Source: a bacterium
GTDB lineage: Bacteria > CG2-30-53-67
Length of the DNA stretch: 64,000 nucleotides
Assembly: GCA_919901565.1 (NCBI GenBank)
Contig: CAKKPE010000107.1
Coordinates: 7,091-71,090 of the forward strand
Direction: 5' to 3'
The notes beneath the pieces were generated by a model. It searched no databases, had not been told where the DNA came from, and saw only the letters and a program-made list of their open reading frames with translations. Positions 1-64,000 of this stretch are shown here, in pieces; position 1 is the first letter of the stretch; each line of letters begins with the position of its first letter. The translations under genes were made by a program, and so were the position numbers.

Positions 1-1139
1 ACTGATGCGATCTCTCTCATGGGTCTGATGTCGGAAGAGACAATCATCTCACGGCCTTTAATTTCGATCCCTATGAAACCGTTTTCGGTACTTAGAAGCA
101 GATCCAGTTCAAGACCTGAGCGGGTTCTATAGAAAAATATCTCTACGTTCTTTTGCGCAGTCTTTATCCACTTGAAGATCTCATTGACAACCATTGTTTC
201 ATAAATTTCTCCTGAAAATTCTTCCCTCTGGCCGCTCAGCCGTCTTAAAAGTCCGACATCAAGCCAGTAGAGCTTCGGTGTCTTGATTACTGAACTGGTA
301 ATATTCTGATAATAAGGCTGAAGGAGCATGACCTGATATGAAAGACGGAGATATTCCAGATATCTGCGGGCAGTATCGACACTCACCGATGCATCCCGGG
401 CAAGCTCTGAATAATTTAAAAGCTTGCCGGAGCGCAATGCAGAGAGCCTCTGGAATTTCGTAAAAGGTTCAAGATCTTCCAGCCTTGCCAGATCGGACAG
501 ATCTCTTTCAAGATAGGTATATTCATAATCCTTCAACCACTTCCATTTCTCGTCATCAGATAAAGGAAGCAGCGCCGGCATACCACCCCATTTAAACATA
601 TAGTTTTCTGCAGTACGGGCCTTGCTGTCTTCCATGTCAAGGAGTACCGGCGGAACGTTTTCAAAGACCTCATCAAATGTTTTTTTGGAAAATAAGCTGT
701 CAAGAAGTGGGGGCTTTACCTCTGTCGCATTATCCTCTCCGTGAATCTCGCTCATAAGCAAAGGCCACAATTCAAATATGGCCACGCGTCCGGCCAGCGA
801 TTCCCGTATCTTTTTTAAAAGCAATATCTGGCTGGAACCCAGTATGAGACAGAAGGATATCCCCTTCTCATCGTAGGCATATTTTATTTTCTCGAAGATG
901 ACAGGCTCTTTCTGTGCCTCGTCAAGAACAGCATTGCCTACGGTTTTTGCCCAGACCGGCGTTGTTATTTTTCTGAGCATCTCTCGGTTTTCGGGCGCAT
1001 CCAGGTTGATATAACGCAACTCAGGATATTTTGCCCGTGCAAGGGTTGTCTTTCCTGTCTGCCTTGCTCCTGTCAGCAAAACCAGACTTCTCCTGTTTGA
1101 GGAGGGGATGTAAGCTGACAGGAATCTATATTTCTGCAT
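1..1139 (-). CDS. AAA+ ATPase of the DUF4143/COG1373 family; partial, C-terminus lies beyond the window start
   Basis: Minus-strand ATG at 1139 and an open frame to position 1. The translation starts MQKYRFLSAYIPSSNRRSLVLLTGARQTGKTTLAR, which is a Walker A motif, and the downstream DUF4143-type sequence follows. The six-frame track omits it because it is truncated at the window edge. Confidence 0.8.
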   Translation of the reverse strand, partial: MQKYRFLSAYIPSSNRRSLVLLTGARQTGKTTLARAKYPELRYINLDAPENREMLRKITTPVWAKTVGNAVLDEAQKEPVIFEKIKYAYDEKGISFCLILGSSQILLLKKIRESLAGRVAIFELWPLLMSEIHGEDNATEVKPPLLDSLFSKKTFDEVFENVPPVLLDMEDSKARTAENYMFKWGGMPALLPLSDDEKWKWLKDYEYTYLERDLSDLARLEDLEPFTKFQRLSALRSGKLLNYSELARDASVSVDTARRYLEYLRLSYQVMLLQPYYQNITSSVIKTPKLYWLDVGLLRRLSGQREEFSGEIYETMVVNEIFKWIKTAQKNVEIFFYRTRSGLELDLLLSTENGFIGIEIKGREMIVSSDIRPMREIAS

Positions 1140-1227
1140 ATTTAAGCTCCATGTCGTATAATATACAGTTAAATTTACGACCAAGCAAGTAATTTTATAT
1201 TTTAGGGTTTTTGAGAAAGAGAACGCT

Positions 1228-1865
1228 TCTTGGGACGTTGTTTCTAACAATGCTTTTTCTTGACAGGCCCTTGGAGCGGACACCGAGCCATTATCGGGAA
1301 TATCGGGAAGGCATCGTACTCTTGGATGGACACCGAGCACCTCCTCAGTGAGTTCGGTAGTACCAGGCACCAGGCCATAGCGGAATACCGGAAGTTCATC
1401 CAGGAAGGGATAGGGATAGGTCAAGGTGCAGAATTCACCGGCGGAGGCCTCCTGCGGAGCCAAGGCTGGTCTCAGGTTCTTGCGATGCGCCGGAGAGGAC
1501 AGAAAGAACAATACGACGAGCGCATATTGGGAGGCGCCGACTTTGTCAACAAGATACTCAAGGACGCCGAAGAGCGGCAGCTCCGGCAGACCAAGCTCAG
1601 GCGAAGCGGCAGAACTATAGAGAAAATTATTGATGAAGAATGCAATGGCCGTCAGATCAGCGTTAAGGAACTCAAGGCCGGCTGCAAGCGATGAGGTGTA
1701 AGCGATATGCGGGCCACGATAGCCTATCGATGTCGAGAGGAATGGGGCTATGTGCAGCGGAGATCGCAAGGCACTTGGGTGTTAACACATCCTGCATTGT
1801 CCGGGCGATAGAACGGGCAATGCAGGGGAGATAGTAAAAGCATGATTAGAAACAACGTCCCATGG
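1228..1865. mobile_element. Decayed IS200/RAYT-like (COG1943-family) element bounded by imperfect inverted repeats of about 20 bp
   Basis: gggacgttgtttctaa at 1232-1247 is the reverse complement of ttagaaacaacgtccc at 1846-1861, and the flanking bases extend the match. The interior encodes only a transposase C-terminal fragment. gtcccatggga is duplicated directly at 1857-1882. Confidence 0.5.
1260..1850 (+). pseudogene. Transposase-family fragment (Y1-transposase-associated C-terminal region with a DnaA-C-like HTH); no catalytic N-terminus and a disrupted 3' end
   Basis: ORF 1260..1694 (…SGHRAIIGN…EYRKFIQEG…ILGGADFVNKIL…) resembles the post-catalytic region of IS200-like or RAYT proteins that carry a DnaA-type HTH. 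The HTH-like sequence (RATIAYRCREEWGYVQRRSQGTWVLTHPALSG) continues after a stop or frameshift. Confidence 0.4.
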
Positions 1866-1895
1866 GAAGGTGTCCCATGGGAAAGTGCGTCCCTC

Positions 1896-2620
1896 CTATA
1901 GTCCCGATCCTCTCTGTATCTTGTCGAATACCCAGTCCCAGAACTCGATGCGTCCTATTCCTATGGGATCCAGTCTGAGTTGGTCCTTGATGCGTGGCCA
2001 GGCTTCAAGGAAAGCCTTAGGGCTGATGAACCGCGTGAATACGTCCCAGAAAGAAGCCCGCGACAAAAGCCTGGCAACAGACCAGGCAAACCTCTCATCC
2101 GATGGATCTCTCAGGATTTCTCTGAACTCGTCGTCCGAAATTGTTACATCCCAGGTCAGGTATCCCACGATTTCAGCCCTTCTTCAAATATCTCCGATGC
2201 TATTTCCTTGAGCCTGCCGTAAATGACATCCTCAGAATCGCTTACTTTTAGAATGGTCCCGCCTTCCGCGATCTGTTTCCTGGCAGAATCCCACATGCCG
2301 GAGAAAGGATCCTCGAGAAAATCGAGCTTAATCTCCTGGTCCATAACGCATACGTAAGACACCGCTCTCAGCAACCCCGGCTTGTCCGTTGTTCCGATCT
2401 GACGGCATTTCAGGTTCTTGCTCCTCAGCGCGTTGATGACTTTCTCGACAGCCGGAAAATCAAATTCAAAGCCGGTAAAATAGAAGTCCAGGTCTTCCGA
2501 GACTCGGTGGTACAGATAGAACCTGGACAAACCCGTCCCTCCGGAAAGCACAAACGGGAAGAATGCCATAGTTGAAACTTCTTTGAGTATCTTGTCCTGG
2601 TCCTGGTAAACTGGGATCAT
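1896..2620 (-). pseudogene. AbiEii-type nucleotidyltransferase toxin (type IV TA / abortive infection), frameshifted into two ORFs
   Basis: ORF 2156..2620 carries FPFVLSGGTGLSRFYLYHRVSEDLDFYF, the AbiEii GGTAL…SEDLDF signature. ORF 1896..2168 continues the same gene after a frameshift near 2156-2168. A short antitoxin-like remnant lies upstream at 2623-2770. Confidence 0.55.
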
Positions 2621-2932
2621 TATTGTTAATAACCTATGTGGAGTCGTGGTATTACCGAAAATGTTTCATGACCTCCTTGTATGCCTTTTCATCCAGTTGG
2701 AAGCCTGGCTTGACGACATGGACCGGAATTTCCCGTTTCTTTGAATAGTATGGTTGATTCTATATTCTAACTGTCATATTGTCAACACGAACTGCAGCGA
2801 GGTTTTTCTTCAGGCAAAAAAATAACTGCAGGAGATGATGTGGGTGAGCCAGGCCCGCACGCTCTCCTGCAGTCAAGTGGTAAAACCACTCACTTGTGGG
2901 GTACCCTTGCGATACCCCTGGGGGAATGGGGG

Positions 2933-3157
2933 TTATGCAACGTTTATGTTTTCGCGCTCTACCAGTTCATCCAGTCCGAGGAAGACCACCTTGGAGCAGA
3001 TGGGGCATTTATAGTAGACATCAAAAAAGATGGCCCCGCCTTCATCACGATTTAAAGGAAGAAACCGGGTATCATCTCTGAACATCCTGGAACCGCATTT
3101 GCCGCAGTGCATGAGGTAACCTCCCTTTCTCTGAACCAGATCCATGGTTTTTGTCAA
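2933..3157 (-). CDS. Small zinc-ribbon protein (two CxxC pairs)
   Basis: 74 aa with CGKCGS…CPICS. No upstream gene in the same orientation. Coding status is uncertain. Confidence 0.3.
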   Translation of the reverse strand: MTKTMDLVQRKGGYLMHCGKCGSRMFRDDTRFLPLNRDEGGAIFFDVYYKCPICSKVVFLGLDELVERENINVA

Positions 3158-3622
3158 GACCCAAATACAATCTACAGGGTGTTATAGCAAATCGTATGCC
3201 AGTTTTTGTCTCTGGCCTGTTCCGCTCGAGTCATAAGGAGAGGCAGCTTCCTTCAAGTTACAATATATTGAGTAATTGAAATCGGTTAGTACAACCTGTA
3301 CAGATTTGTCCGGTGCAAATAATTTTATTTTTTTCACCGGTATGCATAAAAAGTCAGGCGGGTTACCTAAAAAAGACCCCAAAACGCGGTCTATATGGAT
3401 CGATTCGGTCAATAAAGACCGTTACTTTTTTGTCAATGACAAAATTTTGAGCCCGGTCTTCTGACAGAGCCCCGGCCCCGGTTCCCATTCCGGGGTGTAA
3501 CGGGGCGCACAGGATGCGGCATAAGAAAATTGTGAAGAACGGTAAGATTCATGTATAATTAAAATGTCTGCTTAACATTCTTAATCAGTTGATATGTAAA
3601 ACTGTATTCTGAAGCGGGTCAT

Positions 3623-5068
3623 ATGCCTGACGTAATCATCATAGGAGCCGGACCTGCAGGGATTTTCGCTGCAATGACCCTGCTTGACCGGGGCATCAGC
3701 GACATCCTCCTGCTCGAACGGGGAAGTGATATTGAAAAAAGGCGTTGCCCTGCCCGGGAAAACAATGGACATTGCCTCCATTGTACGCCCTGTTCCATCC
3801 TCACGGGGTGGGGCGGTGCCGGAGCGTTCAGCGACGGGAAGCTGACCCTGACGACCGAGGTAGGCGGGTTCCTTGGCGAACTGGTCCCAAAGTCTGAACT
3901 TGAAAAGCTGATCCGGATGGCCGATCAGCGGTTCATGGACTATGGGGCTCCTGCGGAAATCTACGGCGGGTCAACCCGGGAGACCCGAAGGATCAAGGCC
4001 CTGGCCAAAAGGGCGGAGATGGCGCTGGTCGAGATGGAGGTCCGGCACCTGGGGACTGAGAATTGCTACCAGGTTTTAAAGCGGATCCGCAAGGATCTGG
4101 AGGGTCGTCTTGAGATCAGGACTGAAACCCAGGTCAAAAGCATCCGGGTGAAAGATGGCACGGTGAAAGGTGTGGAGACCGAGGACGGGGAATTCATTTC
4201 CGCTAAATTTGTGGTTTCCGCTCCGGGCCGGGTCGGGGCAGACTGGATGAGAGGGGAGTCCAGGCGCCTGGGCCTTGCGGCCATTCCGAGTCCTGTGGAC
4301 ATCGGCCTCCGGGTGGAACTCCCGGCCGCGGTTCTGGAGGAACTCACGTCCGCAACCTATGAATCCAAGCTGATTTACTATTCAAAGACCTTTGATGACA
4401 AGGTCCGGACCTTCTGCATGAACCCTTATGGAGAGGTGGTCACCGAATATACTGGTGACATCATGACCGTGAACGGTCACTCCTATGCTGAAAAGAAGAC
4501 CGATAATACCAACTTCGCCCTGCTGGTCTCCACCATATTCACCGAGCCTTTTGATGATCCCATTGCCTATGGAAGGTATATCAGCCGTCTTGCAAACCTT
4601 CTGGGGAAAGGGGTGATCGTCCAGAGGCTGGGGGACCTGCTCAACGGCCGCCGGTCCACACCTGATCGTATTGCCCACTCATCGGTCCGCCCCACGCTGG
4701 AAAGCGCCACGCCGGGCGACCTCAGTTTTGTCCTGCCTTACCGGTACCTCAAGGATATCACGGAGATGCTTGAGGCCATGAACCAGATCGCTCCTGGGGT
4801 GAACTCTCGGCACACGCTCCTCTACGGTGTGGAGGTCAAGTTCTACTCCCACCGGATCGAGGTGGATCGGAACATGGAGACGAGGATCAAAAATCTCTTT
4901 GTGGTGGGGGACGGCGCCGGCATTACCCGAGGGCTGATCCAGGCCTCGGCCAGCGGCATCCTCGCCGGAGAGGCCATCTCAGAGGGGCTCTCTGGAAAAA
5001 CCAAAGGTAAAAAGTCCGGCAGCGGACGGCTGGTCAGGGAATATCGTTGTCCATTACCGACGGATTAG
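3623..5068 (+). CDS. FAD-dependent dehydrogenase (NAD(FAD)-utilising, COG2509-like)
   Basis: N-terminal IIIGAGPAGIFAA dinucleotide-binding motif, 481 aa, and a C-terminal GDGAGITRG motif. A GGAG-type ribosome-binding site precedes the ATG. Confidence 0.85.
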   Translation: MPDVIIIGAGPAGIFAAMTLLDRGISDILLLERGSDIEKRRCPARENNGHCLHCTPCSILTGWGGAGAFSDGKLTLTTEVGGFLGELVPKSELEKLIRMADQRFMDYGAPAEIYGGSTRETRRIKALAKRAEMALVEMEVRHLGTENCYQVLKRIRKDLEGRLEIRTETQVKSIRVKDGTVKGVETEDGEFISAKFVVSAPGRVGADWMRGESRRLGLAAIPSPVDIGLRVELPAAVLEELTSATYESKLIYYSKTFDDKVRTFCMNPYGEVVTEYTGDIMTVNGHSYAEKKTDNTNFALLVSTIFTEPFDDPIAYGRYISRLANLLGKGVIVQRLGDLLNGRRSTPDRIAHSSVRPTLESATPGDLSFVLPYRYLKDITEMLEAMNQIAPGVNSRHTLLYGVEVKFYSHRIEVDRNMETRIKNLFVVGDGAGITRGLIQASASGILAGEAISEGLSGKTKGKKSGSGRLVREYRCPLPTD

Positions 5069-5108
5069 AGTATTATGAATGAAAATGTGAAGGGAGGGGA
5101 ATGCCGCC

Positions 5109-5825
5109 ATGCTGGGCAGAGAGATCAGGGGCAGGGTATCCGGGTTGCTGCTGTTTGCTTTTTTTCTTTTGTTCCACCTTCGGTATCTCGTCCAGAGATG
5201 GCATCTATTCGATCGGGTGGCCAGGCTGAACAGCCTGCTGATCACATTGACCATTATATTATTCCTGTCCGCGTATCTGATCCGGAAAAGGGCGGTTGAG
5301 TTTCCCCATGGATTTATGGAAACGGGATATCCCCTTGTGTGCGCGGCCCTTCCGCTCATCATTTATCACAATGTGGAGATATTGCATTACATCTCCACGG
5401 ACAGCCGGATTTACAGTCCTCTGAGCAGGTTTCTGGGTTTATACAGGCACCACCTGCTGGGATGGAATCTCTGCTCGATGACGCTGATCATCGCCGGCAA
5501 TCTGATCACGCTATCGGGCATGGTCTTTCTGAAGCGGTCTTTCAGTATCATGGTCGAGGCCAGGGCGCCTGTGTATCGCGGGATATACGCCTATATACGG
5601 CATCCCCTCTACCTCGGCGAAATTGTTGCGACGGTGGGGGTCCTCATATTCAGGTTCTCAATCATCAATATCATTCTGACCCTGCTTTTTGTTTTAGGCC
5701 AGAGAATCAGGGCAGGCATTGAAGAGAAAAAGCTTATTCATGCTTTTCCTGAGTATCTTGAATACAGAAGAAAGACAGGCGGGTTTTCCCCTAAGTGGCC
5801 CTATTACGATAATAGGGCCACTTAG
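5109..5825 (+). CDS. Isoprenylcysteine carboxyl methyltransferase / phospholipid methyltransferase family membrane protein
   Basis: Multi-pass hydrophobic profile with the RHPLYLGEIVATVGVLIFRFS motif typical of ICMT/PEMT. The last 12 codons are supplied by the palindrome at 5797-5829. Confidence 0.7.
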   Translation: MLGREIRGRVSGLLLFAFFLLFHLRYLVQRWHLFDRVARLNSLLITLTIILFLSAYLIRKRAVEFPHGFMETGYPLVCAALPLIIYHNVEILHYISTDSRIYSPLSRFLGLYRHHLLGWNLCSMTLIIAGNLITLSGMVFLKRSFSIMVEARAPVYRGIYAYIRHPLYLGEIVATVGVLIFRFSIINIILTLLFVLGQRIRAGIEEKKLIHAFPEYLEYRRKTGGFSPKWPYYDNRAT

Positions 5826-5829
5826 TTTG
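5797..5829. repeat. Perfect 13-bp-stem palindrome AAGTGGCCCTATT-acgat-AATAGGGCCACTT; short member of a palindromic element family
   Basis: Read directly. The same AAGTGGCCCTATT…CCACTTAG termini bound the long palindrome at 27864-28027. Confidence 0.7.
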
Positions 5830-5830
5830 G

Positions 5831-8083
5831 TTAATTGTCTGTAATGCTTACCTTGTTCATGATCACATCAGACAAAGGTTTATCGTTGGTGTCGGTATCC
5901 ACGAGGCCGATGGCCTGTACCACGTCCATGCCTTCCACTTCCACCACACGTCCGAAGACCGTATGGACGCCGTCCAGCCAGGGTGTTGCAGCCAGTGTGA
6001 TAAAGAACTGGCTGCCGCCCGTATTGGGCCCGGAGTTGGCCATGGAGAGAATGCCGGGCCCATCGTGTTTCAAAAGAAGATTGCCTGAATCGTCTTTTGG
6101 GAACTCGTCAATGATCTTGTATCCGGGGCCTCCGGTCCCGTTCCCATTGGGGTCGCCTCCCTGAATCATGAAATTTTCGATCACACGATGGAAAATCAAC
6201 TCATCGTAGTACCCGGTTTGCGCCAAATGGATGAAGTTCCTTGTGGTCAGAGGGACGAGGTCTTCAAAGAGCTCAAGCTTGACCGTGCCGTAGTTTGTTT
6301 CGATAACGGCAAACCGGTTGGGCGGAAGGCTGTCCGGCACGAAGTCGCCATCTGTATCTATGGCCGTACGTTCATCCAGCGGGAAAGGATCATCCGCATC
6401 CATGACCCCATCACCATCATCGTCAGGATCAACGTCGTTATTCTTCCCGTCGTTATCGGTATCCAGAGAGCGAGAAACACCATCATCCGTCTTGTCCGTG
6501 TCATCCGTGATCCCATCATAGTCGTCGTCGAGATCGGCATTGTTCCCGATCCCGTCCCCGTCGGTATCAAGACTTTCAGCCGGGTCGAGCGGGAAGGCAT
6601 CGTCCGCATCCAATACGCCGTCATTGTCGTCATCCGTATCGGCGTTGTTTCCGATGCCGTCCCCGTCGGTATCCAGACTTTCAGTCGGGTCCAGGGGGAA
6701 GGCATCGTCCGCATCCAATACGCCGTCATTGTCGTCATCAGGGTCCAAGATATTATCTATACCGTCATTGTCCGTATCGAGCGGGTAAATGTCAGTTATG
6801 TCCGGTATTCCATCTCCGTCGTCATCGAGGTCGGCGTTGTTCCCGATGCCGTCGCTGTCGGTATCCAGACTTTCAGCCGGGTCCAGCGGGAAGGCATCGG
6901 CTGCATCCAATACGCCGTCATTGTCGTCATCCGTATCGGCGTTGTTTCCGATGCCGTCTTTATCCGTATCCAAGCTCTCAGACGGATCCTGGGGGAAGGC
7001 ATCTTTGCTGTCCATAATTCCGTCTCCGTCGCTGTCAGGCCCTGTCTCAATCTTTACAAGATGAACGCCCTTGTCAGAGTCTGCCGTAACCAATCTGTCT
7101 CCGTCAACCAGCAGATCTATACAAGACCCTGGCGTATCCAGGCGGGCAGCAAAGGATGGCGCTGTGATATCTTTTATGTTTACGGCCTGAATGCCATTGC
7201 TGCCGTTGGCAATATACGCGTAATCGCCCTGAATTTTTATCTTGTAGGAATACTGGCTATTGGGATTAGAAGCATTATCCGTAAACGCGAGTGAAGATAC
7301 AAACGATGGATAAGTGCTTTTGATATTGTATATGGAAAGCCCGCTCCCTTGCCCTGCCATAAGGAGGTAGTCTCCATATTTTTCCAAAGTTGATATATTG
7401 TACCCGATATCGATTTGCTGAATGATTTGCGTGTAGGCCGGTTCGGAGATCGATATCATATCCAGGCCATTATCATTGGCTGCGACATAAGCCCCGTTGT
7501 TTGATAGAGCCGACTGCAAGAAAGCACTGTTTCCCTGAATCTGTCCCAGAAGGACCGGCGCCGTTGGAGCACTGATGTCGAGTATACTGAAAGAGTTCAT
7601 TCCGCTTATATATAGAGTATTCCCCTCGATGGAGAGATAATTTATGCTATCCGTGTTGAAAGAGGATACCATGATAGGGGAGCTTGGATTGGATATATCA
7701 ATGACCAGCAATCCATCAGAAGCTGTACCCAAATACAGATAGTTCCCTGATTTGGCTAAAGCAACGGCTTCACCGGTATTGATTTTAAGGGATCCGATCT
7801 CTTCTAATTTTGAGTTATTTGAAATTTTCAGGACAAGCAGTCCGGCGGAACCATCAGCCACGTAGATGTAGTTCCCGTCCTTCAGCAGGGAATAACTTGC
7901 ACCGGATGTATCGTAGGTGTCCAGAATTGAAAGGGCCATGACTTGGTTCGGCTCCGATGCTTCGGCAACGGTTGTAGGGGCATTGGATGAGCCTCCACCG
8001 CCACCGGAACAGCCGAGCATGAAAAGGGCGATAGATGTTAAAAGCCATGCGCTGAGGCTGAGTTTCGTTAAATAATTGCGCAT
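5831..8083 (-). CDS. Lipoprotein with LVIVD beta-propeller repeats, thrombospondin type-3 calcium-binding repeats and a C-terminal cyclophilin-type peptidyl-prolyl isomerase domain
   Basis: Lipobox [11 protein letters not shown]. Repeated GxYxY/LVxD blades. More than 12 DxDxDGxxDxxD TSP3 units. The C-terminus has [15 protein letters not shown]…[15 protein letters not shown]…VFGRVVEGMDVV, a cyclophilin motif. Confidence 0.8.
6330..7060. repeat. Tandem, near-identical DNA repeats encoding the TSP3 units
   Basis: Blocks such as ccgtcggtatccagactttcag…gggtccag recur every 90-130 bp. The antisense ORFs are correspondingly repetitive. Confidence 0.65.
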
Positions 8084-8441
8084 GAGAGATCTCCTTATTT
8101 TTTGTTTATTTCCTGTTTATAAAAATCACTTGGATTTTATGCAAGAACTATACCATCACGCCCGCATTGCCCAATCCGGCTGAAATAATTTTAATTAGGA
8201 TGTATCTATCTGTTTTTATTCGGGTATCATATTTTGCCAGTCGTTTGATCATATAGGGTATGAATAGCCTTGTGTGAAAAAGTTTTCCATTAATCGGAAA
8301 AAAAATTCCATTTATAGGAAAACTTTTTCCTATTCTTGTCTTTTCTTTAAATAGTCAAAATACAGATTGGGCAGTAGGAGGCAGCCAACATCATGGGGTC
8401 TCTGGGTCTGGTTTCATTTCCAAGCTGGTTTATATATAAGG

Positions 8442-9671
8442 TTATATCTCCCCGAACCTCTTCTTGAACGCATCGGGACTCATCTTTGCGGTTTGGGCGA
8501 GACGCGATAAGCGGTCTCCCCGGAAGTCCTCGGGATCCAGCCGGATCATGTAGCGCCGGGCCGTCTGGTAGATTTCGGAGTGCACGTCCACGGTCCGGAT
8601 CCGGGTCTTCCCGGTCTTGGGGTCCATGAGTTCAGTAAAGGGGATGGGGGTGGTCTTGCCGTCCTTGAACAGGACCATGGCGCCGGAGCCTCCCTCCAGG
8701 AGAAAACGCACCGCGCTGTATCCAAGGTTCCTCGTGTATTGCCGGTCAAATGCGGTCGGCGGGCTGCAGCGGAGCTCATAGCCGATGTCCTTGGCCACGA
8801 TGGTGGTTTTGATCCCCATCTCCTTGAGCTCCTTGGCAACTTCATTCTTGAGGATGGTCCCGAAGGGGATCTCGGCCAGGCGAATGTTGCCGTGTTCATC
8901 CCTGGGGGCATCCTTTACCAAGGAGAACGATTTAGGGTCAAGACGCGCAGCAACCCCTTCCGCAATCACGGCCACGCCATGGTCCTTGCCCATGGAGAGC
9001 CGCTTGATGATCGCGCCTTCCAGAATGTTCAAGACCTTGCGCAGGGAATAGGTCTTGCCCAGTTCCTCGGGGATCAGGGTCATGGTCGCTCCGGCGCCGG
9101 TCCCCATGCCCAGGGCCAGGAATCCTGCGGACCTTCCCATGGCGATCACAAAGTACCATCGTGCGGCGGTCCTGGCATCCTCCATGAGGTTTTCGACCAG
9201 TTTTGTCCCCAGTTCCCGGGCCGTTTCATATCCGAAGGTCGGTACGCCAGGCGGGAGGGGGAGGTCGTTGTCAATAGTCTTGGGCACATGGCAGACCGAG
9301 ATCCTTCCTTTGGCTTCCTTTTCCACCTGACTCGAGGTATAGGCCGTATCATCCCCGCCGATGGTCACCAGGTATCGGACCTTGAGGTCACTGAGCGCCC
9401 GGATCACGTTGGCCATTTTTTCAGGGCTCTTGGTCGGGTTTTCCCTGGATGTCCGGATGATGGATCCGCCTTTGAGATGGATCCTCGAGATATGGCCCAG
9501 ATTCAGGGGAAGGACGTGGGAGGTATCGCCTTGGGAGAGCCACTTGAAACCGTCCAGGATACCGAGCACGGTTTTGCCCTGGTTGATCGCCTCGATGCCG
9601 GCCGCGCTGATGACGCCGTTGATCCCGGGCGCCGGGCCGCCGCCTACGACAATGGCTAATGTCTCACTCAT
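8442..9671 (-). CDS. 6-phosphofructokinase, probably pyrophosphate-dependent (GGDD and PKTIDND signature)
   Basis: MSETLAIVVGGGPAPGINGV N-terminus with IGGDDTA. GGAG ribosome-binding site before the ATG at 9671. The MQVQVQV extension shown in the ORF track is an artefact of the upstream hexanucleotide repeat. Confidence 0.85.
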   Translation of the reverse strand: MSETLAIVVGGGPAPGINGVISAAGIEAINQGKTVLGILDGFKWLSQGDTSHVLPLNLGHISRIHLKGGSIIRTSRENPTKSPEKMANVIRALSDLKVRYLVTIGGDDTAYTSSQVEKEAKGRISVCHVPKTIDNDLPLPPGVPTFGYETARELGTKLVENLMEDARTAARWYFVIAMGRSAGFLALGMGTGAGATMTLIPEELGKTYSLRKVLNILEGAIIKRLSMGKDHGVAVIAEGVAARLDPKSFSLVKDAPRDEHGNIRLAEIPFGTILKNEVAKELKEMGIKTTIVAKDIGYELRCSPPTAFDRQYTRNLGYSAVRFLLEGGSGAMVLFKDGKTTPIPFTELMDPKTGKTRIRTVDVHSEIYQTARRYMIRLDPEDFRGDRLSRLAQTAKMSPDAFKKRFGEI

Positions 9672-9687
9672 GTTTTTCTCCCATTGT

Positions 9688-10140
9688 CTAAAAGGGGATG
9701 TCATCTTCAATTGTGGAGGCTCCGTCGGGCGCCTCATGTTCCGCTGCTGTATGATCAGAACCAGGACCTGAACCTGCACCTGCACCTGCACCTGCACCTG
9801 AACCGGGACCTCCCAGCATGATCATGTTCTCTGCCCGGATCTCGGTGGTATACCGCTTGTTCCCGTCCTTGTCTTCCCAGGACCGGGTGTTCAGCCTCCC
9901 TTCGATGTAGATCTGTTTCCCTTTGGTCAGATATTCTCCACAGATTTCACCGAGTTTGCCCCAAGCCACGAGATTGTGCCATTCTGTCCGTTCGTTTTTT
10001 TGTCCGTCCTTCCCGGTCCAGGTCTCATTGGTGGCCAGCGAAAAATTGGCCACGGCCGACCCATTCGCCGTATATCTGACCTCGGGGTTTTTCCCCAGTC
10101 TCCCTATCAGCTGCACCCTGTTTAAACTTTTCATGAACAA
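9688..10140 (-). CDS. ssb: Single-stranded DNA-binding protein
   Basis: OB-fold sequence [18 protein letters not shown]…[10 protein letters not shown], a Gly/Ala linker and the acidic DDIPF tail. Confidence 0.85.
9763..9812. repeat. Hexanucleotide microsatellite (ACCTGN)n of about 7 units, encoding the GAGAGAG linker of SSB
   Basis: gacctgaacctgcacctgcacctgcacctgcacctgaaccgggacc, read directly. Confidence 0.8.
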
Positions 10141-10266
10141 CCCCTTTTTATTTTAAACCATAAAAGCAGGACAGAACATATGACTGTGAAGGACCATGTC
10201 GGGAATCAGGTTATCTTATAGCAGAAATTCTGAAAGGAAATCAAGGGGATTTTTTACTTAGTGTCT

Positions 10267-12114
10267 TCAGCTAAGACTGCTTTGAAGGACGACGAGCGCC
10301 TTGTCGTCCATTTTATTCTTTTCATAGTATTCCCGTTCCAGTTCCTCAAGGGTAAACCGGTCCAGGCCGCTATTTTCGAAGAAATCCTGCCTGAGCCGGG
10401 TATTCTGCTCGGCGATGATCTGCGGCAGGAGCTTTTCTGTATAATAGATCTCCTTGTTGAGGTTCAGTATGGCCTGGTTGAGGAGATAATCCAGAAGATT
10501 CTTGTTTACTTCCAGATAGACCGATAGTTCGGTGAAGAGTTGTCTTCGGATCGCTTCACGCTGTTGTTTAGAGTGGATCTTCGTGTAGACGTCCCGGATT
10601 CTTTCTTTTATGCTCTCATAGACCTTGAAATAAAGTTTCTGCTGCTCCTGGATCCCGGAAATGGCCTCAACCACATCTGCAAGGGTTTTGTCCCCGTTCT
10701 CGATGCACTGAACCCCTTCAGAGACGGCAAGGATCTTCTTCCTGCCGAAATGGGAGAGGTATTTGTTCTGTAACACGGAGAGGATAAAAAGTTCATGAAA
10801 GAGACTCGGATGGGTTTCATCAAATACCTTTTTATGCCCCAGGAGGCTTCTGAGCTTGTCCGTGGTCAGTTCGATCTCTTCGTTGAAGGCGAGCTGGTTG
10901 ATGATCATGTAGGTGGCGTCGTACCGGTCGAAATGTGTCACGATATATCCGAAGTTTTCCAAAGACCAGTCGTTCCCCTGTTTTTCTGAAAGTTCATCGC
11001 AGAGCCGGACGGTATCCATGAGGATGCCGTCGAATGTCGGATCCTGGAATTCCGTGGCTTTCTTTTTGGCCCAGAGAAGCTTTACAAGATCGTCTTTTGT
11101 AATCAGGCTCTCAATGCTCCCTTCCTTGATGAAAAGTCCCTCGAAGATCTCCCTGGTTTCCTGGATGTACTCGGGTTCGTCCACCTTCATCAGCTTTTTG
11201 TTTTTCAAGAGCAGGTCGTCCAGGATATTGGGAAGGACGATAGGGATATTTTTACGCACACAGAGGGTTCTCAGCCGGATTAGCCGGGCCTGCTGGGAAT
11301 GGCTGATTTCCTGTCTGCTCTCTCCTTCGATCAGTACATCCTTGTATTCATCGATCACCCGTTTGTTCTCAGGGTGTTTATAGATTACGTCGATCTTCAT
11401 CCGCTCCTGATCGTACTGATTGATCCGGTAATGAGATGCCAGGGCCTGGATTCTCTCCGCGTCCTTCGCGGAGAAGGACTTGTCCTTGTAGTAGATCTCT
11501 TTATACAGATTGTAGAAAGCCTCGTGGTGTTTGTTGACGATCCGGACCAGGAAGAAGAGATAACGGGAACGGTTCATCTCGGTAAGGATTTCCTGAATGA
11601 GACCCAGGTCGTCGCTCCGGCTCACAAAAGCAGAGCGTTTAAGGCGTTTTCCCATGCTTCGCAGGATATATTCCTGCTGCCGGCGGAACTCTTTGATCTC
11701 TTCGAAATAGACAAAGAAAAAATAATTGGTTATGGTGTTCCCTTCAAAGAAGATCTTTGCATAGTCTTCAAACCCGTTGCTTCGAGAAATAAAGTCAATA
11801 CCTTTATCCTCATCCGAGGCTACGGCGCCATACATGATCAGGCGGTTCAGGACCTCTTTTCGCATCAGATCTTCAATGGGCAGCTCCCCTCCGAACATGT
11901 ACTCACAAAAGCTCCCGCCGTTCCCTTTGTGTTGAAATCCATCGCGCGTAAGAATCAGTTCGTTGCCGAGAGAGAAGAACCGGGTATACGGTCCCCGCTG
12001 CGGATCCTTTCCCTCCTCGAAGAAATAGCGATGGCTGATATCATGACCGGCAATGGTCGTGAAGAACTCAATCTTATCAGATAGGGTGCCGTGTAGACGG
12101 ATGTCCTGGATCAT
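10267..12114 (-). CDS. Large conserved hypothetical protein (615 aa), no assignable domain
   Basis: Long uninterrupted ORF, consistent codon usage, sits between ssb and the PLD-like gene. Confidence 0.55.
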   Translation of the reverse strand: MIQDIRLHGTLSDKIEFFTTIAGHDISHRYFFEEGKDPQRGPYTRFFSLGNELILTRDGFQHKGNGGSFCEYMFGGELPIEDLMRKEVLNRLIMYGAVASDEDKGIDFISRSNGFEDYAKIFFEGNTITNYFFFVYFEEIKEFRRQQEYILRSMGKRLKRSAFVSRSDDLGLIQEILTEMNRSRYLFFLVRIVNKHHEAFYNLYKEIYYKDKSFSAKDAERIQALASHYRINQYDQERMKIDVIYKHPENKRVIDEYKDVLIEGESRQEISHSQQARLIRLRTLCVRKNIPIVLPNILDDLLLKNKKLMKVDEPEYIQETREIFEGLFIKEGSIESLITKDDLVKLLWAKKKATEFQDPTFDGILMDTVRLCDELSEKQGNDWSLENFGYIVTHFDRYDATYMIINQLAFNEEIELTTDKLRSLLGHKKVFDETHPSLFHELFILSVLQNKYLSHFGRKKILAVSEGVQCIENGDKTLADVVEAISGIQEQQKLYFKVYESIKERIRDVYTKIHSKQQREAIRRQLFTELSVYLEVNKNLLDYLLNQAILNLNKEIYYTEKLLPQIIAEQNTRLRQDFFENSGLDRFTLEELEREYYEKNKMDDKALVVLQSSLS

Positions 12115-12327
12115 GTGATTGAAGAAATTTCCCCGAATTTACAATAAGTTCCGTATGGTTTTATTTTATACAATCCGGCGCTTTCTGTAAAGAGGGAAAT
12201 TGAAAATGCAAAATATGTGCATTCCTCGTGGTTTGCAGCAAGCGGAGCGGGCTCAACGGGCATTCGTTGCACGTTCATGTCTCCCGAACTCCGCTGAATG
12301 ACTATCAAGGCTTGGGTTGTGCAATCC

Positions 12328-12873
12328 TTATTCTTTAAAAGCTCCAGGGTAGATGGCTTTCAGGTAGTTCAGGAGATATAAAGCCAGGGGTTGGGACCGG
12401 ATCAGGACCGAGGCCTCATTGTTGTACCGAAGAGCACTTTCCGTGAGATTGTGGCTCCCCATGATGACAACGGATCGGTCAATAATTACCAGTTTGATAT
12501 GCGTGGTTTTGTTCGGGTCATCATAAAAGACCTCAATGCCCGCATCTTTCAGGAGCAGGGCGGTTTTTTCATTGCTGCGATTAATCTCGTCTCTGTCCGA
12601 CCTTTCCAGAAGGACCCTGATTCGGACTCCGCGGTGTGCTGCGTTCCGGAGGGATGCGTGGATACGATGGGTATAACTTGTGGGGGACGATGATGTTTTA
12701 AACAAAAAACTTGAAATGATGATTTCCTGCCGGGCCTTGTCGATCTGTTCCTGGAGGACCCGGATGTATTCCTGGTTTACAAGAGGCTGAATCTCATCCC
12801 CTTTTGAAGACGCGGCCTCACTGCATCCCAGGCAAAACAGGATCATCAGGCAGATGGAAAAGGCTCTTCTCAT
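12328..12873 (-). CDS. Phospholipase D-like (HKD-motif) lipoprotein
   Basis: Signal peptide with a cysteine lipobox (LFCLGCSEA). HKD motif HIKLVIIDRSVVIMGSHNLTESA. Confidence 0.75.
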   Translation of the reverse strand: MRRAFSICLMILFCLGCSEAASSKGDEIQPLVNQEYIRVLQEQIDKARQEIIISSFLFKTSSSPTSYTHRIHASLRNAAHRGVRIRVLLERSDRDEINRSNEKTALLLKDAGIEVFYDDPNKTTHIKLVIIDRSVVIMGSHNLTESALRYNNEASVLIRSQPLALYLLNYLKAIYPGAFKE

Positions 12874-12953
12874 GGATTGACCTCGTAGTTGACCCCGTTA
12901 CAACCCGGCCTCGCGTAGTTCCGTGATACCGGCGGGACAGGGAGCAACGGGAT

Positions 12954-14228
12954 TTATTGAACGGTCTCGCTCTGTATGGGTTTTATCTTCACCTTGAGAA
13001 TGCGGTGCCTCTCCAGTTTATGCGCTGAAATCAGGTATTGTCCGAAGGAGATAGCTTCGGCCTCCTTGGGAATCTTTCCAAAGATGTCCAGGAGAAATCC
13101 TGCAATGGTCTCATATTCTCCTTCCGGGAGCTTGATCCCCGTCTCTTCAACGACTTCGTCGAGGGTCAGACTTCCGTCCAGGATCATGGCCCCGCCTGGG
13201 AAACGTTCTATCTTTTTGGTTTCCTCGTCGTATTCGTCATGGATCTCTCCGGTGATCTCTTCGAGAAGGTCTTCCATGGTGACCAGTCCGGCTACCCCCC
13301 CGTATTCATCGGCAACGATGCTGATCTGTCGTTTTTCCTTTCGAAACTCATCGAGCAGATAGTCCACCCGCTTGGTCTCCGGTACATACGCTGGTTTTCG
13401 AAGGACTTTCTGAAGTTCAAATCCCCCGGGGGCAGACCAGTAAGGGATCAGATCTCTGACAAAAAGAAATCCGAGGATATTATCAATATGCCCCTGATAG
13501 ACGGGATAACGGGAATGGCCGGACTCTATAATGGTTTCCAGGATGGTTTCGTTTGAGTCATGGATATCGATAGCAACAATATCAGTTCTGGGAACCATGA
13601 CCTCCTTGACAATGGTCTTGCCGATTTCAAAGATTCCGTGGAGCATCTCCCCTTTTTCTTTTTGCAAAATTCCTTCTTCCTCCCCATAGGTGATGATAGA
13701 CCGGATTTCCTCCATGGAGATCCGGAAACCCATGGGTTTCCCCCGGAAGACCCCCTTCAGCAGGAAGTTGGAGATGAGGGTAGTCACGCTCACCAGGGGG
13801 GAGAGGATCACGGTCAGCCATTGGATAGGACGGGCGACCAGAAAAGAAACTTCCTCGGCATGGTGAGCGGACAGAATCTTGGGGGTGATCTCGGAAAAGA
13901 TCAGGAGGAGGAAGGTAATGATCAGTGTGGCGGACAGCATGGCGGCTTCTTTCCCGAAAGCTGGTTCGAGGAGATGGGAGGCTAGTGCACCGGCCAAAAC
14001 CGAGGCGGCAGAGTTTGCCAGGTTGTTCCCTACAAGGAGGGTCCCCAGAAGCCGGTCGGTCTTCTTCAAAAGATGCTCGACCAGAATGGCCTTCTTGTCT
14101 CCCCCCTGCACAAGGTGCCTCAGCCGGGTTTTTCGGAAGGAAGTCAGGGCCGTTTCAGAACCCGAGAAAAAGGCGGAAACGACGAGCAAAATCAGGATGA
14201 GGACTATAGAAAGTTGTGTTTCATTCAC
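12954..14228 (-). CDS. CNNM/CorC/TlyC-family transporter-associated protein (DUF21 + tandem CBS + CorC_HlyC domains)
   Basis: N-terminal DUF21 membrane domain (LVVSAFFSGSETALTS), CBS pair, and a C-terminal transporter-associated domain. Confidence 0.85.
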   Translation of the reverse strand: MNETQLSIVLILILLVVSAFFSGSETALTSFRKTRLRHLVQGGDKKAILVEHLLKKTDRLLGTLLVGNNLANSAASVLAGALASHLLEPAFGKEAAMLSATLIITFLLLIFSEITPKILSAHHAEEVSFLVARPIQWLTVILSPLVSVTTLISNFLLKGVFRGKPMGFRISMEEIRSIITYGEEEGILQKEKGEMLHGIFEIGKTIVKEVMVPRTDIVAIDIHDSNETILETIIESGHSRYPVYQGHIDNILGFLFVRDLIPYWSAPGGFELQKVLRKPAYVPETKRVDYLLDEFRKEKRQISIVADEYGGVAGLVTMEDLLEEITGEIHDEYDEETKKIERFPGGAMILDGSLTLDEVVEETGIKLPEGEYETIAGFLLDIFGKIPKEAEAISFGQYLISAHKLERHRILKVKIKPIQSETVQ

Positions 14229-14252
14229 GCCGTGGAGTCTCCTGTTCCCGCT

Positions 14253-15689
14253 TTATCTTTCGAGGGGCCATTTATATGTGAAGAGCAAGGCGACCACGTC
14301 CCGTTCGGTCCGGGGGGGCGTCACAGCACCCTGCAGATCTCTCTTCTGTACGGTATGATTCCATGAAAGGGAACTTGAGAGGTTGCGGGTCATGGAGTAG
14401 CTGAAGCCGGTGCCGATTCGAAGGGTATGATAATTATCTTGTAAAGAGTCCGATTCATTTTTATTCTGGCTATAACGGCCGTTCAAAAAGGCGCTTAACC
14501 GGGCTGAGAGGCGGTGGTTATATTTGGCGCCGTAAGACCGGATGACCGATGTCCCCCCATAGGCGGCTCGTTGATTGGTACTCTGGTCGAATGACAGGGA
14601 GAGATCTGAACCCTGAAATGTCTTATCAACGGTGAGATTGTAAATCAATCCGGAACTTTTCTGCGAATCCTCGCTGACGGGTTTTATTGCTGCGCCGGGG
14701 ATGTTAATCAGTTTGCCGGTCAAGGCCACTGCAGGGAAGGGTTGAGGAATTGAATCTATGGTATAGTAGACAAGACTTCCGTCCGGAAGATCATGAGGGA
14801 CCTCCACTCCTCCTCCGGCTACAAGGGAGAGATTTTTTGTGATATCTTCTGTCTTTCTTGTGCCGATGTATAGGGAGGCATTCAGGGTGGATGAGAAGTG
14901 GTGCGTCCATCCGATATAGGCGGACTTGTTTTCAGACCGGTCAAACTCGGAGTTGAAAAAGAGTCCAAAAGATAAACTCCCGCTAAATGGATTATATCCT
15001 AAAGGGCTGTACAGTGCGTTTTGTTTTAACTCCAGATCGCTTCTTTCATAGTTAGAGGTGTTTGCGGAAATCGAGGTGAAGATGGTATTCAGGGGATCTA
15101 AAATATAGTTGAACGTGAAAGCCCCTTGTTTGCCGGAGGAGTCATATAGAGTAGGAATGGAATAACGGGACAAGGAGTCGGTAGCGCTCAGGCTGATGGA
15201 GGCCTTGGGTGAAAGGGAGTATTCCATGGATCCGGTCAGCGAATTGGAATCATTTCTGACTTTTTCCACGATGATGTCCGACGCTATATTGCTGTCCTCG
15301 CTTCTCAGGAGTCTATCCGAATCCTTCATACTGGCGAAACTGTCTGACAGAGATAAACGAAGGCGTTGTGTCAGGTTGTGCGAGGCATTCAGGGTGATGT
15401 AATGGTTGCCATAGTTATTCTCCGGGAGCGAAAAATATTCAAATCGGGTGGTCCGGTAGCTGAGATTCAGATCCGTGGCCGGTGATGTAGCATGAACGGG
15501 GAGTGTAATCGTGCCCTGATAGTTGAAGTCGCTTTGTTCATTGGATTGACTCCAATAGACATTATTATCGTATTCCAGGCCGAGCGAGGCAGTGGGGATG
15601 AAGGTGTAATTCCATTCAGCATGGGACTGAAAGGCCGTGGCCGTCTGGATCATGCAAAACAGGAATGACCAGAGAATTGTTTTTTTCAT
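14253..15689 (-). CDS. Putative outer-membrane beta-barrel protein
   Basis: Signal peptide starting MKKTILWSFLFCMIQTATA from the ATG at 15689 (GGGG ribosome-binding site). Long alternating-hydrophobicity, Ser/Asn-rich sequence typical of beta-barrel proteins. Confidence 0.5.
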   Translation of the reverse strand: MKKTILWSFLFCMIQTATAFQSHAEWNYTFIPTASLGLEYDNNVYWSQSNEQSDFNYQGTITLPVHATSPATDLNLSYRTTRFEYFSLPENNYGNHYITLNASHNLTQRLRLSLSDSFASMKDSDRLLRSEDSNIASDIIVEKVRNDSNSLTGSMEYSLSPKASISLSATDSLSRYSIPTLYDSSGKQGAFTFNYILDPLNTIFTSISANTSNYERSDLELKQNALYSPLGYNPFSGSLSFGLFFNSEFDRSENKSAYIGWTHHFSSTLNASLYIGTRKTEDITKNLSLVAGGGVEVPHDLPDGSLVYYTIDSIPQPFPAVALTGKLINIPGAAIKPVSEDSQKSSGLIYNLTVDKTFQGSDLSLSFDQSTNQRAAYGGTSVIRSYGAKYNHRLSARLSAFLNGRYSQNKNESDSLQDNYHTLRIGTGFSYSMTRNLSSSLSWNHTVQKRDLQGAVTPPRTERDVVALLFTYKWPLER

Positions 15690-15711
15690 CGTTACCCCTT
15701 TTTGAGAATTT

Positions 15712-15962
15712 GGTTCATTCGTGTTTAAATTGAACCAGTCAGAAATCAGAATCAAAGATCAAAAACGGGCAAGACATAGTAGCACCCGATTACGAATGAC
15801 TCGGTAGATCTTCCCGTTCAATCGAAAGTCAATAAACTTGAGCCATAAAAAAGCCCGTCTCAGAACCCGTATTGGTATTCATTTTTAATTTTTACTTTGC
15901 CATTTTGATTTTTGATTCTTTATTTAATCTCTATCGCTGTTCAACTTTCTTGCGAAAGAACC
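15712..15962 (-). repeat. Foldback intergenic element, copy A (short variant with internal deletion)
   Basis: Shares termini ggttcattcgtgtttaaattgaacc…gttcaactttcttgcgaaagaacc and the AT-rich arms aatcaaagatcaaaaa / attttgatttttgattcttt with copies B-E. Confidence 0.8.
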
Positions 15963-15991
15963 CAAAATTTATCAGCAAAGCAGCTCTCTTA

Positions 15992-17068
15992 TTACTTTTG
16001 ACATGGGTCTTTCGCCGAGGCTTTCAGCCACCGTTCTGCCGGGAGATAAACCGCCCGCCTGGACATCGAGGACTGGTAGAGCCGGTTCATGAACCGCCAG
16101 GGGTCTCCTCTTGTGGTCCCCCGGATCACAAACCGGTGGGCCAGTGTGCCGAGCCACTGGAACAGGTATCGGTTCGAGAGCGATGTATAGAGTTGCTTTG
16201 CAAAGGCCTCTTTCCAGAGGGAATTATAGTCCGCTCCATATATGATGCTTCGGGCGGCCAGATATCCGGAGGTCAGTGCATACCGGATCCCGAAACCAAA
16301 GAGAAAATCCTGGAATCCTGCAGCCTCTCCCACGTAGAGCCGATGATGACGGGCAGCGTTACGGGCCGGAAAGTAGCTGCCGTAACCGGTAAACCGCCGC
16401 CCCCCCTCCATGGAAAATGGGCGGATCTTCTGGAAAACCTCGATGCTCCGGTCAAGGTAGTCAGGCCCGTTTTTAAAGTCTTTGAAATAAACGCTCGCCA
16501 GCGTCGCCTGCCCCTGCCGGACAAGAAGGTAGGCATATCCCCAGGGCGCTATCCGGTTGTCCAGGTAAGCCATGATGGTATCATCAAGATCGGTCTGGAA
16601 CAACACGCCGCTGGCCATGGTATTGGGCTTTCCGGGGCCGGTCGCGATGATGTCCCCCTGGTCCGGGTTCATCCGCTGGTTGAATAGAAGAGAGACCCCT
16701 GCCTCCCGGGCCTGTTTTTCCAATGAACGGTCCAGGCTCCCTTCCATGGGGCCCCGAAGGGTAAGGTAGAAGAGAGGCCTTTGTGAATTCACGGTCCCTC
16801 CGATACCTCCCCGCATAAAGAACTCTCCCCGCGTATAGGGCTGACAGAGGAAGTCGGTACGGATCGACATCCCCTGAAGCGCAGAAAGGAAGTCCTCGCC
16901 GGTGCTCCAGTTTTCAATTCCCTGGAAATCCCCGCGGAAACGCATTCCCACGTCCGGGTTCCTCTCGAATACCGTAACGCCATACCCCGCATGGGCCAGA
17001 TGCACGGCCGCGCACAGCCCTGCCGGGCCGGCCCCGATGATCCGGATCATTTTATTCGTTTTTTTCAT
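15992..17068 (-). CDS. FAD-dependent oxidoreductase, geranylgeranyl-reductase-like family
   Basis: IRIIGAGPAGLCAAVHLA Rossmann motif. About 360 aa. The ATG at 17068 is preferred over the track's alternative TTG at 17074. Confidence 0.75.
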   Translation of the reverse strand: MKKTNKMIRIIGAGPAGLCAAVHLAHAGYGVTVFERNPDVGMRFRGDFQGIENWSTGEDFLSALQGMSIRTDFLCQPYTRGEFFMRGGIGGTVNSQRPLFYLTLRGPMEGSLDRSLEKQAREAGVSLLFNQRMNPDQGDIIATGPGKPNTMASGVLFQTDLDDTIMAYLDNRIAPWGYAYLLVRQGQATLASVYFKDFKNGPDYLDRSIEVFQKIRPFSMEGGRRFTGYGSYFPARNAARHHRLYVGEAAGFQDFLFGFGIRYALTSGYLAARSIIYGADYNSLWKEAFAKQLYTSLSNRYLFQWLGTLAHRFVIRGTTRGDPWRFMNRLYQSSMSRRAVYLPAERWLKASAKDPCQK

Positions 17069-17385
17069 GTCCAATTTGAACCACGCAGAGATTGGGAATC
17101 AAAGTATTTCCTGCACGCATTAAGAATCAAAGATCAAAAATAAAAAATCAAAATGACAAATCAAAATATAAAAATTGTGCATCCCCTCTTGGAAAGCCTG
17201 CCCTGGATTCAAGACACAGGATCCCAAACAGGCAAGATGCCGAAACACCCCCTTGTATCGCACGGCATTAAACTCGAGTCATAAAAGTGTCCATCTCAGA
17301 ACCCGTCTTGATATTTTTTTTATTTTTACTCCGTTATTTTGATTTTTGATTCTTTATATTTAATTTTTTATAGCCGTCGCTGTAT
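17063..17385 (-). repeat. Foldback intergenic element, copy B
   Basis: Left terminus ttttcatgtccaatttgaaccacgcag, the conserved core cctcttggaaagcctgccctggattcaagaca, and the AT-rich inverted arms. Its right arm supplies the last ~17 codons of nadE. Confidence 0.8.
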
Positions 17386-19142
17386 TTGTTCGTAATCGGC
17401 AGCCTGCGTCCTGAGCCGAAGGCCCTGGGTGTAATACGGATGCCCGGGGCCGCCTGTTGGCGTTTGTACTCGTTTTTATCGATCATCCGTATGATCTTAT
17501 GAACGGTTTTCCTGTCATAACCGAGATCCACGATCTCTGAGGCGGATTCATCCAGTTCCACATAGGCGTGCAGGATTCCGTCCAGGATCTCATAGTCCGG
17601 AAGGGTATCCGAGTCCTTCTGTCCGGGAGAAAGCTCCGCCGAAGGAGGTTTGGTCAGGATTCGTTCCGGGATCACCGGTTTTTTGGCAAGGCTGTTTCTG
17701 TAGCGGGCGAGTTGATAGACCATGGTTTTGGGCACATCGGAAATCAGGGCCAGACCCCCGGCCATGTCTCCGTAGAGGGTGGCATAGCCCACTCCCACTT
17801 CGGATTTGTTCCCCGTGCTGATGACCAGGTAGCCGAACTTGTTGGACAGGGCCATGAGGATCATCCCTCGGATCCGTGCCTGGATGTTTTCTTCGGTGAC
17901 GTCTTTTTTCCTGCCCTTGAAGACACTGGAAAGTGTCGCCATAAAGGCGTCATGGATATCGTGGATCGGGATGAGCTTCAACGGGATGCCCAGGTTCCCG
18001 GCCAGAATTTTTGCATCCTCCACGCTTTCCATGGAGGAGATCCTGCTCGGCATGGAGACCCCGACCACATGATCGGCTCCAATGGCGTCCACGGCCAGGG
18101 TTGCCGTCAGGGCTGAGTCGATCCCACCGGAGATCCCGATGACGACTTTCTTGAAGTCGTTTTTCCGCGCATAATCCGATAGACCGAGCTTGAGCGCCGC
18201 ATAGACCTCTTCGTAGGGATGATAGTCTTCATGGGCCTCATGCAGCTGGAAGGGGTTCTCTCTGGTGCCGAGTTTCTTTTTGCATGCGCCTTTATCGGCG
18301 CAGCGGGTGATCCCCTTGGAAGATATGACCGTCAAAACCTTGCCGCTCATTTTGGCTTCTAACGCCCTCCGGCGGTTCCGGGGGTTTTTCAGCCGGTCGT
18401 GGCGGACATCCTCCAGGGCCAGGCCGGATACAATCAGGTCTTCCTCAAAGGCCTTGCCGAGGGATATCAGGTGTCCCTGCTGGTCGGCAACCATGCTCCT
18501 GCCGTCAAAGACCAGGTCGTCCTGGCCGCCGACCATGTTGTTGAACATCAGGATGACGAGGCTATCCTTGGCCCTCGCGGCGATCATCTCGCGTCTTATG
18601 CCCGCCTTGCCGGCATGAAAGGGCGATGCCGAGATGTTGACCACGAGTTCGGCTCCGTTCCGGGCCAGTTCCACGGCCGGTCCGTCCGGGAACCAGATGT
18701 CCTCACAGATTGTGACCCCGAAAAGGGCGCAGTCCAGATCAAACAGAAAACTTTGGGTCCCTTGCTGAAAATAGCGGTGCTCATCGAATACATCATAGTT
18801 CGGAAGAAAGATCTTGTGCTGGGTGCCGATCCATTTCCCGTCATGCAGGACAGCGGCGGCGTTGTAGAGATCATCCGTGTAGTCCACAAATCCCACAATC
18901 ACACAGATCCCTTTTGTCTCCGGAAGGAGCTTCAGCAGGCATTCCCGGTTCTGCCGGATAAAGCTCGGTTTCAACAAAAGATCCTTGGGCGGGTACCCGG
19001 TTACGGCCAGTTCCGGGAACGAGAGGATCTGAACTCCCTTTTTACGGGCAGCCCGAATCCACTGGATAATTTTTTTACAGTTTCCCTCCAGGTCCCCAAC
19101 CACCGGGTTGATCTGCGCCATTCCCACGCGGAGGCATCTCAT
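17334..19142 (-). CDS. nadE: Glutamine-dependent NAD+ synthetase (N-terminal CN-hydrolase domain + NAD synthase domain)
   Basis: MAQINPVVGDLEGN… nitrilase-like N-terminus and the SGGIDSALTATLAV PP-loop. The C-terminus KKLNIKNQKSK is read out of repeat copy B. Confidence 0.85.
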   Translation of the reverse strand: MRCLRVGMAQINPVVGDLEGNCKKIIQWIRAARKKGVQILSFPELAVTGYPPKDLLLKPSFIRQNRECLLKLLPETKGICVIVGFVDYTDDLYNAAAVLHDGKWIGTQHKIFLPNYDVFDEHRYFQQGTQSFLFDLDCALFGVTICEDIWFPDGPAVELARNGAELVVNISASPFHAGKAGIRREMIAARAKDSLVILMFNNMVGGQDDLVFDGRSMVADQQGHLISLGKAFEEDLIVSGLALEDVRHDRLKNPRNRRRALEAKMSGKVLTVISSKGITRCADKGACKKKLGTRENPFQLHEAHEDYHPYEEVYAALKLGLSDYARKNDFKKVVIGISGGIDSALTATLAVDAIGADHVVGVSMPSRISSMESVEDAKILAGNLGIPLKLIPIHDIHDAFMATLSSVFKGRKKDVTEENIQARIRGMILMALSNKFGYLVISTGNKSEVGVGYATLYGDMAGGLALISDVPKTMVYQLARYRNSLAKKPVIPERILTKPPSAELSPGQKDSDTLPDYEILDGILHAYVELDESASEIVDLGYDRKTVHKIIRMIDKNEYKRQQAAPGIRITPRAFGSGRRLPITNKYSDGYKKLNIKNQKSK

Positions 19143-19358
19143 GGACCCGCTCCTTCCCTGAAAAAGATTATTTTGTTATATGGAGTCAGGCGTATCATAA
19201 AAAATAGAGTGAGAAAATTCAAGCGAATTCATACATCTCTGTCAAAACTCCTGCTGCGCAGCGTTTACTCACAAAAAACCTGATTGTTTTCCGCCCAGGG
19301 TTATACTATTATATCTGAAATTTGCCAAATATTATGCAACGGTCATCGAGGAGAAAGC

Positions 19359-21326
19359 TTGACTTCCGGTCAGAGTAAAGAACCCAAAAAGGTGATCCTT
19401 GTAGGAAGCCCGAATGTGGGGAAAAGTGTGATCTTCGGTCTCCTCACCGGCAGGTATGTCACGGTTTCCAATTATCCCGGGACCACGGTTGAGGTCTCGG
19501 AAGGGATTATCCAATCCTCGTCCGGGGGGAGGGGAAACATCAGAGTCATTGACAGCCCGGGCGTAAACAGCCTGATCCCCAAGTCCGAGGATGAACAGGT
19601 AACCCGGAATATCCTGCTGCGTTCCGAGGATGCCGGTGTGCTGCAGGTGGCCGATGCCAAGAACCTGAAGCGGGCCCTCCTGATCAACTCCCAGCTTTCG
19701 GATATGGGCCTTCCCATGGCCCTTGTATTGAATATGTACGATGAGGCCGAGGAACGGGGGATCCGTATCGACAAGGACCGGCTCTCAAAGCTTCTGGGGA
19801 TCTGTGTGATCCCCACGGTCGCCACCGAGCGGAGAGGTCTGAAAGAGATCCGTAAATCCCTTGCCGATTTTCGGAAGGCCGAGCGCCATTTCAATTTTGC
19901 GCCATCCATAGAAAAGGCCGTCGAGGAGCTTTCATCGCTTCTTCCGGAAATCCATCTGTCCAAGCGGTTTCTCTCCCTGACCCTTCTTGCCGGGGACAAA
20001 CATCTTCTGAAGTTCCTGGAAGAGATCAAGCCGGACCTCGCAATCCAGAGAGTCCATCAGATTCTTGAGGAGACGCAGAAGGTATTCAAAGATCCCCTGG
20101 GGTATGTGATCCAGAGACAGCGGCAGGCATTCGTTGACGGGATCTTCAGCCAGTGTGTCAGCATCAAAGAGAGGCGGGCATCCGGCTGGAGGGAAAAAGC
20201 CGGGAATTTGTCCATGCACCCGGTTTACGGCGTCCCGATCCTTCTGGTCCTGCTCTATATTATGTACATCTTTGTGGGGAAACTGGGCGCAGGCTACGGG
20301 GTTAACTTTCTGGAATCCGTGGTGTTCGGCAAATATGCCACGCCTTTTATGACCCGGGTCATTGACCTTGTGATCCCCATCCCGCTTGTGCATGATCTTC
20401 TGGTCGGGGAATACGGCGTTCTCTCTGTGGGCTTGACCTATTCTGTGGCCATTGTCATGCCGGTGGTGAGCTTCTTTTTCATCTTTTTCGGGGTCCTCGA
20501 GGATTCCGGTTATCTCCCCAGGCTCACGGTCATGTCCAACAAGATCTTTAAAAAGATCGGGCTGAACGGCAGGGCGGTCCTTCCCATGGTCCTCGGCCTG
20601 GGCTGCGCCACCATGGCCACCCTGACCACGCGTATCCTGGAGACAAAAAAGGAAAGGATCATCGCCACCCTTCTGCTTGCCCTGGGGGTCCCCTGTTCCG
20701 CACAACTGGGTGTGATCATGGGCCTTCTGGGAGGACTCTCCTTGAAGGCTCTGATGGTGGTCGCCGTCACGGTCCTGATGCAGCTCATGATCGTAGGGTA
20801 TCTCGCGGCAAAGGTCCTTCCGGGGAACACCTCGGATTTTCTGATCGAGATCCCGCCCCTCAGGGTCCCGCAGATTTCCAATCTGGTGATAAAGACCTAT
20901 CACCGGGTCAAATGGTTCCTCAAGGAGGCGGTCCCTCTCTTCATGATAGGGACCTTCATTCTCTTCCTGCTCCACCGGATGGGCCTGATCCGTGGTATTG
21001 AGCGGGTGATTGAGCCGATTGTGGTGGGGCTTCTCAACCTGCCGGCCAAGAGCGCCGAGGCCTTCATCCTCGGTTTCCTCCGACGGGATTACGGCGCGGC
21101 CGGGCTGTTCCGGATGGCCCAGGGCGGGGAGATGGACCTCATACAGCTCACCGTCGGTGTCACGGTTATGGTCCTCTTTGTCCCGTGTCTCGCCAACTAC
21201 CTGGTCATGATCAAAGAGCACGGCAAGACAAAGGCGTTCTACATGGTGACGTTCATTTTCGTCTATGCGGTGCTGGTGGGGTTTGTTTTGAATCTGCTAT
21301 TGCGGCATTTCCCTGTTTTATCATAG
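19359..21326 (+). CDS. feoB: Ferrous iron transport protein B
   Basis: G-domain VGSPNVGKS…DSPG, followed by a polytopic membrane domain. Probable TTG start at 19359, 7 nt after GGAGGA. The track's start at 19284 is also TTG. Confidence 0.85.
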   Translation: MTSGQSKEPKKVILVGSPNVGKSVIFGLLTGRYVTVSNYPGTTVEVSEGIIQSSSGGRGNIRVIDSPGVNSLIPKSEDEQVTRNILLRSEDAGVLQVADAKNLKRALLINSQLSDMGLPMALVLNMYDEAEERGIRIDKDRLSKLLGICVIPTVATERRGLKEIRKSLADFRKAERHFNFAPSIEKAVEELSSLLPEIHLSKRFLSLTLLAGDKHLLKFLEEIKPDLAIQRVHQILEETQKVFKDPLGYVIQRQRQAFVDGIFSQCVSIKERRASGWREKAGNLSMHPVYGVPILLVLLYIMYIFVGKLGAGYGVNFLESVVFGKYATPFMTRVIDLVIPIPLVHDLLVGEYGVLSVGLTYSVAIVMPVVSFFFIFFGVLEDSGYLPRLTVMSNKIFKKIGLNGRAVLPMVLGLGCATMATLTTRILETKKERIIATLLLALGVPCSAQLGVIMGLLGGLSLKALMVVAVTVLMQLMIVGYLAAKVLPGNTSDFLIEIPPLRVPQISNLVIKTYHRVKWFLKEAVPLFMIGTFILFLLHRMGLIRGIERVIEPIVVGLLNLPAKSAEAFILGFLRRDYGAAGLFRMAQGGEMDLIQLTVGVTVMVLFVPCLANYLVMIKEHGKTKAFYMVTFIFVYAVLVGFVLNLLLRHFPVLS

Positions 21327-21337
21327 GAGGGGAAGAC

Positions 21338-21997
21338 ATGAACAAGGAGGAACGGGAAGAGGCCCTGGAACTGGTCGGCACCCTGGCGGAGAAGGGTGAG
21401 GTTCTTCTGAACGACCTGCAGGAGAAGCATCTGCATCATCCCCTGACCCTGGAACAGATCGACCTGCTCCAGAAGGAGCAGATGATCATTCTGGATAAAG
21501 ACGGCCGGGTCCGGACCACGCCCCAAGGAGATAGATTGGCCCGGGAGATTATCCGGCGGCACCGTCTGGCTGAACGGCTGATTGTGGATGTGCTGGTCCT
21601 CAAGGACCCGGATAGATTTGAAGCATCGGCCTGCGACCTTGAGCATGTGCTCTCCCAGGAGCTCACGGACAGCATCTGTACCCTGCTGGGGCACCCGACG
21701 GTTTGCCCGCATGGAAAACCGATCCCGCCGGGCCTGTGTTGTTCAGAAAGGAGGACCCGGGTCAAAAGCCTGATCGGCTCTCTGGAAGAACTCGATGCCG
21801 GAGAGGAAGGGATCATCGCCTATATCTCAACAAGAGACCATGCCCGGCTGGACCGGCTGACCGCCATGGGCCTGTTCCCCGGGACCCTGATCAAGGTGCA
21901 TCAGAAACAGCCCGCCCTGGTCATCCTCTATGAGGAGACCACCCTGGCCATTGATCTGGAGATCGGCCAGGAGATCCATGTCTGGAGAAAGAAATAA
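21338..21997 (+). CDS. DtxR/MntR-family metal-dependent regulator with a C-terminal FeoA (SH3-like) domain
   Basis: AGGAGG ribosome-binding site before the ATG at 21338. DtxR metal-binding/dimerisation region (RRHRLAERLI…HPTVCPHGKPIP). The C-terminal GIIAYISTRDHARLDRLTAMGLFPGTLIKV resembles FeoA. Confidence 0.7.
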   Translation: MNKEEREEALELVGTLAEKGEVLLNDLQEKHLHHPLTLEQIDLLQKEQMIILDKDGRVRTTPQGDRLAREIIRRHRLAERLIVDVLVLKDPDRFEASACDLEHVLSQELTDSICTLLGHPTVCPHGKPIPPGLCCSERRTRVKSLIGSLEELDAGEEGIIAYISTRDHARLDRLTAMGLFPGTLIKVHQKQPALVILYEETTLAIDLEIGQEIHVWRKK

Positions 21998-22018
21998 CAG
22001 GGGCCAAGCCGAGCCGTT

Positions 22019-23440
22019 TTATTTCTGTAGGAATCGGATAACCCGGTCCGCCACTTTTTCCGAACTCTGCACGCAGTCATTGATTCCAACACCGTAGAAA
22101 GCATTGCCTGTCAGGAAGATCCCGGGATGGTTTTTGGCGAAGATCTGCTCCAGTTCTGAAATCCGTTTGCTGTGTCCGACCGTATACTGGGGGATGGCCT
22201 TTTCATGCCGGAAGAGTTTGATGAATTCCGGGGGAGTTTGGATCCCCATGATTTCTTTCAGGGTCTCACGGGTATTGGCGACCACGGTATCCGCATTCAG
22301 AAGTCCATATGCAGGGCGGCGCGCTCCTCCGGCCATGCTCCGAAGAGAGACATACCCATCTGGCGCCCTGCCGGGGAAGATGCTGGAATCCCAGAGCGTG
22401 CCCAGGATCTTTTTCTCTTCCTTGCCCGGGATCAGGAATCCGAACCCGTCCACAGACATGGGGATGGCCTCTTTTCTGTAACCCAGGCAGATCACGGAGA
22501 GCGGCGCATAAGGGATCTGTTCCAGAAGTTCCGAGGATCGGGGCTCCATGCCTGCAAACAGACTGGATGCCACATAGGCGGGAACTGCGGAGACCACGAT
22601 CTCAGCCGGGACAGGGTTCACATCTTTCTCGAGGTGGACCAGAAAAGGGGCCTCTCCATGCAGCCCTCTGTCGACTCGGGAGACCCTGCGGGATACACGG
22701 ACTGCATGGGAAAGGGCGTGGTGCAGGGAATTGATCAGGTCCTCCAGACCTCCCTGAAAGGAGGTGAGGATGCCTCCCGGTCCAGCGGGGCCGGCCTGAG
22801 GTGTTTTTGCTTCCCCTGCCGCCTTCTTTTTCTTTTGGAGCTTGATCATGGCCCGGACCAGGCTTCCATACTCGGATTCCAACTCTGCAATCCTCGGGAA
22901 ACAGCTTTTCAGGCTCATCTGTTCCGGGTCCCCGGCAAAGATCCCCGAGACCATGGGTCCGATCAGTTTGTCCAGGGCCTCCTGACCCAGTCGCCGCCGC
23001 GCGAAATCCGCGAGGGTTTCGTCCCGGTCCTTTGGCCCTCTTCGGGCCCAGAGCTCACCGATGATTCTCAGACGTCCCCGTATAGACAGGAGGTTGGATC
23101 TGAAAAATGCAGGAGGACTTTCCGGAAGGGCATGGAGTTTGCCTTCGGAGTATATAAAACGTTTTCGTGCCTCATCCCTGCTTCTGAGCAGGCGGCCGGA
23201 AACGTTCAGGCGGTCACACAGGTCCAGGGTAATGGGTTTGTTGTCGAGGAAACCGTTGGGGCCGTACTCGCAAAGAAAGCCCTGGTCCCGGACACTCCAG
23301 ATCTTCCCTCCGAGCCGGTCCTCGCCTTCCAGGACTGTGAGTTCTATCTCCTGTCCGGCCCTTGCAGCTGCTTCCCGGATGCAAAAGGCGGCGGAGAGTC
23401 CGGAGATGCCGCCGCCCATGACCACAATGCGTGTCCCCAT
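22019..23440 (-). CDS. Protoporphyrinogen/coproporphyrinogen oxidase (HemY/CgoX family, FAD amine-oxidase fold)
   Basis: VVMGGGISGLSAAF…LEGEDRLGGKI N-terminus and overall length match the HemY family. Confidence 0.7.
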   Translation of the reverse strand: MGTRIVVMGGGISGLSAAFCIREAAARAGQEIELTVLEGEDRLGGKIWSVRDQGFLCEYGPNGFLDNKPITLDLCDRLNVSGRLLRSRDEARKRFIYSEGKLHALPESPPAFFRSNLLSIRGRLRIIGELWARRGPKDRDETLADFARRRLGQEALDKLIGPMVSGIFAGDPEQMSLKSCFPRIAELESEYGSLVRAMIKLQKKKKAAGEAKTPQAGPAGPGGILTSFQGGLEDLINSLHHALSHAVRVSRRVSRVDRGLHGEAPFLVHLEKDVNPVPAEIVVSAVPAYVASSLFAGMEPRSSELLEQIPYAPLSVICLGYRKEAIPMSVDGFGFLIPGKEEKKILGTLWDSSIFPGRAPDGYVSLRSMAGGARRPAYGLLNADTVVANTRETLKEIMGIQTPPEFIKLFRHEKAIPQYTVGHSKRISELEQIFAKNHPGIFLTGNAFYGVGINDCVQSSEKVADRVIRFLQK

Positions 23441-23576
23441 AGCGAATCCTGTATGCGGGTATTAAAAAGCGGACAATATTTTTTGCATACTTATATAGGA
23501 GAGCGGTGAAATGTCAATGTTTTTATGAAATAAATCTATACCCAGGCTCCTTTTTGTTGTATAAGAAGAAGGCAAT

Positions 23577-23632
23577 CCTCTCCCCAAGGGGAGAGGAAGT
23601 TCAAACATCCCTTCTCCCCATAGGGGAGAAGG
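23577..23632 (+). promoter_or_regulatory. Two adjacent near-identical perfect stem-loops (CCTCTCCCCaaGGGGAGAGG and CCTTCTCCCCataGGGGAGAAGG) in the hemY / MBL-RNase divergent region
   Basis: Read directly. 10-bp GC-rich stems 12 nt apart, about 110 nt upstream of the ATG at 23743. Confidence 0.4.
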
Positions 23633-23742
23633 TTAGGATGAGGGGGGACACCAAAAGACACGACAAGGTTGACACGACACTAGAAAAAATTAAGGAATCT
23701 GGCAAACATGCGTTAACTTTTTTTGTGAGGGGGTTATTTCAT

Positions 23743-25134
23743 ATGACCATTCAGCTCTCTTTTCATGGGGCGGCCGACACCGTGACCGGCTCCTGTCACC
23801 TCCTTCAGGCTGAAGGGCTGAAAATTCTTGTGGACTGCGGCCTGTTCCAGGGGGACCGGCAGTGGGAGGAGAGGAATGATCAGGACTTTGGCTTTGATCC
23901 TTCCTCGATTGATTATCTTCTTCTGACCCACGGGCACCTCGACCACTGCGGCAGGATTCCCGTGCTGGTCAGGAAAGGGTTCAAAGGAAAGATCATCTGT
24001 ACTCCAGCTACCTATGATATTGCAAAGATTGTCTTTATGGATTCCGCCCATATTCAGGAGGAAGATGCCGGGCAGTGGAAGAAAATCCACGCCCGTAGAG
24101 GTCTCCCGCACAAAGAGCCTCTTTATACTACCCTGGACGCCCTCGACGCCTTGCAGCACTTCGGCACCTTTGCCCAATATGGGCAGTCCATCCCATTAAA
24201 CGGCAAGGTTCAGGTCACCTTCAAGGATTCCGGACATATACTTGGCGCAGCGTTCCTGGAAATCGTGATCAAAGGCTTTGGCAAGGTCATCTTTTCCGGT
24301 GATTTGGGCAACAGGGGAAAGCCCATCATCAAGGATCCATCATTTCCTGACGGGGGGGATGTGGTGGTTGTTGAGGGGACCTACGCGGACCGGAATCACA
24401 AAAATATAGAAGCGTCGGTCGAGGAGTTCCGAAAGGCCGTCCTGGAGAGCTGCCGGCTGGGAGGCAATGTGCTCATTCCTTCCTTTGCCATAGAGAGGGC
24501 ACAGGACCTGCTGTTTTTTATCAGGGAATTTTATGATCAGGGACGGCTCCCTTCCTGTAGGGTTTTTCTGGACTCCCCTATGGCCATCAAGATCACGGAT
24601 GTTATGCGCAAGCACCCGGAATGTTTTGATCCAGAAACCCAGGGGTTCTTCCAGAGTCATGAAGATCCCTTTGACTTCCCAGGGCTTCAGCTCACGAGGA
24701 CCGCTGAGGCATCCAGGCAGATCAATTCCATGAAAAGCCATGCGATTATAATCGCCGGGTCCGGCATGTGTACCGGAGGAAGAATCAAGCATCATCTCAA
24801 GCATAATATCTGGCGCGAGGAGTCTTCAATTATTTTCGTCGGGTACCAGGCCGAGGGAACGCTCGGGAGAAAGATCGTGGACAGAGAAAAGGAGGTAACG
24901 ATCTTCGGTGAAACCTATCGCGTAAACGCCAGGGTCCATACGATCGGGGGGTTTTCATCCCATGCGGACAAAGAGATCCTTATGGATTGGCTCCAGCACA
25001 ACAAGGAAATCCGTCATCTCTTTCTGGTCCACGGCGAAAGAAACACCCTGGCTTCTTTCCAGGAAGAAGTCGGGAATAAGGGTATGGCAAAAGAGATCCA
25101 TATCCCGCATCTGAACGAAAAGTTTTTACTTTAA
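23743..25134 (+). CDS. MBL-fold beta-CASP RNA-metabolising hydrolase (RNase J / CPSF73-like, COG1236)
   Basis: HGAADTVTGSCHLL, the LLTHGHLDHCG metallo-beta-lactamase motif, and beta-CASP region. GAGGGGG ribosome-binding site. Confidence 0.8.
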   Translation: MTIQLSFHGAADTVTGSCHLLQAEGLKILVDCGLFQGDRQWEERNDQDFGFDPSSIDYLLLTHGHLDHCGRIPVLVRKGFKGKIICTPATYDIAKIVFMDSAHIQEEDAGQWKKIHARRGLPHKEPLYTTLDALDALQHFGTFAQYGQSIPLNGKVQVTFKDSGHILGAAFLEIVIKGFGKVIFSGDLGNRGKPIIKDPSFPDGGDVVVVEGTYADRNHKNIEASVEEFRKAVLESCRLGGNVLIPSFAIERAQDLLFFIREFYDQGRLPSCRVFLDSPMAIKITDVMRKHPECFDPETQGFFQSHEDPFDFPGLQLTRTAEASRQINSMKSHAIIIAGSGMCTGGRIKHHLKHNIWREESSIIFVGYQAEGTLGRKIVDREKEVTIFGETYRVNARVHTIGGFSSHADKEILMDWLQHNKEIRHLFLVHGERNTLASFQEEVGNKGMAKEIHIPHLNEKFLL

Positions 25135-25398
25135 GCCACGCTCTCCCCTTGTCGGATATGCAACAAACCTTGCCATCGCAGCCATATCCAGGCCCGCGGC
25201 CAATGGCCGCTTGATTTCATAACCGCATGTTTCTAAAAGGCTTTTAGCGCAGTACCTTGAAGATGGGAAGTCCAGCTTGACATAATGAGTAACAGGTGTT
25301 ACATTACAATCAACTGTTACATTGGCGCTCAGCATGGAGTCCAATCAGGCGGACGGGATGAGCATGATCAAAGAGTTAAATGAGGCAAACAGGAAGAC

Positions 25399-26403
25399 AT
25401 GATGAAGAGCCTCAGCCATAAGACAGAAAAAGGAAAAGGATGGCTTCTCTTTTTTTACAGTGTTCCTTCGAAGCCCGTCAGCAGCCGGATGAAGATCTGG
25501 AGAAAGCTGGCCAAGGCCGGAGCCGTGCAGCTCAAAGGCGCTGTTTACATTCTGCCTCACAGCGAGGAACATTACGAGTTTTTCGGATGGCTGGTCTCTG
25601 AGGTGACTTTGATGCGTGGTGATGCGGTTTTTGTGAAAGTGGATTCTGTGGAGACTATGAAGACAAGCGAAATCATCGACATTTTTAATCAACAGCGGGA
25701 AAAGGATTACCACAGGGTTACAGAAGTGGTGGAGGATCTGGAGAGGAAGGTCAGCAGTATCCGTAAAGGAAACGGCATCCAGAGCACCAAAAGATTGAGC
25801 GAGGCGGTTGAGAGATATCTGAAGGAATATGAAGAGATCAGAAAAACGGATTTCTTCTCCTCGAAAGAGGGGAATGAATTGAAAAAGAGGATTAAAGTTC
25901 TTGAGGCCGGGATCCGCGGGATCTCCGGCACTGCCGGCAAGGAGAAAGAGGTCGTATCTGTTGTTACAAGAAACATTCAAGACTATCAGGGGAAGAGATG
26001 GGTCACCCGGGAAAAACCGTTTGTGGATCGAATCGCCTCGGCATGGCTGATTAAACGTTTTATTGACAGGGATGCGGTATTTCAGTTCATGGAAGAAAAG
26101 GAGATAGAAAACCTGGACAAGTCAGTGGTGACGTTTGATGTGAGAGGCGGGGAATTCACGCATGTCGGGGATCTGTGCACCTTTGAGGTTCTGCTGCGGA
26201 CGTTTCGTCTTCAGGACAAGGCCTTGAAAAAGATGGCCGAGATTGTGCATGATCTGGATATTAAGGATGGGAAATATCAGAGTGAGGAATCAAAAGGGAT
26301 AGAAGGTATTCTGAGAGGGTTAAGAAAAACCGAGAAGGATGATCGTGAAGCCCTCGAAAAAGGGATGGCTGTCATTGAGCTTTTTTATGTGTCCAGGATT
26401 TAA
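25399..26403 (+). CDS. ChrB-like (chromate-resistance regulator family) protein
   Basis: N-terminal GWLLFFYSVPSKP…RMKIWRKLAKAGAVQLKGAVYILP matches the ChrB N-terminal domain. The C-terminus has WVTREKPFVDRIASAWLIKRFID. Confidence 0.6.
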   Translation: MMKSLSHKTEKGKGWLLFFYSVPSKPVSSRMKIWRKLAKAGAVQLKGAVYILPHSEEHYEFFGWLVSEVTLMRGDAVFVKVDSVETMKTSEIIDIFNQQREKDYHRVTEVVEDLERKVSSIRKGNGIQSTKRLSEAVERYLKEYEEIRKTDFFSSKEGNELKKRIKVLEAGIRGISGTAGKEKEVVSVVTRNIQDYQGKRWVTREKPFVDRIASAWLIKRFIDRDAVFQFMEEKEIENLDKSVVTFDVRGGEFTHVGDLCTFEVLLRTFRLQDKALKKMAEIVHDLDIKDGKYQSEESKGIEGILRGLRKTEKDDREALEKGMAVIELFYVSRI

Positions 26404-26428
26404 ATTTAATTTTATGGAGGAAATCATT

Positions 26429-26713
26429 ATGCCGCCCGTTGAAAAACATTTTAAAACCAGTTTGGAAAAGACCGGAAAGGAGTACAAGGAGGTCCATGAG
26501 TGGATGGACGGGGACCCGGAAAAAAAGGCCGAACGACATAACCTCACCCGGATGTACGAGTACGGAAGGATGATCGAAGACCAGTATGGCAAGGAGGCCC
26601 TTCAGGAATACATCCAGCACTTGCACGATGATGTCAAGGCCAAGTTTACACACATTCAGCACGACCTGGAAAAGGCCATCGCCGATACCCTGGCCTATTT
26701 CGGTGTCAAGTAG
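26429..26713 (+). CDS. Small hypothetical protein (94 aa)
   Basis: GGAGG ribosome-binding site 8 nt before the ATG at 26429. The track's upstream extension lacks an RBS. Confidence 0.45.
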   Translation: MPPVEKHFKTSLEKTGKEYKEVHEWMDGDPEKKAERHNLTRMYEYGRMIEDQYGKEALQEYIQHLHDDVKAKFTHIQHDLEKAIADTLAYFGVK

Positions 26714-26843
26714 TATGGATTATGCACTTTATGAACTACCAGATCCAAGAATCAGACATTGCATTGTTCCGGAACACAGGGGTTCCGGAAGAAGATATCA
26801 GGCACTGTAGCTCATCCATAAACAAGAGACATAGGAGGTTATC

Positions 26844-27686
26844 ATGAATGCGACACCATCCTGCCCGGTATCCGGACTTGACAAGATATTGCTGGTCACA
26901 GACGGTTTTGAATTTAGCGAGGGGGCCATCCGGGAGGCCATTAACTTCGCCGGAAAATGCGGGAGCAGGCTTTATGCCGTGATGGTGGTGGAGACCAATC
27001 CGGAGTATGAGAGCATGGCTCCGCAGCTTGTGGAACGGGCTATTGAAGAAGGGGCAAGACGGCATCTGGACTCGGTCAAGGCGCGCTCCAGGGAACAAGG
27101 TTTGGCCTGTGAAACCATTATTGTCCAGGGAGATGAGCCCTATCAACTGATTGTGGATGAGGCCGCCAGAAGGGGAGTGGATATGATCATCATCGGCCGC
27201 CGCGGCCGCAAAGGGCTTACAAAACTCCTGGTGGGTGAAGTGGCTGAAAAGGTTATTGGGCATGCCCCCTGCAAGGTTCTTGTGGTCCCGAGAGCCGCCA
27301 GGATCGAATATAAAAACCTATTGGTCGCCACTGACGGTTCGATTCACAGCAACGCTGCGCTCACAGAAGCCATTGCTATTGCTAAACGCTGCGGAAGCCA
27401 TCTCATTGCACTTTCGGCAATGCGTGATGAAAGCGAGCGGGAAGAGGCAGAAAACTTTGCCAACAAAGCCGTTGAACTGGCACAGAAGGAAGGTGTGTCG
27501 GCAGAAGCGGTAACCCCAATAGGAAGATCATTCAATGCGATAGTTGAAACGGCAGGCGGCAGGGGGGTCGATCTGATCGTTATGGGGACCTACGGCAAGA
27601 CGGGGGTTAAGAAACTTTTAATGGGAAGCTCGACAGAGAAGGTCATCGGAAATGCAGGCTGCGCGGTCCTGGTCGTCAAGGCTTAG
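26844..27686 (+). CDS. Universal stress protein, tandem UspA domains
   Basis: Two copies of the Usp fold, with the GSRG/GKTG ATP-binding motif in each half. Confidence 0.85.
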   Translation: MNATPSCPVSGLDKILLVTDGFEFSEGAIREAINFAGKCGSRLYAVMVVETNPEYESMAPQLVERAIEEGARRHLDSVKARSREQGLACETIIVQGDEPYQLIVDEAARRGVDMIIIGRRGRKGLTKLLVGEVAEKVIGHAPCKVLVVPRAARIEYKNLLVATDGSIHSNAALTEAIAIAKRCGSHLIALSAMRDESEREEAENFANKAVELAQKEGVSAEAVTPIGRSFNAIVETAGGRGVDLIVMGTYGKTGVKKLLMGSSTEKVIGNAGCAVLVVKA

Positions 27687-27863
27687 TGCGTTGAATTGAG
27701 GCGTCGCATCGGATTTTCACGAACAAGCAATGAAATATGGGTGGCATGCAAGACGGTCATATCCAATAAAGGAATACTTGTTCTCCTTGATTTTAATCCG
27801 GATTTGTAATACGATTAACAGATATGTGACGGCCAAAAGAGCATTGCTCTTCTCGTGCTGTTG

Positions 27864-28027
27864 CTAAGTGGCCCTATTCGTAAATACGGTGGCATTCGAA
27901 TGCCGTAGGGCGTTCTCCTCGGCGTTGCGCTCCTTGCGGTGAGGGGTACGCCTCAGTCACGCTCCTTGATGAGGCCGCCCTACGACCCTCTCGGTACGTC
28001 ACCATATTTACGAACAGGACCACTAAG
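27864..28027. repeat. Long imperfect palindrome (about 165 bp) with CTAAGTGGCCCTATTCGTAAATACGGTG…CACCATATTTACGAACAGGACCACTAAG termini; long member of the family seen at 5797-5829
   Basis: The reverse complement of the right half aligns with the left half over about 45 bp. Sits between uspA and the HMGL-like gene. Confidence 0.7.
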
Positions 28028-28088
28028 ATATAGATATCATGTTGTTTTAGAAAGGGGTTTCCCGAATTATCCGACAAGGAGAGGAAAA

Positions 28089-29033
28089 ATGTTCAGACCA
28101 GAAATCAAGGTGATTGACTGCACGGTCCGTGACGGCGGTTTGATGAACAAATGGCAGTTTGACGATGCCTTTGTCTGCAAGGTTTATCACGCGCTCAGCG
28201 AGGCGGGCATTGATTATATGGAGATCGGATATCTCAGCTCCGAGAGTTCTTTTTCCAGGGACGAATTCGGGCCATGGAAGTTTTGCGCCGAGGATGATCT
28301 CTGCCGGGTGACCGGCGGTAAAGAAAAAAAGGTCAAACTGTCCGCTATGGCGGATATAGGCCGGATCGAGTATGACGATATCCCGCCGCAGGCCCAGAGT
28401 TCCCTGGATATGGTGCGGGTCGCCTGTTATGTTCATCAGATCGATGCGGCGATCGGCCTGGCACACCATTGCATGGACAAAGGATACGAGGTCACCATCA
28501 ACCTGATGGCTGTCTCCACCGTGGGGCCGCGGGATCTGGAAGAAGGCCTTGAAGATCTTTCCCGGAGCAGGGTCCCGGTCATCTATCTGGTGGACAGCTT
28601 CGGGGCCTTTTATTCAGAGGATATAGATATGCTCGCGAAAAAATATCTGGAGAGGCTGCCGGGCAAAACCATCGGCTTTCACGGCCACAATAACCAGCAA
28701 TTGGCCTTTGCCAACACGATTTCAGCAATCATCTCCGGCGTCAATTACCTCGATGGCACGCTGTATGGCATCGGCCGCGGGGCCGGCAACTGCCCTCTTG
28801 AACTTCTTATTTCGTTCCTGAAGAACCCAAAGTTCAAGGTGCGCCCGCTGATCGAGGCCATAGAAACCCAGATTTTCCCCTGGCAGAAAAAGATCGATTG
28901 GGGTTACTTTATCCCTTACATGATCACAGGTGTCCTGAATCAGCACCCTCGAACCGCCATGGCACATATGGAGTCGGACAGAAAGGAGAAGGTAACGGAT
29001 TTCTACGATCAGGTGAGCAGCGCCATCGAGTAG
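28089..29033 (+). CDS. HMGL-like / DmpG-type aldolase, pyruvate carboxyltransferase TIM-barrel family protein
   Basis: IKVIDCTVRDGG motif, about 314 aa. AAGGAGAGG ribosome-binding site before the ATG at 28089. The upstream part of the track ORF overlaps the palindrome and is not coding. Confidence 0.65.
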   Translation: MFRPEIKVIDCTVRDGGLMNKWQFDDAFVCKVYHALSEAGIDYMEIGYLSSESSFSRDEFGPWKFCAEDDLCRVTGGKEKKVKLSAMADIGRIEYDDIPPQAQSSLDMVRVACYVHQIDAAIGLAHHCMDKGYEVTINLMAVSTVGPRDLEEGLEDLSRSRVPVIYLVDSFGAFYSEDIDMLAKKYLERLPGKTIGFHGHNNQQLAFANTISAIISGVNYLDGTLYGIGRGAGNCPLELLISFLKNPKFKVRPLIEAIETQIFPWQKKIDWGYFIPYMITGVLNQHPRTAMAHMESDRKEKVTDFYDQVSSAIE

Positions 29034-29066
29034 AAAAGAGTGAAGCGTAAAAAAGGAAGATGATCC

Positions 29067-29558
29067 ATGCCCTCTTTCGATATTGTCAACAGGATTGATA
29101 TGCAGGAGGTTGATAACGCCGTCAATCTTACAAAGAAAGTCATCGCCACGCGATACGACTTCCGGAAGTCGCAGACAGAGATCAACCTGAACCGGAAGGA
29201 ACAGGGCATCCACCTGATTACGGAGGATACCATGAAGATGAAAGCCGTACAGGATGAATTGATCGGCAACATGGTCAAACGCAAGGTCGATCCAAAGGTC
29301 CTGGATCTCAAGGAGGTTGAACCGGCCTCCAAAGGAATGCTCAAATGTGAAGTCCGGCTGGTGGATGGTATTGATATGGATACGGCCAGGCTTATCGTAA
29401 AAATGATCAAAGACCTCAAACTCAAGGTCCAGGCCCAGATTCAGGATAACCAGGTGCGTGTGAGCGGCAAGAAGATCGATGACCTTCAGACGGTTATAGC
29501 GATGCTCAAGAAAAGCAAGCTGAAAGTGCCGCTTCAGTTTATGAATATGAAGGAGTGA
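29067..29558 (+). CDS. yajQ: YajQ-family nucleotide-binding protein (UPF0234)
   Basis: [20 protein letters not shown]…TRYDFR is the canonical YajQ N-terminus. 163 aa. Confidence 0.85.
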
Positions 29559-29629
29559 TACAAAACTTTTTCTCCTGAACGAGAATGAACCTTGGCAATG
29601 CCTTTAATGAGAGATAGGATGGAAGCCCG

Positions 29630-30229
29630 ATGAAGGAGAGGGCCGGTTTTGACCGGAAAATGAGTCGGGAAGAGATCAATATGCTTCCGATTAGGAAGTG
29701 TGAATTCCCTGTCCATCTTGTCCGGACCCGTGAAGAACTGATCGCTGCCATTGAAGTGCTGAGCAATGACACGGTTTTTGGGTTTGATACGGAAACCAAA
29801 CCCGCATTCAAAAAGGGGCAGATGCACCCGACGGCGCTTATACAGCTTGCAGGGAGTAAGGCCGTCTATCTTTTTCAGCTCAGGGAGTTGAACCTGCCGA
29901 AAATGCTTCGGGATATTTTTTCGAACCCCCATGTGGTTAAAGCAGGGGTTGCGCTGGACGATGATATCAAGAAACTCCAGCAGCTGGCTTTTTTCAGGAA
30001 GTCAGGCTTTGTCGAACTGGGAGATGTTGCCAGGGAAGCCGGGATCAAGAATTACGGTCTGCGCGGTCTGGCTGCTGTGCTGCTGGGGTTCCGCATAACC
30101 AAGAATGCGCAGCTTTCAAACTGGTCAAGAGAGACACTCTCAAAAGCCCAGGTCAAATATGCGGCTACGGACGCATGGGTTAGCCGGGAACTATACTTGC
30201 AATTAAAAAAACATACCAAGGCAATCTAA
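29630..30229 (+). CDS. 3'-5' exonuclease domain protein (DEDDy, RNase D/WRN-exo-like)
   Basis: FGFDTETKP (Exo I), VKAGVALDDDIKKL (Exo II) and YAATDAWVSRELY (Exo III). Confidence 0.75.
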   Translation: MKERAGFDRKMSREEINMLPIRKCEFPVHLVRTREELIAAIEVLSNDTVFGFDTETKPAFKKGQMHPTALIQLAGSKAVYLFQLRELNLPKMLRDIFSNPHVVKAGVALDDDIKKLQQLAFFRKSGFVELGDVAREAGIKNYGLRGLAAVLLGFRITKNAQLSNWSRETLSKAQVKYAATDAWVSRELYLQLKKHTKAI

Positions 30230-30290
30230 AAGAAAGCACCGTGATTTTTTAAGAATAGATCAGTTCATCAACCTTTAGAAGGAGAGACTT

Positions 30291-30641
30291 ATGAACATGG
30301 TTAATTTCAAGTGCGGTGAGAGAGAGAAAAGCGGTTCCTGCATGTTCAAAAGCCTGGTGTTTGCATTTTTATTCATGGGGATATTTTTCTTATTTAACTT
30401 ATCGATGCCAGCTCTTGTCTGTGCGGAAGATGACGGCATTCTTCAGGACGATGTCGTCGTCCAGGATCCGGGGGCGATGCAGGACCAAGGTGTAATCCAG
30501 GATGAGGTTCCCTCAGAAGACCAGGAAGGTGTGGAGAATGAAACACCCCCGGCAGGCGATGGCGACGTTCAGGACGGGGACAACATGCAGAATCAGGAGA
30601 ATGTGCAAACCGATGAAGAAGCGCCTCCTGAGCTTCCTTAG
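30291..30641 (+). CDS. Secreted acidic low-complexity (Q/D/E-rich) protein
   Basis: Signal-like segment MFKSLVFAFLFMGIFFLFNLSMPALVCA, then a D/E/Q-rich repetitive tail. The start is more likely the internal Met near 30342. Confidence 0.4.
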   Translation: MNMVNFKCGEREKSGSCMFKSLVFAFLFMGIFFLFNLSMPALVCAEDDGILQDDVVVQDPGAMQDQGVIQDEVPSEDQEGVENETPPAGDGDVQDGDNMQNQENVQTDEEAPPELP

Positions 30642-30674
30642 AGCGTGTAACTGCCACCATCTGGAAGGATCATT

Positions 30675-31151
30675 ATGAACGATCAAAGCCTGAGAGTCGT
30701 CAAGATCCGAGTGCGCATGAACGTTTCCGGCAAACGCGTCATCGGTTATGTGGATCTTCCACAGAGCTATGACCGGACCTCGGATCTGTTGAATGGCCCG
30801 GATATGTTTATTCTCGTCCGGCCGGAAAAGCAGTCGTCAGAGAATAAGGGAGAAAGTTCACAGATTATCCAGAAGGGGGCCATCAGTTATCTTGAGGCCC
30901 TGGAAGAGCCGAAACATGCTGAGACAGCCCTCCAGCAGGGCCGTTTTCAGCCCGTTGCAGCCGAGTTCAAAGAACCGACTGTCCTTATCAAGGCGGAAAT
31001 CTTCGTTCCCCAGGGATCCAGTGTCCTGAGCGTGCTGAACGATGAGCGGGGTTTTATCAACCTGTGCAAGGTCCGTTTTGAAAGCTCAGTCGAGCAATAT
31101 AGCTATATTGCCGTCGGGAAAAAGCAGATTATTCTGATGAAGACGCAGTAG
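30675..31151 (+). CDS. Hypothetical protein (158 aa)
   Basis: Clean ORF with an AGGA ribosome-binding site. No recognisable domain. Confidence 0.45.
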   Translation: MNDQSLRVVKIRVRMNVSGKRVIGYVDLPQSYDRTSDLLNGPDMFILVRPEKQSSENKGESSQIIQKGAISYLEALEEPKHAETALQQGRFQPVAAEFKEPTVLIKAEIFVPQGSSVLSVLNDERGFINLCKVRFESSVEQYSYIAVGKKQIILMKTQ

Positions 31152-31191
31152 GGAGGGCGGTTCAGGGCAAAGCCTCGCCATATCCGGGTTC

Positions 31192-33063
31192 TTATACTCT
31201 GCCCGATTGGATCGGGTCGCTTAACCGTTCTTCAAATGATCGGGCTTTGTTTTCGTACTCCACGGTCAGCTCTTCAAGTTCGCCGAAAAGAAGATCCATC
31301 TTTTTCCTGGATTCAGAGATGGACTTGGAGCTTTTTTTTATGGACTCACCATTCTGATTCTGTGAGGCCTCAAGAAGAAGCTGGGTCTCATGGTCAATGC
31401 GCTCTTCCAGTTCCTCGATGGTGTTTTCAACTTCGCGGATTCTTTTTTCAAGCGCAGCCAAAGTCTTTGACCTTTCTGCAAGAATTTCGGCGCGGATGCG
31501 CCTCATATCTTTTTTGTTCACGGGTTTATTTTTCTGTGCCTTGCTCCCGGTGCAAGGGGCAGGGGCGATCTCATCCTTCCATCCGACCCTGTCCAGAAAG
31601 TCCTGATAGGTGCCTTCGAACATTTTTACCTGATTGTCGTCGAAAACGATCAACCTTGTCGCCACGGAGCGGAGGATCATTTCACTGTGTGTGACGATCA
31701 TGACGGCGCCATTGAATGCGTCGATGGCCTCGAGCAGGGAATCAACGGATTCCATGTCAAGATGATTGGTCGGCTCGTCGAGCAGCAGGAGGTTGGCCGG
31801 GCAGGCGAGCAGCTTCCCGAGAAGAACCCTGCTCCTTTCGCCGCCCGAGAGTACCGCTATTCTTTTTAACGCCTTGTCCCCGTCAAACATCATCGCTCCG
31901 CAGATGCTGCGGGCCGCTTTTCTGTTTTGATCAGGATGGGCACCAAGGATTTCCTGTTCAACGGTATTATCCAGATTCAGACGGTTGATATTGGTCTGAC
32001 CGAAATAGGCAATCTTCAAGTCCTGATGCAGTCCTATAATTCCGGCTGTGGGTGAAAGTTCGCCTGCAAGAAGGTTCAATAAGGTGGTTTTGCCCTGCCC
32101 GTTCTTCCCGATAATGCCGATCCTGTCGTTTTTGCTCACAGAAAAACTCAAGCGGTCAATCAGAAGAGGATCTTCGGGATTAAACGAGAAGGAGAGGTCC
32201 TCGGCCCTTAAGAGCCATTTGCCCGAAAGGGGGGAGGCATTGAATTCGAAGTCCAGGGTCTTGATCTCCGAGAGTTTCTCAAGCTTTTCCTTCTTGAGAA
32301 GAGCCTTGACCCTGGATTGGACTGCACTGGCCTTGGTTGCCTGGGCCCTGAATCGGTTTATGAACTGCTCGGTTTCCTTGCGCTTTTTATCATCGTTCAC
32401 ACGGGTCTTCTCAAAGATCTCTTCTTCCTGGAGGACCTGCTGGGAGAATTTGAGGGTTGAACCGGATATTTTCCTGATCCTGCAGCGGTGAATCCCCATG
32501 GTGTGCGTGGTCACGCTGTCCATGAAGGCCCGGTCATGCGTGATCAGCATCAGCTCGTTCTTCCATGAAAGCAAAAAACGGTTCAGCCATCGGGCTGAGA
32601 CGATATCCAGGTAGTTTGTGGGTTCGTCGAGAAGGAGAAGGTTGGGTTCAGAGATCAGCACCTTGGCAAGATTCAATCGGACCTGGAAGCCGCCGGAGAG
32701 TTCATCCGGATGACGGTCAAAGTCCTTGCTGGAGAAACCAAGTCCCTGGAGGACATTCTTCACCCTGTACGTCTCATCTCTGCCGTCCTCGGTTGTCTTG
32801 AGGCTCGAGCACCCCTCTTTTAGGATGGTCTCCTCTGTAAAATGGATGTGCTGGGAAAGATGGGCGATGGAATAATGATTCGGGATACGGATTGCCCCTG
32901 CATCCGGGTGTTCTTCCCCGAGGATCATTCTGAACAGCGTGGTTTTCCCATGACCGTTCCTGCCGATCAGTCCGATGCGCTCGCCTGCATTGATCGAGAA
33001 ACTGATCTTGTTGAAAATAATCTGTTGTCCATACGATTTGTCTATCTCGCTGACTTGAATCAT
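31192..33063 (-). CDS. ABC-F family ATPase (Uup/YheS/EttA-like, two ABC cassettes and a C-terminal coiled coil)
   Basis: Two Walker A sites (GRNGHGKTT and GKNGQGKTT), LSGG signatures, and a charged helical C-terminus. Start at the ATG at 33063 (MIQVSEIDKSYG…). The track's longer N-terminus runs into repeat copy C. Confidence 0.85.
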   Translation of the reverse strand: MIQVSEIDKSYGQQIIFNKISFSINAGERIGLIGRNGHGKTTLFRMILGEEHPDAGAIRIPNHYSIAHLSQHIHFTEETILKEGCSSLKTTEDGRDETYRVKNVLQGLGFSSKDFDRHPDELSGGFQVRLNLAKVLISEPNLLLLDEPTNYLDIVSARWLNRFLLSWKNELMLITHDRAFMDSVTTHTMGIHRCRIRKISGSTLKFSQQVLQEEEIFEKTRVNDDKKRKETEQFINRFRAQATKASAVQSRVKALLKKEKLEKLSEIKTLDFEFNASPLSGKWLLRAEDLSFSFNPEDPLLIDRLSFSVSKNDRIGIIGKNGQGKTTLLNLLAGELSPTAGIIGLHQDLKIAYFGQTNINRLNLDNTVEQEILGAHPDQNRKAARSICGAMMFDGDKALKRIAVLSGGERSRVLLGKLLACPANLLLLDEPTNHLDMESVDSLLEAIDAFNGAVMIVTHSEMILRSVATRLIVFDDNQVKMFEGTYQDFLDRVGWKDEIAPAPCTGSKAQKNKPVNKKDMRRIRAEILAERSKTLAALEKRIREVENTIEELEERIDHETQLLLEASQNQNGESIKKSSKSISESRKKMDLLFGELEELTVEYENKARSFEERLSDPIQSGRV

Positions 33064-33111
33064 CTCTTCCCTAATGACGGGCCATGCTGTCTTGAGGCCT
33101 GATTTAATGTC

Positions 33112-33467
33112 TTTTTCATGTTTAAGTTGAACCACGCAAAAATTGGAAATTAAAATTTTTTTTGCAAGCTTAAGAATCAAAGATCAAAAATCAAAATTAC
33201 AAATCAAAATATAAAAATGGCTCAGCCTCTTTTGGAAAGCCTGGCTTGGATTCAAGACATGAACTCCCAAACGGGCATAACGCCCAAGCACCCGATTACA
33301 AATGACTCTATCTCCCCCTTCTATCGCACTTCAATAAACTCGCGTTACAAAAAAGTTAATCTCAGAACCATCCTTTAATATTCATTTCTGATTTTTACTT
33401 TGTCATTTTGATTGTTGATTCTTTATCTTTAATTTCTATAACCGTTAAACTTTCTTATGAAAGAACC
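33112..33467 (-). repeat. Foldback intergenic element, copy C (full length)
   Basis: Termini ttttcatgtttaagttgaacc…ccgttaaactttcttatgaaagaacc, core cctcttttggaaagcctggcttggattcaagacatgaactcccaaacgggca, and 70-bp AT-rich inverted arms. Confidence 0.85.
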
Positions 33468-33531
33468 GTTTAAATTTCAAATGGGCTATGGGCAAAAACC
33501 CGGCAGTTTGCTCTATGAGGTTTCTTGGCAT

Positions 33532-33565
33532 AAAAAAGCTCCATGGTTGACCATGGAGCTTTTTT
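33532..33565. terminator. Bidirectional rho-independent terminator (AAAAAAGCTCCATGG-ttga-CCATGGAGCTTTTTT) downstream of cspA
   Basis: Perfect 10-bp GC-containing stem flanked by an A-run and a T-run. Confidence 0.75.
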
Positions 33566-33589
33566 ATGACCGTACAGGCATGTTTTTTA

Positions 33590-33790
33590 TTACACTTTTA
33601 CAACATTGGCGGCCTGGGGACCCTTGGGTCCTTCAACCACATCAAAGCTGACTCTGTCCCCTTCGTTCAGGGTTTTAAAGCCATCTCCCTGTATTGCCGA
33701 AAAATGAACAAACACATCCGGACCGCTGTCCTGCTCGATAAAGCCAAAACCCTTCCCTCCATTGAACCACTTAACCGTCCCTTCTGCCAT
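33590..33790 (-). CDS. cspA: Cold-shock protein
   Basis: [21 protein letters not shown]…, RNP motifs, 66 aa. Confidence 0.9.
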
Positions 33791-34071
33791 TTTTATTCTC
33801 CTTTTCTCCTCGGTAAAACCGATATTTTTTAAATGCGCATTGTCTAACCATCGCCGGAAGACAACTGCACAGGCATAGCTTACAACATAATTATACTCAA
33901 AAACAAGAAATAATTTAGGAATTCAATAATAATGTGTTATGATACTCGAAATTGTAAGTTGAGGTTCAAAGATGGTTTTTTGACCCCGTTGCCGTGACTT
34001 CACTGCTGAGGTATAACCCCTCTACACATCCCCTATGGCCGGTTTGTGATAAAAAAGGGAAAGAGGATAGA

Positions 34072-35880
34072 ATGACAAAACGTAAGGATTTGAGAAACAT
34101 TGCGATTATTGCCCATGTGGACCACGGCAAGACAACACTGGTGGACTGGATGTTAAGGCAGGCCGGGACCTTCCGGGCCAATGAAAAAGTCCAGGAACGC
34201 GTGATGGACAATATCGACCTGGAGCGGGAACGCGGGATTACGATCATGGCAAAAAATGCGGCGGTTGAATACAAAGGGGTAAAGGTCAATATCGTCGATA
34301 CGCCTGGCCATGCGGATTTTGGAGGAGAGGTGGAAAGGACCCTGAAGATGGTGGACGGGGTGCTCCTTCTGGTGGACGCCTCGGAAGGCCCCCTCCCCCA
34401 GACAAGGTTTGTGCTCAAGAAAGCCCTGGAGCTCAAATTGCCGCCCATTCTGGTCATCAACAAGATTGACCGGCCTGATGCGAGGATTAAAGAAGTATTG
34501 AATGAGGTCTATGACCTGTTTATCGACCTGGACGCTACAGAAGAACAGCTTGAGTTTCCCGTGATTTACACAAATGCCAAAAAAGGGATTGCAAAATACC
34601 ACATGGAAGACGAATCCGAAGACTTAAGGCCTCTTCTTGATCTGATACTCAAGACTATCCCGGAGCCTGAAGGCGACCTTGACGGGATCTTGCAGCTCCT
34701 TGTCACCAATATCGGCTACAACGACTACGTGGGACGACTGGCCATCGGAAGGATCTTTTCAGGGACCTTGAAGGTCGGGGACCCGGCCACCGTGGTGAAT
34801 CATGATGGCGATGAAATCAAAACAAAGATCACATCGATTCATACATTCCAGGGACTCGAACGCCAGGAGGTGCAAGAGGCCTCGGTTGGCGACATTGTCG
34901 CCCTTTCAGGGATAGAAGGAATCAACATCGGCGATACCATTACAGACGCTGAAAGGCCGAAGCCTCTTCCAAGGATTATTGTGGACGAGCCGACCATATC
35001 CATGGTCTTTTCTGTGAACACATCCCCTCTTGCCGGCAAGGAGGGGAAATATGTCACGTCAAGGCACATCAGGGAGAGGCTCGAGAAGGAACTGCTCTAC
35101 AATGTTTCCATAAGGGTGGACTTCGAAAATACAGACGCGTTCAAGGTCATGGGGCGCGGCGAATTACAGCTCGCCATTCTGATCGAGATGATGAGGCGGG
35201 AGGGGTATGAGCTTTCCGTATCCATGCCCGAAACCATCACCAGGGAGATCAACGGCGTCCTGCAGGAGCCCATGGAACTCCTGGTCGTGGATGTGCCTGA
35301 AGAATACGTCGGGGTCATCACCCAGCAGGTCGGGATGAGAAAAGGCAGGATGTTGAAGATGCAGAATAACGGGCACGGCAGGGTCAGGGTCGAATTCAGG
35401 ATCCCGTCACGGGGACTGATCGGTTTCCGCTCCCAGTTCCTGACAGACACGAGGGGGACCGGCCTTTTAAATCACCTTTTTGACGGATATGAACCGTGGC
35501 ACGGGCCCATCACCAAAAGAAAGACCGGCGCCCTCGTTGCAGACAGGGCCGGACGGACGACCACCTATGCCCTCTTTCACCTGCAGCCGAGGGGGACGCT
35601 TTTCATAAAGGAGAACACGCAGGTTTATGAAGGGATGATCATTGGTGAAAATTCCAGGGAAAAAGATATTGATGTCAATGCCACGAAAGAAAAGAAGCTG
35701 ACCAACATGCGTGCATCGGGTGCGGATGATGCGCTTCAGCTGATCCCTCCGAGGATTTTAAGCCTTGAGCAAGCCATCGAATTTATCAAGGAAGATGAGC
35801 TTGTGGATATCACGCCACTATCCTTGAGGCTGAGGAAGAAGATCCTGGATGTCCATAAGCGGCCGAAAGCCAGGGAATGA
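34072..35880 (+). CDS. typA: Translational GTPase TypA/BipA
   Basis: [29 protein letters not shown]. About 600 aa. ATG at 34072 after GGGAAAGAGGA. Confidence 0.9.
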
Positions 35881-35894
35881 GACGGATTTTGCTT

Positions 35895-35980
35895 TATAGA
35901 AATGAAAGATAAAGAATCAAAATTTTATTTTTTGATTTGTCATTTTGATTTTTAATCTTTGATTCTTGATTCTCAATGTG
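35895..35980. repeat. Foldback element copy E: minimal form, AT-rich inverted arms only, sited between the convergent typA and PPIase genes where it can act as a bidirectional terminator
   Basis: aagaatcaaaattttattttttgatttgtcattttgatttttaatctttgattctt carries the family arm motifs gtcattttgattttt and aagaatcaaa. Confidence 0.65.
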
Positions 35981-36120
35981 TGCAAGAACTGCTCTGTTTT
36001 CCAAAACATCGCTAAGCAAAATCAGATAAATGCCGGATCGACCCCTGGAAAGACGTCTATGAAGAGGTCCTTTGGTGCCGGAACCGGCGTTTATGGCAGC
36101 CTGTGGTTAATCGGGAGCCC

Positions 36121-37170
36121 TTATTTCAACAAGACCTCGATCTTGGCCGACTTCTTCAAAGAATCGACATACTCTAAAAGTTTTGATTGAATGACCGAGT
36201 TTTCCAGAAATTTAGAGATCTTGTCCTTGACCTCGTCATAGGGGGCCATTTGAGCAGGCTTTTTATCTTCACTTTTAATGATATGGTACCCAAAGGATGT
36301 TTTTACCACATCGCTGATTTCACCGGGCTTCATGGCAAACGCGGCCTTGGCAAATTCCGGGACCATATCTTCTGTGCTGAAGTATCCCAGTTCTCCGCTG
36401 TTCTGTGCGGCCGATGGGTCTTCGGAATTCTCCTTGGCCAGCTTTGCAAAATCCTCGCCTTTTTTCGCACGCTTTAACAGGTCTTTGATTTTTTTCTGGG
36501 CTTTTGCATCATCCTCTTTTGTGGCATCCTTGCCGACCTTGATCAGGATATGGCTGGCTTTGACCGACTCCTTCTGCATGAACTTGTCCTTGTTGGCCGG
36601 ATCATTATAAAAGGATTGGATCTCCTGTTCGGAGGTCGAAACATTCTTCTTTATCTCCCCGATCTGGTCATTAACCACTTTCTGGATGCGGACCTCCTTT
36701 TCGATGTCTTTGCGAAGGTCTTTTTCGGTTATGTTGTGTTCTTTGAGAGCGGCCTGAAAGTCTTCTTCCTTGGGTAGGCTGGCCCTGAGTTTTTTGTATG
36801 TCTCATCCACCTGCTGGTCCAAGTCCTTGATCTTCTGCTTCTTTCCTTCCTGAAAAAGAACTTCTGTGGTGATCAGGTCCTGCAACACCTTGATCCGGAG
36901 ATCCTTCATTTGGTCTTCTGATGAAACCGTGGCGGCCATCTGAGGGTTTTGTGTGAAAATCTGTTTGATGTTTTTCGTCAGTTCAGATTCCTTGATGGGG
37001 GTGCCATTGATTTTGGCGACAACGGCGTCCTCGGTTTTTGCTTTTTCCTGCTGTTGAGCGCTATCGGCTTTTTTAACCGGGTCATCAGCCCACAGAGATT
37101 GTGGGGCAAGGTAGATGCCGATCACAAGGAACAAATAAACGACGATTCTCATTGGATGCTGGGTTTTCAA
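36121..37170 (-). CDS. SurA/PrsA-like periplasmic parvulin-type peptidyl-prolyl isomerase
   Basis: Signal peptide, chaperone-like N-region, and a PpiC domain (ASHILIKV…GELGYFSTEDMVPEFAKAAF…SFGYHIIK). Confidence 0.75.
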   Translation of the reverse strand: MKTQHPMRIVVYLFLVIGIYLAPQSLWADDPVKKADSAQQQEKAKTEDAVVAKINGTPIKESELTKNIKQIFTQNPQMAATVSSEDQMKDLRIKVLQDLITTEVLFQEGKKQKIKDLDQQVDETYKKLRASLPKEEDFQAALKEHNITEKDLRKDIEKEVRIQKVVNDQIGEIKKNVSTSEQEIQSFYNDPANKDKFMQKESVKASHILIKVGKDATKEDDAKAQKKIKDLLKRAKKGEDFAKLAKENSEDPSAAQNSGELGYFSTEDMVPEFAKAAFAMKPGEISDVVKTSFGYHIIKSEDKKPAQMAPYDEVKDKISKFLENSVIQSKLLEYVDSLKKSAKIEVLLK

Positions 37171-37360
37171 GGGGGTTCTCCTTATGGAAAAATGTGTATA
37201 AAAAAAACAGAATAATAGCCAATGATAGATTCATAAAACCTGATCATAACAGGGGGAATGAGAGACGTCAATAAAATTTACATAAAATTTATTTCATAAA
37301 AAACTATACACTCCATAAAAAAAAGGAGATAACCAGTGTTGGCTAACTCCTTGATAGTTC

Positions 37361-37436
<76 letters not shown>

Positions 37437-37717
37437 ATTATTTTATATTCTTCAAACTTGAATACTAACTAACTCCTCACAATGATCAGCCCTGAAGGCC
37501 GACCTTCCCGATGCAATCGGGACGCGCTCCTCCCGACCCTTGTCGGGAAGCTACAGCCCCGAATTAAATGTAAAATCAATATAGCATTGAGAAAATTCCA
37601 TTGTCAAGGCTAAATCCTATTGACTTTTATGAAGATTATTGTAAACTGAAAAAAAATTTTCAGCGTTATCATTTCTTAAGCAAGATATCCTAAGAATTAA
37701 GAATAGGAGGTTTCGTT

Positions 37718-38722
37718 ATGGCAATCCGGGTGGCAATTAACGGGTTCGGGAGGATCGGCAGGAATATTCTCAGGGCGTCTCTCGACAACAAGAAGCTTGA
37801 TTTCGTGGCGGTCAATGACCTGACCACGCCAGAGACTCTGGCCCATCTGCTGAAATATGATTCGATCCTCGGCACGTTGGAGACAAAGGTCAAGGCCAAA
37901 AAGAATGCCATTGTGGTCGGAGACCGGGAGATCCGGATCCTTTCGGTAAGGGATCCGGCAGCCCTTCCCTGGAAGGAATTGAAAATCGATGTGGTCGTGG
38001 AGTCCACGGGGCTCTTTCTGGACCGCGCCGGTGCATCCAAGCATCTTGCAGCCGGAGCCAGGAAGGTGATTATCACGGCCCCGGCCAAAGAGCCAGATGT
38101 CACCATGGTCCTGGGGGTGAACGACGGGATGTACAATCCCAAGGAACACCATATCATCTCCAATGCCTCCTGTACCACCAACTGCCTGGCCCCTGTGGCC
38201 AAGGTCCTTCTGGATAACTTCGGCATTGTCAAGGGGCTCATGACCACGGTCCATGCCTATACCAACGATCAGAGGATTCTCGATTTCCCGCACAAGGACC
38301 TGCGCCGCGCGCGGGCTGCCGCGGTATCCATTATCCCGACGACAACGGGAGCTGCCCGGGCCGTCTCCCTGGTCCTTCCCCAATTGAAGGGGAAACTGGA
38401 CGGGATGGCCATGCGTGTTCCCACGCCCAATGTCTCGGTCGTGGATCTGGTGGCCCTGACCGAAAAAGAAACGACCAAAGAGCAGGTCAATGAAGCCATG
38501 AAGGCCGCGTCCAGAGGGGCACTCAAAGGGATTCTGCAATACGTGGATGAGCCGCTGGTGTCCAAGGATTTCAATGGGAGCCCCTTTTCTTCCTCTTTTG
38601 ATTCAGCCCTGACCTCGGTGATCGGCGGGAATCTGGTCAAGGTCATTTCATGGTACGACAATGAGTGGGGATACTCCTGCAGGGTCCGGGATCTGATCCT
38701 TTTTATTTCCAAGAAGAGATGA
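37718..38722 (+). CDS. gap: Glyceraldehyde-3-phosphate dehydrogenase, type I
   Basis: [15 protein letters not shown]…, catalytic [12 protein letters not shown]. Confidence 0.9.
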
Positions 38723-39153
38723 CCGCAGGGAAAGGATCTCTTGAAAGAGAAAGGGCTGGATCGCTATCTGTGAGTCAGATCATCGGCATCGGAATCGATA
38801 TCATAGAAATTAAACGGATCGAGAAGGCCATGCAAAAGGGTTCTGACCGTTTCCGTATCCGGATCTTTACGGACCGTGAGGTGGAGTACTGCGAGAAAAA
38901 GAGGAAAAAGTATCAGCATTATGCTGCACGTTTTGCCGCCAAGGAGGCGGCCATGAAGGCACTGGGCACCGGGTTGCGCAAAGGGATCGGTTTCCCTGAG
39001 ATTGAACTGATCAACAAGGTGTCCGGGAAACCGGAATTGTTCTTTTATGGCAAGGCCCGGGAGATTTTAGACGCCTCTGGAGGGAGGGAGGTGTCTGTTT
39101 CGGTTTCTCATTCCAACGATTACGCCGTAGCCACGGTGGTACTCAGTGGGTAA
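38719..39153 (+). CDS. acpS: Holo-[acyl-carrier-protein] synthase
   Basis: [15 protein letters not shown]… is the AcpS fold. The ATG at 38719 overlaps the gap stop as ATGA. A GTG at 38770 is a possible alternative start. Confidence 0.75.
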
Positions 39154-40501
39154 TCTTGTTCCTGATTGCTTTTCCCAGGTCTGATGATCTGCGCCGAGAT
39201 GGCTGATCCACAAAGACGACGCTCTTTTCTTCCGACATAACCGCCAGCATTCTTTTATGTAACGAAGCCTGCTCCCTGAGGATTCTTTCAGTCAGCGGTA
39301 TTTCGATGAACTTTTTTATGTTACGCTTCAGAGGTCTTGCTCCATAACGCGGATCGGCCCCTTCGCTGATCACAAAATTGATGACAGCTTTGCTGAACCG
39401 GAGATGTATTTTCATTTCGTTGAGTTTCAACTGCAGCTTTGCAAGCTGTAGTTGAACAATCCTTCGGGTTTCTTTGGGTCCGAGCGGATTGAAACAGATG
39501 ATCTCGTCGATGCGGTTCAGAAATTCAGGGCGGAAGATCTTCTCAAGGGATTTCAGGGTCTCACGTCTTACCATTTCATGGTTCATGACGTCCTGTCTCG
39601 TGAATCCTACGGCGCTTTTCATCTTCTCGATTCCTTTAACACCTGCGTTGCTCGTGAGAATGATCACGGCATCATGGAAGGGAATTCTTCTCCCTTTATT
39701 GTCGGTCAGGGTTCCCTCGTCCATGACTTGAAGAAGCAGGTTGTGGACCATGGGGTTTGCCTTTTCAATCTCATCGAAGAGCACCACATTTCCCGGCCGC
39801 TTCAGCATCTGTTCGGTAAAACTCCCTCCATCATCGTATCCCACATACCCTGGCGGAGCGCCGATCAGTTTGGCATATTCATGGGGCTGTGAGAATTCCG
39901 AGCAGTCCACCCGGACCATATTTTTCTCATCACCGGTCAAGAACTCGGCCAGGGCCTTGGCCAGTTCGGTCTTGCCTACGCCGGTCTGCCCGATGAAAAG
40001 GAAACATCCCACAGGTCTGTTCGAATCCCTGATTCCGACTTTTGCGCTTTTTATGCACTGGGCAATCTGGTCGATGGCCTCATCCTGTCCTACGACCCTC
40101 TTTTTTAATGCGGCATCGATCCCATCTATTTCCCGGATGCGAGTCCAAAGGTCTTTCTTTTCTGTGGAGAGCAGCAAAGATGGCCGCTCTTTTTCCTGTA
40201 CCGGGATATTGACATTGTATATATTCAAAGACGGGTTGACCTTTATGCACATCCGATAGAGTTCTTCGATGGCGCTTTCCACGTCGACTTCTCGATCATA
40301 TTCACTATGGATCAGGGATCGGACCTTTTCATCGTACTCAGGGATAGACGCCTTTACAACAAGCTCCTGGTATGATCGCTTATCCCTCATGTCAGCGTCC
40401 TGAAAAAACACGTCCATTTCTTCCTGAGCGAGTTCCCTGACATTGATGAAGCAGTCGATCATCGGGCAGTATCTCATTTTGAGACTTGATTTGGACTGCA
40501 T
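39143..40501 (-). CDS. Stand-alone Clp/Hsp100 D2-type AAA+ ATPase (ClpB_D2-small C-terminal domain) with a unique N-terminal region of about 170 aa
   Basis: VVGQDEAIDQIAQCI…FLFIGQTGVGKTELAKALA…VLFDEIEKA…sensor-2 region. AGGGAG ribosome-binding site before the ATG at 40501. The 3' end overlaps acpS convergently by 11 nt. Confidence 0.7.
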   Translation of the reverse strand: MQSKSSLKMRYCPMIDCFINVRELAQEEMDVFFQDADMRDKRSYQELVVKASIPEYDEKVRSLIHSEYDREVDVESAIEELYRMCIKVNPSLNIYNVNIPVQEKERPSLLLSTEKKDLWTRIREIDGIDAALKKRVVGQDEAIDQIAQCIKSAKVGIRDSNRPVGCFLFIGQTGVGKTELAKALAEFLTGDEKNMVRVDCSEFSQPHEYAKLIGAPPGYVGYDDGGSFTEQMLKRPGNVVLFDEIEKANPMVHNLLLQVMDEGTLTDNKGRRIPFHDAVIILTSNAGVKGIEKMKSAVGFTRQDVMNHEMVRRETLKSLEKIFRPEFLNRIDEIICFNPLGPKETRRIVQLQLAKLQLKLNEMKIHLRFSKAVINFVISEGADPRYGARPLKRNIKKFIEIPLTERILREQASLHKRMLAVMSEEKSVVFVDQPSRRRSSDLGKAIRNKITH

Positions 40502-40798
40502 GGATGGATTCTCCCTAAGTAATAACCTCAAACAGGCACTATCCTGTTCCAACTATATTATCGGGTATTCTTGCCTGAAACTTGAGAGGATAAACGGCAG
40601 AGGCCGAAAAGCAAAGATATGGCCTAAACTTAATTGGTCAGAAGGGCGGATAACCGGAAGGAATAATGATAAAGAGATGAACTGTCCATAACATGGCTAT
40701 GAAACCTCAAAAATTCACACAGGCCGTTGCTTTCCATGAAAAATAATCCCAAAGGGGGGTTGCTATTTTAATTAACCGTGACTATATTTGCAAGTTCA

Positions 40799-40825
40799 TT
40801 AGCACTCATCCTTGTAGAGTGCTAA
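40799..40825 (+). promoter_or_regulatory. CIRCE operator (HrcA binding site) upstream of groES-groEL
   Basis: TTAGCACTC-atccttgta-GAGTGCTAA, a perfect match to the CIRCE consensus, about 80 nt upstream of groES. Confidence 0.9.
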
Positions 40826-40907
40826 CAATCCCGTAAATCTGACAGGTTATAAAAAAGGGGAAAGTTCATCATTTTTAGTAACTCATTGAAAGGAAAGGAG
40901 AATCAGA

Positions 40908-41165
40908 ATGCTAAAACCATTGAAGGATCGACTTTTGGTCAGCTACCTGGAAAAGGAAGAGAAGACGGCCGGAGGGATCATCATTCCGGACACCGCCAAG
41001 GAACGCCCTCAGAAAGGGAAGGTGGAGGCCATCGGTAAAGAAGTGGAGGATATCAAGGTTGGAAATGTGATTATGTTCAAGACCTATTCTCCGGACAACA
41101 TCAAGATGGATGGCAAGGAGTATGGTATTTTAAAAATGGAAGACGTCATGGGAATTATTGAATAA
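40908..41165 (+). CDS. groES: Co-chaperonin GroES
   Basis: [11 protein letters not shown]…[15 protein letters not shown]…. Confidence 0.9.
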
Positions 41166-41173
41166 CATCTTGA

Positions 41174-42844
<1,671 letters not shown>

Positions 42845-42877
42845 TTTAAATCTTTTTTTCAAAAGCACTGATATGAT

Positions 42878-42909
42878 CCCTCTGTGATTCTCACAGAGGG
42901 ATTTTTTTT
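42878..42909 (+). terminator. Rho-independent terminator of groESL (CCCTCTGTGA-ttc-TCACAGAGGG followed by ATTTTTTTT)
   Basis: Read directly, 34 nt after the groEL stop. Confidence 0.8.
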
Positions 42910-42943
42910 AAGAAGGTTTATGTGAGAGTTCTCAAAAATCTAT

Positions 42944-43510
42944 TTAGGAGAGAAAGGCCTCACGCTCATCCGGGGTGATCTCCACCTCTTCAGAGGCCTT
43001 GCCTTTTCGGAAAGGGTGCAGGCCCGCCATCTCATTCACATTCGAGTCCTGTTTTTTCAGTTCCGTGTGGAACCTTTCCATATAGAGAAATTTCTGGCCA
43101 AGAACTTCAAAACAGCGATATTGATAGAGAAGATGGATGTGGAGAGGGGCTGCCCTGAGAAATCTTTTCATAAGCAAAGGGAATTCCGGGTAGATCAGGG
43201 CAGCCCCGGGGGGGACGGTTTTTCTTAAATCAAGGCTCGGAAACAACTGCCGAAGTACGGAGAGGTTTTTTGTAAACCAGTCCAACTGGGCATCGGCATT
43301 CAACAGGGCGTTTTCATCGGGCTTGATGTCTGCAAAGATGAGCAGGGGCCTCTCCTCGTTATCCTTCGCCACCAGATCGATCAAGGGGAACTCTTCATCC
43401 CCGATTGGACCGCCAAGGATTTCAACCCCCTCTTCAATCATGGATGCAGTGTTTTTGATGAGTTCTATCAGGTCCTTTTTTTTATTCAGTTGGATGTGTT
43501 TAAAGGACAT
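42944..43510 (-). CDS. Hypothetical protein (188 aa), third gene of the ParA-CBM48 cluster
   Basis: Start overlaps the upstream gene's stop by 11 nt. No recognisable domain. Confidence 0.5.
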   Translation of the reverse strand: MSFKHIQLNKKKDLIELIKNTASMIEEGVEILGGPIGDEEFPLIDLVAKDNEERPLLIFADIKPDENALLNADAQLDWFTKNLSVLRQLFPSLDLRKTVPPGAALIYPEFPLLMKRFLRAAPLHIHLLYQYRCFEVLGQKFLYMERFHTELKKQDSNVNEMAGLHPFRKGKASEEVEITPDEREAFLS

Positions 43511-44390
43511 GAGCCTTCTCTATGGAACGTAGTCTCTGGTCATGATCATCTATGATCAATCTGCTGATATTATAAATATGCCTTCGCATTTCAGAGGTGG
43601 ACCATTTCAAGACCAATGGAACCCCTTCAGCCATGGACTTTCCTATTTCTTCACATTTCTGAATGAAGGCGTAGCTGAGCAGATCCTTTTGAAGGAACCG
43701 TTTTGTATTTCCGGCCATTCGGGAAAATGCATCGGATGCATCCTGCTCGCCTTTTTCTGATAAAACAATCAGGCCGATCTGAATCTGCCGGGCTTTTTGA
43801 TGGAGAGCCTTGATCACAGAGTAGGATTCAAGCATGCCTGTCCGGTCTGTCGGGGCAATGACCATGAAGAGGGATATCTGGCGGAGCATGGCCCCCAGTT
43901 CTTCCAAGCGATTGTATGGGATGTGAAAAATAATAAAATCAAATTTCTGGTACTCTTCAGGCCAGGGATAACGATTGCCATTCTGATGGATATCCCTGTA
44001 AGACAGGAGATGACTGAGAAAGGGGGTGCGGTAGGTCGTCCTGACGCCCATGGGGGCATGGATCAGGATGGGTTCGGCAGCGTTTTCAATGTCCATCAGC
44101 CCCATCAGCCGGGTTACATTCAAATTTCCCGGATCATCGTCCACCACCAGTACCCGATACCCTTGCCTGGCCAACTCGATGGAAATGTTGCAGATGGCGA
44201 ATATCCCCATGGTGTCCATAGGCCCGCCCGTGATGCCGATGGTTTGGATCTCAGGCATGGCCTGACGCTTTGCATCAAACTCAGGCACGCTGCGATCAAG
44301 AGGAATGTCGGTCACAGTTTTTGAGGATTCAGCAGAGAAGAATACATCGGATATTTCCTCGAGCCCTCTTCCCAACCTCCTCCCTTTCAT
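43500..44390 (-). CDS. Degenerate ParA/MinD-fold protein (Walker A lysines lost: ITGGPMDTMG) with an N-terminal ParB-like GRGL peptide (MKGRRLGRGLEEI); putative partner/adaptor of the upstream ParA-CBM48 ATPase
   Basis: AAGGAG ribosome-binding site. The N-terminus resembles the ParA-stimulating N-peptide of ParB/Spo0J (GLGRGLxAL). The body aligns with MinD/ParA topology (…YRVLVVDDDP…) but lacks the KGGxGKT P-loop. Confidence 0.55.
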   Translation of the reverse strand: MKGRRLGRGLEEISDVFFSAESSKTVTDIPLDRSVPEFDAKRQAMPEIQTIGITGGPMDTMGIFAICNISIELARQGYRVLVVDDDPGNLNVTRLMGLMDIENAAEPILIHAPMGVRTTYRTPFLSHLLSYRDIHQNGNRYPWPEEYQKFDFIIFHIPYNRLEELGAMLRQISLFMVIAPTDRTGMLESYSVIKALHQKARQIQIGLIVLSEKGEQDASDAFSRMAGNTKRFLQKDLLSYAFIQKCEEIGKSMAEGVPLVLKWSTSEMRRHIYNISRLIIDDHDQRLRSIEKAHVL

Positions 44391-44465
44391 GGGATCTCCT
44401 TATCATGCTCAGATGGACATGAATGTGTGTCCTGAAAAATATTGTGTATCTAACGGCCTTTATGG

Positions 44466-45611
44466 TTATTGGGACGGGCGCTCTGTCTTTATATCCAATG
44501 CGGGACCACTTTCTTCTTGATGAGATCGTTCCCAGTAAGGTACTTCCACAACGGAGTCCACTCCGCCGAACTCGTTGACGATGTAGTTAGGGTTGTGCTG
44601 ATCCTCCTTCCACTCGCCATCCGCGATGAATTTATAATGGTATTTTCCAGGCGGCAGGTGGATCACTTTTTTCCAGGTCCCATCCGGTTGTTTATGGAGT
44701 TCATAAGACGGATCCGGCGTCCAGTTATTAAAGTCTCCGACCAGTTTCAGGGATTGCACATTGGAGGCCTTGTAGGAGAAGAGAATACCGTTTGTCACCG
44801 GGCAAGGGCCCAGTATTTGGGCTGTCTGCTTCTGCACCTCTTTTTCTGGAATTTGAATCACCTCTTGCGTAAGGGCAAGAAAGTCTTTATATCCGACACA
44901 ATTTTTATCAAACTCGGTAATGGGAGAGCCGAAACTGGCCGCTTCTTTGAGGCGGATATTGAAATGGATAACCGTCTGAAAAGTATTTTCCTTGAAGTGT
45001 TTCTTGACCTCCTCAAAGATCTCGCTGGAAAGTCTTGTCCTTTTATCGAACATGGTGAGCAGGATATGGATCTGGATGTCGTGACCCAGCTTTTCTGAAA
45101 ACATCTGAATGGTTTCAGTCAGCTTTCCAAGACCGTGTAGTGAAAAAAAGCTCGGTTCAACGGGGATGATGACGTCCTGGGATGCCGTCAATGCATTGAA
45201 AGACAATAGTCCCACAGAAGGAGGACAGTCGATCAGGATATAGTCATATTCCCTCTTCAGGCCCTGGATGGCCTGCAGAAGCCTGGTTTCTCTCCCGGGG
45301 GTATTGGCCAGTTTTTGTTCAAAGGCGGACAGAACAATATTGGAAGGAATCAGGTCAAAATTTTCCCCGGCTGGGATGATAATATCTTCCAGTATGGGTC
45401 TATCCACCTCATCAATTGAGAGGAGGACATCATAAAGACAGATTTCAAGCTCTTTTGGCTTGATATTGAGACCTAAAGAAGCGTGTGACTGGGGGTCCAT
45501 ATCAATCAGTAAGACCCTTTTTCCCAGGGAAGCAAGAGATGCTGAAAGATTGATGGCCGTTGTTGTCTTGCCGCAGCCCCCTTTTTGATTTACAATCGAT
45601 ATTGTTTTCAT
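44466..45611 (-). CDS. ParA/MinD-family ATPase fused to a C-terminal CBM48 / AMPK-beta glycogen-binding domain
   Basis: Deviant Walker A NQKGGCGKTTTAINL, DMDPQ, and the rest of the ParA fold to about residue 250. The C-terminus LKLVGDFNNWTPDPSYELHKQPDGTWKKVIHLPPGKYHYKFIADGEWKEDQHNP matches the CBM48/AMPKbeta-GBD pattern (FNNW…LPxGxHxYKFxxDGxW). Confidence 0.75.
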   Translation of the reverse strand: MKTISIVNQKGGCGKTTTAINLSASLASLGKRVLLIDMDPQSHASLGLNIKPKELEICLYDVLLSIDEVDRPILEDIIIPAGENFDLIPSNIVLSAFEQKLANTPGRETRLLQAIQGLKREYDYILIDCPPSVGLLSFNALTASQDVIIPVEPSFFSLHGLGKLTETIQMFSEKLGHDIQIHILLTMFDKRTRLSSEIFEEVKKHFKENTFQTVIHFNIRLKEAASFGSPITEFDKNCVGYKDFLALTQEVIQIPEKEVQKQTAQILGPCPVTNGILFSYKASNVQSLKLVGDFNNWTPDPSYELHKQPDGTWKKVIHLPPGKYHYKFIADGEWKEDQHNPNYIVNEFGGVDSVVEVPYWERSHQEESGPALDIKTERPSQ

Positions 45612-45919
45612 AGTGCGCTCCTTTCAGGATGGCCTTCGCTCTGATATGGGAATACGATCTTCTTATTGAAGCTCGTTAGCAGTTCAGAACCTGTCATGGC
45701 CTTTTTCCGCGTCACCTCCTCATTAATCAATCTTATGCAGGAAAAGTTTCACACGGTGTCCTATTTTGTATTCATAGAGAGCATGTACACTATATATAGT
45801 ATAGAAAGATAGACAAGATTATAAAGAATGTCAAGAAAAATTATCAATTTTTTGACAAAAAAAGATTAGCCCTTCTTGGATTCTCAGAAAGGCGGCGTAT
45901 GGCCGGAAGGGGATGATGC

Positions 45920-47284
45920 TTAAATCCCGTACTTTTCCATCTTGTACCTGAGGATCTTCCTGGTAATATGGAGGAGTTCTGCAGTATGGATCTGGACACC
46001 TTCCGCCTGGATCAGTGCCTTTTTGATGTAAGATTTCTCCATCTCTTCCACCAAATCGGATAGAGAGACCCCTTGTTCCGGAATGGTGATATCATTTAGG
46101 GATGTGGCGGGTTTTTGGGGACTGTTGGGGAATGTAAACGATCTTGGGGTTAATATATCAGCACGGGTCAACACAACGGAGCGCTCGATCATATTCTGAA
46201 GTTCCCGTACGTTTCCAGGCCAATCATAATGGATCAACATCTCCATGGCCTCAGGCAGGATGGTTTTTTTAGCCTGATGGGTTTCCGCCGAGTATTTATC
46301 TATGCAATGATGTACCAGAAGGGGGATATCCTCCCGGCGTTCCCGAAGAGGGGGAATGTCGATAGGAACCACATTAATCCGGTAATAGAGGTCCTCACGG
46401 AATCGGCCCTCCCGGACCCTCTGTTCCAGGTTGGTGTTTGTTGCAGCGATCATTCTCACATCCACCCGAAGCGTTTGTGTGCCGCCAAGACGTTCGAATT
46501 CCCCGTTCTGAAGGACCCTTAAGATTTTCACCTGGAGAAGCATGTCCATATCCCCGATTTCATCCAGAAAAAGGGTTCCGCCGTCCGCCAGCTCGAAACG
46601 CCCCGGTTTCTGACGTTCCGCCCCGGTGAAGGCCCCTCTTTCATATCCAAACAGCTCGGATTCCAGGAGGGTGCCGGGAATGGCCCCGCAGTTGAGCTTG
46701 ATGAAAGGCATGGACGATCGGTTGCTATGGTAATGAACGGCCCCGGCAACCAACTCCTTGCCGGTCCCGCTCTCCCCCCGGATCAGAACTGTGCTCTTGG
46801 TAGGGGCGATCTGTGTAATCATCTGGAAAATCCGCTGCATGGAATTGCTTCTGCCGATGATGTTGTCGAAGCGGTATTTTGACTGGAGTTCGGTTCGTAG
46901 CTGTTCGTTCTCTCTTGAAAGCCTTCGATAGCGGATGGCCTTTTCTACAACGACTTCCATTTCTGAAATGTCAAAGGGTTTTAAGATGTAATCAAAGGCC
47001 CCGGCCTTCATGGCTTCCACGGCGGTCTCCACCGTGCCATAGGCGGTCATGATGATGACAGGAATCTCTTCGCCTATGTTTTTGATTTCGTGGAGGACTT
47101 CCATTCCGGACATCCCCGGCATCTTCATGTCCGTGATTACCAGCGAAGGGGGCCTGGTTTTGGCCAGTTCTATCCCTTCAAGGCCTGTGCTGGCTGAGCT
47201 GACATGAAATCCGAGCCCTTCCAGGGAGATCTGAAGGATCCGATGCATCTTTTTCTCATCATCAATTACCAGGATCTCTTCCAT
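45920..47284 (-). CDS. Sigma54-dependent response regulator (REC + AAA+ sigma54-activator + Fis-type HTH; NtrC family)
   Basis: VIDDE…D-M-MPGMSG receiver, GESGTGKE Walker A, GAFTGA motif, C-terminal HTH. Confidence 0.85.
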   Translation of the reverse strand: MEEILVIDDEKKMHRILQISLEGLGFHVSSASTGLEGIELAKTRPPSLVITDMKMPGMSGMEVLHEIKNIGEEIPVIIMTAYGTVETAVEAMKAGAFDYILKPFDISEMEVVVEKAIRYRRLSRENEQLRTELQSKYRFDNIIGRSNSMQRIFQMITQIAPTKSTVLIRGESGTGKELVAGAVHYHSNRSSMPFIKLNCGAIPGTLLESELFGYERGAFTGAERQKPGRFELADGGTLFLDEIGDMDMLLQVKILRVLQNGEFERLGGTQTLRVDVRMIAATNTNLEQRVREGRFREDLYYRINVVPIDIPPLRERREDIPLLVHHCIDKYSAETHQAKKTILPEAMEMLIHYDWPGNVRELQNMIERSVVLTRADILTPRSFTFPNSPQKPATSLNDITIPEQGVSLSDLVEEMEKSYIKKALIQAEGVQIHTAELLHITRKILRYKMEKYGI

Positions 47285-47304
47285 GTGTGCACCTTTAAAA
47301 AATT

Positions 47305-47607
47305 ACTCTCTTTCGTGTTTAAGTTGAAACGCTCAGAAATTGGAAGTTAAAGTATTTTTTGCACGCCTTAAGAATCAAAGATCAAAGATAAAAAATCAAA
47401 ATGGCAAATCAAAATATAAAAATGGCGCGGCCTCTTTTGAAAAGCCTGCCCTGGATTCAAGACATGAGTTCCCAATCGGGCAAGAAGCCGAAGCACCCGA
47501 ACCCGTCTTGATATTCATTTTTTATTTTTACTCTGTCATTTTGATTTTTGATTATTAATTTTTTATCTTTAACTTCTATACCCGTTCAACTTTCTTACGA
47601 AAGAACC
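47305..47607 (-). repeat. Foldback intergenic element, copy D, inserted between the histidine kinase and its response regulator
   Basis: Termini tctctttcgtgtttaagttgaaacg…cccgttcaactttcttacgaaagaacc, core cctcttttgaaaagcctgccctggattcaagacatgagttcccaatcgggcaag, and AT-rich inverted arms. Confidence 0.85.
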
Positions 47608-47612
47608 AAAAA

Positions 47613-49757
47613 TTATATAGCGGATCTTGTCCTGTGAATATCTTCCTGATAATCGCTATCAAACTTATCTGCCACGGGCAAATGAATGGTAAACCGTGTC
47701 CCCTTCCCGGCTTCACTGGACAGGAATATTTTTCCCTGATGGTTTTCGATGATTTTGCTGACTACGGAAAGCCCAAGTCCGGTTCCCTGTTCCTTTGTGG
47801 TAAAGAAGGGGTTGAACACCTTATTCAGGTCTCCCTCTGGAATTCCGATTCCAGTATCTTCGAAGATGATTTCGATCTGATTCACTTCCGGCAGATAACG
47901 CGTGGCGATCTCCAGGGAATCCCCCTGGTCCATGGCCTGGATGGCGTTCAGGATCAGGTTCAGAAACATCTGGTGCATCTGGTGCTCGTCCGCCATGACC
48001 AGAGGGAGGTCCGGTGCAAGGTTTTCATGGATGCAGATTCTATTCTTTTCTATCTGCAAGGCGGCCATCTGGATGGTTCCGCTAATCAGTTTGTTGATCG
48101 TCTGCGGTTTGAACTGCGGAGGTCTCGGCCGGGCGAATTCCAGAAAATCACTGATCACATCGTTCAAACGGTCGACCTCTTCCAGAATGACCGAACAAAG
48201 TTCGTCAAATCTCGGGGCCTGGGAGAGCGAATCCCTCTTGAGGATACCGGCCGCTCCCTTGATGATTCCCAGCGGGTTGCGGATCTCGTGGGCAATTCCT
48301 GCAGAAAGCTCCCCCATGGCTGCAAGGCGGTCCTGCCTCCGGATATGTTCCTTGAGCGCCTGGATTTCGGTGAGGTCCCGGATCAGGACAACCAGTCCGG
48401 TTTTAGAACCTGCGGATTTGCCGGGGTCATCCAGCGGGGAGAGGCTCAGTTCGATCGGGATGATAGCCCCGTCTTTTCTATGAAGCACGGTTTCCAGCCC
48501 CTCCTTGATCCGGCGGTTCTCGAGGCCATTCTGTATCAATTCGAGGATCAACGGGTCCTGATCAAAAACCACGGATATCTTTTCGCCTACAATTTTGTCC
48601 CCAGGCAAGTGCAGAATATTTTCGGTCGAGTGGTTTATTCTAATAATGCGCGCATCCGGATCAATGGTCATCACACCATTTAGGAGACTGCGAAGAATGT
48701 TCTCGGTATAGCTCTGGTTCTCCACAAGCTTGGCGATGGTCTCCTTGAGACGGTCAGTCATGAGGTTGAAGGATTCGGCAAGCTCTCCGATCTCGTCCCG
48801 GCTGTGGACCTGTATCTTCTGGTTGTAATCGCCGGCGCTGATGGCCCTGACCCCGTTTGATAACCGAACGATGGGCCAGGAGATCCCCGTGCCCAAAGCG
48901 GATCCGGCAATGACGGAGAGGAGAACGCCGATAAGGATCAGGATATAGTAGAAGCGGGTTGAGGCGAGTTTCCGGCTCAGGGTTTCAGAAGCGGATATCC
49001 CGTTGAATAAAATATATGATACGCGGCCATCCGCATCGGGCAGGGGTGTTAAAAGCGCATGATACTCTTCTTCCTTACCCTCAAGTCTGATTCTGGAATA
49101 CTTGGTGAATGCCTGGTGGCCGTTGATCGCCACCTTTTCCAGGATGTCCTCGGGAATATCCAGCTTTGCTTTTGTCTCTATGGAGAAGTAACCTCCGGAA
49201 GGGTCCTGTTTGAAAAACATGGACTCCACGCCGGTCACGCTCTTTAGGTCATTAAGAAACTCATTGTCCAGGGGGTAGCCGGTCATGATGGTTCCGATGG
49301 AACGCCCCTGGTCAGATACAGGAAGCAGAAAGACCAGGAGGGGCCATTTTTCATTGCCCGATTGTGTACGCAGAAGGGTCATCCCTTCCGCCGGATTTTT
49401 AGGGCGTGCGAACTTCTCCCCCGTGCTGGCGAAGATCATGGTGTTTTCATGGTTAAAAAGGTAAACCTGCAGAGGCGTATCAAACCAGAGGAATTTTATG
49501 TTCACTCCGCCCTGGATGACTTTTCTGAGCCTCGGGTCCCCGGAAAGGGAACGGGCCACTCCCTCGAGCTCGGTCTTCTTTCGGGCAATCAGATAAACGG
49601 CTGATTTCCCCGCATAGTTGATACGTTCCTCAATCCCTTTCTCAAGCCTGCCTGAAGCGATCTTGACCCCGATATATGTGGCGACAAGCATGGGGAAGAC
49701 GCCGATGATAATGAAGGCTGCGATCAATTTAATTCGTATGGAGAAACGCGTCATCAT
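47613..49757 (-). CDS. Sensor histidine kinase (periplasmic sensor, HAMP, PAS, HisKA, HATPase_c)
   Basis: Two TM segments flanking a periplasmic domain of about 250 aa, the H-box LSAGIAHEIRNPL, and N/G1/G2 boxes. Confidence 0.8.
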   Translation of the reverse strand: MMTRFSIRIKLIAAFIIIGVFPMLVATYIGVKIASGRLEKGIEERINYAGKSAVYLIARKKTELEGVARSLSGDPRLRKVIQGGVNIKFLWFDTPLQVYLFNHENTMIFASTGEKFARPKNPAEGMTLLRTQSGNEKWPLLVFLLPVSDQGRSIGTIMTGYPLDNEFLNDLKSVTGVESMFFKQDPSGGYFSIETKAKLDIPEDILEKVAINGHQAFTKYSRIRLEGKEEEYHALLTPLPDADGRVSYILFNGISASETLSRKLASTRFYYILILIGVLLSVIAGSALGTGISWPIVRLSNGVRAISAGDYNQKIQVHSRDEIGELAESFNLMTDRLKETIAKLVENQSYTENILRSLLNGVMTIDPDARIIRINHSTENILHLPGDKIVGEKISVVFDQDPLILELIQNGLENRRIKEGLETVLHRKDGAIIPIELSLSPLDDPGKSAGSKTGLVVLIRDLTEIQALKEHIRRQDRLAAMGELSAGIAHEIRNPLGIIKGAAGILKRDSLSQAPRFDELCSVILEEVDRLNDVISDFLEFARPRPPQFKPQTINKLISGTIQMAALQIEKNRICIHENLAPDLPLVMADEHQMHQMFLNLILNAIQAMDQGDSLEIATRYLPEVNQIEIIFEDTGIGIPEGDLNKVFNPFFTTKEQGTGLGLSVVSKIIENHQGKIFLSSEAGKGTRFTIHLPVADKFDSDYQEDIHRTRSAI

Positions 49758-49790
49758 ACGATCTATCCATCTGCATGCCGGGTTACGAGA

Positions 49791-51329
49791 TCAGCTGGTC
49801 AACATGACTTCAAACTGCTCTTGATGAAACTCAGGTTCTCCCTTAATGACGATTCTTTTTTTGAATTTGTTCTCCAATTCTTCGACCTCTCTTCGTTGCT
49901 CATCATAGAGCATATCAGCCACATCGTTCTGGGCAACGACCAGGATCTTCTTTTCCTTGGTCAGCGTGGCCATCCTGCTGATCTCCCTGAAGATATCATA
50001 GCAGACCGTGATCTTGGATTTAATGTATCCCTCCCCTTCGCAGTAACTGCATGGCTCCATGATAATCCTTCCGAGGTTCTCCCGTACCCTTTTACGGGTC
50101 ATCTGGATGATGCCGAGTTCAGAAATCTCGTAGATCGTTGTCCTGGCCTTGTCGTTCATGAGGGCCTTTTGAAGGGCATTGAAGACCGTCATCCGGTTTT
50201 TCCTGTCCTCCATGTCGATAAAATCAAGGATGATGATCCCTCCGATATTCCGGAGCCTGAGCTGATAGGCGATTTCCCGGGCGGCCTCCATATTGGTTTT
50301 AAAGATGGTCTCCTCCAGGTTTCTCTTGCCCACATAACGCCCGGTATTTACATCAATGGCTACGAGGGCCTCGGTTTGATCAATGACGATATACCCTCCG
50401 GATTTCAGCCAGACCCTCCTTTTCAGGGCGCGTGAAATCTCCACTTCCACACCCTGTGTATCGAAGATCGGCTCGGTCCCGTCATACAGTTCGATCTTGC
50501 TCAACAGGTTAGGGAGAAACGTACCCACGAACTCCTTGACCCGGTAGTACTCGGAAGGCGAATCAATGACCATCCGATCCACTTCAGAGGTAAAGAGGTC
50601 TCGAATCACCCGGAATACCAGGTCCAGGTCGCTGTGGAGAAGGCAGGGGGCCGAGGCTTTCTCCGATTTTTTTTGTATATCGACCCATAGACGTTTTAAA
50701 AACTGCTTGTCCGCCATGAACTCCTCGTCGTTTTTCCCTTCACTGACCGTCCGTACGATGTACCCTTCTTCAGGGCCTTTGAGGCCTTTGATGATCCCCC
50801 TGAGCCTCTCCCGCTCTTTCTCATCGCTGATCTTTCTTGAGATCCCCACGTGATCCACGGAGGGCATATAGACCAGATTCCGACCGGGCAGGGATATGTA
50901 GGATGTGACGCGGGCCCCTTTGGTGCCGATCGGTTCCTTGGCGACCTGTACGACGATCTCCTGGCCTTCCTTGAGCAGATCCTCTATGGGCGTGGTGTAG
51001 GAAATCTGTGTATATTCCTCTTTGATCTCTTCATCGTTCTCCTCGTCGATCTCTTCGTCCTCGAATTCATTCTCAGGGATCATCTGGGGATAATGTTCCA
51101 CTTTGCTGTAGATGTCAGAGACATAGAGAAAAGCGGATTTTTCCAGGCCGATGTCGACAAACGCGGCCTGCATGCCGGGAAGGACCTTGATGACGCGTCC
51201 CCTGTAGATATTTCCCACCACGCCGCGGCCCTTTTTGCGGTCGATGTAAATCTCGACCACATTGTTGTTCTCCAACAAGGCAACCCGGGTCTCATAGGAG
51301 GTGGCGTTCACAATCAGTTCCGTGGTCAT
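49791..51329 (-). CDS. rng: Ribonuclease G/E family endoribonuclease (S1 + RNase E/G catalytic domain)
   Basis: N-terminal S1 region (GNIYRGRVIKVLPGMQAAFVDIG) and catalytic-domain motifs. About 510 aa, which is Rng-sized. Confidence 0.8.
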   Translation of the reverse strand: MTTELIVNATSYETRVALLENNNVVEIYIDRKKGRGVVGNIYRGRVIKVLPGMQAAFVDIGLEKSAFLYVSDIYSKVEHYPQMIPENEFEDEEIDEENDEEIKEEYTQISYTTPIEDLLKEGQEIVVQVAKEPIGTKGARVTSYISLPGRNLVYMPSVDHVGISRKISDEKERERLRGIIKGLKGPEEGYIVRTVSEGKNDEEFMADKQFLKRLWVDIQKKSEKASAPCLLHSDLDLVFRVIRDLFTSEVDRMVIDSPSEYYRVKEFVGTFLPNLLSKIELYDGTEPIFDTQGVEVEISRALKRRVWLKSGGYIVIDQTEALVAIDVNTGRYVGKRNLEETIFKTNMEAAREIAYQLRLRNIGGIIILDFIDMEDRKNRMTVFNALQKALMNDKARTTIYEISELGIIQMTRKRVRENLGRIIMEPCSYCEGEGYIKSKITVCYDIFREISRMATLTKEKKILVVAQNDVADMLYDEQRREVEELENKFKKRIVIKGEPEFHQEQFEVMLTS

Positions 51330-51370
51330 GGTATTATCCTATGGCTGTTCACGGTCATGGCCCATCGGGA

Positions 51371-53944
51371 TTATCTTTCATGGGCCATCTCAAGCGTTCT
51401 TTCCTGGAAGGGGACGGCGCGATATCTGTTTGTATAGAGCCCTATTCGAGTGATCCGGGCATCCTGATCGTTTGAGTCCGGGCGATTTAACAGCTTCTGC
51501 AGAACCTCATCGACACGGGCGCCCCCCTGGTCTCCTGTCTGAACCATGAGTCTCACCATCACATGTTCCTGGTCCACGGAATGGATCTCCATCTCCTCGA
51601 TCATGGGCCGGATGTCCAGGGTTTTGATCCGGTCCTTCTGGTTCCTGGTGATGAGGATCTCATCCTGGCCCATAAGCTCCTGCACCGCATGATAAGGATC
51701 TTTCTGGAAGGCGGAACGGGGAAGATCAAGGAGATATTCCCCGAAACGGATCACCGAAGAGATCGCCGGGGCCTGTGCGGGGATCCAGTTGACGCCCGTG
51801 ACCCGGATTCCCTCCGGGAGGACCTGATTCAATCTTACCGCGACGGCCTCCTCAAATACGGATCCTATCACGTTGACGTCCAGGTATTCAGCCGCTGCAG
51901 AAATCCCTACGGGCAGAGCCGGCCCCATGGCCATCTTCGGATGCGGGTGGAATCCATGGGAGTACTCCAGGTGGATCCCGGCGCGGGCAAATGACCGTAC
52001 CATCATGCTGATCATCTCAAGGTGAGATAGGAATTTAAGGCGGCCCTCTTTGGTGTATCGGATACGGAACCGTTTCACGATCGGAGAACCCAATCGAACA
52101 GAAGGGGGCTTCGCGTCGGTACCCCCGTCGGACCGGGCAAGGACCAGTTCGGGTCCCTGCTCGCAGGCGCCGCAGAGTGTGCAGGCATCATGGCGGCAGT
52201 CGGGGGTGATCTCCCCTTTAAGGGATTGCATATATTCTTCGGTCAGGAACGTTTTGGAAATACCGCTGTCGATATGGTCCCATGGTAGGATCTCGGTCAG
52301 GTCCCTCTGCCGATAGAGATAGAAATCAGGTTCGATCCCTGTATTCTGAAAAGCCAGGTTCCATTTAGAACGGTCACATTCGTCGGTCCAGCCGTCGAAA
52401 CGGCAGCCCAGCTTCCAGGCCTCATGGAGAAGCAGGCCGAGCCGGCGGTCTCCGCGGGATAAAACCCCTTCGAGCATGCTGATCCCGGGTTCATGCCATT
52501 TAAAAGAGAGCTTCTTGTGCCTCAAGCCGCTCTTCAGGAATCGGTATTTGTCTGCAATCTCTTCGGGACGGTTTTGCAGGGACCATTGGAACGGGGTATG
52601 GGCCTTGGGGACGAAGGGCGACACGCTGACATTGATCTGCTTGAATCTCGGGTTGGATTGTTTAGCGACCTTCAATGCCTTGAATGTGAGATCAATGATC
52701 CCCTGGAGGTCTTCCTCGGTTTCAGTGGGAAGCCCGATCATGAAGTAAAGCTTGAGGACCTCCCAGCCGGCGGAAAAAACCTTCTGCACCGTGGCAAGAA
52801 GATCCTCTTCGGTTACCCCCTTGTTAATGACATCCCTGAGCCGCTGCGTCCCTGCTTCCGGTGCAATGGTGAATCCGGTCTTGCGGATCTTCTGTATTTC
52901 GGCGATGATTTCTGAAGAGAGGGTCCCGGGCCTGAGGGACGGAAGGGATACGCTGATATGTCTCTTCTCTGCAAACCCGACCACTTCCTTGACGAGCCTG
53001 GACAACGCAGTATAGTCGCCGCTGGAGAGCGAGGTCAGAGAGATTTCCTCATATCCCGAGTTCAGGACGGAATTCTTGAGATGACCGAGGATGGTATCCA
53101 CCTCTCTTTCCCTGACGGGCCTGTAAATCATGCCCGCCTGACAAAAACGGCACCCTCGTGTACAGCCCCGGGAGATCTCCAGTGCCACACGGTCATGAAC
53201 GATCTTCATGTAGGGAAGCACGGGAGAGACCGGATAAGGGGCTTTGTTCAGGTCCTTGACAATGCGTTTGCGGATACGGTCCGGTCCCGGCATGGTCCTT
53301 CGGATTTCCCGGATTTGCCCGTCCGGGGCATACAGTACCTCGAAGTCGGAAGGGACGTAGACCCCGTCCAGTTCCGCTAAATGGCCCAGAAGGATCTTGC
53401 GACTGGAGGACCGGTATTTTTTGAAAAGGTCCAGCATTTCTGTAATAACCTCTTCTCCGTCCCCGATCACGAAGAGATCGAAAAAGCCGGCAAGGGGTTC
53501 AGGGTTGAAGGCGCAGGGTCCCCCGCCGATGATCAGAGGAAAAGAGTCGTCCCGTTCAGCGGAGAGCAGAGGGATACCGGCAAGGTCGAGCATATTCAGG
53601 ATGTTGGTGTAGCTCATTTCGTACTGGAGCGTGAACCCGAGGATATCAAAATCCCGGAGGGGGAGGCCGGACTCCAGAGAGCAGAGCGGCATCCCTTGGG
53701 AACGGAGGATCTCCTCCATATCCTTCCATGGGGCAAAGACGCGTTCAGCCGCTGTATCCTCCCGGTTATTAAGGATTTCGTAGAGGATCTTAAGGCCGGT
53801 ATGGGACATCCCGATCTCATAGGTGTCAGGGAAGGCCAGGGCCACCCTGACATCCACCAGGCCGTGGTCTTTTTTGATTGCATTGATCTCCGACCCGATA
53901 TAACGGGACGGTTTTGACACACGTCCGAGGTTTTTTTCTGTCAT
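51371..53944 (-). CDS. Radical SAM protein, TIGR03960-type N-terminal domain fused to a TIGR03936/DUF2344 C-terminal domain
   Basis: CxxxCxxC cluster (CTRGCRFCQAGM), B12-binding-like N-region, and a long DUF2344-like C-terminus. Conserved adjacency to rng. ATG at 53944. Confidence 0.7.
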   Translation of the reverse strand: MTEKNLGRVSKPSRYIGSEINAIKKDHGLVDVRVALAFPDTYEIGMSHTGLKILYEILNNREDTAAERVFAPWKDMEEILRSQGMPLCSLESGLPLRDFDILGFTLQYEMSYTNILNMLDLAGIPLLSAERDDSFPLIIGGGPCAFNPEPLAGFFDLFVIGDGEEVITEMLDLFKKYRSSSRKILLGHLAELDGVYVPSDFEVLYAPDGQIREIRRTMPGPDRIRKRIVKDLNKAPYPVSPVLPYMKIVHDRVALEISRGCTRGCRFCQAGMIYRPVREREVDTILGHLKNSVLNSGYEEISLTSLSSGDYTALSRLVKEVVGFAEKRHISVSLPSLRPGTLSSEIIAEIQKIRKTGFTIAPEAGTQRLRDVINKGVTEEDLLATVQKVFSAGWEVLKLYFMIGLPTETEEDLQGIIDLTFKALKVAKQSNPRFKQINVSVSPFVPKAHTPFQWSLQNRPEEIADKYRFLKSGLRHKKLSFKWHEPGISMLEGVLSRGDRRLGLLLHEAWKLGCRFDGWTDECDRSKWNLAFQNTGIEPDFYLYRQRDLTEILPWDHIDSGISKTFLTEEYMQSLKGEITPDCRHDACTLCGACEQGPELVLARSDGGTDAKPPSVRLGSPIVKRFRIRYTKEGRLKFLSHLEMISMMVRSFARAGIHLEYSHGFHPHPKMAMGPALPVGISAAAEYLDVNVIGSVFEEAVAVRLNQVLPEGIRVTGVNWIPAQAPAISSVIRFGEYLLDLPRSAFQKDPYHAVQELMGQDEILITRNQKDRIKTLDIRPMIEEMEIHSVDQEHVMVRLMVQTGDQGGARVDEVLQKLLNRPDSNDQDARITRIGLYTNRYRAVPFQERTLEMAHER

Positions 53945-54032
53945 ATGGAATACCGCCTTATTTCTTAAAAAGGTGAATGATAAAAATAACATTTTAATGA
54001 AAATTGTTCAATAATTTTTTTGCAGATTGAAC

Positions 54033-55595
54033 TTATTTCGGATGAGATTCCTTATTGGGTCCCATGATGGCGTTGGAGGGGCCGTCCAGGGCGAACAAGA
54101 GGAGCCCGGTGAGAAGGTAAGCGGCAAAGAATTTATAAGGGGTTGTGGTTTGGATCTGCCAGGGAAGGAAGATCTCGCCGCTCGCAAAGGGGGAGTGGAT
54201 AATGCCGAAAAGCGAGAAAACCCCAGCCGTCAAGAGAAAGGCCGCGGCGATCTTGAGCCGTCTATCAATAATAAAAGCGGTGATGGAGCCCCAGAGGAGC
54301 GATGAGAGGATAAAACCATTTCCCAGCATCATGATGGTCTGAAAGGTGACGGCCACCTCGCCGGTCAGATCCGAGGCTTCTTTCCCGAGATTGGCGATAT
54401 GGCTTCCGATCTCGATGAACAGAAGATTGGCGATCACCGGAATGAAGGCCATGGCCACGGCCTTGGCATGGCGGGCCGGGCTGGCCTCAAAGGCCTGGGC
54501 CGTAATCTCGAGTCCGATGAAGACCAGGATCGGGGCCACGGCCGCTTCCGGGAGGAGATTGACGAAAAAGGATAGGTAGCCGAGGATACCGCCCAGGCCG
54601 ATAAAGACAGCGGTCGCCAGGGTGTACGCGGACCTCCCTCCCATATCCTTGTAGGCCGGATGGCCGATGTAAGGGGTGCTCTGAAGGATTCCGCCGCAGA
54701 GGCCCGCAAGGATGGTCCCGATCCCGTCGGCCAGGATGATGGTCCTGCTGTTGTATTCATCCCCGGCCGCGGCCGCGGACTCCGTCACGTCAATCCCTCC
54801 CACCACAATGGCCAGCGCAAAGGGCACGGCAATGGGGAGATATTTCAGGGCCTCAGTCATTCCTTCCCAGAAGCCGAGAGTGGGCAGAGGAAGGCCCACG
54901 CTCAGTTGGAGTCTCGGCAGATGCTCTTCCGGGATCACCGAAATACCGGTCAGGTGAAGAAGATAATAGATGACCGTTCCGATCAGGACGGCAGCCAGGG
55001 CCCCGGGCATCCTGAATGGGAACTTGATCTTGGCAATCAGGGTCATCAGGATGATCCCCAGAGAGACAAAACCGACTATGGGATTGGAAAAAATCTTGAG
55101 TGAAGGGAAGAAGGCGATCAGCATCATGGCCACGGCGGCAATGGAACCGAGGAGCCCTGCCCGCGGCACGAACCTTCGTATCGCAGGGCCGGCCCAGGCC
55201 CCGATGATCTTAATGATCCCCATCAGGATGATAACCGCCGTGGTGATGTGCCAGACCAGGATCGGGTCCTTGAACTTCAGATAGGCCGGGCCGATGATGC
55301 CGAAGGCCAGCCCGAACGTGGACGGCGTGTCCAGCCCCAGGGGCATGGCCGTGACATCGTCGCGGCCCGTTTTTTTGGCCAGGCGAAAGGCGAGAAAGGT
55401 ATAGACCAGGTCCCCGAACAGCACGCCGACCGCCGTGCCAGGAAGCATCCGGTAGAGCACGATTTCTTTGGGGAAGCCGAAGACGCCGATCAATATTCCG
55501 GCCATGATCACCAGGTCGGACATGTTGTCCAGCATCAGCCCGAAAAAGGCGTTGATATCCCCTATCCGGGCCCAGCGGTATCTGAACTCTGCCAT
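54033..55595 (-). CDS. Polytopic membrane permease (12+ TM segments), family uncertain (NCS2/SulP-like)
   Basis: 520 aa, strongly hydrophobic throughout, Gly-rich TM helices. Confidence 0.55.
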   Translation of the reverse strand: MAEFRYRWARIGDINAFFGLMLDNMSDLVIMAGILIGVFGFPKEIVLYRMLPGTAVGVLFGDLVYTFLAFRLAKKTGRDDVTAMPLGLDTPSTFGLAFGIIGPAYLKFKDPILVWHITTAVIILMGIIKIIGAWAGPAIRRFVPRAGLLGSIAAVAMMLIAFFPSLKIFSNPIVGFVSLGIILMTLIAKIKFPFRMPGALAAVLIGTVIYYLLHLTGISVIPEEHLPRLQLSVGLPLPTLGFWEGMTEALKYLPIAVPFALAIVVGGIDVTESAAAAGDEYNSRTIILADGIGTILAGLCGGILQSTPYIGHPAYKDMGGRSAYTLATAVFIGLGGILGYLSFFVNLLPEAAVAPILVFIGLEITAQAFEASPARHAKAVAMAFIPVIANLLFIEIGSHIANLGKEASDLTGEVAVTFQTIMMLGNGFILSSLLWGSITAFIIDRRLKIAAAFLLTAGVFSLFGIIHSPFASGEIFLPWQIQTTTPYKFFAAYLLTGLLLFALDGPSNAIMGPNKESHPK

Positions 55596-55715
55596 GAGGT
55601 CCCCTTTTCCCCTGACCAGGAATCATGCCGAAAAGACTGCCGGGATCACCGAAGGCGGTGAGGCCAAAGTTTTTGGTTCTTCTCCTATTTAGTGGGTAAA
55701 AAGGGTTCGAGGATT

Positions 55716-55802
55716 CCAGGGTTCAAGGGGTCAAGTGAAATACTGAAACGCAAGCAAAATCTCCAAAGAAAAACACTGGAACCCTTGACCCCTTGAACCC
55801 TG
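55716..55802. promoter_or_regulatory. Long stem-loop (19-bp perfect stem CCAGGGTTCAAGGGGTCAAG / CTTGACCCCTTGAACCCTG, 48-nt loop) in the permease leader/promoter region
   Basis: Read directly, 120-200 nt upstream of the permease start. Confidence 0.5.
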
Positions 55803-56153
55803 ATGTTTTCACCCACTCTTTTGGATATGATCCAAACTTTTATATCAAGGTTTTAGAAAAACTTCAAGGAAAAACAGGCAGAGGGCATTTGGGGTACTGT
55901 GGGCCAATTCACATTGATGCTCAGCATTTGGGGTTCACCGAGGATGGTTCTGATAGCCCCCATCTCCCAGCTTCAGAAAAATATTGTAACTCTGGGATTC
56001 TAACAGCAATACCGTTCAGTTAAGATGGAGTTATCCCCGAATGCCTCTATCGGGGATATGGTTTTTCAGGCAGTTTAAACCAGATTCCCGCTCAGAATCG
56101 TTGCGGGAATGACAAAATTCGTGACCGATTATCCTTAAATGAACAGTCAGCAC

Positions 56154-56171
56154 TTCTCAGAACCGTCCCGC
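56154..56171 (+). repeat. 18-bp direct repeat TTCTCAGAACCGTCCCGC, copy 1 (copy 2 at 57158-57175)
   Basis: Perfect 18/18 match 1004 bp apart. The two copies bracket the nucleotidyltransferase gene pair. Confidence 0.75.
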
Positions 56172-56202
56172 TGCTCTCGTATTCACTCCACTTGTCGGCC
56201 GG

Positions 56203-56706
56203 CTATTGCCCCAGCTTCCTCTTCTCCTCCAGGGTGCGGCGGAGAATAGGCAGGGCCGCCTTGTCCTTGTCACGTCCAAGAAGTCCCTTCATCTCAATCA
56301 GTGTCTCAAGATTCAGGATCTTCACACTGAACCCTTCACCTATCTGAAGTTCGGATGTATATTTTAGGAGATCGTCGAAACCCTGGCCTTGTCCTATCTC
56401 ACCAAGGAGATCCAAAGGCCCTGCTCGGGTCATAAGAAGGTGGTGCCCGGGTGATGCCAATGGGTCCCGTTGAGGTTTGAGCCTTCGTTCGGGCTTTTCC
56501 CGATAATAAGTTTCCAGTGAATCGAGAGCAGTAATAAGCCGGGAAAAATTATCGGCATGGCGGGAATGCACGATGTCAAGGTCAAACGTGGTTACGGGGG
56601 CTCCATGCAGAACGGCGCACACCCCGCCCACCACGATGAACTCCACCTCGTGCCTGAGAAGAACCTCAAGGATGATCCGGAAATCAGGCGCTTGTTTCTT
56701 CACCAC
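56203..56706 (-). CDS. Nucleotidyltransferase-fold protein (MNT/DUF6036-like), likely a TA or defence component
   Basis: EVEFIVVGGVCAVLHGAPVTTFDLDIV is a minimal nucleotidyltransferase motif (GG…DxD). 167 aa. Confidence 0.55.
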   Translation of the reverse strand: MVKKQAPDFRIILEVLLRHEVEFIVVGGVCAVLHGAPVTTFDLDIVHSRHADNFSRLITALDSLETYYREKPERRLKPQRDPLASPGHHLLMTRAGPLDLLGEIGQGQGFDDLLKYTSELQIGEGFSVKILNLETLIEMKGLLGRDKDKAALPILRRTLEEKRKLGQ

Positions 56707-56887
56707 GAATTCTCATGACAGATCTGATGTGATTCTGAAGAGTTTCCAGCCGTTCCTCAGGCGTCATGGAGAGCATCCAACGGATAACCGTAAGATCAAC
56801 GCCATCCTCGCTGTAGGCCGTCTCGCTCCCGGGATATGAATGTCCCTCCTCATCCACGCCGTGATCGGCCCGCTTGTTAGGATTCAT
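56684..56887 (-). CDS. Small partner protein (67 aa), translationally coupled to the nucleotidyltransferase
   Basis: 23-nt overlap with the downstream nucleotidyltransferase gene. No domain recognised. Confidence 0.35.
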   Translation of the reverse strand: MNPNKRADHGVDEEGHSYPGSETAYSEDGVDLTVIRWMLSMTPEERLETLQNHIRSVMRIRGEETSA

Positions 56888-57147
56888 ACTTCCTCAAGAT
56901 AGACGGCTTCGTAAGAAGTCCGTGCCGTTTGTTTTTCGACTCCTTGAGAGACCATCAAAATTGTGATTTTCTCCCATATAACGACCCTTCACAGACTACC
57001 AGTCGGCCTAATGCTCCGCAAGTCCTTTTTGTATGCCCCATAAGAAACCGGGGGGCTATCCCCTGTCAGCGCAGGAAGGTTACGAGATAAGGGTTCTGAT
57101 AGCCACGGCCTTCCTTCTTCAGAAAAATATTCTGCAACTTCGGGATT

Positions 57148-57534
57148 TTACAATCGTTTCTCAGAACCGTCCCGCGGACTCGCGGACTCCCACGAACTCG
57201 ACAGGGAAGGAAGAAGCTTTTTCAATTGTGGGGACAGCGTCCCCGATATTCGGGGGTAAAACCGGTAAAAACGGAGATATCTGTATAATTGTCGCTGGTT
57301 GCAGTTGCTGATCTTCAGGCGGGTCAGAGTATCGGCCAGTTCTGAAAGCAGCTTGTCCCCATAGGTTGCCCTATCGGTGCCTTGCAACTCAAATTCCGCA
57401 ATATAAAGACCGATCATCCAGTTTTTCAGAGAGAGGCTAATGTTGACGGCCTTGCCGGCCTGAGCAGCCAGATGATTATGAACCTGCCGGATGGATTCGA
57501 CAAGACGATTGAAGGTCATGGTGGTATTTTTCAT
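57148..57534 (-). pseudogene. DUF1016/YhcG-family (PD-(D/E)xK nuclease-like) gene, truncated after the N-terminal domain
   Basis: YIAEFELQGTDRATYGDKLLSELADTL…LYRYLRFYRFYP matches the DUF1016 N-domain. The expected LSWSHY continuation is replaced by unrelated sequence and an early stop. Confidence 0.55.
57158..57175 (+). repeat. 18-bp direct repeat TTCTCAGAACCGTCCCGC, copy 2
   Basis: Identical to 56154-56171. Lies inside the 3' end of the truncated DUF1016 ORF. Confidence 0.75.
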
Positions 57535-57768
57535 TTCAGCAGCGCCTCCTTCAGAATGGCCTTCAGTTTGTCGCGGAGCTTGGCGGTCTCGGCCTCGCTC
57601 TGCTCAAGTTTGGCAAGCAGCTCAGCCGGGTCGCCGCGGTCTTCATCGACAACGTGCGGATTCTTGAAATCGAGATTGTAGTTTAGCGCCTTGATCTCGT
57701 CTATCGTAACCTTCCAGGCAACTTCATTCTCCCGCTTGATATTTCGCTCTAAAAATCCTTTGACTTCC
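57531..57768 (-). pseudogene. hsdM: C-terminal remnant (about 75 codons) of a type I restriction-modification methyltransferase HsdM
   Basis: The minus-frame translation …NEVAWKVTIDEIKALNYNLDFKNPHVVDEDRGDPAELLAKLEQSEAETAKLRDKLKAILKEALLK* matches the HsdM C-terminal domain (isleeIaendYNL…). An in-frame stop lies immediately upstream. Its stop overlaps the DUF1016 start as ATGA. Confidence 0.5.
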
Positions 57769-57826
57769 GGCAGGTCATTTCAAATGTCTTTCGATAGACG
57801 GGGAATAACACCTGCGGCCCCTGCGT

Positions 57827-61026
<3,200 letters not shown>

Positions 61027-61030
<4 letters not shown>

Positions 61031-64000
61031 CCTTCACCTTCAATGATTGACCAGACGCGGTGATAGCTCTCGCCTCGGTCGCCAAGCGCGGTTCTCCACG
61101 TGTTCACGTTCGCCGCCCGAAGCTTGGCTCGCACCTCGTTCAGGGGTTCAGACGCGCCCACCCCCAACGACTTGGCCAACGGCGCGGCAGCGGTGCGCGG
61201 TACGCCCAGAAGTCGCAGAGCAACGGCCTCATCCGAGTTCACGCCGTAGTACACACGCGCAGGCAGATTTCGAAGAACGCGCTGGTCCTCCGCGGACATC
61301 GCGTCGAAGGAGTCGCCGAGGGTGAGCGACTGCAGGGCGGCCAAGCCCCACGAGGCCGTCTGCGTGAGCCGACCGAAGACGCTTCTGCAGCAGCGGGTCA
61401 TCGCCGCAACCGGATCCCCGGCGCCCGTGCTCTCCTCGTCGTCACCCGACTTCTTCGAGAAGTATTCCGTCGCCATTTCGGTGAGAGGGCGTCCCTGCAC
61501 CCAGTCGCAGATGATCCGTGCGAGCATGTCGCCGTTAGGTTGCAAGCCGCCTGTAACCTCCTTGAGTGGCTCCCGCAGCTCTGGCACCTGGAGCAAGACG
61601 CCCATCATGCGCTGAAGATCGTCTCGGCGGGTGCCGAACAGCTCAGATGACCATACCCCGCTTGTCAGGTTTGCCGCGTTCACGCGGACCAGAGTGTTGC
61701 TAACGGATTCCCATGAGAAGCCGGTGGCGTCGACGAGCTTCAGCGGCTTGCCCTTTATGCGCTCGGCGTAGTTGTAGACGCCCTGCACCAAGCTATCGGC
61801 CCAGCCCTTGTGGCTCTTCCGCAGCGCCTGAAAGCCAAGCGTTCCGCGAAGGATCTGCTCGACCTCTGCGGCGAAGCGCTCGTGGTTGCCTAACTGCCGA
61901 TAGGTATGCGCGAGGTACTGCACAAACGACGACCAACCTGGCTGCCACGCGAGCGTCTCGAGTTGGAGCAGCTTTCCTTCAGCATCGGCGCGCTGCACCA
62001 TGTCGATCAGCGTCGAGTTCAAGGCACCGACGGACCGTCCGATGAACTCCTTTAGCCTCTCCGCTTTTGCGTCATTGTGACCGGCGAGCGCGACGATGCC
62101 GAGGTCGCCTTGATCCACGCGACCCGCACGACCTGCGATGTTCCAGAAATCCTCGGGCGGCATGTCTTGCCCATACGGATACTGGTGACTCGCGAAGACG
62201 ACGCCGGAGACCGGAAAGTTCACGCCCTGCGCGATGGTCGTCGTCGCGACGAGCACGCTCAGCTTCGATTGCTCCGTCAGCCACTCGACAAGCGTTCTAG
62301 TGTCCTCGGAGAGCCCGGAGTGATGAACTCCAACGCCGTACTCGAGCAGGGCTATCAACGGAAAGTCCTGCCCCATTTCGTCGGCAAGGAACCGTCGAAT
62401 GTGGACTAGGTCATCGTTGCCCACAGACCGGCGGTTCTCATCAACCTTGAGCGTCCCAGCAACTCCCCAGCTACTTCCCGGCGTGTCAACCAGAACAATG
62501 ACCGTTCCCCGCTGATGGAGGACCTGCGCTACCGCTGCTGCGAGCTTTCCGGGCGATCCAGAAACCGCGGACCATGAGAGCCCCAGCGGACGCCGCTCTC
62601 CAACGTCCAGCGCCTCTGGCACCTCAATGGTGTTCCGCGTCGTGTGCTGGGTGACAAGCCGCACCCCGAAGTCACCGCGCTTCTGGCCCTTCTGGGGCCG
62701 TGCGATAGCGATAACGCGATCGTTGGGACTCCAGTCAACACCGAGTTCGATGTTCTTGTTGCTGTCAGGCGACAGCCACCGCGCGATCTCAGCGGCGTTG
62801 TGAATGAACGGCGTGAGCAGCAGGAACTGCGCGTATCGACATTCCCGGTTGATCGTGGCAAGCAGCAGCTCCAACTTCAGGCCGCGCGCTTGGGATGCGA
62901 GCCCGTGTGCCTCGTCGACGACCACAAGGGTCAACGGTCGACCGATCTTTTCCTCCCAGCCGCCACGAAGCATGAGATCTAGCTTCTCTGGTGTCGTGAC
63001 GAGGATGAGAAACTGTCGTCCGGCATCCGTGTCGGTCAGCATGCCGGCTTCGAGCCCATCGATATCGAGAGCGGGGCTTACCTTTTCGACGATGCTGCCG
63101 AGGACGGCCAAGTCCCGTCGAAGGCGAAGCGTGAGCTGGTTAACGAGTGCACGGGTCGGCGCGAGGTACGCGACCCAACCGCGCTCTTGGTCGAACTGGT
63201 TGAGCGCCTGGAGAATGCGGAATTCCGCGATGAACGTCTTTCCGCTCGACGTCGGAAGGCTCACGACGACGGAGCGATGACCCGAGCCAAGCAGTCCCTT
63301 CTCGCGCAGGGTCCGTCGCTGGGGGGGGAGCATCTCGAAGATCGGCTGCTGCCGGTCGCGCGAAACCAACGACTCCACGAACCGCGTTACGCGACTATTC
63401 ACTGCCCGGGTCACAGTCCAGATGCTGTTATCGACGAGGACCCGAGCGGTTCGAGCGAGCAGACGAGCTAGAGATTCGCGCTCCATGTGTTGACCACGCC
63501 CGGCAGCGCCGATAGCGCGGTCAAATTGCGCCTCAAGCTGTTCCCGCACGTCGTAGTGACCGTCCACCGAGCCTTGAGTGAGATAAACGCCGAGAATCTC
63601 GGCAGCCTTCGCGAGGTGGTACTCGGTGATGAGCTCCCACGCGGGCCGCGCGTCCCTTCGCGCTTCAGCCTGGGCGATGAATTCTGGTTCGTGTTCGCGC
63701 TGGTCGGTACGTAGTGCTGCCACGCGCTGCTGTACCAGGTCCAGATCCCCCCAACCCTGCTTTCGGAAGAGGCGCAACCAGATGTCGAGGATGCAGGACC
63801 AGACGCGGATACCCCAGTCTTCCGAATCCAGAGGGAGTTGAGGCAGATCCTTTTCGATGAGAAGACGACGAACATCGGCCCCACGGTCACCCAGTACGCC
63901 GAGGGCACCGAGGCGCACGAGCCATTCCGCTGCCTCAATGGGCGCTTCGGGACACGTCAGCGAGCGTGCAACTTGGAATGCATCCGTGGCAGTGGCTTGA
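61027..64000 (-). CDS. Large SF2 DEAH-box helicase (over 990 aa), partial with its N-terminus beyond the window end; stop overlaps the hsdR start as ATGA
   Basis: Motif I LPTSSGKT, motif II VVVDEAH, motif [12 protein letters not shown]. The frame stays open from 63918 through 64000. The track's first Met is a GTG and is not the true start. Confidence 0.8.

Follow-up and report, generated by a model that had tools for sequence, protein, structure and literature searches.

Lipid-Anchored Cyclophilins and Modular Foldases of the Cell Envelope

In bacteria with two membranes, the folding of extracytoplasmic proteins is generally attributed to SurA, Skp, FkpA, PpiD, and a soluble PpiA. SurA, PpiD, and FkpA, as well as PrsA, are made of parvulin or FKBP catalytic domains associated with helical chaperone domains. 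Such a coupling of a PPIase with a binding domain is the modular logic of envelope foldases (PMC2956729). Cyclophilins are also found in the envelope, as small lipoprotein or surface proteins, i.e., SlrA of S. pneumoniae, PpiA of S. pyogenes and L. lactis, and unnamed lipobox-bearing proteins of 187–212 aa; all associate an N-terminal lipid or membrane anchor with an extracytoplasmic cyclophilin PPIase. In streptococci and Lactococcus, these cyclophilins fold secreted proteins, and both PPIase and chaperone activities on secreted proteins have been shown for SlrA and PpiA (PMC11853100, PMC3307742).

We analyzed a window of 64,000 nucleotides of bacterial DNA, in which an open reading frame (5831..8083, minus strand) encodes a cyclophilin of a different construction. 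Whereas the SlrA/PpiA-type proteins are single-domain, here about 560 residues (a tether, a propeller, and a repeat array) separate the predicted anchor from the enzyme. The catalytic domain is 62–72% identical to that of the unnamed lipobox-bearing cyclophilins and 33–36% identical to the streptococcal cyclophilin structures 7l6z and 7l6y. With SurA, PpiD, PrsA, and FkpA, the product of the ORF shares the linkage of a PPIase, periplasmic or anchored to the membrane, to a binding domain that has no catalytic role; this resemblance is one of analogy and not of homology, and no parvulin (Rotamase) or SurA_N-type domain was matched by Pfam in the protein. Judging from sequence and structural models, this product is probably a prolyl isomerase held in the cell envelope by a lipid anchor and equipped with its own targeting module, in other words a targeted foldase.

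A propeller followed by a cyclophilin also exists in eukaryotes. PPWD1 and Arabidopsis CYP71 are nuclear or spliceosomal proteins, devoid of signal peptide and of Ca2+ repeats. In both, a propeller precedes a C-terminal cyclophilin (PMC6315705). On the contrary, the protein studied here carries a predicted signal peptide with a lipobox, and its propeller is of the LVIVD type, the WD40-type Pfam matches staying far below their cut-offs (13–25 bits vs. 40–305). The common architecture is most likely convergent.

The Gene and Its Flanking Signals

The coding sequence is complete, with an ATG start, 750 codons, and a stop codon (5831–5833), and is preceded by a Shine-Dalgarno sequence, AAGGAG, located 7 nt upstream of the ATG (8091..8096, minus strand). 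On the other side, a perfect hairpin with a 16-bp stem (5791..5825) lies between convergent stop codons, overlaps the last codons of a PEMT/ICMT-like gene (5109–5825, plus strand), and is likely a bidirectional terminator. The promoter scan of the locus gave nothing above chance, the Rfam search of the window returned one tRNA only, distant from the ORF, and no paralogue of the ORF was found in the window. The exact protein is present in public collections (P0313, on a 72,760-bp contig). The ORF is a real gene and its product is predicted to be a lipid-anchored protein of the cell envelope. The initial annotation had proposed a 750-aa multidomain lipoprotein with three modules, and these modules are indeed present.

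Lipoprotein Signal and Tether

Residues 1–25 (8009..8083, minus strand) correspond to a putative signal peptide ending in the lipobox FMLG/C, with Cys25 as the predicted lipidated residue, as suggested by a pattern match and by conservation in the family. The N-terminus (...SIALFMLGC/SGGGGGSS) contains a lipobox-like pattern at residues 22–25 (MLGC); with its basic residues, its hydrophobic stretch, and FMLGC, it also fits, by eye, the PROSITE PS51257 lipoprotein pattern, and positions −3 and −2 (M, L) deviate from the strict consensus. The lipoprotein signal noticed initially is also upheld by the alignment, G24 and C25 being invariant in 10/10 aligned family members; the whole protein has only two cysteines, at positions 25 and 321. 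AlphaFold2 (AF2) models residues 2–23 as a helix. The residue at +2 is a Ser, which by the E. coli rule would lead to outer-membrane sorting, a rule that may not apply to Nitrospirae. Profile scans of the protein for other surface-export signals detected no T9SS, autotransporter, or sortase motif. A lipid anchor being the only one predicted, the protein could face the periplasm rather than be exposed at the surface.

The anchor is followed by a Gly/Ser-rich tether of low confidence (residues 26–45, 7949..8008, minus strand; [13 protein letters not shown]...), with pLDDT below 50 at residues 23–45 of the AF2 model. Similar poly-Gly stretches are present in family members.

The LVIVD Propeller

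LVIVD-repeat (COG5276) proteins are secreted propeller proteins, made of PF08309 repeats that fold as a propeller, and are predicted to be located at the cell surface (PMC2447325); a role in attachment has been proposed for them (PMC2447325; bioRxiv 10.1101/2022.05.06.490989). Residues 46–349 of the protein (7037..7948, minus strand) form such a propeller, with seven blades. Indeed, the Pfam scan of the full protein detected five stretches of LVIVD PF08309 (E 5.6e-34, 115.7 bits vs. a cut-off of 20.2), and the full-length AF2 model, computed with 10 sequences, contains 28 strands in seven groups of four, with means of 10-residue blocks mostly between 82 and 95. The LVIVD propeller that had been read from the sequence is thus confidently modeled. 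Using Foldseek, it matched 7–8-bladed propellers (such as beta-TrCP WD40, G-beta, and BamB) with E of about 1e-16 to 1e-12 and 11–15% identity; since these are only generic propellers, no ligand can be deduced from them. The protein differs from the other LVIVD propellers retrieved by the scans, which are 21–37% identical to its own. Searching GTDB representative genomes with a three-sequence propeller alignment, in a scan that recovered neither the genome of the window nor that of the homologue P0001, gave 63 distant propellers (21–32% identical), and no cyclophilin was found within up to 6 kb of flank at these loci.

The Asp-Rich Array and Its Repeat Count

In thrombospondins and COMP, type 3 repeats alternate short and long DxDxDGxxDxxD units. 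Units of this kind are also found in bacteria (OmpA-family proteins, M. xanthus TraB, and S. degradans secreted enzymes), where they connect envelope domains (PMC12045341, PMC2386152). The propeller is followed by an Asp-rich array of thrombospondin-type-3-like repeats (residues 350–588, 6320..7036, minus strand), organized in super-units of 35 aa (105 nt), as delimited by motifs, TRF, and phmmer. It comprises 13 strict D.D.D[G..]..[DN]..[DE] motifs (residues 350–565) and a degenerate fourteenth at residue 576, in 13-aa units that alternate with 22-aa (or 16-aa) ones, and Asp represents 33% of the region. We assign the array to type 3 repeats because of this motif and of the phmmer matches in the PDB, i.e., the type 3 wires of thrombospondin-2, COMP, and thrombospondin-1 (E 9e-9 to 2e-5), the only other match having an E of 0.73; the alternation is the same and the alignment with the thrombospondin-2 and COMP wires is in register. 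The array differs from the thrombospondin, COMP, and bacterial repeats in that it contains no Cys, and therefore none of the Cys pairs of true type 3 repeats, and in that Pfam TSP_3 (PF02412), absent from the full-length scan, stays under its gathering cut-off on the isolated array (21 bits vs. 25, E 2.7e-4). The NCBIfam MtsC model also remains far below its cut-off (58 bits vs. 350). One bacterial TSP3 structure has been solved, in an article whose title (Dai et al. 2017, cited in PMC12045341) describes the binding of Ca2+ as dependent on disulfides, and this counts against binding by a Cys-free array. From its motif, the array studied here probably binds Ca2+.

The initial annotation had counted more than 12 TSP3 repeats, encoded by near-identical tandem DNA units. 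The 13 strict motifs and their alignment with type 3 wires sustain the first point, with the reservations that TSP_3 is below cut-off, that cysteines are missing, and that the count is insecure. The second point did not hold: among four 35-aa super-units compared, nucleotide identity is 55–64%, apart from a single pair that reaches 91%. Exact repeats within the array DNA do not exceed 56 nt, and TRF reports a 105-nt period with 2.1–2.2 copies at 85–88%.

The uncertainty on the count comes from a sister scaffold (L070), which presents a 100-N gap inside the array. Its left contig is identical to the window over the first 1253 nt of the coding sequence, its right contig begins at nt 1199 of it, and the two overlap by 55 nt only (6831..6885, minus strand). 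Beyond 6831, the sequence of the left contig departs from the window and enters an additional "[14 protein letters not shown]" unit. With this gap and this extra unit, the number of repeats in the window is not secure. One could then imagine that the ORF is a chimera assembled across a collapsed repeat array, all the more as some homologues were cut at the array during gene calling (P0314, 305 aa; P0330, 391 aa; P0123, 245 aa). We rejected this highly improbable explanation, because the same N-to-C architecture recurs in 11 or more independent homologues, which come from different samples and were obtained with different assemblers, and because both flanks of L070 match the window, the right one with 100% identity over 5,055 nt. 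Moreover, the 745-aa P0001 allele is found gap-free in five assemblies. The doubt concerns the repeat count and leaves the fusion itself unaffected. The variation of repeat number anticipated from the sequence is real: the count goes from 0 to 13 motifs across the family, one lineage has three length alleles (745, 710, and 653 aa), and the sister assembly breaks within the array. By its three truncated calls and its scaffold gap, the locus also illustrates that arrays of this type interrupt assemblies and disrupt gene calling.

The Cyclophilin Domain

The C-terminal domain (residues 589–750, 5834..6319, minus strand) is a cyclophilin-type PPIase, as concluded from Pfam, from comparison with human CypA, and from AF2 and Foldseek. 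Pro_isomerase PF00160 covers residues 592–745 (E 4e-50, 170.6 bits vs. a cut-off of 21.7). The domain is 54% identical to human CypA, taking as reference a CypA sequence checked by its residue numbering. Among the 12 catalytic and cyclosporin-contact residues compared, 11 are identical (R55, F60, M61, Q63, A101, N102, Q111, F113, W121, L122, and H126), and the equivalent of A103 is a Ser. The motifs FHRVI..FM.Q.GD, SMAN, and GGSQFFI are kept in 12/12 family members, and the equivalents of W121 and H126 are replaced in some of them (by G/T/H and Y, respectively). The full-length AF2 run, with its 10 sequences, gave a poor cyclophilin (pLDDT of about 30–50). Modeling residues 506–750 from a 45-sequence alignment gave block means of 83–98 in the cyclophilin, with one 10-residue block at 67. 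This model adopts the eight-stranded cyclophilin barrel and superimposes on PPIL1-type cyclophilins (9l5r_S) with a target-normalized TM-score of 0.93 and an rmsd of 1.7 Å. The array has a low pLDDT in both AF2 runs. The PPIase domain proposed initially is thus confirmed by profile, active-site residues, and fold, and it looks catalytically competent; its activity is a prediction.

The 120 closest stand-alone cyclophilins are 62–72% identical to the domain, and 68 of the 91 that reach at least 175 aa have a lipobox-like N-terminus. The idea that cyclophilins are normally small stand-alone enzymes is roughly correct, with the restriction that, by Pfam scan, Ig-like, FG-GAP, RTX, or T9SS domains accompany the cyclophilin module in four of six larger proteins. 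These larger proteins are compatible with another reading, in which the product of the ORF is a surface adhesin or matrix protein that attaches to cells, minerals, or matrix by its propeller and Ca2+ repeats, the cyclophilin being mainly a binder of proline motifs rather than a catalyst of folding. The attachment role proposed for LVIVD proteins goes in the same direction, as do the frequency of type-3-like repeats in secreted and surface enzymes and adhesins and the location of the homologue P0004 within a Wzz/Wzy polysaccharide cluster. However, the core catalytic motifs are maintained, as one would expect of an enzyme, the domain is most closely related to ordinary small cyclophilins, and the lipobox is not accompanied by any of the surface-export motifs searched for. 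We consider the adhesin explanation as unlikely.

A Family with a Variable Spacer

At least 11 independent homologues (45–69% identity), from Nitrospirae and Desulfobacterales of groundwater and other metagenomes, share the architecture, with the same domain order in P0001–P0006, P0011, P0014, P0015, P0361, and P0386. In the eleven single-propeller members, the spacer between the propeller and the cyclophilin measures 11–258 aa and contains 0–13 motifs, while the two domains are constant; in P0004, this interval reaches 485 aa and holds a second propeller. The constant core is thus composed of anchor, propeller, and cyclophilin. In P0386, which has no repeats, the propeller is directly fused to the cyclophilin; the array is therefore a spacer that the protein can do without, rather than its central part. 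A search of representatives with residues 506–750 found the LVIVD and cyclophilin pairing in four full-length clusters of the top 150 (P0014, P0004, P0361, and P0386). Searches with the cyclophilin alone and the propeller alone returned only proteins of roughly query length and missed known fusions, so they are unusable for counting the family. In the literature on LVIVD, on lipoprotein and multidomain cyclophilins, and on bacterial type 3 repeats, we found no description of a protein associating LVIVD and cyclophilin.

Under the targeted-foldase reading, the protein would be exported and lipidated at Cys25, and the flexible Gly/Ser tether would hold the seven-bladed propeller, which may bind clients or partners. 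The Asp-rich array, probably loaded with Ca2+, would act as a spacer of evolutionarily variable length, and the distal cyclophilin, with its intact active site, would isomerize Xaa-Pro bonds in exported or envelope proteins, on the periplasmic face or at the cell surface. The ancestor may have been a small lipoprotein cyclophilin, with propeller and spacer inserted between its anchor and its enzyme. In groundwater lineages that have received little study (Nitrospirae and Desulfobacterales MAGs), such a protein, combining a lipid anchor, a propeller, a Ca2+-repeat spacer of variable length, and a cyclophilin, would represent an additional and different foldase design. The family being small and found in groundwater bacteria, we regard it as an unusual domain combination rather than a new kind of system, and its impact would be small if it were merely another modular surface protein. 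Since the spacer goes from 0 to 13 units with propeller and enzyme constant, the family constitutes a clean natural series for finding out what Cys-free type-3-like repeats do in bacteria.

A more ambitious version, which we advance as a speculation with a rather low chance of being correct, is that subsurface bacteria with two membranes possess a previously unrecognized class of "reach-tuned" foldases in their envelope. The propeller would recruit specific exported clients, and a Ca2+-stiffened ruler of Asp-rich repeats (0–14 units, gained or lost by recombination in whole steps of 35 aa) would determine the reach of the cyclophilin from the membrane. If such a class existed, it would point, together with the Ig-like, RTX, and T9SS proteins, to a wider and undescribed use of cyclophilins as extracytoplasmic modules of bacterial surface proteins.

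Gene Neighborhood and Host

No conserved gene neighborhood was found across four homologous loci and the window. The neighbors are PFK, FAD oxidoreductase, and PEMT/ICMT-like genes in the window; NIR_SIR-type reductase, MFS, and NrfD genes in L001; and a Wzz/Wzy polysaccharide cluster in L003, while L002 and L005 share only SpoU and metallophosphatase genes. The neighborhood therefore indicates no partner or pathway. This bears on a last explanation, that of a partner-specific maturation factor, whose propeller would dock on a single target in the envelope, either a machine (such as a complex for secretion or for the assembly of outer-membrane proteins) or an abundant client (such as an S-layer or cytochrome protein), and whose cyclophilin would act on that one client. 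It is consistent with the direct junction of propeller and cyclophilin in P0386, with the presence of the lipoprotein propeller BamB among the structural matches, and with the order shared with PPWD1 and CYP71, whose PPIase domains count among the top matches in the PDB (6lkb, E 1.9e-43; 2a2n, E 1.2e-35). But no conserved neighbor gene names a partner, and the BamB and WD40 matches are generic, at 10–15% identity, which makes this explanation quite unlikely in our opinion. As for the host, it is likely a two-membrane bacterium: the window contains a gene for a predicted beta-barrel porin, and the neighboring proteins fall into clusters of at least 90% identity together with proteins of a Nitrospirae MAG.

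Domain Organization of the Cyclophilin Fusion

The gene located at 5831..8083 on the minus strand begins with an ATG, is preceded on the same strand by a ribosome-binding site (AAGGAG, 7 nt upstream), and encodes a protein of 750 aa that had been proposed to be a multidomain lipoprotein. This proposal holds. A Pfam scan identified, in this one ORF, a cyclophilin domain at residues 592-745 (PF00160, E 4e-50) and five LVIVD repeats in the N-terminal half (PF08309, E 5.6e-34). The protein also has Asp-rich motifs and an N-terminus fitting a lipobox pattern, whose Cys is followed by SGGGGGSS. The lipobox Gly-Cys showed no change in the ten homologues compared. In an NCBIfam scan, the PpiA/PpiB matches were sub-threshold and the 'throspo3_MtsC' match was weak. 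We infer the lipidation of the protein, its compartment, its Ca2+ binding and its clients.

The cyclophilin domain and human CypA share 54% identity. The equivalents of R55, F60, M61, Q63, A101, N102, Q111, F113, W121, L122 and H126 are identical, and that of A103 is a Ser. Its AF2 model (45-sequence alignment) has block means of 83-98, with one 10-residue block at 67; its superposition on PPIL1-type cyclophilins gives a target-normalised TM-score of 0.93. Identity between the domain and its 120 closest relatives among small stand-alone cyclophilins is 62-72%, and 68 of the 91 relatives that are at least 175 aa long carry a lipobox-like N-terminus. The simplest history would be that a small lipoprotein cyclophilin acquired a propeller and a spacer between its anchor and its enzyme. 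At residues ~712-716 of the cyclophilin (window 5834-6319, minus strand), we also observed a 2-residue duplication, 'VEVEG', where the nine other aligned members have 'VEG', 'VQG' or 'MEG'; it lies outside the catalytic motifs and is found in both assemblies of the organism.

The propeller (residues 46-349) was modelled confidently by AF2 from 10 sequences (10-residue block means mostly 82-95), with 28 strands forming seven four-stranded blades. Foldseek matches were limited to generic propellers of 7-8 blades (beta-TrCP, G-beta, BamB; 10-15% identity), so no ligand can be inferred from them.

Between these two domains, Asp accounts for 33% of residues 350-588. Of the 14 DxDxDGxxDxxD motifs in this region, 13 are strict and one, the 14th, is degenerate; 13-aa units alternate with 22- or 16-aa units. 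The initial annotation assigned these repeats to the thrombospondin type 3 class. On the one hand, a PDB search with the array retrieved thrombospondin-2, COMP and thrombospondin-1 (E 9e-9 to 2e-5), whose type 3 'wires' align with it in register, the single other match having an E of 0.73. On the other hand, Pfam TSP_3 gave no match in the whole-protein scan and 21 bits on the isolated array, against a gathering score of 25, and the array has no Cys, the cysteine positions being substituted. The type 3 assignment is nevertheless reasonable. In its title, the sole paper on a bacterial TSP3 structure (Dai et al. 2017, in the reference list of PMC12045341) describes Ca2+ binding as disulfide-dependent; the present array is Cys-free. 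In both AF2 runs, the repeats were modelled with low confidence, as expected for ion-dependent wires. Finally, contrary to what had been thought, the DNA units are not near-identical: TRF detects a 105-nt period in ~2.1-2.2 copies (85-88%), the four 35-aa super-units compared share 55-64% nucleotide identity (one pair 91%), and the longest exact repeat is 56 nt.

Integrity of the ORF and Variation of the Spacer

P0001, from Nitrospirae bacterium CG_4_9_14_3_um_filter_53_35, is 67% identical to the window protein (BLASTP, 100% coverage; 69% in alignment). In P0001, P0003-P0006, P0011, P0014 and P0015, the lipobox, propeller, repeats and cyclophilin follow each other in the same order. A chimera across the array, a possibility raised initially, is thereby effectively refuted, and the fusion itself is solid.

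The repeat count in the window is, for its part, not secure. The exact window protein is public (P0313, on a 72,760-bp contig), and its 90% cluster includes P0314, a 305-aa 'protein' from the 73,117-bp sister scaffold L070 (ENA ERZ1292631), which bears a 100-N gap inside the array (L070 3764-3863). The left contig of L070 equals the window CDS over 1253 nt, as far as residue 417, and then enters another repeat unit where the window sequence differs. The right contig begins at CDS nt 1199, which gives a 55-nt overlap of the two contigs (window 6831-6885). Hence, given this extra unit, either the window falls at least one 105-nt unit short of the array in the organism, or the population is mixed. 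Asp-repeat arrays disrupt assemblies and gene calls in public data, as seen in this gap and in three truncated calls for members of the family (P0314, 305 aa; P0330, 391 aa; P0123, 245 aa); such fusions are therefore probably undercounted in databases.

A search with residues 506-750 against 1.84 billion cluster representatives yielded two further LVIVD plus cyclophilin clusters, P0361 (572 aa) and P0386 (544 aa). Across the family, the propeller and catalytic motifs stay constant while the interval between propeller and cyclophilin changes in length. Among single-propeller members, it goes from 11 aa without any motif in P0386, where the two domains are fused directly, up to 258 aa and 12-13 motifs. 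The last ~five units before the enzyme are kept in nearly all members, units being gained or lost mid-array. In P0004 (L003 7001-10036), a second LVIVD propeller occupies the interval, with type-3-like repeats between the two propellers and the cyclophilin after them. Within the P0001 lineage, the protein has 745 aa in five independent metagenome assemblies, lacks exactly one 35-aa unit at locus L073, and lacks 92 aa in frame in P0002, which has one substitution elsewhere; in these alleles, biological variation and assembler collapse cannot be told apart without reads. On the contrary, all nine members of the P0006 cluster have 681 aa. The repeat number, which was expected to vary, therefore differs by whole units, but the array is not hypervariable. 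Named family members come from groundwater MAGs of Nitrospirae and Desulfobacterales. Among GTDB representative genomes, no close relative was found, and the 63 distant LVIVD loci had no cyclophilin within the retrieved flanks (at most 6 kb).

Proposed Function and Related Systems

The best-supported reading, which we consider fairly probable, is an envelope-anchored, targeted prolyl isomerase. A lipid anchor and a flexible tether would keep the protein at the membrane, the propeller would bind clients or a partner, a spacer of evolvable length would be formed by the Asp-repeat array, probably in a Ca2+-loaded state, and the cyclophilin would isomerise Xaa-Pro bonds in exported proteins. Such an isomerase would follow the logic of SurA, PpiD, PrsA and FkpA, which combine a PPIase with a binding domain, and that of the anchored cyclophilins SlrA and PpiA, lipoprotein/surface enzymes that fold secreted proteins (PMC11853100, PMC3307742). 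A parallel, most likely convergent, is found in eukaryotes with PPWD1 and CYP71, in which a WD40 propeller precedes a C-terminal cyclophilin; the PPIase domains of both rank among the best PDB matches.

Every module is already well known, and TSP3-like linkers are common on secreted bacterial enzymes. The family combining lipobox, LVIVD propeller, 0-13 repeats and cyclophilin appears to be undescribed: the literature searched held no description of it, and databases annotate it only as 'hypothetical protein'. We place it among the anchored extracytoplasmic PPIases, a known kind. In four of the six larger proteins scanned from the representative search, the cyclophilin is associated with Ig-like, FG-GAP, RTX or T9SS domains. 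Large proteins of this type (P0364, P0367, P0446 and P0481; 618-2071 aa), predicted to be secreted or exposed at the surface, combine one or two cyclophilin domains with a T9SS sorting domain or with Ig-like, cadherin-like, FG-GAP or RTX repeats. Extracytoplasmic use of cyclophilin modules is thus wider than this family, and this wider use is apparently undescribed.

Genomic Context

The gene is solitary, and it converges on a gene for a PEMT/ICMT-like membrane methyltransferase. A hairpin at 5791-5825 (CTAAGTGGCCCTATTACGATAATAGGGCCACTTAG, perfect 16-bp stem, 3-nt loop) lies between their stop codons and is likely the bidirectional terminator of the pair; it overlaps the final codons of the methyltransferase gene and lies 6 nt from the cyclophilin-gene stop codon. 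The neighbourhoods of four homologues (L001, L002, L003, L005) are unlike each other: L001 has NIR_SIR-type reductases, MFS and NrfD, and SpoU plus a metallophosphatase are common to L002 and L005 only. Neither the window nor these loci gave an operon-level functional clue, and a partner-specific maturation factor seems to us quite unlikely. In L003, P0004 is encoded within a cluster of Wzz/Wzy/MBOAT polysaccharide-synthesis genes, and no other feature of the contexts hints at a cell-surface link; a surface adhesin or matrix protein is, in our judgement, an unlikely alternative to the anchored isomerase.

Proteins encoded next to the gene share clusters, at 90% or more, with those of Nitrospirae bacterium CG2_30_53_67, and the window contains a beta-barrel porin gene, consistent with a two-membrane host. 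Upstream of the gene, the AT-rich intergenic region 8084-8441 contains a 21-bp tandem unit (8276-8330, 2.6 copies by TRF) with three GGAAAnnnTTTTCC-like palindromes, where a regulator might bind at several sites in a row. The phosphofructokinase mechanical ORF (8442-9797, minus strand) has a GTG start; the sister assembly calls a product of 409 aa, so that translation probably begins ~40 codons further downstream, leaving the QV run untranslated. The 615-aa TIGR04442-family protein of unknown function (10267-12114, minus strand) had no match in the Pfam scan, and its sister locus carries a precomputed PF27907 (CHP04442) match. An AbiEii-like toxin fragment of 154 aa (2156-2620, minus strand) covers profile positions 14-63 only.

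Follow-up and report, generated by a model that had tools for sequence, protein, structure and literature searches.

We begin with the layout of the locus, a stretch of 64,000 nucleotides (the window) from an uncultured groundwater bacterium of a deep-branching, poorly known lineage. Pfam searches identify the gene pairs FAD oxidoreductase/porin, NadE/oxidoreductase, CspA/ABC-F and histidine kinase/sigma-54 response regulator, as in the original prediction, and the junction of each pair holds one AT-rich foldback element (copies A to D). A fifth copy, fragment E, lies downstream of typA. All five copies listed in that prediction are found at the places given and are homologous; the ends of A are kept, while those of B, C, D and E are revised, with boundaries set from the terminal repeats and an empty site. 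The features, with the evidence for each in brackets, are as follows.

15712..15962, minus strand: copy A, 251 nt, both terminal repeats present (alignment)
17058..17376, minus strand: copy B, about 319 nt (alignment)
33109..33467, minus strand: copy C, 359 nt, most complete of the copies (alignment, empty site)
about 35893..36021, plus strand: fragment E (inverted-repeat pairs, alignment, nhmmer E 1.3e-10)
47298..47305, no strand: target-site duplication of D, 3'-side copy TAATTTTT, partner at 47608-47615
47306..47607, minus strand: copy D, 302 nt (alignment, perfect duplication)
55675..55836, plus strand: copy of a GC-rich sister family (G-type), termini GGTTCTTCTCC…GGATATGATCC, arms of four GGTTCAAG-like octamers

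The elements were thought to share one orientation and to be wedged between a stop codon and the next start codon. Both statements hold for A to D, which occupy one strand and lie at such junctions, but not for E, which is on the opposite strand and between convergent genes (typA and a surA-like gene).

When aligned, copies A to D are colinear (nhmmer E 1e-76 to 1e-121), with lengths of 251–359 nt and pairwise identities of 73–85%, and their GC content of 33–36% against 52% in the window bears out the predicted AT-richness relative to the host background. A 23-nt arm motif matches five times in the window where shuffled sequences give an expectation of 0.00, and the 24-nt terminus matches three times with 0 expected. 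One may ask whether mobility is needed at all, that is, whether the sequences could be long-conserved regulatory regions between genes or look-alike low-complexity AT runs. The arms are indeed of low complexity, being built of A/T-rich units of about 7 nt, but homology runs colinearly over 250–360 nt through the GC-richer core and the termini, so that the outcome that would have undone the original prediction, unrelated low-complexity AT runs, does not apply; moreover, the flanking genes are unrelated to one another. The orthologous sites considered below complete the case against this explanation.

Read along the minus strand, a full copy consists of six parts.

Part 1: 24-nt terminal inverted repeat GGTTCTTTCGYAAGAAAGTTGAAC
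Part 2: A-rich arm, tandem units of about 7 nt
Part 3: variable core segment
Part 4: conserved core, GC-richer
Part 5: T-rich arm, complementary to the A-rich arm
Part 6: 3' segment, closing with the inverted terminal repeat …GTTCAACTTAAACAYGAAWGAACC

The inverted repeats at the termini are imperfect, 24–26 nt long, and extend to the outermost bases (GGTTC…GAACC), with 16–17 of 26 positions matching in A, C and D; the original prediction had recognised these repeats but gave only part of their length. The two inverted arms it described are likewise present, at a measured 54–57 nt instead of roughly 70 bp, with a within-copy complementarity of 73–74%. A small hairpin (CTTTC-GCAA-GAAAG) lies at the 5' end of the element. 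No reading frame is open throughout the copies, and the 824-aa concatenation of all stop-free element frames finds no homologue in the protein database. A small open reading frame in the core was considered and rejected, as it is not conserved between copies.

The individual copies differ in what they have lost and in how they sit among their neighbours. Copy A, whose terminal repeats match at 17 of 26 positions, occupies the spacer from the FAD oxidoreductase stop (15992) to the porin start (15689), and a deletion has taken the end of its core together with most of the T-rich arm. Copy B has neither a 5' terminal repeat nor a recognisable target-site duplication. The NadE frame continues for 13 sense codons into this copy, to a stop at 17334-17336, which gives a protein of 602 aa here against 589 aa in relatives, and the 3' end of the copy abuts or supplies the in-frame ATG of the oxidoreductase at 17068. 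Copy C stands beyond the terminator hairpin of cspA (33534-33567), with 45 nt separating it from the ABC-F start downstream (33063); no operon therefore encloses it, which corrects the original prediction on this point. Copy D, whose first core segment is short by about 75 nt, was inserted precisely at the stop codon of the histidine kinase and ends 21 nt upstream of where the response regulator starts; its 302 nt and the 8-bp duplication together put 310 nt into a kinase/regulator junction that was about 18 nt long. Fragment E, inverted relative to A to D, has the beginning of its A-rich arm fused straight to the T-rich arm and a piece of the 3' segment, with the core and both terminal repeats gone. 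That E might be nested in an old GC-rich foldback was considered and rejected, the left 'arm' of the latter being the end of the typA coding region, which is conserved in the sister species. Because B and E are without terminal repeats or duplications, their present form needs secondary deletion or recombination.

The flanks of the elements were to be searched for target-site duplications, and AT-rich duplications of 8 bp are found. At D the duplication TAATTTTT is perfect (8/8), its partner at 47608-47615 containing the histidine-kinase stop codon, and removal of the element with one duplicate restores a normal operon junction, TAA-18 nt-ATG with an AAAGGTG ribosome-binding site. The flanking 8-mers of A (AAATTTTG / AAATTCTC) and of C (ATTTAAAC / ATTAAATC) each match at 6/8 positions. 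For pairs of AT-rich 8-mers, the chance of a match of at least 6/8 is about 0.02 per site, and a perfect match occurs in 0 of 5,881 control pairs.

We turn our attention to the orthologous sites in related genomes, where empty sites had also been suggested as a check. The sister species, at 78–91% DNA identity to this organism, has orthologous sites A, B and C without these elements, A and B being compared over 21 kb of syntenic DNA. At site A the oxidoreductase/porin spacer of sister-species locus L090 is 93 nt long with no nhmmer match; at site B of the same locus the nadE and oxidoreductase genes overlap by 4 nt, an overlap that copy B breaks while adding 13 residues to NadE. At site C, sister-species locus L100 aligns to the window up to 33107 and from 33469 with nothing between, so the site is empty within 1–2 nt, and about 7–8 nt are counted twice in this alignment, in agreement with an 8-bp duplication. 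Since colinear alignment is joined by such empty sites, the explanation without mobility is refuted, and we give it almost no probability.

Other occupants are found at several of these places. Site B carries a GC-rich foldback instead of copy B in L099, a closely related strain with about 97% identity elsewhere, and likewise in species 3 and 4; the junction of site D holds a GC-rich sister-family element in sister-species L107; and the spacer corresponding to E contains a different palindromic element in the sister species. Assemblies are also interrupted here: in Logan data for this organism, contigs stop at window positions 33426, 33247 and 33189, inside C, and independent short-read contigs of the same organism terminate inside C, E, B or D.

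The family appears narrowly distributed. The copies available for comparison are the window's five and, from the sister species, a half copy of 95 nt. An exact-pattern scan of JGI metagenomes, using the invariant arm columns, returns one locus on 5 contigs, whereas exact arm patterns give 0 matches in 185,579 GTDB species genomes (the source genome evidently not among them) and three patterns give 0 matches in IMG/VR. The element is not found at 80 loci from GTDB genomes (NadE at most 55% identical), and an extra 1.7 kb beyond the right end of the window holds no copy. A blastn search of plasmids with copy D yields a single 28-nt match (E 0.02), which we take as chance.

Combining these observations, we examine the possibility that the elements are MITEs (miniature transposable elements with inverted repeats), that is, short, non-coding, non-autonomous DNA transposons inserted between genes. 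Bacterial MITEs are defined as small, AT-rich, intergenic sequences with terminal repeats and target duplications (PMC6382973). The elements here fall within 50–600 bp, are AT-rich, carry terminal repeats and an 8-bp duplication, have no coding capacity, and occupy five dispersed loci in 64 kb with presence/absence differences at orthologous sites. The terminal inverted repeats, the target-site duplications, the empty orthologous sites and the assembly breaks favour the MITE option among those originally offered, and we consider it very probable that these elements are MITEs. Insertion duplicated 8 bp of AT-rich target, and the copies are decaying through private deletions. Like MITEAba12, Nezha and RUP, they measure 50–600 bp, are AT-rich, contain no transposase gene and have terminal repeats with a duplication of fixed length; they also share an intergenic location, a preference for AT-rich targets and the ability to fuse to adjoining reading frames. 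They differ from other bacterial MITEs in their long (about 55-nt) subterminal inverted arms of units of about 7 nt around a GC-richer core, which make them foldback elements, and in that the copies are fairly diverged (73–85%).

As to how they would have moved, a DDE transposase encoded elsewhere may recognise the GGTTC[T/A]T termini and have mobilised the element in trans, and the same or a related enzyme may move the GC-rich sister family. Copies would then survive only in short AT-rich spacers beside stop codons or ribosome-binding sites, and we infer that the stop-to-start wedging arises because insertions inside genes are removed by selection. Several points speak against the MITE interpretation. 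No transposase gene with matching termini is found; the copies examined are few; B and E need the secondary events named above; two of the three duplications are imperfect; the closely related strain has a different foldback at B and not an empty site, so B may have come by replacement and not by simple insertion; and random insertion does not predict the orientation of the copies.

This orientation deserves separate treatment. The element is co-oriented with the upstream gene at 6/6 independent loci (A to E and the sister-species half copy; two-sided binomial p≈0.03), a regularity that is real and unexplained and that rests on six loci only. It could be read as the mark of a domesticated, transposon-derived cis-regulatory module whose orientation is selected, acting as a processing or stability hairpin or as an internal promoter for the downstream gene. 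Four loci end 0–45 nt before the downstream start or ribosome-binding site, and a -10-like hexamer TATATT at the border of core and T-arm is conserved in B, C and D. Folding, one of the checks originally proposed, gives a divided answer: the long arms do pair in the minimum-free-energy structures of B, C and D, but the z-scores (-1.0, -1.6 and -3.5) are unremarkable in two of the three. Against such a module, each copy has different large deletions, with an arm, core segments or termini gone; the within-copy arm complementarity is no higher than that between copies (73–82%), which indicates no compensatory maintenance; promoter- and terminator-like motifs occur at the counts expected from shuffled sequence; and in the sister species these operons work with no element present. 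Rfam at gathering threshold reports one tRNA only over the whole window, and at E≤1 gives no match over C and B. A sigma-54 promoter in the core was considered by eye and rejected, the GG/GC spacing being wrong. Because of the private deletions, the arms that pair no better within copies, the lack of an Rfam match and the absence of motif enrichment, the data lend no support to a conserved function, be it as RNA or in regulation. The original suggestion of a transcribed, selected functional element gains nothing from the deletions, arm pairing, folds, Rfam or motif counts; with motifs at background and no Rfam match, that of a carrier of promoter, terminator or sRNA function fares no better. 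We regard a domesticated module as quite unlikely.

The next question is whether the elements belong with other palindromic repeats of bacteria. REP/REPIN sequences and IS200/IS605-type elements have subterminal hairpins, with the strand set by replication, and we know of none that make terminal inverted repeats or target duplications. An element of REP/BIME, ERIC or IS200/IS605 type, dispersed through recombination or a tyrosine-HUH transposase and oriented by replication direction, would share the intergenic location, the foldback shape and the small 5' hairpin, and A to D all lie on one strand. It would not have the clear terminal inverted repeats and 8-bp target duplications found here; a length of 250–360 nt is far above that of REP units; searches of Rfam and Pfam return no related family; and E, located between C and D, is on the opposite strand, which means that strand alone cannot explain the orientation. 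This origin is in our view highly improbable. The ERIC/BIME-like option of the original prediction is disfavoured by the same evidence of terminal repeats, duplications, size and Rfam. ERIC and BIME (REP) sequences resemble the present elements as imperfect palindromes in transcribed intergenic regions of operons, but they are much shorter, without a defined 8-bp duplication or GG-tipped terminal repeats, and have no sequence similarity to them. The Correia elements (CREE) of Neisseria, which measure 100–155 bp and have a TA duplication and terminal repeats of 26 bp, are cleaved by RNase III. Features of these elements that recall the present ones are insertion at gene or operon junctions, co-transcription with neighbours, long RNA hairpins and possible promoters or fusions; the elements here differ in their 250–360 bp and 8-bp duplication.

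Returning to the MITE interpretation, we consider the GC-rich sister family and the possible parent. Related G-type copies lie at 1808-2090 of locus L090 and at 3031-3373 and 9705-9941 of locus L107; G-type elements are flanked by AT-rich repeats of about 8 bp and occupy junctions B and D in relatives. The two families have the termini GGTTC[T/A]T in common (GGTTCTTCTCC / GGTTCATCTCC in the G-type, GGTTCTTTCG / GGTTCATTCG in the AT-rich family). An autonomous element, with GGTTCTT termini flanking a transposase gene, is absent from the window and from about 118 kb of related loci, and a 421-aa open reading frame next to the kinase of strain L105 contains no Pfam domain. As no transposase gene with matching termini is found, mobilisation in trans is something that we infer.

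Among known insertion sequences, ISArsp7 of the ISL3 family has the inverted repeat GGCTCTTCGCGGTTGGTGGTGAAT, of 24 bp, and an 8-bp direct repeat (PMC6305408). The likeness to ISArsp7 lies in 24-bp repeats beginning GGYTCTT(Y)CGC and in the 8-bp target duplication. With this one example (GGCTCTT…), the observed ends (GGTTCTTTCGC, GGTTCTTCTCC), the length of 24 bp and the duplication are compatible, but the likeness of the termini goes no further than about 11 matches over the first 12 positions and includes one indel, and no transposase gene is present or linked. The ISL3-like termini may thus be taken as a lead on the parent and as a lead only. The IS6/IS26 family has 8-bp direct repeats, GG tips, cTGTt and caaa motifs and a repeat of 15–20 bp, and two MITEs of 227 and 336 bp are known from it (PMC7986276); an IS431-type repeat reads GGTTCTGTTGCAAAGT (PMC10581047). 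The elements here share the GG tips, the 8-bp target repeat and a size near that of the known IS6 MITEs, and 11 of the first 13 bases are common to the IS431-type GGTTCTGTTGCAAAGT and to GGTTCTTTCGCAAG. An IS6/IS26 derivation nevertheless does not fit, since cTGTt reads CTTTC, caaa reads CAAG and the repeat has 24–26 bp, not 15–20.

Could the element be more than junk, through a selected orientation and through arms that serve as transposase-binding arrays? We hold this to be unlikely. For the first part, the 6/6 orientation could come from selection, one orientation being tolerated or useful in transcription units as a read-out promoter or a processing hairpin; if true, the element would modulate the expression of operons much as Correia elements do, in an uncultured lineage that branches deeply. 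For the second, the arm units of 7–8 nt (GGTTCAAG in the sister family, AATCAAA here) echo the terminal motif and could be multiple subterminal transposase-binding sites. Such an architecture is found in eukaryotic foldback, P and hAT-type elements, and we know of no bacterial MITE that has it.

What we describe is a new family of a kind of selfish DNA that is already well known, and knowledge of how such elements work is unchanged by it. For this organism, the elements cause short-read assemblies to fragment at these points and distort adjacent gene calls, as in the NadE that is 13 residues longer. A separate observation concerns ABC-F, for which one database entry has a false 39-residue N-terminus, with the adjoining element given as the cause. 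The same few AT-rich operon junctions in this lineage have been struck again and again by MITE-like families, of which there are at least three or four. As the families present vary from one sister species to another, and at one junction even among close strains, they are useful strain markers and a likely source of differences in expression.

Five AT-rich copies are found in the window, as the original prediction had claimed, although their boundaries needed correction. The genes on either side, as assigned by Pfam, agree with the identities guessed earlier.

Copies of the AT-rich foldback family and their flanking genes
15712-15962, minus strand: copy A, between FAD oxidoreductase and beta-barrel porin
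17058-17376, minus strand: copy B, between NadE and FAD oxidoreductase
33109-33467, minus strand: copy C, between CspA and ABC-F
47306-47607, minus strand: copy D, between histidine kinase and sigma-54 response regulator
about 35893-36021, plus strand: short copy E, 3' of typA/bipA and facing a convergent surA-like gene

The four long copies (A-D) align colinearly from end to end, with a pairwise identity of 73–85% among copies, and are not unrelated low-complexity AT runs. A profile built from them returns each long copy at E values of 1e-76 to 1e-121 and recovers copy E at 1.3e-10. A 23-nt arm motif occurs 5 times versus none in shuffled sequence, and a 24-nt terminus 3 times versus 0 expected. 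The predicted AT-richness is likewise confirmed, the elements having 33–36% GC against 52% for the window.

Along the minus strand, on which the flanking genes also run, a complete copy consists of a terminal repeat (GGTTCTTTCGYAAGAAAGTTGAAC), an A-rich arm, a variable core segment, a GC-richer conserved core, a T-rich arm, and a 3' segment that ends in …GTTCAACTTAAACAYGAAWGAACC. The arms, composed of tandem units of ~7 nt, are inverted copies of each other as had been proposed (54–57 nt, 73–74% complementary inside one copy). The element ends form imperfect inverted repeats: in A, C and D they agree at 16–17 of 26 positions.

Two signatures of insertion that the original prediction had suggested looking for, target-site duplications and empty sites in related genomes, are both found. 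Immediately outside the ends of A, C and D are 8-bp AT-rich direct repeats (TAATTTTT / TAATTTTT for D, AAATTTTG / AAATTCTC for A, ATTTAAAC / ATTAAATC for C); of 5,881 similarly spaced control pairs of AT-rich 8-mers, 2% agree in at least 6 positions and none in all 8. The kinase stop codon falls within the duplicated 8-mer of D, and once the element and one duplicate are taken out, what remains is TAA, 18 nt containing an AAAGGTG ribosome-binding site and the regulator ATG, a normal operon junction.

The window organism comes from a Hainich groundwater metagenome (73,117-bp contig, ENA ERZ1292631). Nothing among the GTDB species representatives exceeds 55% identity to its NadE, and the element is absent from all 80 of these loci. 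The same organism (97–100% identity) is present in four Logan short-read assemblies, whose contigs end within C or E, within B, and 63 nt ahead of the response-regulator start; such breaking at the copies is what a dispersed repeat would be expected to cause. The empty sites come from a sister species with conserved gene order and 78–91% DNA identity. At site C its sequence matches the window as far as 33107 and again starting at 33469, with no sequence between, and ~7–8 nt are present twice in the window relative to it; at site B, nadE overlaps the oxidoreductase gene by 4 nt (ATGA); at site A there is a 93-nt spacer without the element. In ~55 kb of sister-species DNA no full copy is found; one 95-nt half copy (5' repeat and A-rich arm) also lies after a stop codon and ahead of the following ribosome-binding site. 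The element is best read as a non-autonomous transposon without demonstrated function for its host, and the MITE option of the original prediction was the right one.

Its alternatives, an ERIC/BIME-like RNA element or a carrier of promoter, terminator or sRNA function, are unsupported on several grounds. Every copy has private deletions, a pattern we count against conservation of an RNA or regulatory function: in A the end of the core and most of the T-rich arm are gone, D is missing ~75 nt of variable core and B the 5' terminal repeat, and E has neither the core nor the two termini. The arms of one copy are no more complementary to each other (73–74%) than to those of other copies (73–82%), and pairing is thus not maintained by compensatory change. 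Predicted folds do pair the arms, but the z-scores of -1.0, -1.6 and -3.5 lend the RNA reading no support. Rfam gives no element match at the gathering threshold, nor any for C and B with E<=1, and Sigma-70 promoter-like and terminator-like motifs show no excess over shuffled background.

There remains the orientation of the copies. The single orientation that had been claimed holds relative to the upstream gene, with which the element is co-oriented at 6/6 independent loci (two-sided binomial p≈0.03), and fails for the strand, since E lies on the opposite one; E and its gene are inverted as a pair, so that strand cannot by itself account for the orientation. This co-orientation speaks for a domesticated, orientation-selected module, which we nevertheless regard as improbable. 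Six loci are too few to choose among chance, selection against one orientation in transcription units, and a directional mechanism.

The local consequences of the insertions for neighbouring genes are real. The NadE frame enters B for 13 sense codons, giving 602 aa versus 589 aa in relatives, and the nadE–oxidoreductase gene overlap of the sister species is absent. An upstream frame of 19 codons (33063-33119, minus strand) starts at an ATG supplied by the 3' end of C, and its TGA and the ABC-F start codon overlap (ATGA). In one database entry ABC-F begins at TTG 33180 inside C (662 aa instead of 623 aa).

A distinct, GC-rich foldback family occupies two of the same sites in relatives: site B in a strain that elsewhere shares ~97% identity with the window organism and in two species further removed, and site D in the sister species.

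Copies of the GC-rich foldback family
55675-55836, plus strand: copy in the window
L090 1808-2090; L107 3031-3373 and 9705-9941: sister-species loci
L099 3291-3450: closely related strain
L095 3843-4000: further copy

Where complete, these copies have the termini GGTTCTTCTCC / GGTTCATCTCC (also written GGTTCTTCTCC…GGAGATGAACC) and ~8-bp AT-rich flanking repeats; their outer stem is GTGGGTAAAAAG/CTTTTCACCCAC and their arms are octamers resembling GGTTCAAG. The sister species seems to have more of these copies than the window organism does. The first bases are common to both families, including the T/A end difference (GGTTCTTTCG / GGTTCATTCG), and this match suggests that one transposase type probably serves both. 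At site D the insertion points of the two species are a few bases apart, and the repeated presence of elements at these junctions is best taken to reflect a shared preference for the few permissive AT-rich targets. Since B has no duplication and the closest strains show no empty allele, B may have replaced an older foldback, by insertion then deletion or by recombination.

Other repeats are also seen. A third palindromic family (~165 nt, ~30-nt inverted ends, CTAAGTGGCCCTATTCGTAAATACGGTGGC…) has copies at window 27862-28030, L090 15846-16028, L003 9612-9805, L107 12855-13026 and L100 7909-7947; the intergenic sites it occupies differ between the window organism and the sister species, and it fills the sister-species typA/surA spacer, which in the window is the location of fragment E. 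Two sister-species strains that are otherwise ~99.9% identical differ by a 181-nt insertion bounded by inverted ends GTGGGGCTGTTGAAAAAGT, which one carries (L100 9822-10003) and the other lacks (L101 9822); a related repeat containing GGGAATGAC lies at window ~56031-56130. The end sequence of this insertion (4578-4603) also terminates contig L105, from the SRR8797411 strain (~97% identical elsewhere). There (2845-4603) what follows the histidine kinase is an ORF of 421 aa in convergent orientation, in which no Pfam domain is found, and the response regulator is not next to the kinase; kinase–regulator adjacency is therefore not fixed in this species group. Within the window, a 750-aa ORF (5831-8083, minus strand) contains tandem 105-nt (35-codon) repeats at 6388-7039, ~65–88% identical. 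A PLDc_2-domain gene (12328-12873, minus strand), between the CNNM transporter and CHP04442 genes, is missing at that position in the sister species (L090) and present in the more distant L097. A block of higher GC (57827-63918, minus strand, and L109 1-4719; 60–68% vs 52%) contains genes for an HsdR-like type I restriction protein and a DEAD/ResIII helicase; it may be a defence island gained by horizontal transfer.

How does the AT-rich element relate to known families? With its terminal repeats and duplications, it cannot be a REP/IS200-type element. In function the closest analogues are Correia elements, whose size and duplication are different. The GG tips and 8-bp repeat resemble IS6/IS26, and an IS431-type repeat (PMC10581047) has 11 of the first 13 bases in common with the element termini; the conserved cTGTt of IS6/IS26 is missing, however, and the element repeats are longer than the 15–20 bp of that family (PMC7986276). 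The termini are closer to those of the ISL3 example ISArsp7 (GGCTCTTCGCG…, 24 bp, 8-bp repeat; PMC6305408), and on these terminal bases a possible ISL3 affinity is a lead. All testable features that define bacterial MITEs, as set out in PMC6382973, are present in the element. It is a new family of a known kind, with a suggestive orientation bias and with arms that are unusually long and repetitive.

Follow-up and report, generated by a model that had tools for sequence, protein, structure and literature searches.

Two direct copies of a foldback repeat around a bacterial oxidoreductase gene and the apparent element origin of adjoining gene ends

In the 64,000 nucleotides of bacterial DNA analysed here (the window), two copies of one repeat family, A and B, stand in direct orientation on either side of a minus-strand oxidoreductase gene (15992-17068), and copy B merges with coding sequence at both of its ends. 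This raises the question of whether the two copies act as a unit that can move, delete or duplicate the gene or whether each arrived by itself, and what copy B did to the two genes that it touches. In our view A and B are, with a probability of roughly 0.8, two independent and old insertions of a non-autonomous foldback MITE, which a transposase acting in trans, most likely an ISL3-type enzyme, would have placed into A+T-rich octamers; B would have struck a gene overlap, and decay would have followed.

A family of short foldback repeats

Four copies of the family (A, B, C and D) and one remnant (E) are present in the 64 kb. The copies are 251-359 bp long and have a G+C content of 33-36%, compared with 52% for the window. 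The complete element of ~350 bp is bounded by terminal inverted repeats of ~24 nt (GGTTCTTTCGTAAGAAAGTTGAAC, starting with GGTTCTTTCG) and contains two A+T-rich internal arms of ~45 nt, made up of AATCAAA/GATCAAA heptads, which are predicted to pair with each other as a foldback in both DNA and RNA folds. Pairwise identity among the copies is 81-87%. Their repetition is far above chance: the window has 13 matches to the 17-mer AGAATCAAAGATCAAAA at no more than 3 mismatches, where 0.37 are expected, and 2 to a 27-nt core pattern, where none is expected. The open reading frames of the copies are short and non-conserved, and the copies differ from each other by indels of ~29, ~67 and ~90 nt. Compared with shuffled sequences, the folding energies of copy C (as DNA, z -1.35) and of the copy B transcript (z -0.43) are within range, and only that of copy A stands out (z -2.7).

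Element boundaries were refined from the alignment of the terminal repeats and from element-free orthologous loci. Copy A (15712-15962, plus strand, 251 bp) is internally deleted; in the alignment to B-D, ~29 nt and, further on, ~90 nt are absent from its left arm and centre. Its termini, GGTTCATTCGTGTTTAAATTGAAC and the reverse complement of GGTTCTTTCGCAAGAAAGTTGAAC, agree at 17 of 24 positions, and those of C and D are similar. The left target-site duplication of A (15704-15711, GAGAATTT) matches the right one (15963-15970, CAAAATTT) at 6 of 8 positions; the left boundary at 15712 given in the preliminary description is exact. Copy C (33109-33467, plus strand), at 359 bp the most complete of the copies, occupies the spacer from which the ABC-F and TypA genes diverge and has the duplication GATTTAAT/GTTTAAAT, again 6/8. 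Copy D (47306-47607, plus strand, 302 bp) lies between a histidine kinase gene and a sigma-54 response-regulator gene and has lost a central segment bordered by the microhomology ACCCG. It is flanked by AAAAATTA at 47298-47305 and, with all 8 positions identical, at 47608-47615, where the minus strand includes the TAA stop codon of the kinase. Remnant E (35894-35987, minus strand) consists of two joined arms, the centre and termini having been lost, and lies in the opposite orientation between convergent genes. The duplication is therefore 8 bp long and A+T-rich; it is perfect at one of the three testable sites in the window, and the A+T-richness of all three raises the chance of spurious matches.

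Partial copies are also found at no fewer than four distinct loci of relatives from groundwater metagenomes. A metagenome scan with the right-arm pattern returned from relatives only partial copies, either the right arm with the right terminus or an arm abutting the end of a sister family, and the full copies are thus too few for covariation analysis. Altogether, the small size without a transposase gene, the terminal inverted repeats, the fixed-length duplication, the dispersed copies and the presence/absence polymorphism place the family among the MITEs. Judged from the divergence of 13-19% between copies, there is no sign of current mobility.

The junction between NadE and the oxidoreductase gene

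Copy B (17058-17377, plus strand) was delimited by alignments and against the element-free sites in two relatives (L003 and L101). It is 320 bp long, its arms are predicted to pair, its right terminal repeat is short of ~22 nt, and its right duplication is missing. The end at 17385 assigned to it previously lies 8 nt inside native NadE, the true end being 17377. The gene for NadE, a glutamine-dependent NAD+ synthetase, occupies 17334-19142 on the minus strand. Its native part (17378-19142) contains the Pfam domains CN_hydrolase and NAD_synthase and is collinear with orthologues up to ...AAATACAGCG. The native sequence CGCTGTAT... starts at 17378, and leftwards from 17377 the DNA can be aligned with A, C and D over their right arm and subterminal region. 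NadE reads through this region of B, and its TAA stop (17334-17336) lies within B, in agreement with the earlier statement that the right arm of B provides the stop. The element-derived 3′ end (17334-17377) starts with 2 bases of the codon for Asp589, followed by 13 more codons (GYKKLNIKNQKSK) and the TAA. The tail thus reads DGYKKLNIKNQKSK, and the protein terminates in ...SDGYKKLNIKNQKSK. The element-derived part is 14 residues (D589-K602), with a net extension of 13, and the earlier figure of roughly 17 has to be lowered.

The claim that this tail comes from the element is well borne out by the NadE homologues. Among the 114 with a PxTN motif, 99 end 4-5 residues past the motif, while the window NadE has 17 residues there. 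Orthologues end in ...KYSV or ...KYRG; the closest element-free ones end in ...PITNKYSV, one codon past ...KYS. Out of 120 homologues, P0001 alone, from the strain with the footprint of B (see below), shares any of the tail (DGYK), and no element-free NadE has it. A native tail that resembles the element arm by coincidence would draw some support from the 8 of 114 homologues with natural extensions of 9-16 residues after PxTN, which indicate that long tails are tolerated. Against the absence of the tail from all homologues except that of the footprint strain, the alignment of its DNA with three other copies and the early stop of the closest element-free orthologues, such a coincidence has next to no chance of being the explanation.

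At the other end of B, the CAT at 17066-17068, a minus-strand ATG, lies in the left terminal repeat and shares the reading frame of the oxidoreductase gene, as had been proposed. The element contributes ATG AAA AAA AC- (17058-17068, minus strand) to this gene. On the minus strand the start region reads ...GGAC ATGAAAAAAAC, followed by GAATAAAATG, with native sequence from (G)AATAAA onward, as in L101 and in the footprint strain L007. The consensus of the terminal repeat at this place is A(C/T)GAAAGA(A/G)CC. The position of the start codon is ACG in A and D and ATG in C, and the family consensus ACG is one transition away from ATG. In L007 the repeat-derived ATG is the sole start available upstream of the Rossmann motif. 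In the window, an in-frame ATG at 17048-17050 (Met9, minus strand, MIRIIGAG) may serve as an alternative start. It is ancestral: the codon is also ATG in L101 (AAA ATG ATC CGA), ACA in L007 and GAG in L003. The idea that Met9 arose as a compensatory start after the insertion was rejected, as L101 has it without any element. A Shine-Dalgarno-like motif was seen at neither candidate start (17068 or Met9/17050).

The oxidoreductase itself is a FAD/NAD(P)-binding protein of 358 aa with the Pfam domains NAD_binding_8 and DAO. Over codons 9-176 the window and L007 differ by 14 synonymous and 5 non-synonymous codons, and by this measure the gene is intact and still under purifying selection in both strains examined.

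Comparison of the same site in relatives provides an unusually complete series of empty, filled and footprint states, at NadE identities of 87%, 100% and 97%, respectively. In L003-L006 and L101 (NadE 87% identical), the element is absent at both the A and B sites; the latter reads ...TACAGCGTATGAATAA..., and the NadE and oxidoreductase genes overlap by ATGA. In the window, the filled site reads ...TACAGCG, then ACGGCTATAAAAAATT...[B]...GGACATGAAAAAAAC, then GAATAAAATG. In L007, where NadE is 97% identical in amino acids and 95.5% in nucleotides, a 35-nt remainder of B is kept: the site reads ...TACAGCG, then ACGGCTATAAAAATTAAAC ATGAAAGAGCC, then TAATAAA, and the NadE stop and oxidoreductase start are again 2 nt apart.

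A misassembly, in which the repeat was wrongly joined to NadE and to the oxidoreductase gene and the cell has no such fusions, might be suspected, as contigs built from short reads of this lineage stop within the element: B is where L001 and L002 end and where L100 begins. The family thus marks break points in metagenome assembly. However, independent contigs, obtained in two runs, span both junctions. L001 and L002 extend from NadE 41 nt into B and are identical over the 64 nt aligned, and L100 connects the left arm of B, via the oxidoreductase gene and the whole of A, to the porin gene. Furthermore, the interior of B differs by ~15% from C and D, so B is not a collapsed copy, and L007, with its matching footprint, comes from another study. 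We consider an artefact highly improbable.

How the two copies came to bracket the gene

The preliminary description had seen in A and B a composite-like arrangement that could delete or duplicate the gene by homologous recombination. Two mobile-element copies in direct orientation around a single gene are indeed what a composite transposon looks like, and direct repeats can in principle recombine. The comparison of syntenic loci speaks against this reading. The gene order FeoB / NadE-oxidoreductase-porin-CNNM is common to relatives at 87% and 72% NadE identity, and the oxidoreductase gene has an equal position in L003-L006, L101 and L102. At the 72% locus the sole element is a remnant from another repeat family, past the intact stop of NadE. 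Because the same gene order exists in relatives with no element of the present family at either site, the gene has kept its ancestral place and is not cargo. In a composite transposon the cargo would be missing from the orthologous site and one duplication would surround the whole unit; here the gene is present at that site, A has its own flanking duplication and the outer end of B is truncated. The copies look like separate insertions, and neither encodes a transposase. A and B share 80.8% identity over 213 aligned columns with a longest identical run of 22 bp, which makes them a poor substrate for homologous recombination, and the gene between them is intact and under selection in both strains. 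The only rearrangement seen, that of L007, removed the interior of B and spared the gene. Movement, loss or duplication of the oxidoreductase gene by means of A and B therefore appears very improbable.

A somewhat less remote but still unlikely alternative is that the repeat is an orientation-dependent intergenic module selected by the host, such as a hairpin that processes or stabilizes transcripts or a protein-binding array of TCAA(A/G) heptads. All five copies in the window are alike in orientation relative to local transcription, which at n=5 is not significant, and they form co-transcribed spacers within strings of genes. The arms are the best-conserved part, with identical blocks of 19-24 nt between copies, and a relative (L104) has a different foldback element in the same kinase/regulator spacer as copy D. 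The two elements in that spacer were considered as one orthologous insertion, but they do not align even though the flanking genes are 90% identical. The terminal inverted repeats and the 8-bp duplications, two of them perfect (at D and in the relative L077, where a related element nested in a remnant of the family is flanked by TTAAAATA), speak for a mobile element. In addition, presence and absence at exact sites differ between close relatives, the same terminal repeats enclose an unrelated interior in another genome (L044), and the copies have large and differing internal deletions. Searches for a regulatory or structural role also argue against a host module. At the gathering score, Rfam found only a tRNA (37364-37436) in the whole window; with copy C at E<=1, nothing reached that score in or beside the copy, and the best sub-threshold hits were mostly outside it. 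Between 15500 and 17600, counts of promoter- and terminator-like motifs were not above those of shuffles, and no sigma-70 or sigma-54 motif oriented towards the downstream genes was convincing; the folding energies were mostly unexceptional. Copies may nevertheless have been exapted after insertion.

Under the independent-insertion reading that we prefer, the transposase, most likely an ISL3-family enzyme provided in trans, would bind the terminal repeats and insert the element into A+T-rich octamers. In a genome with 52% G+C such octamers are nearly confined to gene boundaries and spacers, so that copies would lie at stop/start junctions and the same spacers would be hit repeatedly. The bracketing of the oxidoreductase gene would then follow from the target preference of the element. 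For copy B we infer two steps, an insertion and then a deletion; as its right repeat is missing, both the insertion point and the secondary deletion are reconstructed. B would have inserted where, in relatives, an ATGA overlap of stop and start couples the oxidoreductase to NadE, and a deletion of ~30 nt would then have taken the right terminal repeat of B, the last codon and stop of NadE and the original ATG of the oxidoreductase gene. The outcome can be read directly from the sequence: NadE continues for 14 element-encoded residues up to the TAA of the element, and the oxidoreductase appears to begin at an ATG in the left repeat of B. Copies would decay by deletions between short repeats, as seen in the internally deleted A, D and E and in the footprint left in L007.

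This suggests that a MITE can strike a 4-nt translational-coupling overlap and ruin both stop and start while both genes stay functional, one gene borrowing the stop of the element and the other its start. For annotation, it means that foreign sequence accounts for the 14 C-terminal residues of NadE and for the 3-4 residues at the N-terminus of the oxidoreductase. Changes to gene ends and expression caused by MITEs are well documented. The locus is thus clean but not unprecedented, and the result alters no general principle.

The probable transposase and related elements

Duplications of 8 bp are not unique to ISL3 elements. The element was probably mobilized by an ISL3-type transposase, judging from the similarity of ~9 nt in the terminal repeats and from the length of the duplication. 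Published ISL3 elements have terminal repeats of the type GGCTCTTCGCGG...GGTGAAT and 8-bp direct repeats (PMC6305408, Table 3), and a MITE of Microcystis aeruginosa PCC 7806 with GGCTCTTCG ends and 8-nt duplications has been attributed to ISL3 transposases (PMC11448079). The start GGTTCTTTCG... resembles both GGCTCTTCGCGG... and GGCTCTTCG, the likeness being limited to ~9 nt and the GTTGAAC/GGTGAAT motif. Compared with the Microcystis MITE (PMC11448079) and ISArsp7 (PMC6305408, Table 3), the repeats here start with GG(C/T)TCTT(-/T)CG and end at about positions 18-24 in GTTGAAC, where the others have GGTGAAT and GGTTGAT. The 8-bp duplication expected of ISL3 is present and is A+T-rich, like that of ISPst2 (TTTTTAAA). 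As in MITE derivatives of ISL3, the element is non-autonomous, small and multi-copy. Unlike them, it has a long A+T-rich heptad foldback as its interior, without similarity to any IS. Its host is an uncultured Nitrospirota-like lineage, its copies are old, and no ISL3 transposase with matching ends was found. No transposase was seen by Pfam in 18 of the larger window proteins, nor did one genome-collection scan and two viral-contig scans with terminal-repeat patterns reveal an autonomous partner with these repeats. In the loci examined, no pair of terminal repeats 1-3 kb apart enclosed a transposase; plasmids searched with copy C gave no match, and a literature search combining Nitrospirae and MITEs found no paper.

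The closest parallels in lifestyle are with other short bacterial repeats. Correia elements of Neisseria and ERIC/IRU elements of enterobacteria are short, bounded by inverted repeats and situated in spacers within or between operons. They are co-transcribed, form long mRNA hairpins and can change the expression or the ends of adjoining genes. Correia elements also have a TA duplication, IHF sites and outward promoters, none of which was found here, and there is no sequence similarity. Rickettsia palindromic elements (RPE) are selfish palindromic repeats tolerated within the coding sequence of housekeeping proteins; they insert in frame inside ORFs and have neither terminal inverted repeats nor target duplications. 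The present element similarly becomes part of a housekeeping coding sequence, but here it replaces the stop codon of one gene and the start codon of the next.

Some related elements hint at a wider group. The sister family has an 8/8 duplication in L077 and a 6/8 one in the window (55675-55833). A genome-collection scan with the right-terminus pattern gave 37 loci, nearly all of them chance hairpins in unrelated phyla; the only related one was L044 (Nitrospirae bacterium GWC2_57_9), which carries an element of ~227 bp whose terminal repeats are the same and whose interior is unrelated. Conceivably, though we hold this to be doubtful, the A+T-rich family, its G+C-rich sister with GGTTCTTCTCCCATTTAGTGGGT ends and the L044 variant may belong to an undescribed superfamily of foldback MITEs in an uncultured Nitrospirota lineage, which would home repeatedly to co-transcribed stop/start junctions and behave as operon-compatible mobile spacers. 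The TCAA(A/G) heptad/octamer arrays of the arms would be putative subterminal binding sites of the transposase, and, from lineage to lineage, the NadE/oxidoreductase junction as well as the kinase/regulator spacer would be occupied by different families. Their tolerance may stem from the repeat being a single transition short of an in-frame ATG. If so, these elements could restore a start codon, as in copy B, or a coupled ORF upstream, as in copy C, and would not be neutral junk.

Empty, filled and footprint states of a gene junction

The minus-strand gene of a Rossmann-fold FAD/NAD(P) oxidoreductase (15992-17068) is flanked by two direct copies of one repeat, A (15712-15962) and B, much as the preliminary description had it, apart from slightly corrected boundaries. 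Upstream on the same strand lies NadE, a glutamine-dependent NAD+ synthetase with CN_hydrolase and NAD_synthase domains (17334-19142), preceded by FeoB on the other strand. A beta-barrel porin-like protein (14253-15689, minus strand) and then a CNNM/CorC transporter follow the oxidoreductase. The similarity of A and B is not due to chance: the arm 17-mer, with up to 3 mismatches, has 13 matches in the window versus 0.37 expected from shuffles, and the 27-nt core pattern has 2 versus 0.

NadE homologues were collected and their contigs fetched for comparison of the junction. In loci L003-L006 and L101 (NadE 87% identical), the order FeoB, NadE, oxidoreductase, porin, CNNM is kept, and neither site has an element; L003-L006 carry a protein named as from 'Nitrospirae bacterium CG08_land_8_20_14_0_20_52_24'. 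In these element-free loci NadE and the oxidoreductase overlap in an ATGA (...AAATACAGCGTATGAATAA...). The minus strand of the window reads ...AAATACAGCG|ACGGCTATAAAAAATTAAAT...[B]...GGTTCAAATTGGACATGAAAAAAAC|GAATAAAATGATCCGG instead. The native part of NadE thus ends at 17378, and that of the oxidoreductase takes over at about 17057, so that copy B spans 17058-17377; the outer ~22 nt of its right terminal repeat are missing. A third state is seen in the sister strain L007 (NadE 97% identical in amino acids, 95.5% in nucleotides), which has only ...AAATACAGCG|ACGGCTATAAAAATTAAAC ATGAAAGAGCC|TAATAAAACAATCCGG at the junction. These are the two extremities of B joined, a 35-nt footprint of an internal deletion between TTAAA repeats, so B was already present in the common ancestor of both strains. 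The ancestral ATGA coupling was replaced by a 265-nt spacer in the window, and the deletion in L007 brought the stop-start distance back to 2 nt. The repeats represent a MITE family that is new but behaves in a known way, its host lineage being uncultured and Nitrospirota-like; the value of the case rests mainly on the clean series of empty, filled and footprint states where two translationally coupled genes meet.

Both junctions of B are confirmed by independent short-read contigs. L001 and L002, from two runs, contain identical NadE, continue 41 nt into B and break; L100 begins in the left arm of B and runs through the oxidoreductase and all of A into the porin gene. These Logan contigs each have an end within the A+T-rich arms, and the family tends to break contigs when this lineage is assembled.

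In a more distant locus, L102 (NadE 72%), the gene order is the same and NadE has a native end (...KYRG*). Its 101-nt junction spacer (5771-5871) is hairpin-like and resembles an arm of a second foldback family, family 2 (local score 18-23; shuffle mean ~10, sd 1.6).

Effects on the two coding sequences

The proposal that the element rewrote the C-terminus of NadE is borne out by the orthologues, since element-free homologues do not have the tail. Window NadE ends ...PITNKYS-DGYKKLNIKNQKSK*. Among 114 homologues with a PxTN motif, 99 end 4-5 residues past it, the nearest ones without the element end KYSV*, and only P0001, the protein of the footprint strain (ending SDGYKN*), has any part of the tail. 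The element therefore contributes the stop codon, as proposed, together with 14 residues rather than roughly 17; 17 residues do follow PITN, three of them native. Since eight of the homologues carry extensions of their own, 9-16 residues long, a tail is probably tolerated.

The oxidoreductase ATG (17066-17068) had likewise been attributed to copy B, and it does lie ~9 nt inside the left terminal repeat of B. Copies A and D have ACG there, so a single transition is enough to create the start. This ATG is in frame and extends the native NK-MIRIIGAG by MKK(T) at the N-terminus. The alternative start is an ancestral in-frame ATG at Met9 (17048-17050), also found in L101. Neither candidate has the Shine-Dalgarno-like motif that neighbouring genes have. 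In L007, Met9 is Thr, leaving the repeat-derived ATG (ATGAAAGAGCC versus consensus ACGAAAGAACC) as the only start available there. Window and L007 differ at 14 synonymous versus 5 non-synonymous codons in the oxidoreductase, comparable to 54 versus 20 in NadE; the oxidoreductase is thus still under purifying selection.

Anatomy, class and possible mobiliser of the family

A repeat search across the window, together with reading of the sequence itself, revealed further members: copy C (33109-33467; 359 bp, the most complete), copy D (47306-47607) and a short, inverted remnant, E (~35894-35987). The copies are 81-87% identical pairwise and have 33-36% G+C, versus 52% in the window. Alignment of their ends gives terminal inverted repeats of ~24 nt, GGTTC(A/T)TTCGTGTTTAA(G/A)TTGAAC on the left and, reverse-complemented, GGTTCTTTCGTAAGAAAGTTGAAC on the right. 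Inside are two mutually complementary, A+T-rich arms of ~45 nt, built of AATCAAA/GATCAAA heptads, around a ~140-nt centre higher in G+C. The arms pair on folding, with energies for C and B within those of shuffled controls. With boundaries set by the terminal repeats, D has a perfect 8-bp flanking duplication, AAAAATTA, within which, on the minus strand, lies the stop of the histidine kinase gene upstream; those of A and C match at 6/8 positions each. The element has no match in Rfam and no excess of promoter-like or terminator-like sites, and no transposase was found among 18 of the larger window proteins.

Remnant E consists of just two A+T-rich arms joined via a TTTT loop, and lies between convergent genes immediately after the stop (35879-35881) of a TypA/BipA-like GTPase gene. 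In copy C, a terminal-repeat ATG (33119-33117, minus strand) opens a 19-codon ORF, MKKTLNQASRQHGPSLGKR* (33060-33119), whose TGA (33062-33060) and the ATG of an ABC-F gene (33063-33061) overlap as ATGA. The overlap may be fortuitous, or the ORF may be translationally coupled to the gene that follows.

The small size, the absence of coding capacity, the terminal inverted repeats and the 8-bp target duplications identify family 1 as a MITE, as do its dispersed copies, presence/absence and footprint polymorphisms, and decay via microhomology-flanked deletions (ACCCG at the central deletion of D, CAAA in A). Partial copies occur in groundwater-metagenome relatives. In L044 (Nitrospirae bacterium GWC2_57_9), a ~227-bp element at 756-982 has near-identical terminal repeats (GGGTCATTCGTATTTTGTTGAAAAC, ...TTTCAACTTTCTTGCGAAAGAACC) around an interior that is unrelated and contains an inverted repeat of its own. 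Family 2 is a G+C-richer foldback with GGTTCTTCTCCCATTTAGTGGGT ends; its 159-bp window copy (55675-55833) has the ends GGTTCTTCTCCTATTTAGTGGGT and ...CACCCACTCTTTTGGATATGATCC, arms of GGGTTCGAGG/GGTTCAAGGGGTCAAG repeats, and flanks AAGTTTTT/AAACTTTT matching at 6/8. Apart from a common GGTTCTT terminus and architecture, the two families are not similar overall. The cleanest evidence of transposition comes from L077 (4120-4406): there, a family-2 element has landed within the remnant of a family-1 right arm, and its 8-bp duplication, TTAAAATA, is perfect.

In published ISL3-family elements, the terminal repeats begin with GGCTCTTCG and the duplication measures 8 bp (PMC6305408), and a Microcystis MITE with GGCTCTTCG-type ends was ascribed to ISL3 transposases (PMC11448079). 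By this analogy, an ISL3-type transposase acting in trans is most likely the mobiliser of family 1. Scans of 18 of the larger window proteins, the comparison loci, a genome collection and viral contigs found no partner element.

Origin of the paired copies

The direct orientation of A and B around one gene had suggested a composite-like cassette that might delete or duplicate the oxidoreductase by recombination. This is not supported: the gene occupies its ancestral place, as in the element-free L003-L006 and L101, and A and B are separate insertions, A having its own duplication. A and B are 80.8% identical over 213 columns, and their longest identical run is 22 bp. As RecA-dependent recombination requires ~25 bp or more of perfectly matching sequence and is strongly reduced at such divergence, the gene would seldom be looped out or duplicated; the sole rearrangement observed took out the interior of B. 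A better explanation of the bracketing is the element's preference for A+T-rich octamers, which in this genome lie mainly at gene boundaries. The same preference accounts for the kinase/regulator spacer of D, which in L104/L105 (2700-3000; regulator 90% identical) is filled by a family-2 element of ~300 bp with no alignment to D. This indicates that the spacer was colonised recurrently and independently.

Elsewhere in the window, a 296-aa ORF adjoining a ParA-like gene (43500-44390, minus strand) matches nothing in Pfam at E<=1e-5; its counterpart at the equivalent position in L104 is 294 aa long and has no recorded Pfam hit either. Four ~250-nt direct repeats (6388-7039; 105-/192-nt spacing, 65-81% identity) lie inside a gene (5831-8083) encoding LVIVD repeats and a cyclophilin domain, and are presumably the protein's own repeats.

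Follow-up and report, generated by a model that had tools for sequence, protein, structure and literature searches.

The window, that is, the whole stretch of 64,000 nucleotides that we analyzed, contains three consecutive genes on the minus strand, whose products we call P1, P2, and P3. The three open reading frames were confirmed, and their coordinates, together with those of a promoter upstream of P1, are as follows.

44466..45611, minus strand: P1, 381 aa, ParA-type ATPase fused to an AMPK-beta/CBM48 module
43500..44390, minus strand: P2, 296 aa, ParB-like peptide followed by an FlhG/MinD-like body
42944..43510, minus strand: P3, 188 aa, predicted NucS-like PD-(D/E)xK fold
45818..45847, minus strand: sigma-70-like promoter 5' of P1 (TTGATA, 18 nt, TATAAT; 11 of 12 matches)

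Only 75 nt separate P1 from P2, and the P2 and P3 genes share 11 nt; the three genes, which share one strand, form one operon, as had been proposed. A GGAG ribosome-binding site, read directly from the sequence, precedes the ATG of P1. The original prediction also suggested that the operon might be under the control of the adjacent sigma-54 response regulator/histidine kinase pair. We rejected this control, as no -24/-12 element (TGGCAC-N5-TTGCW, up to 2 mismatches) was found in the 308 nt upstream of P1 (45612..45919), which instead contain the good sigma-70-like promoter listed above. Over the whole window and with the same tolerance, the sigma-54 pattern gave 15 matches, fewer than the 25.7 expected by chance. 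The regulator/kinase pair adjoins the cluster in one close relative (L003), the sole relative whose context was read. According to NCBIfam, the 10 neighboring genes encode housekeeping functions, the sigma-54 two-component pair, and a type I restriction subunit, and the housekeeping chromosomal context, with its core-genome synteny, is common to the window and L003. The intergenic regions harbor no centromere-like, iteron, or parS-like repeat arrays and gave just short, chance-like matches; the hairpin of the groEL terminator was the other match in this search.

ATPase domain and CBM48 module of P1

P1 had been described as a canonical ParA ATPase with a KGGCGKTT motif, ending in a domain of the AMPK-beta/CBM48 type, and our analysis bore out both halves of this description. 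The protein can be divided as follows.

44856..45611, minus strand: residues 1 to 252, Soj/ParA-type deviant Walker A ATPase (Pfam, match to Myxococcus xanthus ParA, Foldseek)
45564..45584, minus strand: KGGCGKT, the deviant Walker A motif
44805..44855, minus strand: residues 253 to 269, variable low-confidence linker (pLDDT below 50 at residues 259 to 265; unconserved in the family alignment)
44541..44804, minus strand: residues 270 to 357, AMPK-beta-type CBM48 beta-sandwich (Pfam, 1z0n alignment, pLDDT 85 to 92, all-beta)
44466..44540, minus strand: residues 358 to 381 and stop codon, disordered, nonconserved tail (pLDDT 33 to 35)

The ATPase domain matched the Pfam families AAA_31 (2e-56) and CbiA (7e-22) and aligned over its whole length with the chromosomal ParA of M. 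xanthus (8ray; 2.5e-61 by sequence). Soj and ParA were its best Foldseek matches, with 42% identity to M. xanthus ParA in the Foldseek alignment. The signature and Walker residues K10, K15, D37, D39, and D128 are kept in 120 to 121 of 121 relatives, and the Cys within KGGCGKT is invariant. R191 is conserved in all 121 relatives, and R220, which aligns with the M. xanthus residue R238 involved in nonspecific DNA binding, is R or K in 110 of them. The DNA-binding arginine R189 of Soj was provisionally mapped onto P1 as well. The pocket of M. xanthus ParA that receives ParB (V116, L150, L152, L155, L187, L192) also appears largely preserved, with five of the six positions being hydrophobic in P1 (V133, L135, F138, M170, L175). 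By these comparisons, P1 carries a complete ATPase of the chromosomal ParA/Soj type.

The C-terminal module scored above threshold with two Pfam profiles, AMPK1_CBM (residues 286 to 357; 3e-12, 47.0 bits for a cut-off of 26.8) and CBM_48 (25.6 bits for a cut-off of 22.4). The last 126 aa alone matched the glycogen-binding domain of rat AMPK beta1 (1z0n) at 4e-8, and the structure prediction concurred, since residues 270 to 357 are all-beta and modeled with the high pLDDT given above. Most P1 homologues stop near residue 357. In AMPK beta1, W100, K126, and W133 touch the carbohydrate, and their mutation lowers glycogen binding (PMC2642990). In the 1z0n alignment these residues correspond to W297, K327, and W334 of P1; both tryptophans are kept in 121/121 relatives, and position 327 is K or R in all of them. 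Three minor sugar contacts differ between the window protein and AMPK beta1 (L146 to F348, T148 to G350, and N150 to D). Because of the above-threshold Pfam score, the alignment with beta1, and the retention of the sugar-contact residues in every relative, the module is genuine and looks functional. P1 resembles the AMPK beta glycogen-binding domain in fold and in its W100/K126/W133 equivalents but displays the module on a bacterial ParA, not on a kinase scaffold or a GH13 enzyme.

Partner proteins and genomic distribution

We then analyzed the sequences of P2 and P3, which comprise the following segments.

44331..44390, minus strand: P2 residues 1 to 20, ParB-like ParA-binding peptide MKGRRLGRGLEEISDVFFSA (LGRGLEEIS..F.S), assigned from conservation and the ParB motif
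44220..44330, minus strand: P2 residues 21 to 57, variable linker with no conserved column in 22 homologues
43536..44219, minus strand: P2 residues 58 to 285, FlhG/FleN/MinD-like, with degenerate Walker A and B motifs (profile against PDB, alignment)
43070..43510, minus strand: P3 residues 1 to 147, predicted NucS-like PD-(D/E)xK fold lacking the catalytic ExK (structure model)
42944..43015, minus strand: P3 residues 166 to 188 and stop codon, conserved C-terminus after a disordered stretch (motif FRxG...EVEITxEEREAFLS)

P2 begins with MKGRRLGRGLEEISDVFFS, and all of its 22 homologues keep L6, G7, R8, G9, E12, S14, F17, and S19. The segment L6-G7-R8-G9-L10-E-E-I13 matches the ParB motif of M. 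xanthus (L11, R13, L15, L18), in agreement with the ParB/Spo0J-like peptide that the original prediction had recognized at this end. P2 is nevertheless not a ParB, because the likeness is confined to the peptide, and neither P2 nor P3 has a ParB match in Pfam. The loss of the P-loop lysines, noticed earlier as well, was evident: the Walker A position reads GGPMDTMG (versus GKGGxGKT), is variable across the 22 homologues, and is without lysine, and the Walker B aspartate is replaced by H156. Since these lysines and the aspartate are gone, we consider P2 to be a pseudo-ATPase. More distant homologues in two loci (L025 and L012) keep a Walker A motif, GKGVRGKT or GERVKGKS. The body of P2 had been assigned to a ParA/MinD-like fold; it is indeed MinD-like, but its nearest solved structures are FlhG (4rz2, 1.7e-18) and FleN (5j1j, 8.6e-14), not ParA, and the Pfam family CbiA was sub-threshold at 23.7 bits. 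When the P2 profile was iterated, it drifted into generic ParA proteins (133 matches by round 3), so that the first-round profile alone was used. FlhG also combines an N-terminal activator peptide, which activates FlhF, with a MinD-like domain. P2 differs from FlhG and FleN in the missing lysines of Walker A and aspartate of Walker B, in carrying a peptide that is ParB-like and not of the DQAxxLR type, and in the absence of a flagellar context at its locus.

P3 had been reported to have no known domain. This still holds for Pfam and NCBIfam, in which P3 has no match, but not for its structure model, which gives a restriction endonuclease-like fold resembling NucS. The catalytic D45 is kept, and the position of ExK reads F59-A60-D61; a lysine occurs at position 61 in just 32 of 163 family members, the ExK being absent from the window protein and most of the family. 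P3 is thus predicted to contain a catalytically dead NucS-like PD-(D/E)xK domain. In comparison with the C-terminal nuclease domain of NucS/EndoMS (2vld), P3 lacks both the ExK and the NucS N-terminal domain and has an additional conserved C-terminal helix motif. In the model, residues 150 to 165 have pLDDT values below 50 and are followed by a helix at 180 to 187. F167 is invariant, conservation reaches at least 90% at R168, G170, E182, R183, A185, and F186, and a similar tail is found in homologues from Myxococcota and Omnitrophota.

At least 595 species-level genomes, belonging to more than 10 phyla, contain the ParA-CBM fusion. The best 80 of these at least 595 fusion loci are all metagenome-assembled, 79 of them matching through the CBM, and the close relatives of the fusion all come from uncultured organisms. 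The fusion defines a large, coherent, and widespread family. The fusion and the peptide occur far beyond chance, because PF16561 is found in 120/120 of the best P1 homologues and the peptide recurs across phyla.

Neighborhoods were counted in 84 related loci. The gene next to the fusion carries the peptide in 33 of them, and in 31 of these 33 the central peptide position is basic. The proteins that bear it are an FlhG-like protein, a NucS-like protein directly, a fusion of both, or a DUF4912 protein encoded beside a GH57 enzyme. Tepidisphaerales (class Phycisphaerae) have P2 and P3 as a single fused protein, and in Rokubacteria, Gemmatimonadales, and Acidobacteriota it is a P3-like protein that carries the peptide directly; P2 and P3 are probably two halves of one adaptor. 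The peptide is the one constant across the differing partner scaffolds and is portable. In 45/84 loci, no peptide-bearing, FlhG-like, or NucS-like partner lies nearby.

A connection with polyglucan metabolism emerged from the same loci. GH57 genes are located within 10 kb in 16/84 loci, in four distinct arrangements; DUF4912-GH57 pairs occur in L001, L009, L010, and L025; and a phosphoglucomutase gene is nearby in six Myxococcota-type loci. The related clusters had no flagellar, chemotaxis, or plasmid-partition context. No glycogen gene was detected in the 64-kb window by tblastn with GH57 and DUF4912 or, for the 10 neighboring genes, with NCBIfam.

A candidate system for positioning polyglucan particles

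ParA/MinD systems are known for carboxysomes, chemoreceptor arrays, and plasmids. For bacterial glycogen granules, in contrast, next to nothing is known, to our knowledge, of how they are organized and inherited, and we know of no positioning system for polyglucan. In McdAB, PpfA-TlpT, and PomXYZ, a ParA-like ATPase is paired with a small partner of low conservation, which activates it through its N-terminal region, and large cytoplasmic cargos other than DNA are thereby distributed along the nucleoid. P1-P2-P3 follow this general logic of an ATPase plus an activating partner, and McdA (6non/6noo) is a weaker structural relative of P1. In known ParA systems, however, it is the partner protein, not the ATPase, that carries the cargo handle. 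Here the presumed cargo-binding domain forms part of the ATPase polypeptide, and the partners have no similarity to McdB. The likeness to chromosomal ParABS (8ray) extends to the signature lysine, the Walker motifs, the DNA-binding arginines, and most of the ParB-peptide pocket of P1, and to the LGRGL-type N-terminal motif that P2 shares with ParB. In contrast to ParABS, we found no ParB (CTPase/helix-turn-helix) gene in the window or the 84 loci (tblastn/blastp with a Spo0J query) and no parS-like repeats; moreover, P1 has the extra CBM48 and the invariant Cys in KGGCGKT, and the putative activating peptide is borne by unrelated scaffolds.

We propose, with about even confidence, that the operon encodes a ParA-type positioning module coupled to alpha-glucan (glycogen-like) particles. 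P1, a likely paralogue of the chromosomal ParA/Soj ATPase, would bind nucleoid DNA nonspecifically as an ATP-bound dimer and display two C-terminal CBM48 modules, each on a flexible linker; polyglucan granules would in this way become attached to the nucleoid. P2 and P3 may associate into a split adaptor, in which P2 would supply the ParB-derived peptide on a linker of about 35 residues, anchored to its catalytically dead FlhG-like body, and P3 would contribute the catalytically dead NucS-like domain with its conserved acidic C-terminal helix. The peptide would dock in the pocket that receives ParB, between the two subunits of the P1 dimer; this would stimulate ATP hydrolysis and release P1, and repeated cycles of binding and release could space and partition the granules, as with other ParA cargos. 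The original prediction knew of no described system of this kind, and we likewise found none in the searchable, subscription-free full-text literature. That this is the first dedicated positioning and inheritance system for bacterial glycogen granules, spread over more than 10 phyla, with a CBM-bearing ParA and a ParB-derived activating peptide on at least three unrelated scaffolds, is a possibility that we put forward more tentatively.

The ParA-CBM family offers a concrete, testable candidate for the organization and inheritance of glycogen granules. Its mechanics would be unusual: the ATPase would carry its own cargo-binding module, and a single short ParB-type peptide would have been transferred among partner proteins that are unrelated to one another. 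This peptide would define a minimal transferable handle for ParA activation. The invariant KGGCGKT together with a CBM, and LGRGLEDxSHLFLS, provide simple signatures for finding the system and its clients in any genome; the DUF4912 protein of L009 is a first example of a candidate client.

Some observations weigh against positioning, namely, the window without a glycogen gene, the placement of the presumed cargo handle on the ATPase, the loci without a recognizable partner, and the three altered minor sugar contacts. The NucS-like fold of P3 also counts against it, as the model suggests binding to nucleic acid rather than to granules. As in AMPK, the CBM48 might instead sense glycogen or offer a docking point, so as to recruit or regulate the ATPase according to glycogen status; what is positioned or regulated would then be whatever P2/P3 binds, such as a DNA region or a protein complex. 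MinD has a C-terminal membrane anchor, and a C-terminal surface-binding module on an ATPase recalls it; the cargo of known ParA systems is determined by the partner protein, and the present partner has a nuclease-fold domain. The AMPK beta domain itself serves both as an anchor and as a regulatory sensor of glycogen (PMC2642990). We nevertheless find this reading unlikely: the conserved DNA-binding arginines of P1 argue that the nucleoid remains the surface, the DUF4912 partner variant beside GH57 points to glucan-associated partners, and nothing identifies another cargo. A beta-sandwich that serves as a protein-protein or other ligand module, binds no glucan in vivo, and belongs to a system unrelated to polyglucan would accord with the altered contacts and the lack of glycogen genes in the window. 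CBM48-like folds do serve protein interaction in AMPK beta and related proteins. Yet the two stacking tryptophans and the lysine (K or R at position 327) are invariant across phyla, and GH57 and DUF4912 neighbors accompany the 16 loci noted above, which make this reading very unlikely in our view.

An atypical DNA partition system, in which P3 binds a DNA site like ParG or ParB, P2 provides the activating tail, and ParA-CBM segregates a chromosome region or an episome, seems distinctly unlikely. PD-(D/E)xK folds bind DNA, the P1 ATPase is nearest to chromosomal ParA, the P2 peptide is ParB-like, and in type Ib ParG, too, an activating N-terminal tail precedes a small, dimeric domain that binds DNA, a layout discussed in PMC12462528. 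Against these similarities stand intergenic regions free of iteron or parS-like arrays and the housekeeping chromosomal context in the window and L003, and DNA partition would leave the invariant sugar-binding site and the GH57 neighborhood unexplained. An anti-phage defense or mobile-element module, combining a P-loop ATPase and a nuclease-fold protein, is extremely improbable: P3 lacks the catalytic ExK, core-genome synteny is conserved, and no mobile-element genes adjoin the operon. PADLOC gave a trivial P-loop match for P1 alone (5e-6, residues 6 to 39) and none for P2 and P3, and on this negative result a defense system was rejected. Plasmid partition was rejected as well. The 12 listed PLSDB matches to P1 span only about residues 2 to 252, with no ParA-CBM fusion among them; two further records, outside these 12, reached a coverage of 80% or more in this search. 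The CBM alone matches three megaplasmid/chromid records; the one match inspected is outside any ParA open reading frame, just upstream of a large open reading frame that presumably encodes a glucanotransferase.

P1, a ParA ATPase carrying a predicted glycogen-binding module

An ORF check recovered three minus-strand ORFs at exactly the coordinates of the original prediction. In the metagenome-assembled genome that contains the window, NCBI annotates P1 as "AAA family ATPase" and both P2 and P3 as "hypothetical protein" (MEK6777212.1, MEK6777211.1, and MEK6777210.1, respectively).

45818..45847: sigma-70-like promoter of the operon, 11/12 positions matching
44466..45611, minus strand: P1, ParA-CBM48 fusion, 381 aa
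43500..44390, minus strand: P2, 296 aa, starting 75 nt past the end of P1
42944..43510, minus strand: P3, 188 aa, overlapping P2 by 11 nt

The suggested sigma-54 regulation was not borne out, as there is no -24/-12 element 5' of P1 and the sigma-70-like promoter is found there instead. Directly downstream of this promoter, an 18-nt near-perfect palindrome (TACACTATATATAGTATA, plus strand, 45786..45803) could be an operator.

P1 matched the Pfam profiles AAA_31 (2e-56) and CbiA (7e-22), and its ATPase domain aligned with Myxococcus xanthus ParA (8ray, 2.5e-61) and Thermus thermophilus Soj (4e-43). A Foldseek search with the AlphaFold2 model of P1 (pLDDT 82) gave a ranking that agreed with the order of the sequence matches. 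Judged from sequence and model, P1 is predicted to be a complete ParA, with chromosomal ParA/Soj proteins as its nearest kin. The signature lysine K10, the Walker A K15, D37, D39, and the Walker B D128 are essentially invariant among 121 family members, and R191, which we take to correspond to Soj R189 from our own alignment with a Soj sequence, is kept in all 121. R220, an R or K in 110/121 members, aligns with R238 of M. xanthus ParA; mutating that residue eliminates non-specific DNA binding (PMC12462528). The Walker A motif (KGGCGKT, residues 10 to 16, 45564..45584) has a cysteine, shared by 120/120 aligned relatives, where canonical ParA has a valine. This invariant cysteine marks the family, and the pattern NQKGGCGK by itself recovered mostly ParAs with a CBM in a genome scan.

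The AlphaFold2 model of P1 is organized as follows.

Residues 1 to 252: ATPase
Residues ~253 to 269: low-confidence linker
Residues 270 to 357: confident beta-sandwich
C-terminal to the beta-sandwich: disordered tail

The proposed fusion of ParA to an AMPK-beta/CBM48 module was upheld by both Pfam CBM profiles, AMPK1_CBM scoring 47.0 bits (residues 286 to 357, 3e-12, curated cut-off 26.8) and CBM_48 scoring 25.6 bits (cut-off 22.4); PF16561 was present in 120/120 best database matches of P1. The C-terminal domain aligned with the glycogen-binding domain of rat AMPK beta1 (1z0n, 4e-8), in which W100, K126, W133, L146, and T148 contact carbohydrate and their mutation reduces glycogen binding (PMC2642990). 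The P1 counterparts are W297, K327, W334, F348, and G350. W297 and W334 occur in 121/121 family members each, the K327 position is K or R in 121/121, and the counterpart of beta1 N150 is mostly N (101 members), with D in 19.

The P2 and P3 proteins

The N terminus of P2, M-K-G-K-R-L-G-R-G-L-E-E-I-S-H-V-F-L-S, is near-invariant in 22 homologues and precedes ~35 variable residues. It agrees with the ParB-like peptide originally proposed, since L6, R8, L10, and I13 are in register with L11, R13, L15, and L18 of the ParA-binding motif of M. xanthus ParB (L11, R13, L15, L18, I19). Through the P1-8ray alignment, the M. xanthus ParA pocket residues V116, L150, L152, L155, L187, and L192 correspond to Q99, V133, L135, F138, M170, and L175 of P1, five of the six being still hydrophobic.

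The body of P2, described as ParA/MinD-like, does have a MinD-type fold, but its closest matches are FlhG (4rz2, 1.7e-18) and FleN (5j1j, 8.6e-14). Its P-loop is degenerate, as had been noticed: the Walker A site is GGPMDTMG here and differs among homologues, and a histidine replaces the Walker B aspartate too. Distant homologues retain an intact deviant Walker A (GKGVRGKT in L025, 11089..11949; GERVKGKS in L012, 3339..4277), and the L025 protein is also above the Pfam CbiA threshold. These homologues indicate that P2 of the window has degenerated from an active ATPase, and some lineages may have a partner that is itself still active as a second ATPase.

P3 had no match in Pfam or NCBIfam, in line with the initial reading that it has no known domain. 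Its profile retrieved 357 clusters (E of 0.001 or better) from 1.84 billion representative proteins. We predict that P3 is a dead NucS-like domain. D45 is conserved among 163 family members, a K occupies the ExK lysine position in only 32/163, and the window protein has F59-A60-D61 there. A C-terminal motif, FRxG...EVEITxEEREAFLS, is conserved and preceded by a disordered stretch.

Distribution and partner arrangements

The P1 architecture is widespread, with at least 595 ParA-CBM loci in a scan that took a single genome for each species. The best 80 were all metagenome-assembled, matched through the CBM in 79 cases, and came from Omnitrophota, Planctomycetota, Myxococcota, Thermodesulfobacteriota, Zixibacteria, Rokubacteria, Gemmatimonadota, Acidobacteriota, Eisenbacteria, Margulisbacteria, Krumholzibacteriota, and others. 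We called ORFs in 84 loci including the window, grouped the neighbouring genes into clusters, and ran the P2 and P3 profiles against them. The gene next to ParA-CBM carried the peptide in 33/84 loci, with the consensus [KR][KR]-L-G-R-G-L-[EAS]-[DE]-[VI]-S-H-[LF]-F-L-S and a basic central position in 31 of the 33. A P3-like gene occurred in 25/84 loci and some partner (peptide, P2-like, or P3-like gene) in 39/84; a different conserved layout was found in 22/84, and neither in 23/84, some of which are truncated by contig ends. The peptide was found on several scaffolds.

Scaffold 1: peptide on an FlhG-like protein, then a separate NucS-like gene (window, L003, L001 and L009 [Omnitrophota], L010 [Thermodesulfobacteriota], L012, L025, L051)
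Scaffold 2: peptide directly on the NucS-like protein, a two-gene system (L016, L019, L036, L038, L061, L075; Rokubacteria, Gemmatimonadales, and Acidobacteriota, including Vicinamibacterales)
Scaffold 3: FlhG-like and NucS-like parts in a single polypeptide of 468 to 498 aa (Tepidisphaerales L049, L081)
Scaffold 4: L009 13725..15608, plus strand, DUF4912 protein (Pfam 8e-38) with the peptide LGKGLEDISTLFLS (Omnitrophota)

Myxococcota loci have the FlhG-like plus separate NucS-like arrangement with a variant peptide that lacks the LGRG prefix, and peptide-headed NucS-like proteins make up 22/149 of the best P3-family representatives. The L009 DUF4912 protein, which has long K/A-rich repeats and a Glucodextran_B-like C terminus, directly precedes a GH57 branching-type enzyme and is a possible second client of the ATPase. 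From the P2-P3 fusion and the movement of the peptide from one scaffold to another, P2 and P3 probably act together, and the peptide is probably their functional connection to the ATPase. In Deltaproteobacteria and Desulfobacteraceae, short proteins of ~105 to 125 aa downstream of ParA-CBM (L004 5506..5883, L053 11250..11564) combine the peptide with an unrelated small domain, without an FlhG-like or NucS-like part, and add a further scaffold.

The alternative layout, in 22 Omnitrophota/Planctomycetales loci (including L014, L015, L017, L020, L021, L023, L024, L027, and L029), consists of GH57, a ~190-aa membrane protein with no Pfam match, ParA-CBM, a DUF4870 membrane protein, and a small protein of ~130 aa with an extremely basic K/R/P-rich N terminus and a small beta-barrel. 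No gene with the LxxISHLFLS peptide was found in these 22 loci. An alginate-export-like porin and PPDK are often upstream.

Genomic neighbourhood and proposed function

GH57 (representative Pfam match, 3e-67) was located within 10 kb of ParA-CBM in 16/84 loci, in four arrangements: directly upstream and codirectional, downstream with DUF4912 and codirectional (L001, L009), downstream in the opposite orientation (L010), or 8 to 9 kb upstream (L025). By a rough estimate, a genome with one or two GH57 genes would have one in a given 20-kb stretch by chance ~1% of the time. Six Myxococcota-type loci have a phosphoglucomutase ~4.5 kb from ParA-CBM. No GH57, DUF4912, or other glycogen genes were found in the 64-kb window by tblastn with GH57 and DUF4912 and by NCBIfam annotation of 10 neighbouring genes.

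The most economical reading of the operon is a ParAB-derived positioning module, and we rate the system as a variant within the ParA/MinD positioning kind. P1 would act like ParA, dimerizing in an ATP-dependent manner, binding the nucleoid, and being activated by a ParB-type peptide; in addition, it would hold alpha-glucan particles through the two CBM48 modules of the dimer, and the P2-P3 adaptor would deliver the activating peptide and so set turnover. We give positioning of glucan granules by this module an even chance. The predicted nuclease fold of P3 leaves room for two less likely readings, namely, a DNA-linked cargo and a glycogen-sensing role of the CBM.

Other assignments were rejected. 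Plasmid partition was set aside as no ParA-CBM fusion was among the PLSDB matches listed, and a canonical ParABS system as ParB was absent from the window and the 84 loci, in a search with a Spo0J sequence, and there were no centromere-like repeats in the intergenic regions. A defence system was dismissed on a negative PADLOC result (P-loop-level matches for P1 only). No description of a ParA-CBM system was found in the open full-text literature (8 million texts).

The operon's neighbours in the window are GroES/GroEL, a ClpB-like ATPase, GAPDH, TypA, an AtoC/AtoS-like sigma-54 two-component pair, and RNase G; synteny is the same in L003, where the P1 homologue shares 65% identity. Adjoining groES-groEL, likewise in L003, is a ClpB/ClpA D2-like single-ring AAA+ protein (39143..40552, minus strand, 469 aa) with a ~140-aa N-terminal domain without assignment. 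The block at 57827..63918 (minus strand), which contains an HsdR type I restriction subunit (1e-174) and a Hel308-like helicase, has a GC content of 0.62 to 0.64 versus 0.45 to 0.55 elsewhere in the window and is probably a horizontally acquired island.
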